Positions 1-64,000 of a stretch of 64,000 nt of DNA are shown here, piece after piece; positions within the stretch are counted from its first letter, which is position 1, and each line of letters begins with the position of its first letter. The DNA is from Bilabrum cf. latius (lineage: Eukaryota), in the NCBI GenBank assembly GCA_965178125.1, contig OZ237777.1, positions 62,001-126,000 on the forward strand. Reading direction: 5' to 3'. The notes under the pieces were generated by a model. It searched no databases. It saw nothing but the letters and a program-made list of their open reading frames with translations, and was not told where the DNA came from. The translations under genes and the position numbers were made by a program.

Positions 1-341
1 GACGCGGACCGAGTAGTGTGCATTGTGCAGGCCGCAGGCGGGCATCAGTTTGCAGGGGTACTCAGTGCCTGTGAGAGTGGCTCGAACCTGTGCACGGGTA
101 TACTGCACGAGTGTGAAGGAGGGTGAGCTTTGCTGACGCGACTCCATGAGATGTGTCCGTGCCTTTCACGTGGGCAGAAACTCGTAAAAAGGTAATTGCA
201 GGATCGTAGACACGAATCAGGCTGGCTAATGTGAGCCTGCACGTGCCCATGGCTCAGTCAAACGTCCGTGCAAGGGTACCTTGCACGAGTAAGGGTGAGG
301 CTGGCTTACATGAGCCTGCATGGGGTGTTTCCGTGCCTGTG

Positions 342-3020
342 TGTTATATGTACTCGAACATCAGGATTGAAGCAACGGGGAGCAGAGGTGAGACGGAAGA
401 CAAGGCGGGCGCAGTAGGACAGGAGCTGGAGAGGAACAAGAGGGGGACACCGGCACAGGCGACGACAGCACGGTGTCAACAGAGAGAACACCGCGTGGGA
501 CAGGGAGCTCCAGTTGCAAGGCACCAGCGAGATGCGGGTGGCAGCGGGCTGCACGGCCAGCAGCGCGCAGAGGACCAACAGGTGGGTGGACAGATGGGGC
601 GCACGGCAGGTCGGCCAGGACCGGCGCGTCCAAGCTGGAAGAGAATGGGGCCAAGGTGGGAATGCATGGAGCAAGGCACACGGCCCCTAGGGCGTCAGAC
701 CACGTGGGCGGGGCCCCGTGCACGTGCACGGGACTTCTGCACGGGACTTCTGCACGGGCGTGGGTGGTGGTGAGATACGCTGATGCAAGCCGGCACGGGC
801 CTCTCCCTGCCTGTCAAATGGATCGAAAGCCGTACAGGTGCTTTAGGTGCACGACGGGCAGCAGCGCGCAGAGGCCCAGCAACCGGATGCATGGATGGAC
901 GGACGGGCAGATGGATGGATGGATGGAAGCGGGGCCAGTTCCGGCGCGTCCAAGCTGGAAGAGAATGGGGCCAAGGTGGGAATGCATGGAGCAAGGCACA
1001 CGGCCCCTAGGGCGTCAGACCACGTGGGCGGGGCCCCGTGCACGTGCACGGGACTGCTGCACGGGACTTCTGCACGGGCGTGGGTGGTGGTGAGGTACGC
1101 TGATGCAAGCCGGCACGGGCCTCTCCCTGCCTGTCAAATGGATCGAAAGCCGTACAGGTGCACGAGCGGGGGGGGGGCGGTGAGGTACGCTGATGCGTTC
1201 CTGGGTGTCCGTGCCTGTCACAGCAACCCGTGCAGGGGCACGAGCAGCAGCGGTCCGATCCTTGCAGACCGAGATGCGCTTCGCACTCTACTGGCGGCAC
1301 CACTTTTGCACTGGGCGGATTGAATGATGGGTACTGTTGCTTCCTCCTTCCTTCCTGCTGCTGCATCTGGCCGCATACTGTCGGGCGTGTCTGACAAGGC
1401 TGTGACGGGCACGGTGACTGTGCGGTCTGGCGATGCGGCATCCGCGTCATCGGGCGCGGTGAGCCAGGCGTCGGGCGCGTCGACGAACGTGGTGTCTGGC
1501 GTGGTGACTGTGGACTCGGGCGCGGCGGTGTCGGCTGCATCGGGCTAGGGTTTTAGGTAGCGTGCTGCCTGGGTCTTCGTCGCTGGACTCGACGGGCGCA
1601 ATACTGTGGGCTCTGGCACGTCCGACGTGGATGGGAAGGGTGCGGTGACGAGCCAGTGGGTGCGGGCGACGGCCTGGCAGAGGACGTGCAGTGAAGGCAG
1701 GACATCCGCCGCAGCAGCTGCCGCTGCCTCAAACCAACCGCTCCGGCAACTGGAACGGCCTGGCACCGGCGGTTCTGTGCTTGTTGTGGTCTTGCAGTGG
1801 CATTTGGACCTTTCGAATTGAATTTGGATATGCGGATAAGGTGGGACGGTGGCCAATCGGCAATCGGCCGCTGACGTCCCCGTGCTGGCGCCGCAGCGGA
1901 ACCTCGTGAATGAGCCAAAAATTTGGCTCGGCCACGGGGACACACTTGCCTCAGCCGAATCAATGTATCTTTAAACTGGTTCTGCCGCAATTGCATGGGG
2001 TCGTGCCCGCGCGGAGTGTTCGGCTCGGGGGCCCGAGCACCTGCGCCCGAGCCGGAGGTTGGGCTCGTGCAGAGGCACCCTCCGCCAAACCCTAGGGTTT
2101 TCCTTTGTTTGCAGCTAGGGCACAGGTAACTTGTAATTAGCTATATATTTTACACCACTTTTGCACTGTGCTGATTGAATGATGGGTACTGTTGCTTCCT
2201 CCTTCCTTCCTGCTGCTGCATCTGGCCGCATACTGTCGGGCGTGTCTGACAAGGCTGTGACGGGCACGGTGACTGTGCGGTCTGGCGATGCGGCATCCGC
2301 GTCATCGGGCGCGGTGAGCCTGGCGTCGGGCGCGTCGACGAACGCGGTGTCTGGCGTGGTGACTGTGGACTCGGGCGCGGCGGTGTCGGCTGCATCGGGC
2401 TAGGGTTTTAGGTAGCGTGCTGCCTGGGTCTTCGTCGCTGGACTCGACGGGCGCAATACTGTGGGCTCTGGCACGTCCGACGTGGATGGGAAGGGTGCGG
2501 TGACGAGCCAGTGGGTGCGGGCGACGGCCTGGCAGAGGACGTGCAGTGAAGGCAGGACATCCGCCGCAGCAGCTGCCGCTGCCTCAAACCAACCGCTCCG
2601 GCAACTGGAACGGCCTGGCACCGGCGGTTCTGTGCTTGTTGTGGTCTTGCAGTGGCATTTGGACCTTTCGAATTGAATTTGGATATGTGGATAAGGTGGG
2701 ACGGTGGCCAATCGGCAATCGGCCGCTGACGTCCCCGCGCTGGCGCCGCGTGAATGAGCCAAAAATTTGGCTCGGCCACGGGGACACACTTGCCTCAGCC
2801 GAATCAATGTATATTTAAACTGGTTCTACCGTACAGGTGCACGAGCGGGGGGGGGGGGGGGGTGAGGTACGCTGATGCGTTCCTGGGTGTCCTTGCCTGT
2901 CACAGAATCCGTACAGGGCACGAGCAGCAGCGGTCCGATCATTGCAGACCGGGATGCGCTTCGCACTCCGCCGGCGGCACCACCTTTGCATTTTGCTGAT
3001 TGAAGGATGGGTACTGTTCA
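342..3020 (+). repeat. Composite repeat: a TGTTATATGTAC-starting LTR-like segment followed by rearranged, partly duplicated copies of the unit that is tandemly arrayed at 46991-52398
   Basis: 342-695 matches 45804-46147 and the reverse complement of ~6715-7054. Internal duplications: ~620-840 = ~940-1160 (320-bp offset) and ~1300-1985 = ~2155-2826 (855-bp offset). ~1300-2200 is nearly identical to ~47545-48445. Confidence 0.85.
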
Positions 3021-3264
3021 GTGAACACCGAGTACGGTCTCCACCCGCCACGGTCCCTGGCTCCCGATTCAGCAGTCCGACGCAGCGCAAGCGGATGCTA
3101 GTGTTTCGTCAATGTTCTTGCCCCCCGCCTACTTGCCAAGCTCCAGGTCGGCCACTCCGTGATGGGCAGGGCCTCACCCGGAGTAGGAGTGCGCCGCGCA
3201 TTCACTTCTAGTAGGTTCCGTAGGCAAATGGCAGGCAAGGGCAGGACAGCTTTCGTAGCTCCCA

Positions 3265-4746
3265 ATGCCTCGCGTCTGGCCCCTAACGGCCGCTCAAATA
3301 GATGCTTCTTTAAACGAGGTTAAGCAGCTGGTTTAGAACAAATCAAACCTACGGCTACTGCCAAAATCATCTGCGAATGCGGTTCGCCAGTACGAAATGA
3401 TTACCGGCGAGAAGGTGAATGGCCGCCTAAGAACCCTCTATGACGCCTATGTGTCGCGTCAGCTCGATAGGTTAGTCATGGAGATTGACAAGGAGCACAT
3501 AGGATCCCAACTACGTAGTTGCTTTGGCCACGCCAAAGAGCCCGCCTGCCGAGTGCGCATGATTGAAGACAGGGCAATCAGCTGCCAAGTATGCGGTAGA
3601 AAGTACGGAATATTCGAATGGTCGAATCTGAAAAAGAGTGCACACTATCATATCGATGGCCGGCGAGTCCCAGCGAGGGGATTGGAACGACAGGAACCCC
3701 GCGTCCATGGTGCTGCTAGCGATGGGACTCAATATGTACCCGGACAGAAACGTAGTCGCTCCGAACAGACCAGCAATGAGGACTAGGCTGTTGAACAAGT
3801 CGCCAAGTACCCCCGGGTCGGGGGTGCAGGCAGCGAGTCTCCCAGATCGCCGGGACCGAGCTTGAAGACGAGGCTTACTGCGGTGGTGCATGCCGCCTTA
3901 CCGGTTCTGAAAAGGTGTCATCCGGACATGATACTAGTACGTCTCCTCAAGGAGTATCGCAAGGCAGATGATGTGATAGATGATGACCCTGTCGCTTTCG
4001 AGGGCAGGATGGGCAGCGCAAGCCGGCTGTTGATGCTGTTGGTTCCAGAGCTGGCCTCGCAGGACACTGCATGGACGCCGGACATGCGCGCACTGTTGCA
4101 TTGCTTCCAGTTTCTGTTTGCTGGGAACCAGGAGGAATGGGAAGATATCTTTGTCGCGAGCATTCGGAAATGCTTGCCTTCATCACCGAGACGCCGAGGC
4201 AGGGTCCGGGCCCGACAGCAGCACCAGCACCAGCACCAGCACCAGCACCAGCACCAGCACCAGCACCAGCACCAGCACCAGCACCAGCACCAGCACCAGC
4301 ACCAGCACCAGCACCAGCACCAGCACCAGCACCAGCACCAGCACCAGCACCAGCACCAGCACCAGCACCAGCACCAGCACCAGCACCAGCACCAGCACCA
4401 GCACCAGCACCAGCACCAGCACCAGCACCAGTACCAGCCCCAGCACCAGTACCAGCACCAGCACCAGCACCAGCACCAGCACCAGCACCAGCACCAGCAC
4501 CAGCACCAGCACCAGCACCAGCACCAGCACCAGCACCAGCACCAGCACCAGCACCAGCACCAGCACCAGCACCAGCACCAGCACCAGCACCAGCACCAGC
4601 ACCAGCACCAGCACCAGCAGTGGCACCGACAGCGGCAGCAGCAGCCCCGAGTCTCTGGCAGACAAGCCGGTAGGGCCGCAGAGCCCGTCCGGGCAGTCGC
4701 CCCAGCGGCCGGCAACGGGAGTGAGGGATCCTGCAAGAGAGCATGA
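3265..4746 (+). CDS. Hypothetical Cys/His (zinc-finger-like) protein with a (Gln-His)n tract; continuous only if TAG is read as sense
   Basis: Track ORFs 3397-3786 and 3862-4746 are in the same frame. Starting at ATG 3265, the only internal stops are TAG 3334 and TAG 3784, and the frame ends at TGA 4744-4746. The motif SCQVCGRKYGIFEWSNLKKSAHYH is homologous to TCVCGR*WSLMEWSNMYKCMLNH at ~54105-54175. Confidence 0.55.
4219..4620 (+). repeat. (CAGCAC)n hexanucleotide microsatellite, about 66 units
   Basis: Near-perfect array. Variants are CAGTAC (4432, 4450) and one CAGCCC. Confidence 0.98.
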
Positions 4747-5668
4747 GCTCTGAGCAACGTGCTGACCGGGCCAGCTCGGCTCGTGGATCCATCGTCGTTG
4801 GCGCGATGCGGCTGCTGAACGCAGGCCTGGGCCCGGCGATGCCATATTGGGCCGGGGGGCATTGACGGCACCGCGCTACAGGTCACTATTATCCGATGGA
4901 CCTGCAGGATGGATGCCCCTTTCAGCTGCATGAGGCGGTGGTGGTCGACGATGCACCCGCTCAAGGAGTTGGCCTACACGACGGGTGAAGCTGAGCTAGC
5001 TCAACTGGCTGTGGGACCTGCAAACCGCTCTCTGGAAGACATACAATGGCAAAGAGCCGGCGATGTGGACAAGTACCAGAATCGTAAGTAGATGGGCGAT
5101 GCCGATCCCATGCCCCGGGCCTTCACGGGGTCAATCGAGAACAGGAGGATGTCAAAGCATGACCGAGTCGCTGTCGCGTATCATCTATCTGGACTGGGGC
5201 TACGTGCGGGATAGGCAGTAGTGCAAGCTTGCAGAGATCTGCGGGGTGGAAGAGCTGGACATGCACGGCCCAAGTCCACCATCCCCGACGGAGGCAGGGC
5301 AGCCATCTACCTGAGGCGCGACATGGGTGAGTACCACGGGTACTCTGTGGAAGAAGGCCGTGGCTCACGGCAACAAGCACACCTAGGTGCAGGGCGAATT
5401 GGGAATGCTTTTTAGCACGGGAAGCGGTGAGAGCCTTGAGAACCAGGTGCCCGCACTGGACAGGCCAGCGGGCTCGAGGTGGACGTGAGGGTGGCTGACT
5501 TTCTCAGCGACTGAACCGATGGGCCGGTGTACATTACGCGGTACACACCGGGCAATATCAAGGCTGACGTCTCGGATCAGTAGCACATTTGGTAGGACCA
5601 TCGCCGAGGTTCGCGTGTGCCGGCCCATGCCGGGCCCTAGCCCAGATTCCTAGATTCCTATCTGAGGG

Positions 5669-5824
5669 GCTAATTTTGGTCAAAATGACAAATTTAGGCA
5701 CATATAATAAATAATCTATTAATAATTAAGTTAATTTGCGCAATTAAAGGTCCCTACGCAAGTCTTGATACACCTATTTGGAAACCTCAATTCTGGCTTT
5801 TACAATCCTAGATCGTACAGTGTT
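5669..5824 (+). repeat. AT-rich block homologous (inverted) to 57018-57174; probable 3'/terminal region of a large degraded element
   Basis: gctaattttggtcaaaatgacaaatttaggcacatataataaataatctattaataattaagttaatttgcgcaatta aligns with the reverse complement gctaaatttggtcaatactataaatttagacatatatactgaataatttattattaatttagttagttggcgcaatta. Both continue to gatcgtacWgtgtt. Confidence 0.75.
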
Positions 5825-6532
5825 AAACCTTTAGACTTGTATAATATCAATGCTTAATTATGGTTCACCCATCAAACACCACAAATGGCCCTATTCCATC
5901 CTTAAATAGATACAGAGCCACTTACACATAGTTGATACTGGTAGAGTGTCACGTTGTGTGAAGGCCTTGTGTGCTACTTGTGTGCAGACACCGCGGGCTC
6001 GTTGCCTCTACGCTTCATGCGTCCTCCTCCGTGTCCAACCACATACGCCATCGCCCTCAGAGGATTGCTACATTCGTATACATTGCATGATGCACCAGTA
6101 CCAAGTATTGCGGCTGCCCACGTCCCGCAATAGGCCGGATACCACAGTTAGCCAGGTACTTCCAAGCCATGCAGCCTCGACCTTGGCCAATGCTGATGTT
6201 GCACAGCGAGGCGTGTACGCGTTCATCCAGCCCTCCATGAAGGCGCAACACACGTAATGCTGGTGCTCTATCCTTGTACTACGTCTGCAACACGTACACA
6301 GACGCTGCGCGCTGTCTGCTACATGCGCTACGTGGTACCTGCAAGCCATGCAGCCTCGACCTTGGCCAATGCTGATGTTGCACAGCGAGGCGTGTACGCG
6401 TTCATCCAGCCGTCCATGAAGGCGCAACACACGTAATGCTGGTGCTCTATCCTTGCACTACGTCTGCAACACGTACACAGACGCTGCGCGCTGTCTGCTA
6501 CATGCGCTACGTGGTACTTCCAAACCATGCAG

Positions 6533-7054
6533 TTACCAAAAAGAAAAATTCCTGCCCCCGGTCCCGCGGACCCACTGGGCTTCACCCCGAACGACTGGTT
6601 CTTCACCGGTCCACCTGAATGCGGTATTCATCTGACACTACGAATGTACACACCACTTTCCCCATGCACCCGACTGGCCTCGTCGCCACATGGCTTCCTG
6701 TTCCTGTTCCCCGCCCTAGGGACCGTGTGCTTTGCTCCCAGCATCGCCACCTTGGCCCTATCCTTTAAGCTTGCACGCGCCGGTCCTGGCCGACCTGCCG
6801 TGCGCCCCATCTGTCCACCCAACTGTTGGCCTTCTGCGTGCTGCTGGCCATGCAGTCCGCTGCCACCCGCGTCTCCCTCGTGCCTTGCACCTGGAGCCCC
6901 CATTCCTCCCGTTGTGTTCTCCCTGTTGACACCGCACTGTCGTCGCCTGTGCCGGTGTCCCCCTCTTCGTCTCCACCTCCTGTCCTCCCGCCTCGTCTTC
7001 CGTCTCACCTCTGCTCCCCGTTGCTTCAATCCTGATGTCCGAGTACATATAACA
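6533..7054 (-). mobile_element. ~520-bp solo-LTR-like dispersed element inserted in the 179-bp satellite
   Basis: On the minus strand it reads TGTTATATGTAC...GGTAAC (TGTTA/TAAC termini). The same 5' end occurs at 342 and 45804. It replaces about 9 bp of a satellite unit and I see no TSD. Confidence 0.55.
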
Positions 7055-10000
7055 TGGCCAATGCTGATGTTGCACAGCGAGGCGTGTACGCGTTCATCCA
7101 GCCGTCCATGAAGGCGCAACACACGTAATGCTGGTGCTCTATCCTTGTACTACGTCTGCAACACGTACACAGACGCTGCGCGCTGTCTGCTACATGCGCT
7201 ACGTGGTACTTCCAAACCATGCAGCCTCGACCTTGGCCAATGCAGATGTTGCACAGCGAGGCGTGTACGCGTTCATCCAGCCGTCCATGAAGGCGCAACA
7301 CACGTAATGCTGGTGCTCTATCCTTGCAATACGTCTGCAACACGTACACAGACGCTGCGCGCTGTCTGCTACATGCGCTACGTGGTACTTCCAAACCATG
7401 CAGCCTCGACCTTGGCCAATGCAGATGTTGCACAGCGAGGCGTGTACGCGTTCATCCAGCCGTCCATGAAGGCGCAACACACGTAATGCTGGTGCTCTAT
7501 CCTTGTACTACGTCTGCAACACGTACACAGACGCTGCGCGCTGTCTGCTACATGCGCAACGTGGTACCTGCAAGCCATGCAGCCTCGACCTTGGCCAATG
7601 CTGATGTTGCACAGCGAGGCGTGTACGCGTTCATCCAGCCGTCCATGAAGGCGCAACACACGTAATGCTGGTGCTCTATCCTTGCAATACGTCTGCAACA
7701 CGTACACAGACGCTGCGCGCTGTCTGCTACATGCGCTACGTGGTACTTCCAAACCATGCAGCCTCGACCTTGGCCAATGCAGATGTTGCACAGCGAGGCG
7801 TGTACGCGTTCATCCAGCCCTCCATGAAGGCGAAACACACGTAATGCTGGTGCTCTATCCTTGCAATACGTCTGCAACACGTACACAGACGCTGCGCGCT
7901 GTCTGCTACATGCGTAACGTGGTACCTGCAAGCCATGCAGCCTCGACCTTGGCCAATGCTGATGTTGCACAGCGAGGCGTGTACGCGTTCATCCAGCCCT
8001 CCATGAAGGCGCAACACACGTAATGCTGGTGCTCTATCCTTGCAATACGTCTGCAACACGTACACAGACGCTGCGCGCTGTCTGCTACATGCGCTACGTG
8101 GTACTTCCAAACCATGCAGCCTCGACCTTGGCCAATGCTGATGTTGCACAGCGAGGCGTGTACGCGTTCATCCAGCCCTCCATGAAGGCGCAACACACGT
8201 AATGCTGGTGCTCTATCCTTGCAATACGTCTGCAACACGTACACAGACGCTGCGCGCTGTCTGCTACATGCGCTACGTGGTACTTCCAAACCATGCAGCC
8301 TCGACCTTGGCCAATGCTGATGTTGCACAGCGAGGCGTGTACGCGTTCATCCAGCCCTCCATGAAGGCGCAACACACGTAATGCTGGTGCTCTATCCTTG
8401 CAATACGTCTGCAACACGTACACAGACGCTGCGCGCTGTCTGCTACATGCGCAACGTGGTACCTGCAAGCCATGCAGCCTCGACCTTGGCCAATGCAGAT
8501 GTTGCACAGCGAGGCGTGTACGCGTTCATCCAGCCCTCCATGAAGGCGCAACACACGTAATGCTGGTGCTCTATCCTTGCAATACGTCTGCAACACGTAC
8601 ACAGACGCTGCGCGCTGTCTGCTACATGCGCTACGTGGTACTTCCAAACCATGCAGCCTCGACCTTGGCCAATGCTGATGTTGCACAGCGAGGCGTGTAC
8701 GCGTTCATCCAGCCGTCCATGAAGGCGCAACACACGTAATGCTGGTGCTCTATCCTTGCAATACGTCTGCAACACGTACACAGACGCTGCGCGCTGTCCG
8801 CTACATGCGCTACGTGGTACCTGCAAGCCATGCAGCCTCGACCTTGGCCAATGCAGATGTTGCACAGCGAGGCGTGTACGCGTTCATCCAGCCCTCCATG
8901 AAGGCGCAACACACGTAATGCTGGTGCTCTATCCTTGCAATACGTCTGCAACACGTACACAGACGCTGCGCGCTGTCCGCTACATGCGCTACGTGGTACC
9001 TGCAAGCCATGCAGCCTCGACCTTGGCCAATGCAGATGTTGCACAGCGAGGCGTGTACGCGTTCATCCAGCCCTCCATGAAGGCGCAACACACGTAATGC
9101 TGGTGCTCTATCCTTGCAATACGTCTGCAACACGTACACAGACGCTGCGCGCTGTCTGCTACATGCGCAACGTGGTACCTGCAAGCCATGCAGCCTCGAC
9201 CTTGGCCAATGCTGATGTTGCACAGCGAGGCGTGTACGCGTTCATCCAGCCCTCCATGAAGGCGCAACACACGTAATGCTGGTGCTCTATCCTTGCAATA
9301 CGTCTGCAACACGTACACAGACGCTGCGCGCTGTCCGCTACATGCGCAACGTGGTACCTGCAAGCCATGCAGCCTCGACCTTGGCCAATGCAGATGTTGC
9401 ACAGCGAGGCGTGTACGCGTTCATCCAGCCCTCCATGAAGGCGCAACACACGTAATGCTGGTGCTCTATCCTTGCAATACGTCTGCAACACGTACACAGA
9501 CGCTGCGCGCTGTCCGCTACATGCGCTACGTGGTACCTGCAAGCCATGCAGCCTCGACCTTGGCCAATGCTGATGTTGCACAGCGAGGCGTGTACGCGTT
9601 CATCCAGCCCTCCATGAAGGCGCAACACACGTAATGCTGGTGCTCTATCCTTGCACTACGTCTGCAACACGTACACAGACGCTGCGCGCTGTCTGCTACA
9701 TGCGCAACGTGGTACCTGCAAGCCATGCAGCCTCGACCTTGGCCAATGCTGATGTTGCACAGCGAGGCGTGTACGCGTTCATCCAGCCCTCCATGAAGGC
9801 GCAACACACGTAATGCTGGTGCTCTATCCTTGCAATACGTCTGCAACACGTACACAGACGCTGCGCGCTGTCTGCTACATGCGCTACGTGGTACTTCCAA
9901 ACCATGCAGCCTCGACCTTGGCCAATGCAGATGTTGCACAGCGAGGCGTGTACGCGTTCATCCAGCCCTCCATGAAGGCGCAACACACGTAATGCTGGTG

Positions 10001-10251
10001 CTCTATCCTTGCAATACGTCTGCAACACGTACACAGACGCTGCGCGCTGTCTGCTACATGCGCAACGTGGTACCTGCAAGCCATGCAGCCTCGACCTTGG
10101 CCAATGCTGATGTTGCACAGCGAGGCGTGTACGCGTTCATCCAGCCGTCCATGAAGGCGCAACACACGTAATGCTGGTGCTCTATCCTTGCAATACGTCT
10201 GCAACACGTACACAGACGCTGCGCGCTGTCCGCTACATGCGCTACGTGGTA

Positions 10252-12061
10252 CGGTAAGACTTGGGATCAGGCCCGACTGATTCCGAGTCGTTCGGGTCCT
10301 GGTTTGTGCTCCCGAGGCACTTCCCTTGAGGCAAGTGCTCGAGTGGAGGCTGAGACGCAACACGCAGCGCCACAGATATAAAGATCTGGGCACTGGAGTT
10401 CTGTTGAAAGGTGGTGCCCACGAATTCTCTGGAATTTACCGACTGTTGGCCACCGACGGGTCCGAAATGCCAACACTCACGCTGCAACTCAACGCCATGC
10501 GTACTCGCCTGCTTAGCGTATCACTCTTAGTGCGAATGTTGGTTTGAACTATTAACGAACTATTGGAGGGCGTACAAAGTGCGGCCGGTAGCGAGTTCCC
10601 GGGGTATCTGAAGTTAACCGCAAAATTTTGACCCGGCTCGTGCCGCATCCGTGACGGCCTGGGAGCCGCAGCCGCAGCCAAGCTTACCTTTTGTGGATGC
10701 AAGGAAGCACTAGCGGAACCGGAATGCGCGTATAAGTCATGCGAGACCGCGGACCAGGCACAGCAACGCCGGCGAGATCATTTTCTCGTCAGCATGGCTC
10801 CCACTCTAGTTCTCTTCACAGAAATGAGCTCGAAACCACGGCCACAGGCGGTAGCAGCCATGGTCGACTCTTTCCCTAAGCTAGGGCGGTCCGCCGAAGG
10901 CGACGAGTCGCCACTGATGGTGCGGGTGTTCCGGTGGACCATGCTCGACGGCACGCCAACAGGTGCGCAGCTAGCGTGCGACCTCCTCCAGATGACGGCG
11001 ATGCGGCACCTCATCAGCCTGCAGAACGCGGCAATAACTGGGGCAGTGGATACGGCGGCAGCCACCGGGTGGCCGAGGCGAACGGCACCCACGGAGTAGG
11101 CGCCCGGCGGGCCTGACGTGTCGAGCACGGACGCCGTAGAGCTGGAGGACATCAAACCGTAGTGCTGGAGGAGGCCCAGCTCGTGAAGTATCTGGTGGCT
11201 GCCAGCCTCGAGCTCTCCGCATCGTGGAACTTCTCAATCGCGCAGGAGAAGGCGGAGGCAGCGGCGCCCGGTGCAGGAAGTGGCGCAAGGAGAGTGCTCC
11301 GACGTCGCCGCGCCACTACTCCGGTAGCGGCAGCAGTGGGGTACCCTCGGGCGCTGAGGTTGTAGCTGGATCAAGCAGGAGAGCGTGACCTACACCCGTG
11401 CGCCAGATTCCGCTGCTGAACGTGCCAAGGCGACGCTGGCTGCCAGACGTGGGGCCAGCCGCATCGCCGCGACACAAGTACTTGGCCGGGGCGGGGCCTC
11501 AGGTAGTGCTTCTTCGTCATCGTCTTCCAGCTCCGTTCCTAGAAGGGATATAGCCGACAGTAGGGGGAAAGATGGGCCTGGACTCACACTCCTACCGTCG
11601 AGCGGGTCCCACGCTGGGGTGGCTGTGCGGCACTTACGGGCCCCGCCCAGCTCTGCTTTGCGTACAACCGATCAACTCTCGGGAGACCTATTGGCTGCCT
11701 CTCCTTCAGCCCCGGATGTGCGTCTGCCCTCTTATAGGGCAGATCTGCCGGGGCCTCGGGGGTTGACGCCGTAGGCTCTATTCAACGAGGGCTCGCCGGT
11801 GGGAAACAGGCAGAGGTATCTGATGGGGATGACGACGAGGGGGCAGCAGACTCTGCGGCTGGTGAGAGCCGAGCACATCGTGGTGTAGACTCTGCGGCTG
11901 GTGAGTGCAGCGCCGGTGTGGGGCTGCCGAGGCGGGCAGCCCTTGGGTGAGGCTGGTGCGGGCCAGCTCACCCCGTCCCCATCGCCGTCTTTCTCAGCAA
12001 ATACCAACCGGCAGGTTGGACAGAGATTAATTATGCCATCGTATTATAACAAATCGGGACC
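10252..12061 (+). mobile_element. Internally deleted, non-autonomous Ngaro-type (YR retrotransposon) copy: A repeat, ORF1 region, B repeat
   Basis: 10252-11914 appears identical to 21549-23211, then jumps to repeat B (11915-12061). The flanks rejoin as the satellite sequence gtggta^cttccaagcc with no TSD. Confidence 0.88.
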
Positions 12062-12337
12062 CTTCCAAGCCATGCAGCCTCGACCTTGGCCAATGCAGAT
12101 GTTGCACAGCGAGGCGTGTACGCGTTCATCCAGCCCTCCATGAAGGCGCAACACACGTAATGCTGGTGCTCTATCCTTGCAATACGTCTGCAACACGTAC
12201 ACAGACGCTGCGCGCTGTCTGCTACATGCGCAACGTGGTACCTGCAAGCCATGCAGCCTCGACCTTGGCCAATGCAGATGTTGCACAGCGAGGCGTGTAC
12301 GCGTTCATCCAGCCCTCTATGAAGGCGCAACACACGT

Positions 12338-12650
12338 ACGGACATGGCCCGTGGGCACGTCATCGGCCCAGAACGTCACATTCACTGACGCCTACGTATT
12401 GCAGCGTCTCTCTGTTTGTGCACAGATGTAGTGTAAACAAGGGGAGGGCTAGAGTCAGGAACCACTGCGCCAGCCTTCATGTTCCTTGCGGCCAGCACTG
12501 GTGCAGGACTCGCACGGACATGGCCCGTGGGCACGTCATCGGCCCAGAACGTCACATTCACTGACGCCTACGTATTGCAGCGTCTCTCTGTTCGTCCGAA
12601 GAAGTAGTGTAAACAAGGGCAGGGCTAGAGTCAGGACCCACTGCGCCAGC
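12338..12650. repeat. Two-copy ~176-bp tandem duplication abutting the 179-bp satellite
   Basis: gacatggcccgtgggcacgtcatcggcccagaacgtcac...ccactgcgccagc starts at 12341 and 12517. Confidence 0.9.
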
Positions 12651-14959
12651 GCTTTGAATCATCCAGCGTACGCCTCTTCTAGTAACGTAGACTTGAATCC
12701 ATCGTAGAATGATTACATTTGCCAACAACCATGAATATATGGATTTGACGTGGTGAGCACAGCGAGCCTGTCCAACCTGGTCTGCTTCAGGACGGCTGGG
12801 TGCGTCTTAGATGCCTAGTCTAAAAACGATACCAATGATAGCCCTTCGTCCACGCGTATGGCCGAATGAGTACCTAGATGACCAGGAGTTACCGTGGGGC
12901 GGGCACCAGGTGCTGGCTGCACGGCATCGTAGGGACCGTACAGAGTTGATGGATCTGTGGCATACTTAATCGTTATCTACCCTGCCGGGTACAGTTGCTG
13001 AGAAAGACGGCGACAGTGATGGTGTGGGCTGGCCCTCCGCCAGCACCACCACAGGGCGGCCGCCCTCGGCCCGCCCTCACCTCCACCCATCATGTCGTCG
13101 AAGGGAACGTGAGCTCCCTACCGGCAGGTATCAATTCAATCAGTACAAACCAAACAAAATAAACTCCATATGCGCTGTGCTGAGTCCCGTAGTCCCGAAT
13201 CCCCTGCATCGCCTTTGGCGTGATGGGTGGTGCTCCACTTGTGGTATCACCTATTGTGCAGCTCACGGGTGGGTGGGTCAACTTCAGCTATAACATCCGT
13301 TGTGCGCCTCGTGCACTAGGTATCAGTTACCTTGTGCCGAAGATTTATATCTTTTGCGCTACTTATTGCGCGTGCTCCCAAAAGGGTGCCAGATTCCAGG
13401 GCCACTCTCCACGGTCCGATCAAACCGGAACTCTCCGCGCGCTCCGACTCCCAATTTGAAACAGACCGTACTAGTTGATGGATCTGTGGCATACTTAATC
13501 GTTATCTACCCTGCCGGGTACAGTTGCTGAGAAAGACGGCGACAGTGATGGTGTGGGCTGGCCCTCCGCCAGCACCACCACAGGGCGGCCGCCCTCGGCC
13601 TGCCCTCACCACTTTGATTTGTTGTTGATCGGGCGTGTGTTGGTCGATCGGGTGTTGCCAGTCTGACTCAGGTGATCGTGTACGCTCGGTCTGCTGCGCG
13701 GAACGCGTATTGACGTCGATGGCCAGGTGGCGTGGTCCTCGCCACTGCAGTAGGCCTAGTCGTCGGGCTCGATCTGCTTCCAATTTATGTTGCCTGTCTC
13801 CGCATGACCTCCTCGGCACCTCGCGTGCAGTGCTGCTGAGCCATCCAAGCGTAATTTGTGCGCGTCATGATGCGCTCCGCTTCAGTCCTGTGGGGTCGCG
13901 CTCCGGTACTATTTCCGGATCCTAGCCCAATCTTCGGGTGCCAGCTCAACCATCCCACACTCGTACCCGAACGGATTTACAGATGTTAAGTTAGGCATCC
14001 GACTGGCCAACTTGTGCGGAACGTGCAAATTCGCTCGTGGGCTTTGTTCGGGCATGAATGCCCTTGGGGCGTGGCGGTTCAATTTGGGCTGATGGGCGCC
14101 CGGAGTGGATCCCCGGTGCCCGTTTAGTTGCTGCCGTTGTCGCAGGTGCCCTAAGGTACAGGGTGTACTACAGTTGCACGTAAACAGTCAATGCGCCTTG
14201 ACTCCGATGAGGTGGTGAAGAAACCGACAAGAACGTCGGGAAAGAAACACCTGCCCTCCGACCCGCCCTTCTCAACCGTAGTTGAGGTGACGAGTATTCG
14301 AGTGCATAGACTATGACCAGGAGTGCTGGCTACAGCAGTCTGATTGTAGCTTGACGCGTCATCTCGGTCCCATGTTCGATAGGGGTGGGAAACCCAAGAG
14401 AACCTTGTGGCGTCGGTTAGATGGAAGGGGGCGACGTCCGCCCCTCCAATCCTGGGCGCTGTGCCTGACACGAGAACACGTCACGTGCCGGGTCAGCAGG
14501 CCGTTGTTGATGAATGTTGGCGCGGTGGAATCCTCTCCTGCGGCATCACCCCCGTCGGTGTCAGCTGATACCTCGCCGTGTGATTGAAGTAGCATGTCCG
14601 TTGTAACGGTCCCCGCAGCTCCAAACCTAGCCGCCGCCGATCCCCCCTCCATTCGTGATGAAGGGGTCAGAGTCGGAGCAACCGGGAGAGGGGCATACGA
14701 GACACCTGGGGCACACAGCAACAATCTATCACGACGAGCCGGTACAGATGACTGATGTCAATCTGCCCTCGCGGCTACGGCTGCAACCACTTCGTCGACA
14801 GAGAGCGGGGTCGAGGCCTATCGCTTCCTCTCTGCCCGGTGGGCCGCGCTCGGAACTGAGCTGACTAACGATGATGATGAGACATGGTGAAGACTCCTCG
14901 TCGCGCCACAAAGTACCCGATGGATACGTCCGCAAAAATGATGTTATCACTTCCAGTTT

Positions 14960-17900
14960 GGCGGCCAGGACAAGCAGCAGTCTCACTGCGAGCCCAGCCT
15001 GCCTCTTGGTCATCCAAGCCGGCGCAAGCCAGAGACACGTGCACAGCATTGTGTCCCTCACATCACCAAGGCAAGCACCAGCGAGACTCAGGCGGCCAGG
15101 ACAAGCAGCAGTCTCACTGCGAGCCCAGCCTGCCTCTTGGTCATCCAAGCCGGCGCAAGCCAGAGACACGTGCACAGCATTGTGTCCCATATCACCAAGG
15201 CAAGCACCAGCGAGACTCAGGCGGCCAGGACAAGCAGCAGTCTCACTGCGAGCCCAGCCTGCCTCTTGGTCATCCAAGCCGGCGCAAGCCAGAGACACGT
15301 GCACAGCATTGTGTCCCATATCACCAAGGCAAGCACCAGCGAGACTCAGGCGGCCAGGACAAGCAGCAGTCTCACTGCGAGCCCAGCCTGCCTCTTGGTC
15401 ATCCAAGCCGGCGCAAGCCAGAGACACGTGCACAGCATTGTGTCCCATATCACCAAGGCAAGCACCAGCGAGACTCAGGCGGCCAGGACAAGCAGCAGTC
15501 TCACTGCGAGCCCAGCCTGCCTCTTGGTCGTCCAAGCCGGCGCAAGCCAGAGACACGTGCACAGCATTGTGTCCCCAATTCACCAAGGCAAGCACCAGCG
15601 AGACTCAGGCGGTCAGGACAAGCAGCAGTCTCACTGCGAGCCCAGCCTGCCTCTTGGTCATCCAAGTCGGCGCAAGCCAGAGACACGTGCACAGCATTGT
15701 GTCCCCAATTCACCAAGGCAAGCACCAGCGAGACTCAGGCGGTCAGGACAAGCAGCAGTCTCACTGCGAGCCCAGCCTGCCTCTTGGTCATCCAAGCCGG
15801 CGCAAGCCAGAGACACGTGCACAGCATTGTGTCCCTCACATCACCAAGGCAAGCACCAGCGAGACTCAGGCGGCCAGGACAAGCAGCGGTCTCACTGCGA
15901 GCCCAGCTTGCCTCTTGGTCATCCAAGCCGGCGCAAGCCAGAGACACGTGCACAGCATTGTGTCCCTCACATCACCAAGGCAAGCACCAGCGAGACTCAG
16001 GCGGCCAGGACAAGCAGCAGTCTCACTGCGAGCCCAGCCTGCCTCTTGGTCCTCCAAGCCGGCGCAAGCCAGAGACACGTGCACAGCATTGTGTCCCTCA
16101 CATCACCAAGGCAAGCATCAGCGAGACTCAGGCGGTCAGGACAAGCAGCAGTCTCACTGCGAGCCCAGCCTGCCTCTTGGTCATCCAAGCCGGCGCAAGC
16201 CAGAGACACGTGCACAGCATTGTGTCCCTCACATCACCAAGGCAAGCACCAGCGAGACTCAGGCGGCCAGGACAAGCAGCAGTCTCACTGCGAGCCCAGC
16301 CTGCCTCTTGGTCCTCCAAGCCGGCGCAAGCCAGAGACACGTGCACAGCATTGTGTCCCTCACATCACCAAGGCAAGCACCAGCGAGACTCAGGCGGCCA
16401 GGACAAGCAGCAGTCTCACTGCGAGCCCAGCCTGCCTCTTGGTCATCCAAGCCGGCGCAAGCCAGAGACACGTGCACAGCATTGTGTCCCTCACATCACC
16501 AAGGCAAGCACCAGCGAGACTCAGGCGGCCAGGACAAGCAGCAGTCTCACTGCGAGCCCAGCCTGCCTCGTGGTCATCCAAGCCGGCGCAAGCCAGAGAC
16601 ACGTGCACAGCAGTGTGACCCTAATATCACCAAGGCAAGCACCAGCGAGACTCGGGCGGCCAGGACAAGCAGCAGTCTCACTGCGAGCCCAGCCTGCCTC
16701 TTGGTCATCCAAGCCAGCGCAAGCCAGAGACACGTGTACAGCATTGTGTCCCATATCACCAAGGCAAGCACCAGCGAGACTCAGGCGGCCAGGACAAGCA
16801 GCAGTCTCACTGCGAGCCCAGCCTGCCTCTTGGTCCTCCAAGCCGGCGCAAGCCAGAGACACGTGCACAGTATTGTGTCCCATATCACCAAGGCAAGCAC
16901 CAGCGAGACTCAGGCGGCCAGGACAAGCAGCAGTCTCACTGCGAGCCCAGCCTGCCTCTTGGTCATCCAAGCCGGCGCAAGCCAGAGACACGTGTACAGC
17001 ATTGTGTCCCTCACATCACCAAGGCAAGCACCAGCGAGACTCAGGCGGCCAGGACAAGCAGCAGTCTCACTGCGAGCCCAGCCTGCCTCTTGGTCATCCA
17101 AGCCGGCGCAAGCCAGAGACACGTGCACAGTATTGTGTCCCATATCACCAAGGCAAGCACCAGCGAGACTCAGGCGGCCAGGACAAGCAGCAGTCTCACT
17201 GCGAGCCCAGCCTGCCTCTTGGTCATCCAAGCCGGCGCAAGCCAGAGACACGTGTACAGCATTGTGTCCCATATCACCAAGGCAAGCACCAGCGAGACTC
17301 AGGCGGCCAGGACAAGCAGCAGTCTCACTGCGAGCCCAGCCTGCCTCTTGGTCCTCCAAGCCGGCGCAAGTCAGAGACACGTGCACAGCATTGTGTCCCA
17401 TATCACCAAGGCAAGCACCAGCGAGACTCAGGCGGCCAGGACAAGCAGCAGTCTCACTGCGAGCCCAGCCTGCCTCTTGGTCGTCCAAGCCGGCGCAAGC
17501 CAGAGACACGTGCACAGCATTGTGACCATAATATACCAAGGCAAGCACCAGCGAGACTCGGGCGGCCAGGACAAGCAGCAGTCTCACTGCGAGCCCAGCC
17601 TGCCTCTTGGTCCTCCAAGCCGGCGCAAGCCAGAGACACGTGCACAGCATTGTGTCCCTCACATCACCAAGGCAAGCATCAGCGAGACTCAGGCGGTCAG
17701 GACAAGCAGCAGTCTCACTGCGAGCCCAGCCTGCCTCTTGGTCATCCAAGCCAGCGCAAGCCAGAGACACGTGCACAGCATTGTGTCCCATATCACCAAG
17801 GCAAGCACCAGCGAGACTCAGGCGGTCAGGACAAGCAGCGGTCTCACTGCGAGCCCAGCCTGCCTCTTGGTCATCCAAGCCGGCGCAAGCCAGAGACACG

Positions 17901-20900
17901 TGTACAGCATTGTGTCCCTCACATCACCAAGGCAAGCACCAGCGAGACTCAGGCGGCCAGGACAAGCAGCAGTCTCACTGCGAGCCCAGCCTGCCTCTTG
18001 GTCATCCAAGCCGGCGCAAGCCAGAGACACGTGCACAGCATTGTGACCCTAATATCACCAAGGCAAGCACCAGCGAGACTCGGGCGGCCAGGACAAGCAG
18101 CAGTCTCACTGCGAGCCCAGCCTGCCTCTTGGTCATCCAAGTCTGCGCAAGCTAGAGACACGTGCACAGCATTGTGACCCTAATATCACCAAGGCAAGCA
18201 CCAGCGAGACTCAGGCGGCCAGGACAAGCAGCAGTCTCACTGCGAGCACAGCCTGCCTCTTGGTCATCCAAGCCGGCGCAAGCCAGAGACACGTGCACAG
18301 CATTGTGTCCCTCACATCACCAAGGCAAGCACCAGCGAGACTCAGGCGGCCAGGACAAGCAGCAGTCTCACTGCGAGCCCAGCCTGCCTCTTGGTCATCC
18401 AAGCCGGCGCAAGCCAGAGACACGTGCACAGCAGTGTGACCCTAATATCACCAAGGCAAGCACCAGCGAGACTCAGGCGGCCAGGACAAGCAGCAGTCTC
18501 ACTGCGAGCCCAGCCTGCCTCTTGGTCGTCCAAGCCGGCGCAAGCCAGAGACACGTGCACAGCATTGTGTCCCCAATTCACCAAGGCAAGCACCAGCGAG
18601 ACTCAGGCGGTCAGGACAAGCAGCAGTCTCACTGCGAGCCCAGCCTGCCTCTTGGTCATCCAAGTCGGCGCAAGCCAGAGACACGTGCACAGCATTGTGT
18701 CCCATATCACCAAGGCAAGCACCAGCGAGACTCAGGCGGCCAGGACAAGCAGCAGTCTCACTGCGAGCCCAGCCTGCCTCTTGGTCGTCCAAGCCGGCGC
18801 AAGCCAGAGACACGTGCACAGCATTGTGTCCCCAATTCACCAAGGCAAGCACCAGCGAGACTCAGGCGGTCAGGACAAGCAGCAGTCTCACTGCGAGCCC
18901 AGCCTGCCTCTTGGTCATCCAAGTCGGCGCAAGCCAGAGACACGTGCACAGCATTGTGTCCCCAATTCACCAAGGCAAGCACCAGCGAGACTCAGGCGGC
19001 CAGGACAAGCAGCAGTCTCACTGCGAGCCCAGCCTGCCTCTTGGTCATCCAAGCCGGCGCAAGCCAGAGACACGTGCACAGCATTGTGTCCCTCACATCA
19101 CCAAGGCAAGCACCAGCGAGACTCAGGCGGCCAGGACAAGCAGCGGTCTCACTGCGAGCCCAGCTTGCCTCTTGGTCATCCAAGCCGGCGCAAGCCAGAG
19201 ACACGTGCACAGCATTGTGTCCCTCACATCACCAAGGCAAGCACCAGCGAGACTCAGGCGGCCAGGACAAGCAGCAGTCTCACTGCGAGCCCAGCTTGCC
19301 TCTTGGTCATCCAAGCCGGCGCAAGCCAGAGACACGTGCACAGCATTGTCTCCCCAATTCACCAAGGCAAGCACCAGCGAGACTCAGGCGGCCAGGACAA
19401 GCAGCAGTCTGACTGCGAGCCCAGCCTGCCTCTTGGTCATCCAAGCCGGCGCAAGCCAGAGACACGTGCACAGCATTGTGTCCCTCACATCACCAAGGCA
19501 AGCATCAGCGAGACTCAGGCGGTCAGGACAAGCAGCAGTCTCACTGCGAGCCCAGCCTGCCTCTTGGTCATCCAAGCCGGCGCAAGCCAGAGACACGTGC
19601 ACAGCATTGTGTCCCTCACATCACCAAGGCAAGCACCAGCGAGACTCAGGCGGCCAGGACAAGCAGCAGTCTCACTGCGAGCCCAGCCTGCCTCTTGGTC
19701 CTCCAAGCCGGCGCAAGCCAGAGACACGTGCACAGCATTGTGTCCCTCACATCACCAAGGCAAGCACCAGCGAGACTCAGGCGGCCAGGACAAGCAGCAG
19801 TCTCACTGCGAGCCCAGCTTGCCTCTTGGTCATCCAAGCCGGCGCAAGCCAGAGACACGTGCACAGCATTGTGTCCCTCACATCACCAAGGCAAGCACCA
19901 GCGAGACTCAGGCGGCCAGGACAAGCAGCAGTCTCACTGCGAGCCCAGCCTGCCTCTTGGTCATCCAAGCCGGCGCAAGCCAGAGACACGTGCACAGCAT
20001 TGTGTCCCTAATATCACCAAGGCAAGCACCAGCGAGACTCAGGCGGCCAGGACAAGCAGCAGTCTCACTGCGAGCCCAGCCTGCTTGTTGGTCATCCAAG
20101 CCGGCGCAAGCCAGAGACACGTGCACAGCAGTGTGACCCTAATATCACCAAGGCAAGCACCAGCGAGACTCGGGCGGCCAGGACAAGCAGCAGTCTCACT
20201 GCGAGCCCAGCCTGCCTCTTGGTCATCCAAGCCAGCGCAAGCCAGAGACACGTGTACAGCATTGTGTCCCATATCACCAAGGCAAGCACCAGCGAGACTC
20301 AGGCGGCCAGGACAAGCAGCAGTCTCACTGCGAGCACAGCCTGCCTCTTGGTCATCCAAGCCGGCGCAAGCCAGAGACACGTGCAAAGAATTGTGTCCCT
20401 CACATCACCAAGGCAAGCACCAGCGAGACTCAGGCGGCCAGGACAAGCAGCAGTCTCACTGCGAGCCCAGCCTGCCTCTTGGTCATCCAAGCCGGCGCAA
20501 GCCAGAGACACGTGCAAAGAATTGTGTCCCTCACATCACCAAGGCAAGCACCAGCGAGACTCAGGCGGCCAGGACAAGCAGCAGTCTCACTGCGAGCCCA
20601 GCCTGCCTCTTGGTCATCCAAGCCGGCGCAAGCCAGAGACACGTGCACAGTATTGTGTCCCATATCACCAAGGCAAGCACCAGCGAGACTCAGGCGGCCA
20701 GGACAAGCAGCAGTCTCACTGCGAGCCCAGCCTGCCTCTTGGTCATCCAAGCCGGCGCAAGCCAGAGACACGTGTACAGCATTGTGTCCCATATCACCAA
20801 GGCAAGCACCAGCGAGACTCAGGCGGCCAGGACAAGCAGCAGTCTCACTGCGAGCCCAGCCTGCCTCTTGGTCATCCAAGCCGGCGCAAGCCAGAGACAC

Positions 20901-21548
20901 GTGCACAGTATTGTGTCCCATATCACCAAGGCAAGCACCAGCGAGACTCAGGCGGCCAGGACAAGCAGCAGTCTCACTGCGAGCCCAGCCTGCCTCTTGG
21001 TCGTCCAAACCGGCGCAAGCCAGAGACACGTGCACAGCATTGTGACCATAATATACCAAGGCAAGCACCAGCGAGACTCGGGCGGCCAGGACAAGCAGCA
21101 GTCTCACTGCGAGCCCAGCCTGCCTCTTGGTCCTCCAAGCCGGCGCAAGCCAGAGACACGTGCACAGCATTGTGTCCCTCACATCACCAAGGCAAGCATC
21201 AGCTAGACTCAGGCGGTCAGGACAAGCAGCAGTCTCACTGCGAGCCCAGCCTGCCTCTTGGTCATCCAAGCCAGCGCAAGCCAGAGACACGTGCACAGCA
21301 TTGTGTCCCATATCACCAAGGCAAGCACCAGCGAGACTCAGGCGGTCAGGACAAGCAGCGGTCTCACTGCGAGCCCAGCCTGCCTCTTGGTCATCCAAGT
21401 CGGCGCAAGCCAGAGACACGTGCACAGCATTGTGACCCTAATATCACCAAGGCAAGCACCAGCGAGACTCGGGCGGCCAGGACAAGCAGCAGTCTCACTG
21501 CGAGCCCAGCCTGCCTCTTGGTCATCCAAGTCGGCGCAAGCTAGAGAC
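14960..21548. repeat. 129-131-bp satellite, left part (about 50 units)
   Basis: Unit ccaaggcaagcaccagcgagactcaggcggccaggacaagc...gcacagcattgtgtcc plus a variable junction (cccatatc / ccctcacatc / ccccaattc / gaccctaatatc). Confidence 0.97.
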
Positions 21549-22589
21549 CGGTAAGACTTGGGATCAGGCCCGACTGATTCCGAGTCGTTCGGGTCCTGGT
21601 TTGTGCTCCCGAGGCACTTCCCTTGAGGCAAGTGCTCGAGTGGAGGCTGAGACGCAACACGCAGCGCCACAGATATAAAGATCTGGGCACTGGAGTTCTG
21701 TTGAAAGGTGGTGCCCACGAATTCTCTGGAATTTACCGACTGTTGGCCACCGACGGGTCCGAAATGCCAACACTCACGCTGCAACTCAACGCCATGCGTA
21801 CTCGCCTGCTTAGCGTATCACTCTTAGTGCGAATGTTGGTTTGAACTATTAACGAACTATTGGAGGGCGTACAAAGTGCGGCCGGTAGCGAGTTCCCGGG
21901 GTATCTGAAGTTAACCGCAAAATTTTGACCCGGCTCGTGCCGCATCCGTGACGGCCTGGGAGCCGCAGCCGCAGCCAAGCTTACCTTTTGTGGATGCAAG
22001 GAAGCACTAGCGGAACCGGAATGCGCGTATAAGTCATGCGAGACCGCGGACCAGGCACAGCAACGCCGGCGAGATCATTTTCTCGTCAGCATGGCTCCCA
22101 CTCTAGTTCTCTTCACAGAAATGAGCTCGAAACCACGGCCACAGGCGGTAGCAGCCATGGTCGACTCTTTCCCTAAGCTAGGGCGGTCCGCCGAAGGCGA
22201 CGAGTCGCCACTGATGGTGCGGGTGTTCCGGTGGACCATGCTCGACGGCACGCCAACAGGTGCGCAGCTAGCGTGCGACCTCCTCCAGATGACGGCGATG
22301 CGGCACCTCATCAGCCTGCAGAACGCGGCAATAACTGGGGCAGTGGATACGGCGGCAGCCACCGGGTGGCCGAGGCGAACGGCACCCACGGAGTAGGCGC
22401 CCGGCGGGCCTGACGTGTCGAGCACGGACGCCGTAGAGCTGGAGGACATCAAACCGTAGTGCTGGAGGAGGCCCAGCTCGTGAAGTATCTGGTGGCTGCC
22501 AGCCTCGAGCTCTCCGCATCGTGGAACTTCTCAATCGCGCAGGAGAAGGCGGAGGCAGCGGCGCCCGGTGCAGGAAGTGGCGCAAGGAG

Positions 22590-25150
22590 AGTGCTCCGAC
22601 GTCGCCGCGCCACTACTCCGGTAGCGGCAGCAGTGGGGTACCCTCGGGCGCTGAGGTTGTAGCTGGATCAAGCAGGAGAGCGTGACCTACACCCGTGCGC
22701 CAGATTCCGCTGCTGAACGTGCCAAGGCGACGCTGGCTGCCAGACGTGGGGCCAGCCGCATCGCCGCGACACAAGTACTTGGCCGGGGCGGGGCCTCAGG
22801 TAGTGCTTCTTCGTCATCGTCTTCCAGCTCCGTTCCTAGAAGGGATATAGCCGACAGTAGGGGGAAAGATGGGCCTGGACTCACACTCCTACCGTCGAGC
22901 GGGTCCCACGCTGGGGTGGCTGTGCGGCACTTACGGGCCCCGCCCAGCTCTGCTTTGCGTACAACCGATCAACTCTCGGGAGACCTATTGGCTGCCTCTC
23001 CTTCAGCCCCGGATGTGCGTCTGCCCTCTTATAGGGCAGATCTGCCGGGGCCTCGGGGGTTGACGCCGTAGGCTCTATTCAACGAGGGCTCGCCGGTGGG
23101 AAACAGGCAGAGGTATCTGATGGGGATGACGACGAGGGGGCAGCAGACTCTGCGGCTGGTGAGAGCCGAGCACATCGTGGTGTAGACTCTGCGGCTGGTG
23201 AGTGCAGCGCCATCTTGGGTTTACTTGGGATGGCGTGGTCTTGATGGCACCAGCGTGCGCCTGCTGCGGACCGCCGTGCTGTGGATGTCAGCCTGGCGAG
23301 CCCTTGGCGGGTCGCTTTGCGTCATCTAGTAGATCGACTTGGGCTTGATTGGTCTTCAGAACGCCAGTGTGCGCCTGCCATAGACTGTCTTGCTGTGGAG
23401 GGCAGCTTGGCGAGCCGGTGGGAAGGGCACCCACGGAGTGCAGGTGCTCGGCGGGCCTGACGTGTCGGGCTCAAGGCGCAGTCAAGCTGCAGGACGTGCA
23501 GACCGTGGTGATGGAGGAGGCCATACTCGCAAATGATGTAGTGGCCGCCGTCCTCGAGCTTTCCGCAGCGGGGAAATCCTCCATAGCGCAAAAACGAAAG
23601 CGGCGGCAGCAGCGCCCGGTTCAGGAGGGACGCCGACGTGGGCGGGGAGAGTGCTCCGACGTCGCCGGCGCCACTACTCCGGTAGCGGCAGCAGTGGGGT
23701 ACCCTCGGGCGCTGAGGTTGTAGCTGGATCAAGCAGGAGAGCATGACCTACACCCGTGAGCCAGATTCCGCTGCTGAACGTGCCAAGGCGACGCTGGCTG
23801 CCGGAGGTGGGGCCAGCCGTATCGCCGCGACACAAGTACTTGGCCGGGGCGGGGCCTCAGGTAGTGCTTCTTCGTCATCGTCTTCCAGCTCCGTTCCTAG
23901 AAGGGATATAGCCGACAGTAGGGGGAAAGATGGGCTTGGACCCACACTCCTACCGTCGAGCGGGTCCCACGCTGGGGTGGCTGTGCGGCCCTTACGAGCC
24001 CCGCCCAGCTCTGCTTTGCGTACAACCGATCAACTCTCGGGAGACCTATTGGCTGCCTCTCCTTCAGCCCCGGATGTGCGTCTGCCCTCTTATAGGGCAG
24101 ATCTGCCGGGGCCTCGGGGGTTGACGCCGTAGGCTCTATTCAACGAGGGCTCGCCGGTGGGAAACAGGCAGAGGTATCTGATGGGGATGACGACGAGGGG
24201 GCAGCAGACTCTGCGGCTGGTGAGAGCCGAGCACATCGTGGTGTAGACTCTGCGGCTGGTGAGTGCAGCGCCATCTTGGGTTTACTTGGGAGGACGTGGT
24301 CTTGATGGCACCAGCGTGCGCCTGCTGCGGACCGCCGTGCTGTGGATGTCAGCCTGGCGAGCCCTTGGCGGGTCGCTTTGCGTCATCTAGTAGATCGACT
24401 TGGGCTTGATTGGTCTTCAGAACGCCAGTGTGCGCCTGCCATAGACTGTCTAGGGTACCCACGGAGTGCGGGCGCCCGGCGGGCCTGACGTGTCGGGCAC
24501 ACGCAGTAAAGCTGGAGGACGCGCAAACCGGAGTGATAGAGGAGGCCACACTCACGACGGGGCTGGTGGCCGCCGCGCTCGAGGCCTCCGTAGCAGCAGT
24601 GTTATACCGTTGAGCGCTGAGGTTGTAGCTGGATCAAGCAGGAGAGCGTGACCTACACCCGTGAGCCAGATTCCGCTGCTGAACGTGCCAAGGCGACGCT
24701 GGCTGCCAGACGTGGGGCCAGCCGCATCGCCGCGACACAAGTACTTGGCCGGGGCGGGGCCTCAGGTAATGCTTCTTCGTCATCGTCTTCCAGCTCCGTT
24801 CCTAGAAGGGATATAGCCGACAGTAGGGGGAAAGATGGGCTTGGACCCACACTCCTACCGTCGAGCGGGTCCCACGCTGGGGTGGCTGTGCGGCACTTAC
24901 GAGCCCCGCCCAGCTCTGCTTTGCGTACAACCGATCAACTCTCGGGAGACCTATTGGCTGCCTCTCCTTCAGCCCCGGGTGTGCGTCTGCCCTCTTATAG
25001 GGCAGATCTGCCGAGGCCTCGGGGGTTGACGCCGTAGGCTCTATTCAACGAGGGCTCGCCGGTGGGAAACAGGCAGAGGTATCTGATGGGGATGACGACG
25101 AGGGGGCAGCAGACTCTGCGGCTGGTGAGTGCCGAGCACATCGTGGTGCA
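22590..25150 (+). repeat. Internal triplication (~0.9-1.06 kb period) of the ORF1-like region of the inner element
   Basis: The MTYTRxPDSAAERAKATLAA... block recurs at 22682, 23743 and 24648 with diverged upstream parts. Confidence 0.9.
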
Positions 25151-26290
25151 GACTCAGCGGCTAGTGAGAGCCGAGCACATCGTGGTGCAGGCCCGGCGGC
25201 TAGTGAGAGAAGCGCACATCGGGGTGCAGACTCTGCGGCTGGTGAGAGCCGAGCACATCGTAGTGCAGGCTCGGCGGCTGCTGTGAGCAGCGCGCCTCGC
25301 TGTAGATGCCAGCTGCCTCTCCTCCCGCTCCGGATGTGCGTCTTGCCCTCTTTAGGGCAGCTCTGCCGAGGCGACTAGGGTTGACGCCGTAGGCTCTATT
25401 CAACGAGGGCTCGCCGGTGGGAAGCAGGCAGAGGTATCTGATGGGGATGACGACGAGGAGACTCTGCGGCTAAGGTGAGCAGAGCATATCGTGGTGCAGG
25501 CCCGGCGGCTGGTGAGAGCAGAGCACATCGTGGTGCAGACTATGAGGCTGGTGAGAGCAGAGCACATCGTGGTGCAGACTCTGCGGCTGCTGTGAGCAGA
25601 GCACATCGTAGTGCAGACTCAGCGGCTGGTGTGAGCAGAGCACATCGTGGTGCAGACTATGAGGCTGGTGAGAGCAGAGCACATCGTGGTGCAGACTCTG
25701 CGGCTGCTGTGAGCAGAGCACATCGTGGTGCGGACTCAGCGGCTGGTGTGAGCAGAGCACATCGTGGTGCAGACTCAGCGGCTGGTGTGAGCAGAGCATT
25801 TCGTAGTGCAGGCTCGGCGGCTGCTGTGAGCAGCGCGCCTCGCTGTAGATGCCAGCTGCCTCTCCTCCCGCTCCGGATGTGCGTCTTGCCCTCTTATAGG
25901 GCAGCTCTGCCGAGGCGACTAGGGTTGACGCCGTAGGCTCTATTCAACGAGGGCTCGCCGGTGGGAAACGGGCAGAGGTATCTGATGGTGATGACGACGA
26001 GGAGACTCTGCGGCTAAGGTGAGCAGAGCACATCGTGGTGCAGGCCCGGCGGCTGGTGAGAGCAGAGCACATCGTGGTGCAGACTCAGCGGCTGGTGTGA
26101 GCAGAGCACATCGTGGTGCAGACTCTGCGGCTGCTGTGAGCAGAGCACATCGTGGTGCAGGCCCGGCGGCTGGTGAGAGCAGAGCACATCGTGGTGCAGA
26201 CTCTGCGGCTGGTGAGAGCCGAGCACATCGTGGTGCAGACTATGAGGCTGGTGAGAGCAGAGCACATCGTGGTGCAGACTCTGAGGCTGG
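25110..26290 (+). repeat. 39-41-bp minisatellite blocks inside the inner element
   Basis: gagcagagcacatcgtggtgcagactctgcggctggtga variants occur in three blocks separated by a duplicated ~180-bp spacer. Confidence 0.9.
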
Positions 26291-26529
26291 AGGGATCAGA
26301 GTGCATTATGGGTATACTTGCTCTTGCTGGGGCTTGATGGCGCATGTGCGCGCCTGCCAGTGGCCGCCTTGCTGTCAAAGTCAGCCAGGCGAGCCGGGGT
26401 GGGCTGCTTCGCGTCGGCTGCCACAGAGTTGGGCTTGCTTGGTCTCGATGGCGCTTGGGTGCGCCTGCCATACGCTGCAGTGCGGTTGATGTCAGCCTGG
26501 CGAGCCGGCGCGAGTGGCTTCGCGTCGTC

Positions 26530-27450
26530 CAGTAGGTAGACTGTTGATAGACTTCGGCCCCAACGGCACCACGATTGCGGAGGCGATCAAGAATCTTGAC
26601 CGGATCCCTGCCCATATGGTGCTGCGCATGGAGCGCGGCAATCTCCAGGGCTCCACGCTCAGGTCAACCTTCTCCACGTGTCGAGATATATCGACGTGAC
26701 GGGCTGCATCTCCATCCCCCGACACATCCGGAACGACCAACACGGTGATGGTAGGCAGGGACAAGAGGCTGCACGACGTGGGCAACCGGAAGAAGCGTGC
26801 TCCCATCATCTAGATGGAGCACCGCAATGGTCACAGACGGCGGGCCCAAGGCGGGCAAACCCGAAGAGATCCTTGCCCTCGAGGCTCCACTAGTGGGCAT
26901 CGGCGGCACGTGTCGCGGCAACGAGCTGCGGTCCCGGACCATGGATGACGCGAGTATGATGTACAAGGGCAAGTGCACATATATGGCCATGTTCTCTCTC
27001 TGGAAGACAACAGCTGTAAGGGACACGCTGTAGGCAGTGCTCATCCCAATGGGCCAGACCGCACTGAAGCGACTGGACGAGGTGCATCAGCGAACCACGA
27101 TCTGGGGGACATTGCAGTAGACTAGCCGGCTGCGGCGACGACCCTGCTGACTCCAAGACCTATCGGTTCGTGAATTCGGACGCCAAGACAACAAAGCGTT
27201 GGTAAGCAAGCTGGACGACAGCCATCAGGAGGATGATGGAGGCGTACTGCACGGGCACGAGCGAGATCACGGAGTCCTTCAGCACGCACTCTAGGCGAAC
27301 AGGCAACAGTTGCCGCCGTGGGTGTTATGTACAAGCACGCCGACTGGAAGTCGTTGGAGAATGCCGTGTACTGCATGAGCAAGGACCACTTGCCCAAGCT
27401 GGCTGTGGCGTTCAAGAAGGCAGTAGCGGAGCTCTAAGGAATGAGTCAGA
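26530..27450 (+). pseudogene. Tyrosine recombinase (DIRS/Ngaro type), frameshifted
   Basis: Motifs in order across frames: LVGIGGTCRGNELRSRTMDD (box I R), FSLWKTT (K), FSTHSRRTG (HxxR), KHADWKSLENAVY (W...Y). It lies just upstream of B1, as expected. Confidence 0.75.
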
Positions 27451-28126
27451 ATGGCGAGAGGACAACGGACGGGCGCCCCTCCCGTCCGAGTAGCATCAAT
27501 GTGGTGTGGGGCTGCCGAGGCGGGCAGCCCTTGGGTGAGGCTGGTGCGGGCCAGCTCACCCCGTCCCCATCGCCGTCTTTCTCAGCAAATACCAACCGGC
27601 AGGTTGGACAGAGATTAATTATGCCATCGTATTATAACAAATCGGGACCCGGTAAGACTTGGGATCAGGCCCGACTGATTCCGAGTCGTTCGGGTCCTGG
27701 TTTGTGCTCCCGAGGCACTTCCCTTGAGGCAAGTGCTCGAGTGGAGGCTGAGACGCAACACGCAGCGCCACAGATATAAAGATCTGGGCACTGGAGTTCT
27801 GTTGAAAGCCCGCCCACCCGTGAGCTCATGGAGGGTCTACGGCAGGACAGACTGGCTGCGGTGCAGGATGCTACCTGCTGATCCGGCCAACTGGTCCCTG
27901 CTTGACATGTTTTATGTGTGATTGATATCAAACCTGCCGGCAGGGAGCTCACGTTCCCTGACGACGACCGGGACGTGGTGGTGTGGGGCTGCCGAGGCGG
28001 GCAGCCCTTGGGTGAGGCTGGTGCGGGCCAGCTCACCCCGTCCCCATCGCCGTCTTTCTCAGCAAATACCAACCGGCAGGTTGGACAGAGATTAATTATG
28101 CCATCGTATTATAACAAATCGGGACC

Positions 28127-31100
28127 ACGTGCACAGCATTGTGACCCTAATATCACCAAGGCAAGCACCAGCGAGACTCAGGCGGCCAGGACAAGCAGCA
28201 GTCTCACTGCGAGCACAGCCTGCCTCTTGGTCATCCAAGCCGGCGCAAGCCAGAGACACGTGCACAGCATTGTGTCCCTCACATCACCAAGGCAAGCACC
28301 AGCGAGACTCAGGCGGCCAGGACAAGCAGCGGTCTCACTGCGAGCCCAGCCTGCCTCTTGGTCATCCAAGCCGGCGCAAGCCAGAGACACGTGCACAGCA
28401 TTGTGTCCCATATCACCAAGGCAAGCACCAGCGAGACTCAGGCGGCCAGGACAAGCAGCAGTCTGACTGCGAGCCCAGCCTGCCTCTTGGTCCTCCAAGC
28501 CGGCGCAAGCCAGAGACACGTGCACAGCATTGTGTCCCATATCACCAAGGCAAGCACCAGCGAGACTCAGGCGGCCAGGACAAGCAGCAGTCTCACTGCG
28601 AGCCCAGCCTGCCTCTTGGTCATCCAAGCCGGCGCAAGCCAGAGACACGTGCACAGCATTGTGTCCCATATCACCAAGGCAAGCACCAGCGAGACTCAGG
28701 CGGCCAGGACAAGCAGCAGTCTCACTGCGAGCCCAGCCTGCCTCTTGGTCATCCAAGCCGGCGCAAGCCAGAGACACGTGTACAGCATTGTGTCCCTCAC
28801 ATCACCAAGGCAAGCACCAGCGAGACTCGGGCGGCCAGGACAAGCAGCAGTCTCACTGCGAGCCCAGCCTGCCTCTTGGTCATCCAAGCCGGCGCAAGCC
28901 AGAGACACGTGCACAGCATTGTGTCCCATATAACCAAGGCAAGCACCAGCGAGACTCGGGCGGCCAGGACAAGCAGCAGTCTGACTGCGAGCCCAGCTTG
29001 CCTCTTGGTCATCCAAGCCGGCGCAAGCCAGAGACACGTGCACAGCATTGTGTCCCATATCACCAAGGCAAGCACCAGCGAGACGCGGGCGGCCAGGACA
29101 AGCAGCAGTCTCACTGCGAGCCCAGCCTGCTTGTTGGTCATCCAAGCCGGCGCAAGCCAGAGACACGTGCACAGCATTGTGTCCCAATCTACCAAGGCAA
29201 GCACCAGCGAGACTCGGGCGGCCAGGACAAGCAGCAGTCTCACTGCGAGCCCAGCCTGCCTCTTGGTCATCCAAGCCGGCGCAAGCCAGAGACACGTGCA
29301 CAGCATTGTGACCCTAATATCACCAAGGCAAGCACCAGCGAGACTCAGGCGGCCAGGACAAGCAGCAGTCTCACTGCGAGCCCAGCCTGCCTCTTGGTCA
29401 TCCAAGCCGGCGCAAGCCAGAGACACGTGTACAGCATTGTCTCCCTCACATCACCAAGGCAAGCACCAGCGAGACTCAGGCGGCCAGGACAAGCAGCAGT
29501 CTCACTGCGAGCCCAGCCTGCCTCTTGGTCATCCAAGCCAGCGCAAGCCAGAGACACGTGTACAGCATTGTGTCCCTCACATCACCAAGGCAAGCACCAG
29601 CGAGACTCAGGCGGCCAGGACAAGCAGCGATCTCACTGCGAGCCCAGCCTGCCTCTTGGTCATCCAAGTCGGCGCAAGCCAGAGACACGTGCACAGCATT
29701 GTGACCCTAATATCACCAAGGCAAGCACCAGCGAGACTCAGGCGGCCAGGACAAGCAGCAGTCTCACTGCGAGCCCAGCCTGCCTCTTGGTCATCCAAGT
29801 CGGCGCAAGCCAGAGACACGTGCACAGCATTGTGACCCTAATATCACCAAGGCAAGCACCAGCGAGACTCGGGCGGCCAGGACAAGCAGCAGTCTCACTG
29901 CGAGCCCAGCCTGCCTCTTGGTCATCCAAGTCGGCGCAAGCTAGAGACACGTGCACAGCATTGTGACCCTAATATCACCAAGGCAAGCACCAGCGAGACT
30001 CAGGCGGCCAGGACAAGCAGCAGTCTCACTGCGAGCACAGCCTGCCTCTTGGTCATCCAAGCCGGCGCAAGCCAGAGACACGTGCACAGCATTGTGTCCC
30101 TCACATCACCAAGGCAAGCACCAGCGAGACTCAGGCGGCCAGGACAAGCAGCGGTCTCACTGCGAGCCCAGCCTGCCTCTTGGTCATCCAAGCCGGCGCA
30201 AGCCAGAGACACGTGCACAGCATTGTGTCCCCAATTCACCAAGGCAAGCACCAGCGAGACTCAGGCGGCCAGGACAAGCAGCAGTCTCACTGCGAGCCCA
30301 GCCTGCCTCTTGGTCCTCCAAGCCGGCGCAAGCCAGAGACACGTGCACAGCATTGTGTCCCATATCACCAAGGCAAGCACCAGCGAGACTCAGGCGGCCA
30401 GGACAAGCAGCAGTCTCACTGCGAGCCCAGCCTGCCTCTTGGTCATCCAAGCCGGCGCAAGCCAGAGACACGTGTACAGCATTGTGTCCCATATCACCAA
30501 GGCAAGCACCAGCGAGACGCGGGCGGCCAGGACAAGCAGCAGTCTCACTGCGAGCCCAGCCTGCCTCTTGGTCATCCAAGCCGGCGCAAGCCAGAGACAC
30601 GTGTACAGCATTGTGTCCCTCACATCACCAAGGCAAGCACCAGCGAGACGCGGGCGGCCAGGACAAGCAGCAGTCTCACTGCGAGCCCAGCCTGCCTCTT
30701 GGTCATCCAAGCCGGCGCAAGCCAGAGACACGTGCACAGCATTGTGTCCCCAATTCACCAAGGCAAGCACCAGCGAGACTCGGGCGGCCAGGACAAGCAG
30801 CAGTCTGACTGCGAGCCCAGCTTGCCTCTTGGTCATCCAAGCCGGCGCAAGCCAGAGACACGTGCACAGCATTGTGTCCCATATCACCAAGGCAAGCACC
30901 AGCGAGACGCGGGCGGCCAGGACAAGCAGCAGTCTCACTGCGAGCCCAGCCTGCTTGTTGGTCATCCAAGCCGGCGCAAGCCAGAGACACGTGCACAGCA
31001 TTGTGTCCCAATCTACCAAGGCAAGCACCAGCGAGACTCGGGCGGCCAGGACAAGCAGCAGTCTCACTGCGAGCCCAGCCTGCCTCTTGGTCCTCCAAGC

Positions 31101-32950
31101 CGGCGCAAGCCAGAGACACGTGCACAGCATTGTGTCCCATATCACCAAGGCAAGCACCAGCGAGACTCAGGCGGCCAGGACAAGCAGCAGTCTCACTGCG
31201 AGCCCAGCCTGCCTCTTGGTCATCCAAGCCGGCGCAAGCCAGAGACACGTGTACAGCATTGTCTCCCTCACATCACCAAGGCAAGCACCAGCGAGACTCA
31301 GGCGGCCAGGACAAGCAGCAGTCTCACTGCGAGCCCAGCCTGCCTCTTGGTCATCCAAGCCAGCGCAAGCCAGAGACACGTGTACAGCATTGTGTCCCTC
31401 ACATCACCAAGGCAAGCACCAGCGAGACTCAGGCGGCCAGGACAAGCAGCGATCTCACTGCGAGCCCAGCCTGCCTCTTGGTCATCCAAGCCGGCGCAAG
31501 CCAGAGACACGTGCACAGCATTGTGTCCCATATCACCAAGGCAAGCACCAGCGAGACTCAGGCGGCCAGGACAAGCAGCAGTCTCACTGCGAGCCCAGCC
31601 TGCCTCTTGGTCCTCCAAGCCGGCGCAAGCCAGAGACACGTGTACAGCAATGTGTCCCTCACATCACCAAGGCAAGCACCAGCGAGACTCAGGCGGCCAG
31701 GACAAGCAGCGGTCTCACTGCGAGCCCAGCCTGCCTCTTGGTCATCCAAGCCGGCGCAAGCCAGAGACACGTGCACAGCATTGTGTCCCATATCACCAAG
31801 GCAAGCACCAGCGAGACTCGGGCGGCCAGGACAAGCAGCAGTCTCACTGCGAGCCCAGCCTGCCTCTTGGTCCTCCAAGCCGGCGCAAGCCAAAGACACG
31901 TGTACAGCATTGTGTCCCCAATTCACCAAGGCAAGCACCAGCGAGACTCGGGCGGCCAGGACAAGCAGCAGTCTCACTGCGAGCCCAGCTTGCCTCTTGG
32001 TCATCCAAGCCGGCGCAAGCCAGAGACACGTGCAAAGAATTGTGTCCCTCACATCACCAAGGCAAGCACCAGCGAGACTCAGGCGGCCAGGACAAGCAGC
32101 AGTCTCACTGCGAGCCCAGCCTGCTTGTTGGTCATCCAAGCCGGCGCAAGCCAGAGACACGTGCACAGCATTGTGTCCCATATCACCAAGGCAAGCACCA
32201 GCGAGACTCGGGCGGCCAGGACAAGCAGCAGTCTCACTGCGAGCCCAGCCTGCCTCTTGGTCATCCAAGTCGGCGCAAGCCAGAGACACGTGCACAGCAT
32301 TGTGTCCCCAATTCACCAAGGCAAGCACCAGCGAGACTCAGGCGGCCAGGACAAGCAGCGGTCTCACTGCGAGCCCAGCCTGCCTCTTGGTCCTCCAAGC
32401 CGGCGCAAGCCAGAGACACGTGCACAGCATTGTGTCCCTCACATCACCAAGGCAAGCACCAGCGAGACTCAGGCGGCCAGGACAAGCAGCAGTCTCACTG
32501 CGAGCCCAGCCTGCCTCTTGGTCCTCCAAGCCGGCGCAAGCCAGAGACACGTGCACAGCATTGTGTCCCTCACATCACCAAGGCAAGCACCAGCGAGACT
32601 CGGGCGGCCAGGACAAGCAGCAGTCTCACTGCGAGCCCAGCCTGCCTCTTGGTCCTCCAAGCCGGCGCAAGCCAGAGACACGTGCACAGCATTGTGTCCC
32701 TCACATCACCAAGGCAAGCACCAGCGAGACTCAGGCGGCCAGGACAAGCAGCGGTCTCACTGCGAGCCCAGCCTGCCTCTTGGTCCTCCAAGCCGGCGCA
32801 AGCCAGAGACACGTGCACAGCATTGTGTCCCTCACATCACCAAGGCAAGCACCAGCGAGACTCAGGCGGCCAGGACAAGCAGCAGTCTCACTGCGAGCCC
32901 AGCCTGCCTCTTGGTCATCCAAGCCGGCGCAAGCCAGAGACACGTGCACA
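28127..32950. repeat. 129-131-bp satellite, right part (about 37 units)
   Basis: Same unit as 14960-21548. It resumes exactly in phase after the insertion and ends about 45 bp from A1'. Confidence 0.97.
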
Positions 32951-33609
32951 CTGTTGTGTACCCGTCTCGTTTCGCCATTACTTCACTTGGTGGCTTCAAC
33001 TTTAGCTATAACATCCGTTGTGCGCCTCGTGCACTAGGTATCAGTTACCTTGTGCCGCAGATTTATATCTTTTGCGCTACTTATTGCGCGTGCTCCCAAA
33101 AGGGTGCCAGATTCCAGGGCCACTCTCCACGGTCCGATCAAACTGGAACTCTCCGCGCGCTCCGACTCCCAATTAGAAACACACCCCCTCTACCGAGCAC
33201 GCCCGTAAGACGTTCCGGAGGCGCGAGATCTTGCCGCCCGCACTCAATCCGAGTGGCGGCCGCCACCTTGCAACATGTACCGCTCGGTCAGAGTCAGCCC
33301 GGCATTAGTACCATTGTGAGTTTTCTGTGCGGTTGCTAGGCTCTGCCGCTCGTTCTGTCCTCAAACGGCTCTGCGCTGATGGCTCTGGCGGTGATTGCAC
33401 CAGTGTCTGATAGTGGCACTGGCCTTGACAGTATAGCTCCAGTTCTAGTAGCCACAGTAGGTTCACTCTAGCGTGGAAATGACGTACGTGTCCGAGTTCA
33501 TACGAAGACAGGCACACCACTAGGCACCTCCAGGCTAGTGCTAGCAACCGCTCGCGGCGGCTGGCCGCGATATTGCTCAACTAAAGAGACGCTGCCAGAC
33601 ACCCCCAGG

Positions 33610-34027
33610 GGATCGTGGCCCTCCAGTACTTGCCACAACTCGTCACCATGCCGCTGTCCTCTGTCATGCTCATGGCCAAGTCACAGAGGATCGTGGCCCT
33701 CCAGTACTTGCCACAACTCGTCACCATACCGCTGTCCTCTGTCATGCTCATGGCCAAGTCACAGAGGATCGTGGCCCTCCAGTACTTGCCACAACTCGTC
33801 ACCATGCCGCTGTCCTCTGTCATGCTCATGGCCAAGTCATAGAGGATCGTGGCCCTCCAGTACTTGCCACAACTCGTCACCATGCCGCTGTCCTCTGTCA
33901 TGCTCATGGCCAAGTCACAGAGGATCGTGGCCCTCCAGTACTTGCCACAACTCGTCACCATGCCGCTGTCCTCTGTCATGCTCATGGCCAAGTCACAGAG
34001 GATCGTGGCCCTCCGATACTTGCCACA
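33610..34027. repeat. 78-bp tandem repeat, about 5.4 copies, 3' of a LINE ORF
   Basis: Unit ggatcgtggccctccagtacttgccacaactcgtcaccatgccgctgtcctctgtcatgctcatggccaagtcacaga. Confidence 0.97.
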
Positions 34028-34134
34028 GTCGTCAATGATTCCGTGGGTGCGCCTTCTTTGTCTTGTTGCAGTTGACGAAGGCTCGTTGCTTCGCTTATTT
34101 CCCGGCGGCTGACCCTTTCAATTGGCTGTTGCCT

Positions 34135-35405
34135 TCACACGGAGAATGCGTACAGGTGCGGAGCGTGTGCCCGGCACAAGGCGCGGTCCAGTCCCACATC
34201 GGGGTCCCCGGTCGAGACCCACCATTTCCTCCTCCATGACCGTCTCTGCGTCTCACGGTCCTTCAGAGAGGCTAGCATGCACGCGCTCATGCCTTTGGCC
34301 CATTGCCGCTCTATATCCTTTAGCAAGCCGTGGGGCTTGAAAATCCGTCGCTGTAGTCGGGCGTTCGCATTGGTTGCCGCTATCAGCTCTTGCGTGGCCG
34401 TGGCGGCAAGAGCAGCCGCCGCATCGCCTCGCATCCACTGCCTGCACGTCAGCTACTCCTGCTAGCGCAGCTGGTTCCTGATCACCTGCACCACTCGGTT
34501 GGCCAGCTCCTTGACAGCTGTCCGTTCCGATGACCGCGCAATCGTAGGCTCTATCCGAGTGAGTGCGTCTTCGACGATTGGCTTGGCCCTGCTGGTGCGC
34601 TCCAGCTTCTCGTCCCAAGGGTCCTGAGCGAGAGCTGTCTTCGCCCATGCTTTCCGGAGAGAGGCAGGGGACCTCCCTCTATTCTGATCCGCATCATCGG
34701 GTTGCCACGGTCTCGTTCCGGCATGATGGTCATGCTCGGCCCGCTCCATCTGCTCTACCGCGGTGCCCATCACTTGAAGGTTGGGCGTGCCCTGTTGCGG
34801 GTATTGTCCAGCTCGGATGCGCAGAATTCGTCTTCCTTGGTGGCCGTATTCCTGCACCACCGCTGCTGTTGGCATGGCTCCTGGTCCGAAGGCATACCGT
34901 CCCTTCGTTGCGTACCGGTTAAGCATGACCACTCCGAGCGCGGCGCTCTCCCGGTCCCAATCCGACAGTGCCGGATCGTGCGAGCATCCCAGGCTCAGGC
35001 TTGTGAACGATCGGTCAGCAGCTCCGGATTTGGATTTCCTCCACTTTGTGACTTTTTTTGCAGTTTCCTGGCATCCCAGCCAGTCCTTCGCGTCATCGAT
35101 CCGTTGGGTCCACCCTGCCATCTTGATCCTGAATCCCAGTGCCAGCGCGGCCCCGAGTGGGCCTGTCTGTACTGGTGGTCCCTGCAGGAATCGGCCCTGG
35201 TGGATGAACCTGGCCGCAACATCAAGGCCCTTCTTCGAGGGACACTCGATCAGGTCCAGCAGGCCCATAGCAACACGCCCTGCTGCCAATGCCGTCAGCA
35301 GCTCAGTGTCCATCGCAAGGTTTGGCACGTATCGACCGCCCATGGTGAAGGGCCTTACCTGTGTCGATCCGCTGACAATCATCCAGCGCGTATCCAGCAG
35401 GTGAA
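34135..35405 (-). mobile_element. 5'-truncated non-LTR retrotransposon, C-terminal part of the ORF (copy A)
   Basis: Aligns with copy B (GPL.AA, WLG, SKS...RSF..LS.GC, FGPG..PT.A, GR.ILR.RAG.YP, RKAWA, IARSS). Internal TAG at 34462 and 34453. Ends RAHAPHLYAFSV-TGA (34135). Confidence 0.7.
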
Positions 35406-37370
35406 CCAGAATACCAGAATAATTTGTAGGGTAAAGAAACCACACAAAGTAATGTGCAACCACGAATGGCTGTCACACCCCCAAGGTGGGGCCATCAAAG
35501 ATGACCTCAGAGAACAACGCGATCAAAAGACCCGCAGCCCCCCCCTAGAGCAAAGGCCAAAGCCTCAAAAGAAAGCAAAAGAAAGAAGAACCCCTCGTCC
35601 CAAAGAGGATTTCCGAAACATCATGGTGCTACACATACCGAGACGATCACCCTGAGACTCAGCCACTCATCCACCAAAGGACCAGAGGGAAGGAGAGTGA
35701 GCCCGAGCCATCCTCGTAAGGACAGCCGGACCGTCAACACATGCCATCCGCCACCAGCTTGACGTCCATGTACGACGCAGCTACTCCCTTTCACGCAAGA
35801 CACAGCGAAGCGAAGTCGCCATCTCACGCGCCCAGACCCTCTCAAGAGTGTGCATGAGCCCTCTAGGGCGAGCCACACGATGTCCCCTGCGATCCTGAGC
35901 TCGCATTGCAGCATACAGGTCATCCGATGAGCTCGCAGTCCAGCCTCGCACCGAGGCCCCAGTCCACCACCTGCAGGCAGTCCAGGACGGAAACGTTCTG
36001 ATCTTTACACTCAGCTCATCAACCACCAGTGTCGCAAGCCGTACCAATCCAACAGAGGCGCTAGAGCGGGCAATTGCTCGGCGCATCTTGGGAATGGTTC
36101 GCTCAGCAGCAGCGACTCCACGCCTGTCCTGCTCCAGAGGTTGTGGGTGAGGTTCAAGACGTAGGCCATGGTCCGCCCATGCCTTCCTTATCTTGCCCTT
36201 CTCCTCTGAAGTTCGACTGGCCCAGTCACCGGAGACCCACTCTGCCTGAAGACCACGTGACTGCAGCGATGACTCTCGGCGAGTCATCTCCACAGCCACC
36301 TTGTCAGTCAGCTCTGGAGTAGGGGAACAGGAACGAGGGTAAATACCCGCACGAACACGAAGGATCAATCGCCCGTCGGAGCCACGCAGTTGCAGTGCTG
36401 CAGTGGTAGGCAGTGAACCAGGGCCGAACACCCCATCAACCTGACCATGGTACTGGTCCAGTGACACTGTCTGTTCTGCATTCTGCTGCCTGATTGCGCT
36501 CGCCAGGACGTAACCGGAGTGGCATCCAGGGCTCAAGTTCCTGAAAGACCTGATGCTAGAAGCAGACTTCGACGAGTGCCAACGGCGCACCGCTCGATTC
36601 AGCTCCTTCTCCCCCAGCCAAGTCACTCCGTTGTCAACAGATACTCCATTGTCATGAAGGTGAAGCCTGAGAGACGCCGCAGCACTAAGAGGTCCCTGCT
36701 GCGACATCTACTGGCACATGTATGCAGTCCGGATGTAGTGAGATACCACTGGTAGACCCCTCCTATCTGGGGCTCGCATGAGCTCAAAGAGGTCCCGTGC
36801 GGTCCTTCCGGCAGCACTCGCAAGCCATACCTCAGAATCCAACGCCACTTTCGGCAAGCGACGTCCTTCGACGGCAAATGGCATACGGTCAGCCATCCCA
36901 GTGGCCAGCATCCACCTCATGCGTGCCAGGAAACGGTCCACTACACTCATCACAGCTGCATTCATGATCACGCCGTAGTTCACAGAGATCCGCTGTTCCA
37001 GACCTCGGAAGCGTTCCCAGCCAGTGGCGCATCCAGCAGCACCAATGCCATAGAGCGCGCTTGTGAGCGCTCCAGAATAGAGAATCTGGGAGTGTAGACG
37101 AACCGACCAATCACAGTCAACTGCAGCGCGGGTTATGATGGACGCTTGTTGCATCGCCATTGCCACCCTTCGCCGAACGTGGGGGACCATGTCAATGGCT
37201 ATCACGTCCCTCTCTTCGTAGCCGGGCCCAAGCTCTGCTGCTGTGGCATGGATCCTCGTCGTCGATATCAGCAACCCTAGATACACATACGACTTCGCGC
37301 GGGGAACGGTCCATGTCTGTTCTACCCATGATGGGTTCACTTCCGTGGCTGTACACGCGATATGTGAACT
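35405..37370 (-). mobile_element. 5'-truncated RTE-like non-LTR retrotransposon (copy B): RT domain 7/thumb, C-terminal region and 3' UTR
   Basis: VPRAKSYVYLGLLIS...VRRRVAMA...SVRLHSQILYSGALTSALYG...W matches the LINE YLG / RI..A / LY...LLYG..W pattern. One frame 37340-35667 with only TAG 36708 and 35781, ending RAHSPSLWSFGG-TGA. Short tandem tail at ~35405-35420. Confidence 0.78.
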
Positions 37371-37898
37371 ACAGAAATACAGAAATACAGAAATACATTG
37401 TTGGGTTAAGTTACCGAACCCGCCACAGATGCACCATATCTCAGGTGATCACCTGCAGCGGTAGGAGCCCTCATAAGAGGACTACAAGACCCCCGACCCT
37501 TTCAGACCAAAGGCCCCCCATGTACCGGCCCTGATGTTGGGACCTCCCTTTGTCGCCTTCAAGCCCTCCTTCGCAGCAGTCCCGGAGCCTTTATTTCGGA
37601 TATCCGTAGACACACAGGCATACTGCGTGGACCCGGCATTATGCGCGGTCCAGACCCACCACGGAGTGCCACTCCAGAACTTTCGATAGGGTTTGTTGTG
37701 TGTGATTATCTCAATACGTTATTTATGGACATAATAGCTTATTAGCCGTTTAGGGTCAGTTGATTTCGGCAGCAATTAACTGACCGCAAAATCATTTTTG
37801 GCATTATAGTATCAGCCTAAGGCGACGATATTTGGCGTGATTGCGATAAGTTTGGCACGCCACCTTGAAGCCGACAGTGGTTTGGCTCAATGGTAACC

Positions 37899-39177
37899 AT
37901 GAAACGCAAGTCGTGTTCGATCTGCAGAAGGATGAAAGTGAGTTGCTAAGGTCAAACAATTGCATGCATCACTACGTTGCATCCAGGCCTGCAACTCGAG
38001 CTGCTCCTGCCGCGCGCCTTAATCTCAATCGCAGAAAAAATGTTAGTTCGTTGGCAATCAGGATTGCCTCTCTTGTCAGAAGCGTGGACTCACATGCGAT
38101 TTTGGGCACACTAAAGTAAGTGGTAGGAGGAGTACGCCTCTTGCAAACAAGACTCCTTCATGCCCTTGGGCGGTGTCTACCTCGAGCAAATCTCTGAATC
38201 GTAGGGTTTGTGGAGCGATGTAGAGAGGGCTGTCAGGTCAGCCAAAATAGTTACGTTGGCTTGGTGCAACTGTAGTGAATCATGCTCTATCGCCTGACGT
38301 TGCAAGAGGCGCTCGTGATGCAATCATAGACTCTCTTAACAAGCATCCAGGCTTGCAGCAAGCTGTGTCTGCAAAACTAGAGCGCGGTTCTGGATAGAAG
38401 AGGCTAATGATTCCAATCAAATCCAACAGAGGTCTTTCACGTCGCCTGCACAAAGCTCTAGTGTAGATGCGTGATGCTGTGAGGCATGCAACTGGGGACC
38501 CCTCGGCCCTTCTTGAGAGGCCAGTTGCGTTGGTCAGCCTGCCTGGATGTGGAAAACAGCGCTTACACAGAGATCTGGACCCCAGCAAGGCCTGGTCTCT
38601 CTCTGGGAAGGGCTTTGCTGGCGGGGCAATAGCTTCGCTTGTGAAACCAAGCAAGCTTCAGGTCTCCTATGGATCTCATCTGATCGTATCACCCACAAAG
38701 AGCTCCAGATTAGCTGACCTCGAGATCTCGCCAGGTAGTTGCTTGAGCTTCCATGGCAGCTTAGTACATGCGGGGTGCGAATCTGACGGGATTCAAGTTC
38801 GTCTTCACGCGTACATTAAGGGCTCTGGCGTGCAGGGGCCTCTGAAGCTAACAAAAACGCACATTGATGACCTCTTCCAGAAAAAGCTCGCGCCCGAATC
38901 GGGTATGGGAGGTGCCAGCGGAGCAGCGGCCGGTCCTGCTCGGCGGTCGGCGCGCTTGCAGTCCCGCGGTAATTCGGCTGCTACCGCAGGGCGGCATCCT
39001 GGGGGGCAGGGCAAGCGCGCCCCCACCATTGGGAGCAAGAGACAGAGACAAGCTGTGGACGCTGCGGCTGCCACACGGCATGTCTCTGTGAAGGAGGCAG
39101 CTGCGGCAGCAACCGGCAGGAGGTCCAGTGCCGGTACCGGTGCCGGACCCAGGCGGTAGAAGCCGCGCACAACTTGA
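37899..39177 (+). CDS. Zn2Cys6 (GAL4-type) binuclear cluster fused to a PhyH-like 2OG-Fe(II) dioxygenase; two exons (37899-37937, 38035-39177); six in-frame TAG
   Basis: Splicing GTGAGT...CGCAG (37938-38034) gives MKRKSCSICRRMKKKC*FVGNQDCLSCQKRGLTCDF (Cx2Cx6Cx7Cx2Cx6C). Later motifs: LVSLPGCGKQRLHRD (HxD), GSCLSFHGSLVHAG (distal H), VRLHAY (R). TAG at 38044, 38221, 38248, 38395, 38464 and 39157; ends TGA 39175-39177. Confidence 0.78.
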
Positions 39178-40354
39178 TATGCCAGGGAACTGTAAGTGGT
39201 GCTGGTGTGGTGGAGTGTTAGCACACACAGGCACACAGCTGTTGTAGGCCCTAGCACGTCCGCGCAGCCAGGTAAAGCCTGCCACATGGCCAGGTGATAC
39301 ACCCTTGGATTGATGATCTGTCAGTCCTGAGCTCTTCACCTCTTCTTCTGAGATCACACACTTTACACAGCACTTCTAGTATCGCTTTCATCTCCTCCGG
39401 GCCCCACCGCCCCATCCCACATGCCTACCCCATCTGCTGTGCTTCCCGCTCCACGTCGTCCACCTTGTCCATCTTTCATCAATACCAAGAAACTCGCCGT
39501 TTCCCTTCGCCGCAGTCACGCCCCGCGACTTGACCACTCGCACGAGCACGATCTCAGCCGGTCGCAGCTGCACTGCACCCTGCTCCCCATTCCCGAGATC
39601 CTCGTCGTGCTGGGTCATCACGTACGGGTCACCATTCGGAGTGCGGCCCGAGGTAGGGCCGCTCAGCGTACCAGCAGCCTGCAGCACGGGGCGGACTATT
39701 CTGCGGGCAGCAGTTCGCATGGCCGGTCGCCCACTGTCACGTTGGTGACACTGTTGCTGTCGACCGACGAACCAAAGTCTCTCTCAGGCAGCACAAGCAC
39801 CTCTCCGCCTGCGGTCCCAACTGGCTGCGGGGCAGCACTCCTGATCCTAGGACGGGCATACCTGATTGCAATGTCGATCGCCTGCTGCATGTCCGTGTAG
39901 AAGGACCCCACCTGGACCGGCACCCGGTGCCCCAGCCCCACGCCAGCTGGGACTGTCAGCCTTAGTACCCCATCCGCCTGTCGTAACCCCGCTGGCGGCA
40001 GCTCGATGCCTAGGTCGGGTAGCGAGGCCTGCACGAGGCCATACTGAGCGGTGCCAAACCCGGATCCACACAGCTCTAGCATACCTCGCGTATGCGGAAT
40101 GCCCGCAAGATCAGATTCCGAATCCATTGCCTTCGCTATCTATAGCAATGCTCACGGGGAAGTAGGCCATGTCTGTGGTGGCCTCGGGGCTAGCCTCCAG
40201 AGGGGGCAGGTCAGCGAAGGCCGCGGCAGTCACAGGCGCACGGTAGGCCAGGACCATCCAGTTGCCCCGCGAAGCGGCCTCGATGGCTCCGTTGCAGCCC
40301 ACGTTGATGATGAGTACTTGCTGGTATTAAGGAGACAGAGTCTGATTCGTTGTT

Positions 40355-40744
40355 GACGTCAAATGAGATGATAAGCGTCTGTGCGATGAGGATGGCTCTG
40401 CGAAGAAGGAGAACGCCGCAACACCTTGTCCGTAGGTGGGAAGAGGAATTGTAGCGTTAGACATCGTAATCTGATTAACGGAAGAGGCAGGCCACGAAGA
40501 GTGGAGGTTGGCATTTCTCCAGTCAATTGCCTCCATTCGGGGTGGAAGAGCTCAGGACTGACAGATCGTCTTGAATTCTTTTCCCACCCGCCCGGGCCCG
40601 GAGAATTCGTTGTGTGTCTCCGCTGGTGGACAAATCCATCGGTGGATTCAGGCACATGGCGACGGCTCTGTGTTCGATGCCATGTCTGGTTGTATTTGGG
40701 TGGTTGAGTCTGTAAAAGAAGCTTTCATGGAAGTCACGATGTCA
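40355..40744. mobile_element. ~390-bp insertion in the IPT pseudogene, related to the flanks of the YR element at 44304-45613
   Basis: 40447-40581 is a direct copy of 45479-45613. 40600-40744 is an inverted copy of 44304-44448. The left boundary is approximate. Confidence 0.65.
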
Positions 40745-41482
40745 ACTTGAGTCGTGTCTCACAGGGCCCAGCGAAGTTGACTGAGCACGATGCATCCGGG
40801 CTGTCTGGGTCAGGCGTGATGACCTCGAGATCCAGACACTCCTGCCCACCGATGAGCAGCGACATCCTGTCTGGGTTTGTTCCCTCGAGCCCCTGCACCT
40901 TGGCCAGGCAGACGTCCTCCCCTCCAGCGGTGTCCAGTGCGGGCCAGTCGGGCTGTTCCTGCAGGGCGTCAAAGAAGGGCACGGGCCGGTTGAACGTAGC
41001 TGTGTTGGAGACTCGCTGGTCCAAACGCACCTGCACCTGCACGTCTGCTGCCCCAGTAGGGTCTACGATCTCGAATTCGATCTCTTCGTTCGTCCATCGC
41101 ATGATCCTGGGTGCAAGCATGTCCAAGTCTGCGCTAATCCCCACGGCCTGCTCATCCACCAGCAGATTCGCATCCCCCCGCGTCCCTGCACGAACACCCG
41201 AAGCCACACGTTGCCCATCGTTGAGTTGCGGTCGGGTGAGGTGCGGGTGATGGCGGGCGGATCGTACACCAGCAACCCCGCCCCTGCAGCGGGGAAAACA
41301 CCGGCGCTCCAGAACCTACCGTGGATTGCAGCCTCACGATCACCTCCCGGTTCTCGCCATACCCCGGAGGCGGGTCGAACTCGAACAGAGCCATCACTCC
41401 GTCCCCGCGCAGCTCGCCCCCACCGTTGGTGACAGGCACCTCGGCAAGCTGTCTGAGCTTCTCCTGGGCGGACTGGGGCAGC

Positions 41483-41550
41483 GCCCACCCGCACATTATG
41501 TCTGGTGCCCACCCGCGCATTATGTCTGGTGCCCACCCGCGCATTATGTC
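41483..41550. repeat. 24-bp tandem repeat, about 3 copies
   Basis: Unit gcccacccgcgcattatgtctggt. Confidence 0.9.
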
Positions 41551-44531
41551 GGGTCAGTGCCGACTGGGGCCGCGGATCCGCGGTTGTACACGTAAAGTGT
41601 TGCGTTAGCGCGGGCAGCGAATCCAGGATTCGACTCTTCCACTGATAGGCTCCCGCTCCTCCAGTGGAGGCACCCTGCGGCGTAAGCTCCGCTTCCGTCA
41701 CAGCAGGAGCTGCTTACGATGTCATAGGCTTTGGATTCTACCTTTGAAGACTAGCCTTCGACCGATACGATCCATACCTGCGGCCGACCCCCGGCTCGGT
41801 CCTGTACTCGATAGCAGTGTGGTTGGGCACTTCACAGCCAGTGGCCACGCTCTCGTAGCCAGTGGTTCCGTACCTGACGGAGTCCAGCGGATCAGTCCTG
41901 GGCCCACAGTTGGTACCCCGCAGCAGCACGCGGTCCCCACACTCCGTAGAGGCATCCACAGCCCCTGACCCGGGGGTCTCAGAGATCTAGTTGCCGATCA
42001 GCAGGTACTATCGGAAATCTGCGCCTGCACCCCCCATGGTCTTGCACTCTGTTGGCCAGCACCACATCGCAGTCCGCTGCGTGGAACGGAGGAGGCAGGT
42101 CGTCCTCACTCAGCTGCATGTGGCCCTCCTGTCTTGCCATGTGTGCGGCATCCAGTAGCAGTATTACTCGTCCACTTGGCGCTTCGTGTACACTGCCTGA
42201 GCCACGGTTGGTCCCAAGGGCCGGCAGTGCCTGCCCTCGATGATGACCAGCTAGTTGCCCTCCGTGTGTACGAGCGATGAGCCTGGTCCTGCATAGCTCG
42301 TGATCACCGGCGGGTGGTAGTTGGTCATCGCCTCGAGCACGGGACTCTCTTGCCCGTCGATCTCCACCTTCCACACAAGCTCATCTCCGATGCCAGGCGC
42401 TGTTCTGCATGTGATCCTGGTGCTAGCAGAGGCCACGAAGCAGTCAGTTGCCTCAAAAGCACTGAACCATGTCGGGTCAGCCTTTGCAGCCCACTTAGAC
42501 CAGTAGGTCACCTTGGGCACAGGCATGGGTAGGAAACCCAAGGGCTGGTCCGCTGCCAGCATGCGAGGCACATCGGCCAGTGCGGACCCGCACAACTCCT
42601 GCACGCCTTCCAGCAGCACTGTCCTTGGCCCGAGCTGGTCGCCCTCTAGGATGATGATCGCGCAGCCATGTCTTGGCATCCGCCGTTCCCTGGCCCCCGG
42701 CCAACCGCACCTGTGGCGCGCGGTATGACGTGGTGTCATCCGAGGTCACTCCCGAGTCCTGCCCGCCCACCATGACGACCCACGTGTGATCCTTGCCCAT
42801 TCCTGGCTGCGCCTGGCACAGCACTCCCTTGTGCGGGTTGGATGGCAAGCTGTCAAACTGCGTGCAGTAGCGCTCACTGTCTCCATCAGGCCCGTAGTAG
42901 GCACGCACACCTGCGCAAGCAAGAGCCTGTGGACCAGGTTTCAGGAAACGCCCCTTGATGTGAATGGCGTCACCCCCATGTGTGGATAGGAAGGTATTCG
43001 TCATTGAGGTGTCCACGTCCATAGTCATCTACTCCATTGCCAGCATCAGTTTCTCGCATGCCTCTGTGGCTTTCTTTCTAGCGCTCTGCACCTCTGCAGC
43101 AGGCAGTACCACCACCGGCTCGCTCGTTCTCACACGAGAGCAAGGCCAAGTTCTGCTGCGATCGGAAGGGGCTGGTCCATTAAAATGAGACCCACAAGCA
43201 CAGTGAAGTCCAGACAAACGATCCCAATGGATGACTCGCACTGGGGTTCCAATGGCGCCGACGTTGGTTCCAGTCAGCTGGATATTGCTTCCCTCAAGGG
43301 TGTCAATGTCAGAGGCTCGTGCTAACGCAGATTATGTGGGGCGCTTATACCTCGCGTAGATCCCGCCCGCAATCTGCGAGAAGCCGTTCACTGTGATGGT
43401 CCACTCGAGCGCCTCGCCGTACCCTGGCTGCACCTCGCACTCAAGCAAGGTAGGGGCTGTCAGGATCGTGCATTCGCTTTCCGACACGTTGTAACCGCGA
43501 TATGGGTGCATGCCAGCAGCTGAAGAATAGCCATAGTACGCAGACACGACGTTGGGGCTGGCCCCGCCCCTCCATACTACGCCCATCCACTCGCATTGGA
43601 AGCGCACCTGGGTTTCCCCTGTCGTTGGAAAGGGTACCCAGTCCACCGTAGTGATGATGATGTCGTTGGTGTCCCGGATGGTCACAGCAACAGTGGACTA
43701 CACCTGCATCAGCCCGTCCGACACCTCCACCACCAGGTTAAGCTAGCCTGCGCCTCGTAGTCGAGCGGCTTGGCCACAACAACTTCGAAGCCCTGCGTCT
43801 GTGCCACGCTGATATCTCGGGTGTCGGCCGATACAGCGAAGTGCCCGTCAGGATCCCCACCTGTGATCGCAAATGCCAGAATGTCCTCCGTGTCGGGGTC
43901 GCTGCAAGGGACGCAAGCAATGGCAGTGCCCGGCTGGATGCCCTCGATGATGTCTACAGAGCCATCTTGCGTGGCAGGGATCTCGTTCACGTCATTCGCC
44001 CGGATGGTTGCGGTGAAGTTGGCCTTCAAGCCGTTGTTGTCCTCCACCGCGATCACCAGCTCGATGCGGCCGTCTGTGACTTTCAAATAGTTAAGACAGG
44101 ACGCATCCGTCAATTGTGTGCCGTAGGTACGGATGCACGTTACGAAGTGATTTAGATAGATATATTAGGAGAGATTGTGTAGTATTGGTCGCCGAGCGCA
44201 GATGTGAGGCTCTCACTTGTTCGGAATTTCGGTGGCACCTGTGTTCTACAGCTGTGCCCCGATATTCTCAGTAATAATTGTCATTATGTGGCAATACACA
44301 CTGTGACATCGTGACTTCCATGAAAGCTTCTTTTACATTCTCAACCACCTGAATAAAACCAGACATGGCATCGAACACAGAGCCGTCGCCATGTGCCTGA
44401 ATCCACCGGTTGATTTGTCCACCACCGGAGACACACAACTAATTCTCCATGTCTTACCATATCTTCCTTACGGGAGGTTGCAGTGGGTGGTCTCGTTGAA
44501 GCAAAGCAAAGTGTCTCCAAGATAGTTGGAA

Positions 44532-45400
44532 TTAGCTGGACGCCCGTGCTTGGGCCACCGCCTCAAGCAGCACCGCCTGTGGCGCGCGCTGCAGCTCAAG
44601 GTGCGTCCAACCAATATCGATTGCTGGCAGCCCATCGGCTTCTCGCCGGATGTAGGTGTTCATGCTCTTAGTGGATGCCCACCGTCCAAGACGCTGCACA
44701 ATGCCGTGCTCGATGCCCAGCCGCACCATTGTGCTGGTGATGCGGAAACTGTGCCCATGCCACCCACTTGCATCGTCATGGCGGCTTGCACAGCTCCGCA
44801 CCAGACGTACGACGTGCAACGGCGTACCGCGTCGTGCGGCGACCGTTCGATGCGATCTCCGGGAACAACAACACCTGACTGTTCTGGCAGGCGTTGTGCA
44901 GGTGGCGTGGCGAGGTGACCGGGATTCCCGCTGCGGTCAGCCTCGTCATGACGTGCCGGACGAAATGGTGTACGGGGCAGCATGGGCTACCCTGTACCTC
45001 TCCTTTGACCACCTACACAGGGGATCGGGTTGCGATTGCCACCGTGGCGGGCCCACCCGCCTTGGTGAACCGCAGGTGCAGGGAGCAGCTGATCACCTTG
45101 TTGTCCTCGATTGCCCAGGATACATGCTTGAGGCGATGCGGATCAGAGGCGGCCCGTGCCTCTCCCGTGGCCTCGCCCAGGCGCATGGTCCCCCCAAAGG
45201 CCAGTGCACCGGCCAACTAGGCCGCACTTTTGCCGGGGGTGGATGGCTGGAATTTGAAGAAGTGCCGCACTGCTGACATCGGGATGGGCGTGCGGTGCAG
45301 ACTTGCAAGTGTTTGTTTGCCGTGTAATGCCTGGCCACTGCATGGCCAAAGTCACCAAGTCCTTTCACTACGACTGCTCCTAATCGATTGTACAAGGACG
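44532..45400 (-). pseudogene. Tyrosine recombinase of a DIRS/Ngaro/Crypton-type element, frameshifted
   Basis: ALAFGGTMRLGEA (R), LHLRFTK (K), CCPV, GHSFRI (HxxR), IVQRLGRWASTKSMNTYIR (W...Y). In-frame TAG at 45013. Confidence 0.85.
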
Positions 45401-45803
45401 CCAGTGTCGCTGCTTCGCCATGTACGCTATGACTCTGCCGAGCTTAAGGGCCTCGTTGCGTGGTGAACCGATGCGGTCAATTGTAGCATTAGACATCGTA
45501 ATCTGATTAACGGAAGAGGCAGGCCACGAAGAGTGGAGGTTGGCATTTCTCCAGTCAATCGCCTCCATTCGGGGTGGAAGAGCTCAGGACTGACAGATCG
45601 TCTTGAATTCTTTATGTGCCTTCAGGCACTCCTGAACACAGCGTGCTGCGAGTACGCCACCAGCCGCGCTGGCACATGCAGCGCGAACTGTGTGCAAGTA
45701 ATGGAAGTAATGGGAACTGCCAACCAGTGTGGATTGCTGCAGCCGTGAAGATGAGCCAATGGATGTGGTTGAAGGAACAAATCTGATCTGTAGTCTAGGT
45801 TCA

Positions 45804-46170
45804 TGTTATATGTACTCGGACATCAGGATTGAAGCAACGGGGAGCAGAGGCGAGACGGAAGACGGGGCGGGCGCAGGAGGACAGGAGGTGGAGGAGAAGA
45901 GGGGGACACCGGCACAGGCGACGACAGTGCGGTGACAACAGGGAGAACGAAACGGGAGGTGGCTCCAGGTGCAAGGCACGAGGTAGACGTGGGTGGCAGC
46001 GGACTGCATGGCCAGCAGCACGCAGAAGGCCAACAGGTGGGTGGACAGATGGGGCACACGGCAGGTCGGCCAGGACCGGCGCGTGCAAGCTGAAAGGATA
46101 GGGCAAAGGTGGCAATGCATGGAGCAAAGCACACGGTCCCTAGGGCGGGGAACAGGCCATGTGGCGACGT
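45804..46170 (+). mobile_element. Partial copy of the TGTTATATGTAC LTR-like element
   Basis: Shares its exact 5' end and about 365 bp with 6533-7054 (minus strand), and its 5' part with 342-695. Confidence 0.65.
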
Positions 46171-46990
46171 ACCGTAGATGGCCTACGTGGCACCTGAGGG
46201 CCAGACCAAGTAGCCACCCCATCCATACAGCGATGCATTAGTGAACATAACTGGATGACAATTGGGGTCTTGCTAACGAGCGGCCATATTGGGCAGAAGA
46301 GCGTACTGTCGAAGAGTCTGCCTAAACCTCGACTGGTACCGAGAGTACAGCTGCATGCGCGTTATCGTGCAACCTCGCGACCAGATGCAGGCAGGATTGC
46401 TTCCAGCCACGTAGCACAACGGACCCACCAGCGATTCAACCGTTGACCGACGGATTCTAACCTGAGTGGCCCCCTAGATGCCGTTAATGAGCCCGACCGC
46501 CTTCGTGACCTCGGACGGCTGCACGTACACCTTAAAGTCATCCCACACCACCAGGAGGGAACGTCTCTGTTCTCCACCAGCTAGGCACACTACGTCTGTG
46601 CTTCATTGCCGGAGTAGCACCATACTTGCACGAGCTGTGCTGCATGACACGGTGGTTTCGTGCCCACGGGGGCAGTACCCGCTCGAGGAGCAGACTCAGA
46701 TGCGATTAGCGATGCGGAGGAGGCAGATATTGCGGTTCAGGAGCGGGAGCCAGTGATAGGTGTAGGGTTAGGGTAGGGGGCGAGGGGGGATGAGGGTGGA
46801 GCATATAGTATGTGCGCGAACTCTGGAGATTGCCTGACAGGCAGGTTGCGAGTAAACAGGCGAGACGGGGCAGTGGACCACTGCCAGTGGTATCGTAGAG
46901 CTATGCGAGTGGCGCCGCACTGGACTGGGGAGCGGAACCTCATGATTGGGCTGTGGTGGGATAGTACCAAGTGCTGCCCGATCGTGCATA

Positions 46991-49900
46991 GAGTGTTCAT
47001 GCCAGTTACAGCCCAGCGGGTCAAGCTCGCAGCGGTCCACTAACTGGGTTTGCCGCACCCGGGTCCCTTCCTGCAGGGGAATTGCACGACCGGCAGCAGC
47101 GCGCAGAGGCGGACGGACGGACAGATGGATGGATGGATGGATGGATGGATGGATGGACGGACGGACAGATGGACAGATGGACAGATGGATGGATGAATGG
47201 ATGGATGGATGGATGGATGGATGGATGGATGGATGGATGGATGGATGGATGCGGGGCCAGGACCGGCGCGTGCAAACTGAAAGGATGGGGCCAAGGTGGC
47301 AATGCAGGGAGCAAAGCACACGGTCTCTAGGGCGTCCGTGCCTGTGACTTCGAGGGGGGGACCCCGTGCTCGTGCACGGGTTTGCGTGTGCACGAATGTG
47401 GCCTTCACGGGCGTGGAGGCCGGTGAGGTACGCAGATGCGTTCCTGCACGGGCGTGCCTGCCACAGCAACCCGTGCAGGGGCACGAGCAGCAGCGGTCCG
47501 ATCCTTGCAGGCCGGGATGCGCTTCGCACTTCGCCGGCGGCACCAGTTTTGCACTGTGCTGATTGAATGATGGGTACTGTTGCTTCCTCCTTCTTTCCTG
47601 CTGCTGCATTTGGCCGCATACTGTCGGGCGTGTCTGACAAGGCTGTGACGGGCACGGTGACTGTGCGGTCTGGCGATGCGGCATCCGCGTCATCGGGCGC
47701 GGTGAGCCAGGCGTCGGGCGCGTCGACGAACGCGGTGTCTGGCGTGGTGACTGTGGACTCGGGCGCGGCGGTGTCGGCTGCATCGGGCTAGGGTTTTAGG
47801 TAGCGTGCTGCCTGGGTCTTCGTCGCTGGACTCGACGGGCGCAATACTGTGGGCTCTGGCACGTCCGACGTGGATGGGAAGGGTGCGGTGACGAGCCAGT
47901 GGGTGCGGGCGACGGCCTGGCAGAGGACGTGCAGTGAAGGCAGGACATCCGCCGCAGCAGCTGCCGCTGCCTCAAACCAACCGCTCCGGCAACTGGAACG
48001 GCCTGGCACCGGCGGTTCTGTGCTTGTTGTGGTCTTGCAGTGGCATTTGGACCTTTCGAATTGAATTTGGATATGCGGATAAGGTGGGACGGTGGCCAAT
48101 CGGCAATCGGCGCTGACGTCCCCGCGCCGGCGCCGCAGCGGAACCTCGTGAATGAGCCAAAAATTTGGCTCGGCCACGGGGACACACTTGCCTCAGCCGA
48201 ATCAATGTATATTTAAACTGGTTCTGCCGCAATTGCATGGGGTCGTGCCCGCGCGGAGTGTTCGGCTCGGGGGCCCGAGCACCTGCGCCCGAGCCGGAGG
48301 TTGGGCTCGTGCAGAGGCACCCTCCGCCAAACCCTAGGGTTTTCCTTTGTTTGCAGCTAGGGCACAGGTAACTTGTAATTAGCTATATATTTTACACCAC
48401 TTTTGCACTGGGCTGATTGAATGATGGGTACTGTTGCTTCCTCCTTCTTTCCTCAAGCAACTCTGGATTCAAGTCTCACGGGCAAGTCGTCTTGCCCACG
48501 GTTGCCTGCCCTGTGCGTACACTTCGTCGTCCTCAGCTTATTTGATTGATCAAACTGATACATACGTTCGTCCATGATCATGGTGCGATTGGACCACCTG
48601 GTCCGACCATTGGCTCTCAAAGGATGGGATTTGAGCGTGTCTTTGATGAGCAGGCGTCATTCACCAGTGAGTGTTCATGCCAGTTACAGCCCAGCGGGTC
48701 AAGCTCGCAGCGGTCCACTAACTGGGTTTGCCGCACCCGGGTCCCTTCCTGCAGGGGAATTGCACGACCGGCAGCAGCGCGCAGAGGCGGACGGACGGAC
48801 AGATGGATGGATGGATGGATGGATGGATGGATGGACAGATGGATGGATGGATGGATGGATGGATGGATGGATGGATGGATGGATGGATGGATGGATGGAT
48901 GGATGGATGCGGGGCCAGGACCGGCGCGTGCAAACTGAAAGGATGGGGCCAAGGTGGCAATGCAGGGAGCAAAGCACACGGTCTCTAGGGCGTCCGTGCC
49001 TGTGACTTCGAGGGGGGGACCCCGTGCTCGTGCACGGGTTTGCGTGTGCACGAATGTGGCCTTCACGGGCGTGGAGGCCGGTGAGGTACGCAGATGCGTT
49101 CCTGCACGGGCGTGCCCGCCACAGCAACCCGTGCAGGGGCACGAGCAGGAGCGGTCCGATCCTTGCAGGCCGGGATGCGCTTCGCACTTCGCCGGCGGCA
49201 CCAGTTTTGCACTGTGCTGATTGAATGATGGGTACTGTTGCTTCCTCCTTCTTTCCTGCTGCTGCATTTGGCCGCATACTGTCGGGCGTGTCTGACAAGG
49301 CTGTGACGGGCACGGTGACTGTGCGGTCTGGCGATGCGGCATCCGCGTCATCGGGCGCGGTGAGCCAGGCGTCGGGCGCGTCGACGAACGCGGTGTCTGG
49401 CGTGGTGACTGTGGACTCGGGCGCGGCGGTGTCGGCTGCATCGGGCTAGGGTTTTAGGTAGCGTGCTGCCTGGGTCTTCGTCGCTGGACTCGACGGGCGC
49501 AATACTGTGGGCTCTGGCACGTCCGACGTGGATGGGAAGGGTGCGGTGACGAGCCAGTGGGTGCGGGCGACGGCCTGGCAGAGGACGTGCAGTGAAGGCA
49601 GGACATCCGCCGCAGCAGCTGCCGCTGCCTCAAACCAACCGCTCCGGCAACTGGAACGGCCTGGCACCGGCGGTTCTGTGCTTGTTGTGGTCTTGCAGTG
49701 GCATTTGGACCTTTCGAATTGAATTTGGATATGCGGATAAGGTGGGACGGTGGCCAATCGGCAATCGGCGCTGACGTCCCCGCGCCGGCGCCGCAGCGGA
49801 ACCTCGTGAATGAGCCAAAAATTTGGCTCGGCCACGGGGACACACTTGCCTCAGCCGAATCAATGTATATTTAAACTGGTTCTGCCGCAATTGCATGGGG

Positions 49901-52398
49901 TCGTGCCCGCGCGGAGTGTTCGGCTCGGGGGCCCGAGCACCTGCGCCCGAGCCGGAGGTTGGGCTCGTGCAGAGGCACCCTCCGCCAAACCCTAGGGTTT
50001 TCCTTTGTTTGCAGCTAGGGCACAGGTAACTTGTAATTAGCTATATATTTTACACCACTTTTGCACTGGGCTGATTGAATGATGGGTACTGTTGCTTCCT
50101 CCTTCTTTCCTCAAGCAACTCTGGATTCAAGTCTCACGGGCAAGTCGTCGTGCCCACGGTTGCCTGCCCTGTGCGTACACTTCGTCGTCCTCAGCTTATT
50201 TGATTGATCAAACTGATACATACGTTCGTCCATGATCATGGTGCGATTGGACCACCTGGTCCGACCATTGGCTCTCAAAGGATGGGATTTGAGCGTGTCT
50301 TTGATGAGCAGGCGTCATTCACCAGTGAGTGTTCATGCCAGTTACAGCCCAGCGGGTCAAGCTCGCAGCGGTCCACTAACTGGGTTTGCCGCACCCGGGT
50401 CCCTTCCTGCAGGGGAATTGCACGACCGGCAGCAGCGCGCAGAGGCGGACGGACGGACAGATGGACAGATGGATGGATGGATGGATGGATGGATGGATGG
50501 ATGGATGGATGGATGGATGGATGGATGGATGGATGGATGCGGGGCCAGGACCGGCGCGTGCAAACTGAAAGGATGGGGCCAAGGTGGCAATGCAGGGAGC
50601 AAAGCACACGGTCTCTAGGGCGTCCGTGCCTGTGACTTCGAGGGGGGGACCCCGTGCTCGTGCACGGGTTTGCGTGTGCACGAATGTGGCCTTCACGGGC
50701 GTGGAGGCCGGTGAGGTTCGCAGATGCGTTCCTGCACGGGCGTGCCTGCCACAGCAACCCGTGCAGGGGCACGAGCAGGAGCGGTCCGATCCTTGCAGGC
50801 CGGGATGCGCTTCGCACTTCGCCGGCGGCACCAGTTTTGCACTGTGCTGATTGAATGATGGGTACTGTTGCTTCCTCCTTCTTTCCTGCTGCTGCATTTG
50901 GCCGCATACTGTCGGGCGTGTCTGACAAGGCTGTGACGGGCACGGTGACTGTGCGGTCTGGCGATGCGGCATCCGCGTCATCGGGCGCGGTGAGCCAGGC
51001 GTCGGGCGCGTCGACGAACGCGGTGTCTGGCGTGGTGACTGTGGACTCGGGCGCGGCGGTGTCGGCTGCATCGGGCTAGGGTTTTAGGTAGCGTGCTGCC
51101 TGCGTCTTCGTCGCTGGACTCGACGGGCGCAATACTGTGGGCTCTGGCACGTCCGACGTGGATGGGAAGGGTGCGGTGACGAGCCAGTGGGTGCGGGCGA
51201 CGGCCTGGCAGAGGACGTGCAGTGAAGGCAGGACATCCGCCGCAGCAGCTGCCGCTGCCTCAAACCAACCGCTCCGGCAACTGGAACGGCCTGGCACCGG
51301 CGGTTCTGTGCTTGTTGTGGTCTTGCAGTGGCATTTGGACCTTTCGAATTGAATTTGGATATGCGGATAAGGTGGGACGGTGGCCAATCGGCAATCGGCG
51401 CTGACGTCCCCGCGCCGGCGCCGCAGCGGAACCTCGTGAATGAGCCAAAAATTTGGCTCGGCCACGGGGACACACTTGCCTCAGCCGAATCAATGTATAT
51501 TTAAACTGGTTCTGCCGCAATTGCATGGGGTCGTGCCCGCGCGGAGTGTTCGGCTCGGGGGCCCGAGCACCTGCGCCCGAGCCGGAGGTTGGGCTCGTGC
51601 AGAGGCACCCTCCGCCAAACCCTAGGGTTTTCCTTTGTTTGCAGCTAGGGCACAGGTAACTTGTAATTAGCTATATATTTTACACCACTTTTGCACTGGG
51701 CTGATTGAATGATGGGTACTGTTGCTTCCTCCTTCTTTCCTCAAGCAACTCTGGATTCAAGTCTCACGGGCAAGTCGTCGTGCCCACGGTTGCCTGCCCT
51801 GTGCGTACACTTCGTCGTCCTCAGCTTATTTGATTGATCAAACTGATACATACGTTCGTCCATGATCATGGTGCGATTGGACCACCTGGTCCGACCATTG
51901 GCTCTCAAAGGATGGGATTTGAGCGTGTCTTTGATGAGCAGGCGTCATTCACCAGTGAGTGTTCATGCCAGTTACAGCCCAGCGGGTCAAGCTCGCAGCG
52001 GTCCACTAACTGGGTTTGCCGCACCCGGGTCCCTTCCTGCAGGGGAATTGCACGACCGGCAGCAGCGCGCAGAGGCGGACGGACGGACAGATGGACAGAT
52101 GGATGGATGGATGGATGGATGGATGGATGGATGGATGGATGGATGGATGGATGGATGGATGGATGGATGGATGGATGGATGGATGGATGGATGGATGGAT
52201 GCGGGGCCAGGACCGGCGCGTGCAAACTGAAAGGATGGGGCCAAGGTGGCAATGCAGGGAGCAAAGCACACGGTCTCTAGGGCGTCCGTGCCTGTGACTT
52301 CGAGGGGGGGACCCCGTGCTCGTGCACGGGTTTGCGTGTGCACGAATGTGGCCTTCACGGGCGTGGAGGCCGGTGAGGTACGCAGATGCGTTCCTGGG
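46991..52398. repeat. ~1.63-1.68-kb tandem repeat, about 3.3 units, each with a variable (GGAT)n microsatellite
   Basis: gagtgttcatgccagttacag occurs at 46991, 48669, 50327 and 51957 (periods 1678, 1658, 1630). Length differences map to GGAT tracts near 47125, 48800, 50460 and 52090. Confidence 0.96.
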
Positions 52399-52584
52399 TG
52401 TCCGTCCCGTGCAGGGGCGCTCCGAGCACGACCCTGCCAGCCTCGAGACTCGACGCACTTATCGGCTCTCCGGGTATGGTGACCTGCAGTGGGGACACGT
52501 CCGTGTGCCTAGGTGCCCAACTCTTTATCCTTGATCCACTCGTCAACTGGCCAGTCCCAGCCGCCTGTCCGTGTCTGCGGTACA

Positions 52585-52750
52585 CCAGGTGGGTGAGTAG
52601 CGGCTCAGTGGCGGAGATGATTGGTGGAGTTATCGGGTTGGCACGGCGGACTGGAAGGGGTGGGCACAGACCGGGCAGGAGTAGGGGTGGTTGTGTGGGT
52701 TCAAATGAATCGGATCACTGGATCGGATCATCCGACCACATGCGGATGTG
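52585..52750 (+). repeat. Diverged ~165-bp direct repeat, second copy at ~55924-56090
   Basis: Both copies contain atgattggtRgagtYatc.ggttgRcacggcggaYtggaag...ggatcggatcaYccgaccRcatgcRgatg. Confidence 0.75.
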
Positions 52751-53678
52751 CATGAGGATTGAGGGGATATGATTGACGAGGATTAGTACTAGTTAATTCA
52801 ACTCGGCGTCACACACTTTATTAGCATTAACCATGTATAGCAACTTGTAGAACTCTACAAACGGTCCACTAACGTCAATCCCTTCTAGACCCCACTGTAG
52901 ACGATGGGTAGTAATAGTGGCACTAATGCGGCGAGAAACGCCACGAGCGGCTGCCAAAACTGGACAAGCCAGTACTGGCTTTGCGCGCTGCGAACCCAGC
53001 GGCAGCGCTACTAGCTGAAGGGGCCGCGAGGCATGTCTGCCGTCTACGACAGGTACCCGATGTAGGAAGCTGCCTCGATGGTATCGGAAGCAATCTACGT
53101 GGCGATGTTGGGTATCGGCTCGCGATCCGAACAGGCGGAGGCGCTGGAGGCGTGTCGTAAATGGCATGCATGATGGAGACTTTGGCCCAAGGCTCAAGAG
53201 GTGAGGTGGGAGTGCGGGAGCCGACCGCCGCTATCGGGCACTCCCGGGAGCACTCAGGCCAGGTGGGGAGTCCTGGGGGTATGGCAGGAGATGCGCAGGA
53301 CCACTAGCTGGGCGGCTAGAGGGTCACACGGCTGCCACACGGAGTTGGTGAGAAGTGAAGGGGCGGGAGTAGTAGGCTGGGATGGTGCGTCTGGTTGGGG
53401 GGGAGACTGGGCCGAATGAGCCCAACGACGAACGGTACCGCAAGGTGTAGTCAACTGTAGCGCAGCCAGTGACTAGGCCTTTCATTCTAGCCGTCTGAAC
53501 TTTACTACACAGAATGGCGGTGGTTTTCCACCTCCACCCATCATCCCATCAGTTGTCTCAGCGGCTGGGACCGTGCGGGCCCGCTACTGTCACGATACGG
53601 ACACAGTGGGCGTTTGGAACATAAGAACTTGAGAGGTGTTCTGTGATAATAAAACTTACTTTGCTCCTCTGTTTTTAG

Positions 53679-55053
53679 GTTAGAGTGGCACGAGTGGTCC
53701 GGCGTCACGGCGGCGTCAAAGCGTGCTCGGCTCGGATCCATGTTGCGTGCACTTCCAGGCGATGAGCATTCAAAAAAGCATGTCGCTGCATCAGAGTGTA
53801 GAGAGCATCCCACGTGGAAATTATTCATGTCGCTGGATTCCTTTATTAGCCGAAATTAGATAAGTATTGAACGGCCTAGTAGAAAGCATATGCTGCTCCT
53901 TCTCAGATTTGAGAAAGCACATAGCGGGCTCCCGCTCTTGGTTGTTGGGAAAATTGACCAATTTTTGCAACAGTAGCTCGCAAAACTACGGGATAAGCTC
54001 ATTGCTGTTACATAGAGCAATCCTGCGTTTGTTTCCTGGACAAATATTGCGTTCGCCTGCCTTGCAAAGTAGCAAGAAGCCACCATCGTTAAAGCGAGAC
54101 GATTAACCTGCGTTTGTGGTCGATAGTGGAGCCTAATGGAATGGAGTAACATGTATAAATGCATGCTGAACCATTTTGAATCTTGTTCGTGTGGTAAGGT
54201 CTGTAGAAATTAGGATGCGCACGAATTTGCCTGAGATCACACGTCGTTGTGTACAGCACCTAAGAAATACCTTTTATCGATGAGTCTCGCAGATGCCGGC
54301 AATGTAGTTATGACTGCTAAGTCTAAGGCTGCCGGACATGTGGTGGGAACAAGCACTGTACCTGTAATACTGGCAGGACGAAAGAGGAAGCGAACCACCT
54401 CTCATCCGCAGTTGTGTGTGAGAGTCGACCAGCAGCAACTTGAAGTCGAAGATTGGGGCGATGCAGCTGCTGCTGCAACCGGCCACACTTCCTCCCCTGA
54501 AGTAGGATCGTCATCAACAGCGGCGGAATCCAAGCAGGCTTGTAAGCGAGCAAGGACACAGCCGGAGCTCCGCCAGCACCATTCTGCGGGCGGAGCTCCG
54601 GCAGGGTCAAGCGGGGGTCCGGGTCTGAGCTCCGGGTCAGGGGCAAGCGAGGGTCTGGTAGGGCATCGACCCCACGATAGGAAACGGGTGAGCAACCTGA
54701 TCTAGAAGCAGCGGCATAAAACGCAGTAGAGTGGTTCAGTAGAGTGGGAGATGCACTCTAGCCCCCAGTCATCATAGCTACCGGTGGAGCTACGCCTGAT
54801 GTATGCCGCTGAAGCAAAATCTGAGTTTGTGGTGCACCTCCGGGACATGTATGGCATTCCCGTCGACATGATGGTATCTGATCACTCGTTCGCTCCCATC
54901 TCCAGTGCCGGCTAGACCGAAGATGGGTGGGGCGGCGAAGCGGGGGCTGGATCGCCATGTCAGAATGACCATACTGAAGCGCAAGGCAATGCAACCAGCG
55001 GATGCAGGACCCCCAAATCCAGATCCATGGACCGCTTCCGGCCCCCCAGCTGA
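53679..55053 (+). CDS. Hypothetical Cys/His protein homologous to 3265-4746; intron 54194-54256; nine exonic in-frame TAG; 5' exon not identified
   Basis: One frame from a pyrimidine-rich acceptor (53678) to TGA 55051-55053. TAG at 53857, 53974, 54013, 54070, 54124, 54703, 54727, 54775 and 54913. The only internal TGA (54232) lies inside a 63-nt GTAAGG...ACAG intron that preserves the frame. Confidence 0.6.
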
Positions 55054-57017
55054 TGCCTAAAGCTGCTGTCGTCTTTTGGTACGGATCTGCTGCAGCATGG
55101 CCTGATTATCTACCGCCTCATCCAGCACCCAACAACTCTGACGAGCCACCAGTTCGCATGGTGATACCGAGAGCCCCTCCGCGACGCGCCAGAGGGTGCA
55201 GGGCAAACATATGTGCACTGATGATGCGAGGGCGGGAGCAGCGCGTGCGATGTCGTGAGGTGTTGGTAGGCTTGGTAGCGGCACGCTAGCACCGGAGGCG
55301 AAGAGGCAGCACAGGTATGGCGTGAAGAGTAAGCGGTTTTTTGAATGCACTAATGTACACGCTACTCAAACCAACAGACAACCTAATGGCGAATGCAACC
55401 GGGAGGAAACATCTCACTGACCAGCTCAAGCCATGGCGGCTGCCAACTGTGCTGCTTCTCCGTTGAGGTTCTGCACATCTACAGCTCCCACCGCAGGTGC
55501 TGGGGGATGTATAAGTCCGGGTCGAGGTCATCTGCCTCTCGTTTCGCACCACCTGTGTACACCAGATGGTTGCACTCCTGCTGTGTACGCAGCAGCCTGC
55601 ACTGCCTCTGCTTGTGCTGCCGCTTGCGCCGCCTCGGGGGCCACAGCTCCTGCTGGACCCGTTTCCTGCACCACTCGCACTTCACATAGCCCTAGCATGT
55701 TCCGCAACGTAAGAATTGTATCGAACCGTGTGGCAGACGCTCAGTTTGTGAGGCCAGCAAGGTCTCTGAGATTGAGGTGGTGCGGTGGGCGCAGTACCCG
55801 CTCGATCGAGGTGCAGGTTCAGATGCGACGCGGAGGAGTGAGAGAGATAGCAGTGAATTAGCGACGGTTAGGGGGGGTGAGGCGGGGGTTTGAGGGCGGA
55901 GTAGAGTGGGTGATTACGGTTCACCAAGTGGGCGATGGAGTAGTGGAGGAAAATATGATTGGTAGAGTCATCTGGTTGACACGGCGGATTGGAAGTGTGA
56001 GGTACAGGCCGGGCAGGTAGAGGTGCGGGCGTGTGGGTGACAAGTGACTCGGATCAGGGGGGATCGGATCACCCGACCGCATGCAGATGAGAAAGAAGTA
56101 AGTTCAAAATTAGACTTGAGCGGCAATCAGGCCGCGTGCTGTTCGGGCGCTGAGGGGCAGCTCACGCCAATTTTTGGGGTTACTTCGAGGATGGGCTCTC
56201 GTAGGAAGGGGTCGGCCCTACCCCTAACCCGTGTATGATTGTCTGCGAGATTAGGGTGCTGTGTACAACGTGTGATCTCAGCATTGAAAATCCTTTGGCT
56301 AAGGGGGGCCTATCACTCGCGCCTAGACCCTGACCTGGGCGTTCACCGACCTGCTGCTGTCCACCCCCAGCCTCAAGCGAGGACGATACATATTCTTAAA
56401 TCGGAGCACACATTACATACCCGCAACGACCACCCTTGGGGGTAATCGCACTGGGCAGGTCGAACGGATCAGCGAGCTCACGCCGAGGGGCTTGCAAGCT
56501 GGGCTGCTTCTCTGTGGCGTAGTTGCGCTGCTTGCGGTCCATCCGCGTTCGTAATGGACTCCAAAGAGATGTAGGAAGCTTCATTTCGTCCATTATGATT
56601 GCCAAAAAAAAACACATACGCAAGCCAATGAGTCATGCCCACCAGCAACGAGTGTTCAATGGGTCAGTCATGCTTGCTCGGACTCAGCATCAAATACCTG
56701 CAGTTTACGGTGCTGAGAACGAGAGGGACGGGGTATAGGACCTGGGATAGACTCCTGGCTTGGGTATTTATCCGCCACGATGTTCTGTGTTAACAACAGC
56801 TGCTTATGCCGCGATCTGGCTCTCCTCGTTAGGGGGCGGGACAGTGCACTTTTGCCGTGTCTGTCACCGACGGTCATTTAGGCTTCTACAACGATACAAG
56901 AACAGTTTTATTCAAGTTTAAGCGGTCCATAATATATTTAATGGGGGTATTTACGTAACCTACTTCAGGGATGTGATTAAGAAATCAAATTTCCAATTTA
57001 TAGTGATACCTATGCAG

Positions 57018-57174
57018 AACACAGTACGATCATTGACAACGTGTGTCTCATAATGTACGATTCAAATAAGTCTATTAGGATTTGCATATAGAGCTATAAT
57101 TGCGCCAACTAACTAAATTAATAATAAATTATTCAGTATATATGTCTAAATTTATAGTATTGACCAAATTTAGC
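57018..57174 (-). repeat. AT-rich block homologous to 5669-5824
   Basis: See 5669-5824. It directly follows the end of the minus-strand ORF remnant at 57178. Confidence 0.75.
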
Positions 57175-57177
57175 GTC

Positions 57178-60100
57178 TTAAGGTTGAATGCAGGAATCAT
57201 GCCGAGGCCCCGCGGTGAGATCCGCGTCAAACCCGTCCCCATTCTGCAGTAGCGCATACATATTATATCCCACGTGGTTGCCCATCGTATGGATGGCCTT
57301 GAGATAGACGAAGTGCCCGAACTTGCTGCCTTGAGGCGAAAGGGGTCCCCAGCTCTGACTGTGCCACGGCCGAGTGAGGGCCTCGCTGGGAGGTGCCATC
57401 CAGGCCTCTCGGCGCTACGGAGAGGCAGGCACGGTAGAACTGCACCGCCATGGCGGCCGTGGGAAGCACGCCCTACGACAGACTGCTGGTGCCCATGTTC
57501 ACTTCGCCATCGCCCTCGAGGGTGTGCAGGGGCGGCGGCACGATGCCTGCCCGCAGTACCACCGGGCTGGTGATGGAGCGGCGGCCGGCGTTGCTGCCCT
57601 TGTACATTAGATGTGATCCTCCCGCCGTGTGGACGCCGTACACTCCGTTGGGTAGCACCTCGATCGAGTCGAGCTCCGGGTCGTTGTACTGGAACGCTGC
57701 ATTCTCGATGTCGGCGTGCACATCCCTGGTATTTGTGGGCCCCTGCGTGAACGGACCGTCGCGCAGCGTTGCTGCAGCCTAGACTTCATGGAGAAGCCCC
57801 TGCCTCGCTCCCTGCTGCTACCCATATCCATTAGTACATCTGCAAGCAGCCCGCGCCCGAGCAGGGATTGCGGCGTCACCTGGGCTGTTACTTGCGCCGC
57901 AATCTGGATCAGCCGTGCCGAGGCACCACCGACCACCACGCGCCGGGACGCATAGTTTCCAAGGATCTGCGTCGGAACTACATTACATGCTGTTGGTTTT
58001 GCTGTCATTGCCAGCTTCACCACCGCCCATGGTAAGCAGCACCACGCCCGCATTTGCGATGCCAACGGGGGGTGATAGAACCAAACACGGCGCGAGCAGA
58101 ATCGGACATCACCGCCGCTTACCCAGCACGTCGGGTCTTCATGCCCAGGTTCTCCATGGCTGCCTCTGCTTTGGCTCTGGCGCAAGAGCATCCATGGGTT
58201 CCTCCAACGTCATGAGGCTGCCCAGTTGCCACGTACCAGCCCGCATCGAGGGTGCGTGGGATGGGATGGGTCTCCAGGTCCCTAGTGCCAGAGTTAAGAT
58301 CCGGGGGCTGCCGCGAGCAGACGCCCGTACCTTGCGCGAACCCGGACTTGGCTTGGCGCCACGGGAGTAGTACGGCAGGGCCAGGGAGACCTTCCGCATG
58401 GCAATGAGGCACACGGCCACTACGGAGGACGCGCGCGAGAAGGCAGAGCGCAGCTGCAACTGCAGCTCGTTGGCAGCCTGCTCCCCGATGGTGCTGGCAG
58501 CGATGTCTCTGGCGCAGTTCGACGCCGCCCGAGGGGCTCGCAGGATGCCACACTGGCGTCATTCATCGCGCGAGACATGCCTTTGCTGCTCCCGTTCATC
58601 GGCCGACGCACCAGCGGCTTGTCCGACGGCGTTGGCGTATTCGGCCACATTGCCTCGCCGGTGGCTGCAGCAGGACTGCCATGCAGCAGTCAGCTCCCCT
58701 TATAGAGAGCTTAGCTTGCTGAACACCCGATCGGACGATCGCTGGAAGGCACCATCACGAAATTGAGCCTCGCCAGCACTGGGAAGCAACAACGCGTCCA
58801 CGCGAGCCAGATCCACCAGCGCGGTGTTGTCGGCATCACTTATGTGGCTCACGAGCAATTGGGCCAGTCGGTGCATAGCTGGGATGCGTGACCCGCTGCT
58901 ATTGAACACGGGGACAGAAGATGCTGCAGATGTTTCAGGGGCTGACCCGCCTACGCCGCTGGCTTGAGACAACGGACTCGAACCAACGGGTGCCGCGGAT
59001 GCTGCTACGATTAAACACATCTACGAAAAGATTCGCATGGCACACGCACGTAAGTTACCTCGAACGAGCCGCCGTGCGCGGCCTTGCCATCCGGCTGATC
59101 AAACTACGGGATGTACATGGCTGGAAATGTCTCAAGGACAGCGAGGCACAAGCCAGTAGAGCAGATGGATGCGCTCTGAGATTCCGCGCCTCCGAGGAAT
59201 TGCCTGAGTTAGACGAAACCGTACTGACCTCGAAGCCCACACTAGCCTGCCTACGACGCGCCATCGCTGCGGACCAGAGTCCCGCCCTGCTAATTGGCCC
59301 AGAGTCCTCCGACTCGTCCGCTATGGGTTACTTGCTTATGCGGCATAGCTACCACGCCCACGGAAGCCTCCAGCCTCCCCACCGAAAACTGAACAGTCAA
59401 TCTATTCGTAACACGTCGTGTCCCAGCCGCAGCGTGCTATATCTCGTGCGCAGTTGCACTGCGCGGCAGATTCAGATTTGCCGGATGGTCTAGCCCATCG
59501 CGGTCAGTATGCTCAGATCGGCGACTTGGTCCTAGAATCGCCATGCGGATCCACGAGCAGAGTAGAGTGGCCGGATACCAGAGCATACCGAGGCTGTGCG
59601 CTGGAGTGGCGGGATGCATTGACCTTCACGTGCCATCGGTACATGCTGGATTTGCTCGATTTGCTTGGGGCAGTGAAGGGTTCGCCAGAGGGCACTTCCT
59701 TGCAAGCTCGGGAGGCTGCTGTTTGGCTAAGTGCCCCCCTCTGACCCATCTTCGGGAGCTGGCTCCGCCTCCCTGGCTGCGACTCGGACGAAGAGCCCCT
59801 CAACCCGGATCCCGAGCCGGTCTGGTACAAGTCCCTCGAGATAGATGAAGCTCCAAGCAGAGCCCTCCAACGGAAGCGCTCTGTCACGTGGGATCGAGAC
59901 CAAGCAAGCTCAAGTGCATCTATCATACGACGCAGGCGAGACAAAGCTCGTTGCTTCAGTTGTACATAGGCTCCACATCTTGCGGCTCTGACCTGCCTGG
60001 TCGACCCATCGCACCGCCGGTCGCACGGGACCCATCCGAAAGCCTAGATACCTTCCCAGTGCTAGAAACCGTTGGTGTCAAGTCTTTCGCGCTAGGTTGG

Positions 60101-63100
60101 GTGCTCGACCAGCCTAGACGCACGAGGCTGCAAGTCGTTGGTTAGCCCGATGCCGTGCCAACCAGGATCAACTTGCCCCCCAATACCCCAGGACATGCTG
60201 TTTCCATCAAGCGTCATTCCGCCTACACGATACTTCGCCATCATGCCGCGCTCCACCGCTCGCACGAAGACGCGCCGACGCGTCTACCAGCATCACGTGT
60301 ACTGAGGCTGCGTGCCTGGATGAGTAGCCTCGGCAATTCGCTGCGAGGGGATGGCTACTGCATTCGGGTTATACACCCTGTTGCCAGAGTGAGCGCCCCT
60401 GTGACAGACTCTCTCCCGCAGCAGGTCCAAAGGCTGGAGAGAGGCGAGGCGGATTCATGCTCCCAGTCCAGCCTCATACAAACCGCCAGAAGGAGTCAAG
60501 CCTCGATGTGTGCGTGTTGAGCTCCGCATCGTCCCGAACATGCGCAGCGATGTCGCGATCGTCGTGAACATTCTTTTTGCGATCGCTGCAGGATATGCAC
60601 ACCAGGTGAACCGCGAGTCCGAGCCAGTTTACCGAGCGAGAGTGGTCTGGTCTGAATCGACCGGATCGCTCAGCTCGCGCTTCCCAGGCGGAAACTCGGC
60701 CACTTTGGCCAAAGTGGATGCAACTGAAGTGCACTGGGCCAATACATTGCTCGAGCTGGCACCAGGCAATGCATGCGACACATACATATCCAAGCCGTCC
60801 CCACCCACGGCAGCAGACAAGCCCGTCTATTCTATTAGCCGAACTCCTGACTTTCCCGTCCGTCGACTGCGCCGCGCTCAGCGCCGAGGAAGGCTGCAGT
60901 ATGGCGGGTTTTCGCAACCTGCCTAGAGGAGGCACTGCCCCAGCCGAAGATGCCTGTCGTATCCACGTCGCGGGGCTGCCGCAAGTAATCGTCCGAATCA
61001 GGGGGGGAGGCAGGCGTTAATGCGCGTCAGGACTGCACACCGCTGCGACCTCGGATCGGCCATGTCCAGGCCTGCGCAGATAGCTGCAGTCCTGCACTTG
61101 ACAGTGTTGTGCATTCCACTGTAACGGGGGGCCGTCCACTGCAGAGAGACAGGCACAGGGCCACTGCTCCCACTCGCTGGGATGACGCCTGCGCAGCTTT
61201 CGTCTCATCACAGACATTGCAGCCTACGCCGGCAGATCTGTAATCGAGCTCCATGCCATTGGGGCCTCCTTCGAGGCCTGACTACCTCCATCACTGTCTT
61301 GTCGGGTCTCCCGTTCCCGTCATGGCTCTGCAGGTCACCTGCATGACGGGGTTCCTTCAACTGAACGCGCAAGTGTGCATGCATGTTCTTCGTCTCCAGG
61401 ACGGCGCCACGTCTTGAGTCATATGCATTTGGTACATGCAGAGGCACTGACTCGAAATCAGAGCCGTAGCCGTCCTAAGGCTCCTGAATGAGAGCACTGC
61501 GCTCATGGCCGGAACCGAGACCCTCGTAAGGGACCAGCAGTCGCTCGCTGCCCTAGGTTGGTGCGTCTCCAATGCCGCATGCAAATTCAGGTGTTCAGGC
61601 CTCGCTGCGCATAGCTCCTTGTCGGCTAATGCTAGCCTGATCTTACCGCTGCTGAGTCGGATATGGAACGGATAGTTTGGCTGCTGCTGCTCGAAGCATA
61701 CACACAATGAACACCACCAGCCATAACGGACTGGCTCAACTCAGCGCAGCTGGGAACTGCTTGTGCAAGTCAACAGGGAGTGGCAAAATGGAATTCATCA
61801 CGCTGACGCAACCAGTACGCCGGCAAGCCGCCGGGCACGAACGACGACTAGCTTCCCATGCCCAGAGTGATCCATGTGCCGAGCCTGGGGGAAAGCAGGT
61901 TAGAGCTTCCTATCTGCCGCCGATGCCTCTGCCGATACTGCCCGTCACCCGACTGGCAGCGGAGGTTTATACCCTGCAGCAGCTTTGGCGCTACCCATTA
62001 GGACGGCTCGCTTGCAGAGCCAGCGATCAGTGTGGTTCTGTGCACAAGCTGCACTCCCTACGCTGCTAGCGTGGTTCTGTGCACAAGCTGCACTCCCTAC
62101 GCTGCTAGCGTGGTTCTGTGCACAAGCTGCACTCCCTCCGCTGCTAGCGTGGTTCTGTGCACAAGCTGCACTCCCTACGCTGCTAGCGTGGTTCTGTGCA
62201 CCAGCTGCACTCCCTCCGCTGCTTACGTGGTTCTGTGCACAAGCTGCACTCCCTCCGCTGCTAGCGTGGTTCTGTGCACAAGCTGCACTCCCTACGCTGC
62301 TAGCGTGGTTCTGTGCACAAGCTGCACTCCCTACGCTGCTAGCGTGGTTCTGTGCACCAGATGCACTCCCTCCGCTGCTTACGTGGTTCTGTGCACAAGC
62401 TGCACTCCCTACGCTGGTAGCGTGGTTCTGTGCACGAGCTGCACTCCCTACGCTGCTAGCGTGGTTCTGTGCACCAGCTGCACTCCCTCCGCTGCTTACG
62501 TGGTTCTGTGCACCAGCTGCACTCCCTCCGCTGCTTACGTGGTTCTGTGCACGAGCTGCACTCCCTACGCTGGTAGCGTGGTTCTGTGCACAAGCTGCAC
62601 TCCCTCCGCTGCTTACGTAGTGACAGTTGGGACCTCCAGCGGCTGAGGCATTACATCTTCACCTCTCAACGGTACAGCGGCGTTCGATCTAAGCGATTCG
62701 ATCGAATTGAAGGCTTGGTTGGGAGCAGGGCAAACGTGCTCTCTTCGAAACGTGCACCACAGCATCTCGCATTCGGCGATGGCACGAGTCTGCAGCACAA
62801 TCCAACAATGCATGTTCAGACACACCTGCACTCACAGTGCGAGACGAGTGCAGCGATTGTTGCTGGTCTCGCAGCTGACACTGCTCTACCTTGGATCTGC
62901 AGTGCTGAACCTCTAGTATTGACGCGAAGGCCTCTTGCACAGCAAAGGAGACGTGTTACGTTACGTGGAGGCATAGAGCGCGCTGGCCGCCCAATCAACT
63001 CCGACACCAAGCCGGCATGCGCGATGCGAGAATAGGAGAGTTTCTGCTAGGAAGTCAGGCCGTGGTGCCATTACCCGTACCAGAGGCGACCGCACCGCAG

Positions 63101-64000
63101 CTTATACGCACCGTAGTGCGCAGAAGCCTGGAGCCCGCTTCGTGCTATGGTCTCACTGCCTAAGCTTCAAATGCTCCTTTCAGCTGTGCCGCACTCGACA
63201 GCGGCTGCAGTCCATGCGTTTTCTGCTGATGGCAGCATAAAGTGCCGGGGGTGGTCCTGCGGCATGGCCGGCAGCGCCAGCGGTGAACAAGGAGACACTG
63301 CCAACGGGGAGCTTGGCAGCGAGGGCTTGGTTGCAGAAGTCAGCCGCGCCATCCCCCAGAGGCTGATATCGCGCATGCTCACGCCCGGAGATATCAGCTG
63401 CTGCACACTGTGGGGGGCCAGGTCGCACATGCCCATGCCACAGCTCTTCGAGCGGTCACACAACAGGCTCTGCAGGCAAGCCAGCTCTGCAGCTCTCCCG
63501 GTTGGGACACGCCACGAATGCGGACGAGCTGTCATTTTCCCTGGATGCAACGTGCTTGCCATCTATCCGATGCTGTGCCTTGCGTAACTACTCCAGGCAG
63601 CTGGAGCAGGTACTGCGGGCACAGCTTGCATTTCAACTTCATCCAAACCCTACGCAGCACCAGCTCCACCAGCCTGCTGTAGTACCACGCCTAGCAGCGC
63701 AAGCCAGCTCTCCCACTGGTCTGCCAGCTCCTGCTGCGGCCGCTCCCTGTGCGCCGGTTGCCGTGAAGGTTAAATTTGCTCGTGATAGCAGCGTTCCGCA
63801 TGGCGACCAACCTCGCGATATCCCGAGCCCAGAACCTGACCTGGGCGTCCACTGACTTGCTTCCGTTCTTCTCAAGCCGCTTTCGGCTCAATATCCGATC
63901 CTGCCGGAGGGCGTGAACATATACTCCGAAAGATCACCGCCCTTCCTGTTGATCAACCGAGGTCACCTCAATCAGGATCTCCTTCTCCCCGGGTGCCCTG
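57178..64000 (-). pseudogene. Large degraded coding region, possibly a KDZ (Kyakuja-Dileera-Zisupton)-like transposon remnant
   Basis: Protein-like stretches are broken by TAA, TGA, TAG and frameshifts. Weak motifs in order: GCNVCDE...ALCLSL..VTVE (~61220), DTTGIFGW (~60950), GMTLDGNSMSW (~60205), TMRPGAWWSVVPRHG (~57930). The family assignment is speculative. Confidence 0.3.
62032..62619. repeat. 39-bp minisatellite, about 15 copies
   Basis: Unit gtggttctgtgcacaagctgcactccctMcgctgctagc. Confidence 0.97.

Follow-up and report, generated by a model that had tools for sequence, protein, structure and literature searches.

A 64-kb stretch of DNA (the whole of the sequence analyzed, hereafter the window) contains five reading frames interrupted by TAG, and it raises the question of whether UAG is translated there as a sense codon, as the preliminary description had proposed, or whether these frames are dead copies that obey the standard code. 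The window has a GC content of 59% and is very repeat-rich, with many satellites and duplications. Recounting bore out the claimed 21 in-frame TAG codons (2 + 6 + 9 + 2 + 2), the claimed lack of other stops (0 TAA and 0 TGA in-frame after removal of two introns) and the claimed use of TGA as terminator of all five frames.

Comparison of in-frame stop triplets with the mean of the other two frames, over the 2311 codons of the five frames, placed TAG at its out-of-frame level (21 vs 24, Fisher p 0.7), whereas TAA (0 vs 15, Fisher p 6.5e-6) and TGA (0 vs 55.5, Fisher p 2.5e-20) are depleted. The limits of the frames near 54 kb and 3 kb were themselves set by the absence of TGA and TAA, which we counted against UAG = Gln. 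In a validated subset of three frames (1382 codons), whose limits are independent of stop codons, TAG occurs 10 times against 12.5 expected (p 0.59), TAA 0 times against 6.5 (p 0.0067) and TGA 0 times against 36 (p 2e-13). Since TAG stands at chance level in real coding frames from which TGA and TAA are excluded, it is probably read as glutamine.

The gene near 38 kb (37899-39177, plus strand), which encodes a Zn2Cys6 and dioxygenase-like protein, is the one frame among the five with a spliced product, a restriction that we also counted against UAG = Gln. Exon 1 (37899-37937; translation MKRKSCSICRRMK), upstream of which lies a further in-frame ATG at 37890, is followed by a 97-nt intron with GTGAGT..GCAG borders (37938-38034) and by exon 2 (38035-39177), which encodes the remaining half of the Zn2Cys6 cluster together with the dioxygenase-like domain and a tail of low complexity. 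All six in-frame TAGs (38044, 38221, 38248, 38395, 38464 and 39157) lie in exon 2, and the terminator is the TGA at 39175-39177. The joint 37937>38035, which skips the 97 nt between GT and AG, was present in contigs of two of four runs, X5 and X7, whose 5' sides run to 37937 from 37748 (190 nt) and from 37758 (180 nt), respectively; the unspliced form is continuous over 37696-39818 in record 4 of the DNA run X1. The nature of the two spliced runs is a guess (X5 'probably DNA', X7 'RNA?'), so the intron-less form could be a retrocopy. The spliced contigs showed 0 differences from the window over 1490 and 1262 nt, and hence the TAGs are unedited. The gene appears to be single-copy (one X1 contig, 0 differences), and its transcript-like contig extends to 39334. 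Reading TAG as sense opens an ORF between the first ATG and the TGA ending at 39177 that occupies ~80% of the 1490-nt contig, as against 16 codons before a stop if the standard code applied. Its own frame holds 6 TAG, 0 TAA and 0 TGA, compared to 10 TAG, 7 TAA and 19 TGA in the other two frames. Zn2Cys6 binuclear clusters are spaced C-x2-C-x6-C-x5-12-C-x2-C-x6-8-C. The spliced ORF fits this spacing, its N-terminus reading C-x2-C-x6-C-x7-C-x2-C-x6-C with one TAG in the x7 loop, just as had been claimed.

An exhaustive HMMER search found 59 relatives of the 38-kb protein at E<=1e-3. The family profile matched the Fe(II)/2OG dioxygenases AndA (the best match, E 2.2e-9), AusE (1e-6) and PrhA in the PDB, and Pfam PhyH (PF05721) matched two of ten homologs scanned (P0011 and P0057), although Pfam gave no match on the window protein itself. 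These matches speak for a real protein. The remainder of the 38-kb protein forms a PhyH-like Fe(II)/2-oxoglutarate dioxygenase domain: all ten near-invariant columns are kept in the window protein, including H182, D184 and H249 of the HxD...H iron triad, and the homolog alignment revealed no frameshift across residues 34-266. These catalytic residues are intact 3' of four TAGs. Within this one gene, we compared the four TAG columns with the three closest homologs (12 cells) and found Gln opposite TAG in eight cells and Leu in none (X76 Q/Q/Q, X148 Q/Q/Q, X125 G/Q/C, X67 R/K/Q). CAG>TAG nonsense mutations would also be expected to place Gln opposite TAG. One homolog, P0009 (112 aa, 54-55% identity, 1883-nt contig), breaks off immediately ahead of the near-invariant Gln179 column.

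Two of the frames belong to LINE copies of two related families on the minus strand. LINE A (34135-35472, identified by tblastn, with homology from about 35403) is the 3' part of an element from a family related to that of LINE B, truncated at its 5' end, with in-frame TAG codons starting at 34464 and 34455 and a TGA at 34135-34137. LINE B, matched to P0007, is a 5'-truncated 3' part of ORF2 from downstream of the RT domain (35667-37370); its open frame spans 35667-37448, includes the TAG codons that start at 36710 and 35783, and closes with the TGA at 35667-35669. The two copies share 33% identity across 422 aa (E 3e-65), and they end at TGA in the same aligned place with unshared TAGs, both of which the preliminary description had stated. 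LINE B is 98% identical to P0007 (RVT_1) from residue 191 of the latter on, with nothing upstream; RVT_1 or RT motifs are found in the sister copies P0007 and P0070, and both window copies lack that part. P0007 and P0070 end exactly where LINE B has the TAG at 36710, and the same codon after ..YMCQ is TAG or the end in three distinct, diverged LINE B copies (window, P0007 and P0070). Beyond that TAG the window copy stays open for 346 more codons that are still homologous to LINE A. Two further copies, P0067 and P0069, end at positions where P0070 and P0007 carry Gln. As 5'-truncated dead copies, LINE A and LINE B taken alone are weak evidence for the code.

The two remaining frames, both on the plus strand, yielded neither homologs nor Pfam families. 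In the gene model read from the sequence, the 54-kb frame has a first exon (53679-54193) that follows a ..TTTTTAG acceptor and holds five TAGs (53857, 53974, 54013, 54070 and 54124), a predicted 63-nt intron (54194-54256, GTAAGG..ACAG) that takes out the one in-frame TGA (54232), and a second exon (54257-55053) with four TAGs (54703, 54727, 54775 and 54913) that ends at the TGA at 55051-55053. The 3-kb frame (3265-4746) has TAGs at 3334 and 3784 and ends at TGA; its last third, at 4219-4619, is a (CAGCAC)n microsatellite that translates to (QH)n. Both share a CxVCGRx6EWSN motif, and BLASTP aligned these paralogs over a 34-aa motif only (35% identity, E 6e-6), away from the pairing of Gln with TAG in YVSRQLDRL / FLQQ*LAKL that had been claimed and that we could not reproduce.

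A neighboring cadherin/TIG-like ORF on the minus strand (42498-44098) carries in-frame TAGs, one TAA and, in the window allele, a 1-nt frameshift near 43738. Its Pfam Cadherin match is weak (E 6.5e-4; 20.5 bits, the cut-off being 28.8). The TAA (43332-43334) separates two TIG-like stretches and is enclosed by no plausible intron, and an X1 DNA variant in which a C is put in behind 43738 (depth 99.9 of 332) restores one frame. The frameshift and the in-frame TAA imply either that decaying genes occur here or that UAA is also read.

If the standard code applied, the frames would be young pseudogenes and dead transposon copies whose TAGs arose by nonsense mutation, chiefly through the transitions CAG>TAG and TGG>TAG and perhaps under a CpA>TpA (RIP-like) mutator, and they would be too recent to have acquired TGA, TAA or frameshifts. 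The satellites and duplications that fill the region, the 5' truncation of both LINE copies and the broken cadherin/TIG-like ORF nearby are consistent with such decay, and CAG>TAG predicts the Gln seen opposite TAG. Because CAG is far commoner than CAA and CGA is rare, single transitions would mostly give TAG, with a share of ~0.7 per new stop as estimated from codon counts. Yet TAG has already reached its out-of-frame level in the five frames (21 vs 24) with TAA and TGA still at 0 (vs 15 and 55.5), and six stops within the 393 codons of the 38-kb gene would correspond to a neutral divergence of roughly 10%, despite which this gene has no frameshift, retains 10/10 near-invariant residues and gives a spliced product. 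The sharing of one stop by three diverged LINE B copies and the excess of TAG over CAG in the first exon of the 54-kb frame (5 vs 1) likewise argue against decay. Within duplicated DNA, the RIP of fungi would turn CAG and TGG into TAG, and it would also turn CAA into TAA, lower CpA/TpG and raise TpA. None of these last three effects appears here, and the 38-kb gene looks single-copy, unlike the duplicated targets of RIP. The (CpA+TpG)/(ApC+GpT) ratio is 1.34-1.56 in the frames and TpA/ApT is 0.64 window-wide; 26 CAA codons are left in the five frames, against 0 TAA; and among repeat copies, C>T changes fall at CpG in 7/9 cases and at CpA in 1/9, with 2/11 G>A changes after T. These values carry no signature of RIP, and the CAG>TAG mutation pressure that had been suggested as a driver is unsupported, given undepleted CpA and TpG and the single C>T at CpA. 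Altogether, we regard decay under the standard code as improbable.

The UAR = Gln code (NCBI table 6), in which TAG and TAA both specify Gln, TGA is the sole stop and TAA is merely rare in the frames, is slightly less probable still. It would account for frames that end 5/5 at TGA and 0 at TAA and for the TAA at 43332-43334 without a plausible intron, and it is reported as the most frequent nuclear variant by a wide margin, UAG and UAA having undergone at least 13 coordinated changes in the cited account (PMC5304391). It fits poorly with 0 TAA against 21 TAG when CAA makes up 16-26% of CAR codons (P for 0 TAA, 0.025 in all frames and 0.047 in validated frames) and with a TAA count in the validated frames below that of the other frames (0 vs 6.5, p 0.0067), and the sole in-frame TAA lies in an ORF that lacks transcript support and is frameshifted in the window allele. 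The preliminary description's statement that UAA is still a stop is no more than probable: it rests on absence (0/10 for the validated frames, with p of about 0.03-0.05), and the TAA at 43332-43334 speaks against it. Very unlikely, in our estimate, is an ambiguous TAG that stops translation at true gene ends and is read through internally by context-dependent termination, as in Condylostoma or karyorelicts, or by a strong natural suppressor. A code of this kind has been described (10.1101/2022.04.12.488043), and the same data fit it with nothing specific in its favor, but none of the five frames ends at TAG and the base 3' of TAG provides no common context (A 9, C 5, T 4, G 3, counted with the second exon of the 54-kb frame out of phase). 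Moreover, the last TAG of the 38-kb gene (39157) precedes its TGA (39175) by 6 codons, indicating that nearness to the 3' end does not make TAG a stop.

We conclude that UAG = Gln with UGA as stop and UAA probably also as stop is the probable code. The core of the earlier claim, TAG as a sense codon that most likely specifies Gln and UGA as stop, is independently supported by the spliced 38-kb product, its intact catalytic residues, Gln opposite TAG and the stop shared by LINE B copies. Translation would insert an amino acid at UAG, most likely glutamine, and would terminate at UGA and probably also at UAA. By analogy to Iotanema spirale and the phyllopharyngean ciliates, this may require a CUA-anticodon tRNA-Gln or efficient near-cognate decoding, together with an eRF1 that has lost recognition of UAG. 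ARAGORN detected 0 tRNA genes in the 64-kb window, which also holds no housekeeping gene and no eRF1.

A GC content of 59%, long satellites and fragments of LINEs presumably set the window apart from a ciliate macronucleus. Among phyllopharyngean ciliates, Hartmannula sinica and Trochilia petrani are reported to have reassigned UAG to Gln independently of UAA (PMC11687900), and the window resembles them in this change of UAG without UAA. According to the cited account, the nuclear code of Iotanema spirale (Fornicata) uses UAG = Gln with UAA and UGA as stops (PMC5304391), and there too UAG alone is Gln and UAA is not a sense codon; the main terminator described for it is UAA, however, in contrast to UGA in 5/5 window frames, and its case is based on a whole transcriptome, ours on five frames. 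Set beside I. spirale, the window is marked by 59% GC, LINEs, satellites and 63-97-nt GT-AG introns. UAR = Gln is reported from Amoeboaphelidium protococcarum, ulvophytes, hexamitin diplomonads, oxymonads and ciliates (PMC5304391). The window shares UAG = Gln and the UGA terminator with that code but differs in its 0 TAA against 21 TAG. Of these, Amoeboaphelidium parasitizes algae and is related to Fungi, an affinity that would fit with a Zn2Cys6 gene. In the rhizarian exLh, described with UAG = Leu (PMC5304391), UAG alone is likewise reassigned, but the homolog cells here hold Gln in 8/12 and Leu in 0/12.

A source related to fungi may be indicated by the Zn2Cys6 gene and by GT-AG introns of 63-97 nt. 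That the window records an independent, so far unreported UAG-only change to Gln in a GC-rich, transposon- and satellite-rich eukaryote is a tentative proposal, to which we give not quite even chances. UAG = Gln is a variant already known (in Iotanema and two ciliates) and a rare change of the nuclear code. If the reading is true, UGA would be the working terminator of this organism with UAA excluded from its coding frames, and the window would add another instance of UAG and UAA taking separate meanings, this one outside ciliates and metamonads.

Over five open reading frames, in-frame TAG occurs 21 times, exactly as the preliminary description had counted: twice in the frame at 3265-4746 (3-kb frame), six times in the gene at 37899-39177 (38-kb gene), nine times in the frame at 53679-55053 (54-kb frame) and twice in each of two minus-strand LINE tails, LINE A (34135-35472) and LINE B (35667-37370, frame to 37448). 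It was equally correct that TAA and TGA are absent from all five frames after removal of two introns, and that 5/5 end at TGA. As a chance test, the in-frame count of each stop triplet was set against its mean count in the two remaining frames of each stretch. Across all five frames (2311 codons), TAG was found 21 times versus 24 expected (p 0.7), whereas both TAA (0 versus 15 expected, p 6.5e-6) and TGA (0 versus 55.5 expected, p 2.5e-20) were missing. Because the limits of two of the five frames had been set by freedom from TAA and TGA, we repeated the test on three independently delimited frames, the two LINE frames (limits set by homology) and the 38-kb gene (limits set by spliced contigs). 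In these validated frames (1382 codons), the counts were 10 versus 12.5 expected for TAG (p 0.59), 0 versus 6.5 for TAA (p 0.0067) and 0 versus 36 for TGA (p 2e-13). We conclude that TAG is not avoided in the validated frames, whereas TAA and TGA are avoided wholly. A window-wide test of TGA-delimited frames was uninformative, swamped by the chance ORFs of GC-rich DNA. In our assessment UAG is likely a sense codon in this organism, most likely for glutamine, with UGA as terminator and UAA probably also a stop. By analogy with known cases, a tRNA-Gln(CUA) would decode UAG and eRF1 would be blind to it; the 64-kb window contains no tRNA genes.

Contigs from the public sequencing runs X5 and X7 cover the 38-kb gene region from 37748 and 37758, respectively, to 37937 and resume at 38035, skipping 97 nt with GT..AG ends, and the intron (37938-38034) is present and read uninterrupted in a contig of the DNA run X1. 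That X5 and X7 are RNA is a guess only, X5 being labelled 'probably DNA', so the joined form could be a retrocopy. Retrocopy or not, the gene has at some time yielded a spliced product, in which the TAGs are unedited: over 1490 and 1262 nt the joined contigs are identical to the window, on which ground UAG-to-CAG RNA editing was rejected. Coverage gaps in X5 and X7 and between-run depth ratios were left out of the evidence, and no RNA runs covering 37400-45400 are listed. The spliced frame begins with MKRKSCSICRRMK followed by KKC(TAG)FVGNQDCLSCQKRGLTC and contains C-x2-C-x6-C-x7-C-x2-C-x6-C, the Zn2Cys6 spacing, bearing out the claim that one TAG lies inside a correctly spaced cluster. It runs for 393 codons to the TGA at 39175-39177 and occupies ~80% of the contig; under the standard code, translation stops at codon 17.

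With exon 2 as the query, exhaustive HMMER searching across 1.84 billion representatives returned 59 proteins at E<=1e-3, led by the public database proteins P0008 (E 2.8e-40, 40% identity, query 34-266) and P0009 (E 6.2e-25, 55% identity). A 25-member family profile matches solved Fe(II)/2-oxoglutarate dioxygenases (AndA at 2.2e-9, AusE at 1e-6, then PrhA and SptF), and of 10 homologues scanned against Pfam, 2 match PhyH; the window's protein alone has no Pfam match. All 10 near-invariant columns are kept in it (R127, S172, Q179, H182, D184, F243, H249, G251, R260 and H262), and the alignment remains collinear downstream of four TAGs. We regard the protein as real, and it looks functional. 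P0009, the sole match to the 38-kb protein in a word-based protein search at 'shorter' lengths, is a 112-residue ORF within a 1883-nt contig and stops immediately short of the near-invariant Gln179 column; a metagenome scan with P0009 found no relative. At four TAG columns, the three closest homologues carry Gln in 8 of 12 cells: all three at both X76 and X148, one at X125 (G, Q and C) and one at X67 (R, K and Q). These residues point to glutamine, although Gln opposite TAG fits a Gln codon and a CAG>TAG nonsense mutation alike. Pyrrolysine and selenocysteine were dropped as candidates, given Gln in the homologues and 21 sites without a common context.

On the minus strand at 34135-37370, the tails of two LINEs from different families, both 5'-truncated, are arranged tail to head, and the reverse-transcriptase part is absent upstream of both in every frame. 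LINE A and LINE B align with 33% identity over 422 residues (E 3e-65), and here too the preliminary description stands: they end at the same aligned position and their TAGs are unshared. The database protein P0007 (RVT_1), whose cluster holds four additional proteins from other contigs, matches LINE B at 98%, solely from P0007 residue 191 onward. P0007, a second such protein (P0070) and the window's LINE B differ mutually at several residues, and both database proteins end ..HYIRTAYMCQ, at the exact site of a LINE B TAG; since the diverged copies have this stop site in common, the stop is older than the copies. Past this TAG, LINE B has 346 further open codons over which homology to LINE A continues. 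Two more database proteins, P0067 and P0069, end ..EWVR where P0070 and P0007 have Gln. A metagenome scan with LINE B found no relative. Both families are apparently present in many copies in the genome, as the summed depth of X1 contigs is far higher at the LINE tails than at the gene next to them.

The 3-kb and 54-kb frames have no relatives in Pfam or, for the 3-kb frame, in a word-based protein search, and the 54-kb intron at 54194-54256 is a prediction from sequence only. A proposed match of Gln with TAG between these two paralogues was not recovered by BLASTP, which aligned only a 34-residue CxVCGR..EWSN motif. A (CAGCAC)67 microsatellite at 4219-4619 shares the reading frame of the 3265-4746 ORF, where it would encode ~130 residues of (Gln-His)n; that it forms part of the ORF as coding sequence is doubtful. 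Pfam matched neither the six raw frames nor ten further long ORFs.

The frames might instead be young pseudogenes under the standard code, and decaying sequence does occur in the neighbourhood, but we consider this unlikely. A CpA>TpA (RIP-like) mutator, which had been put forward as a possible cause, should leave four traces, of which 0 were seen. Rather than CpA/TpG depletion, (CpA+TpG)/(ApC+GpT) is 1.34-1.56 in the frames and never below 1.09 in any 1-kb bin; rather than CAA becoming TAA, 26 CAA are kept and TAA numbers 0 versus ~4 expected (P 0.018); rather than His becoming Tyr, His codons outnumber Tyr codons 13 to 2 in the 38-kb gene, with all three invariant His intact. Among copies of the larger repeat families (1167-2211, 11330-11905 and 46991-52000 with their copies), singleton C>T changes fall at CpG in 7/9 cases and at CpA in 1/9, and G>A changes follow T in 2/11; the 179-bp array has the same pattern, and the 131-bp arrays, with 0 usable copies, were excluded. 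The CpG share suggests that CpG sites in the repeats are methylated and deaminate. Ordinary decay fares no better: 6 stops in 393 codons imply that ~1/10 of sites have changed, yet there are 0 frameshifts and 0 invariant residues lost, and exon 1 of the 54-kb frame has more TAG (5) than CAG (1).

A code in which both UAA and UAG specify Gln would accommodate the uniform TGA ends and a single in-frame TAA at 43332-43334, but the 0:21 ratio of TAA to TAG in the five frames is contrary to it, and we hold it to be quite improbable. That TAA, around which no plausible intron was found, lies alongside in-frame TAGs in a cadherin/TIG-like ORF (42498-44098, minus strand). Its weak Cadherin match (E 6.5e-4, below cut-off) was the only one in Pfam screens of 39.3-46.9 kb on both strands and of two plus-strand frames in 52.4-64 kb. 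Near 43738 the frame is shifted by 1 nt in the window allele; a variant in X1 with one extra C there (depth 99.9 of 332) restores a single continuous frame reading ..PLDYEAQASLDLVVEVSDG.. The ORF is either a pseudogene or a sign that UAA is occasionally read too. An ambiguous reading of UAG, as stop and sense at once, seems to us very improbable.

The G+C content of the window is 59%, and skews are strong locally; TpA is low (0.64) and CpA and TpG are high (1.44 and 1.32) window-wide, and GC3 periodicity revealed no strongly biased coding stretch in it. Most of it is repeats: satellites of 179 bp and 131 bp spanning 3-6.6 kb, minisatellites of 39 bp and 78 bp, a microsatellite and a ~1.6-kb tandem unit. 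The 131-bp satellite forms two arrays (14960-21548 and 28126-32950; ~51 and ~37 copies, 95-96% matches), nearly devoid of TAG or TAA triplets and with strong A>T and C>G skew. The 179-bp satellite occupies 7055-10252 (~18 copies, 97% matches) and 6155-6532 (2 further copies), and more copies of its unit are scattered at 11.9-12.3 kb. Three copies of the ~1.6-kb unit, 97-99% identical and with (GATG)27-28 microsatellites, lie at 46991-52396, with partial copies at the window's left end (1167-2831); the long open frames across this unit are probably due to chance. Two different 39-bp minisatellites lie at 25109-26301 and 62032-62613, the latter containing CTAGC, which explains why TAG/CTA triplets peak locally at 62-63 kb.

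Nuclear genetic code changes are rare. Our reading of UAG as a glutamine codon draws on the 64-kb window, public protein collections and four public runs. The first documented reassignment of UAG without UAA dates from 2017 (PMC5304391), and a few ciliates followed in 2024 (PMC11687900); the same code, UAG=Gln with UAA and UGA as stops, is used by Iotanema spirale (PMC5304391) and two phyllopharyngean ciliates (PMC11687900). UAA is the main terminator of both I. spirale (PMC5304391) and the two phyllopharyngeans (PMC11687900), whereas all ends seen here are UGA. Outside the ciliates, the literature, supplements aside, yielded no case of UAG=Gln other than Iotanema, whether among GC-rich algae, fungus-like organisms or other eukaryotes. 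Standard-code gene callers cut proteins of this organism at every TAG, and such sites mark the ends of the database fragments P0007, P0009, P0067, P0069 and P0070, so the organism's annotation would be wrong throughout. If the UAG reassignment is true, it would add a lineage whose GC-rich genome, with its introns and LINEs, looks ordinary, and thereby a new system that could reveal how UAG and UAA come to be told apart by eRF1 and tRNA-Gln.
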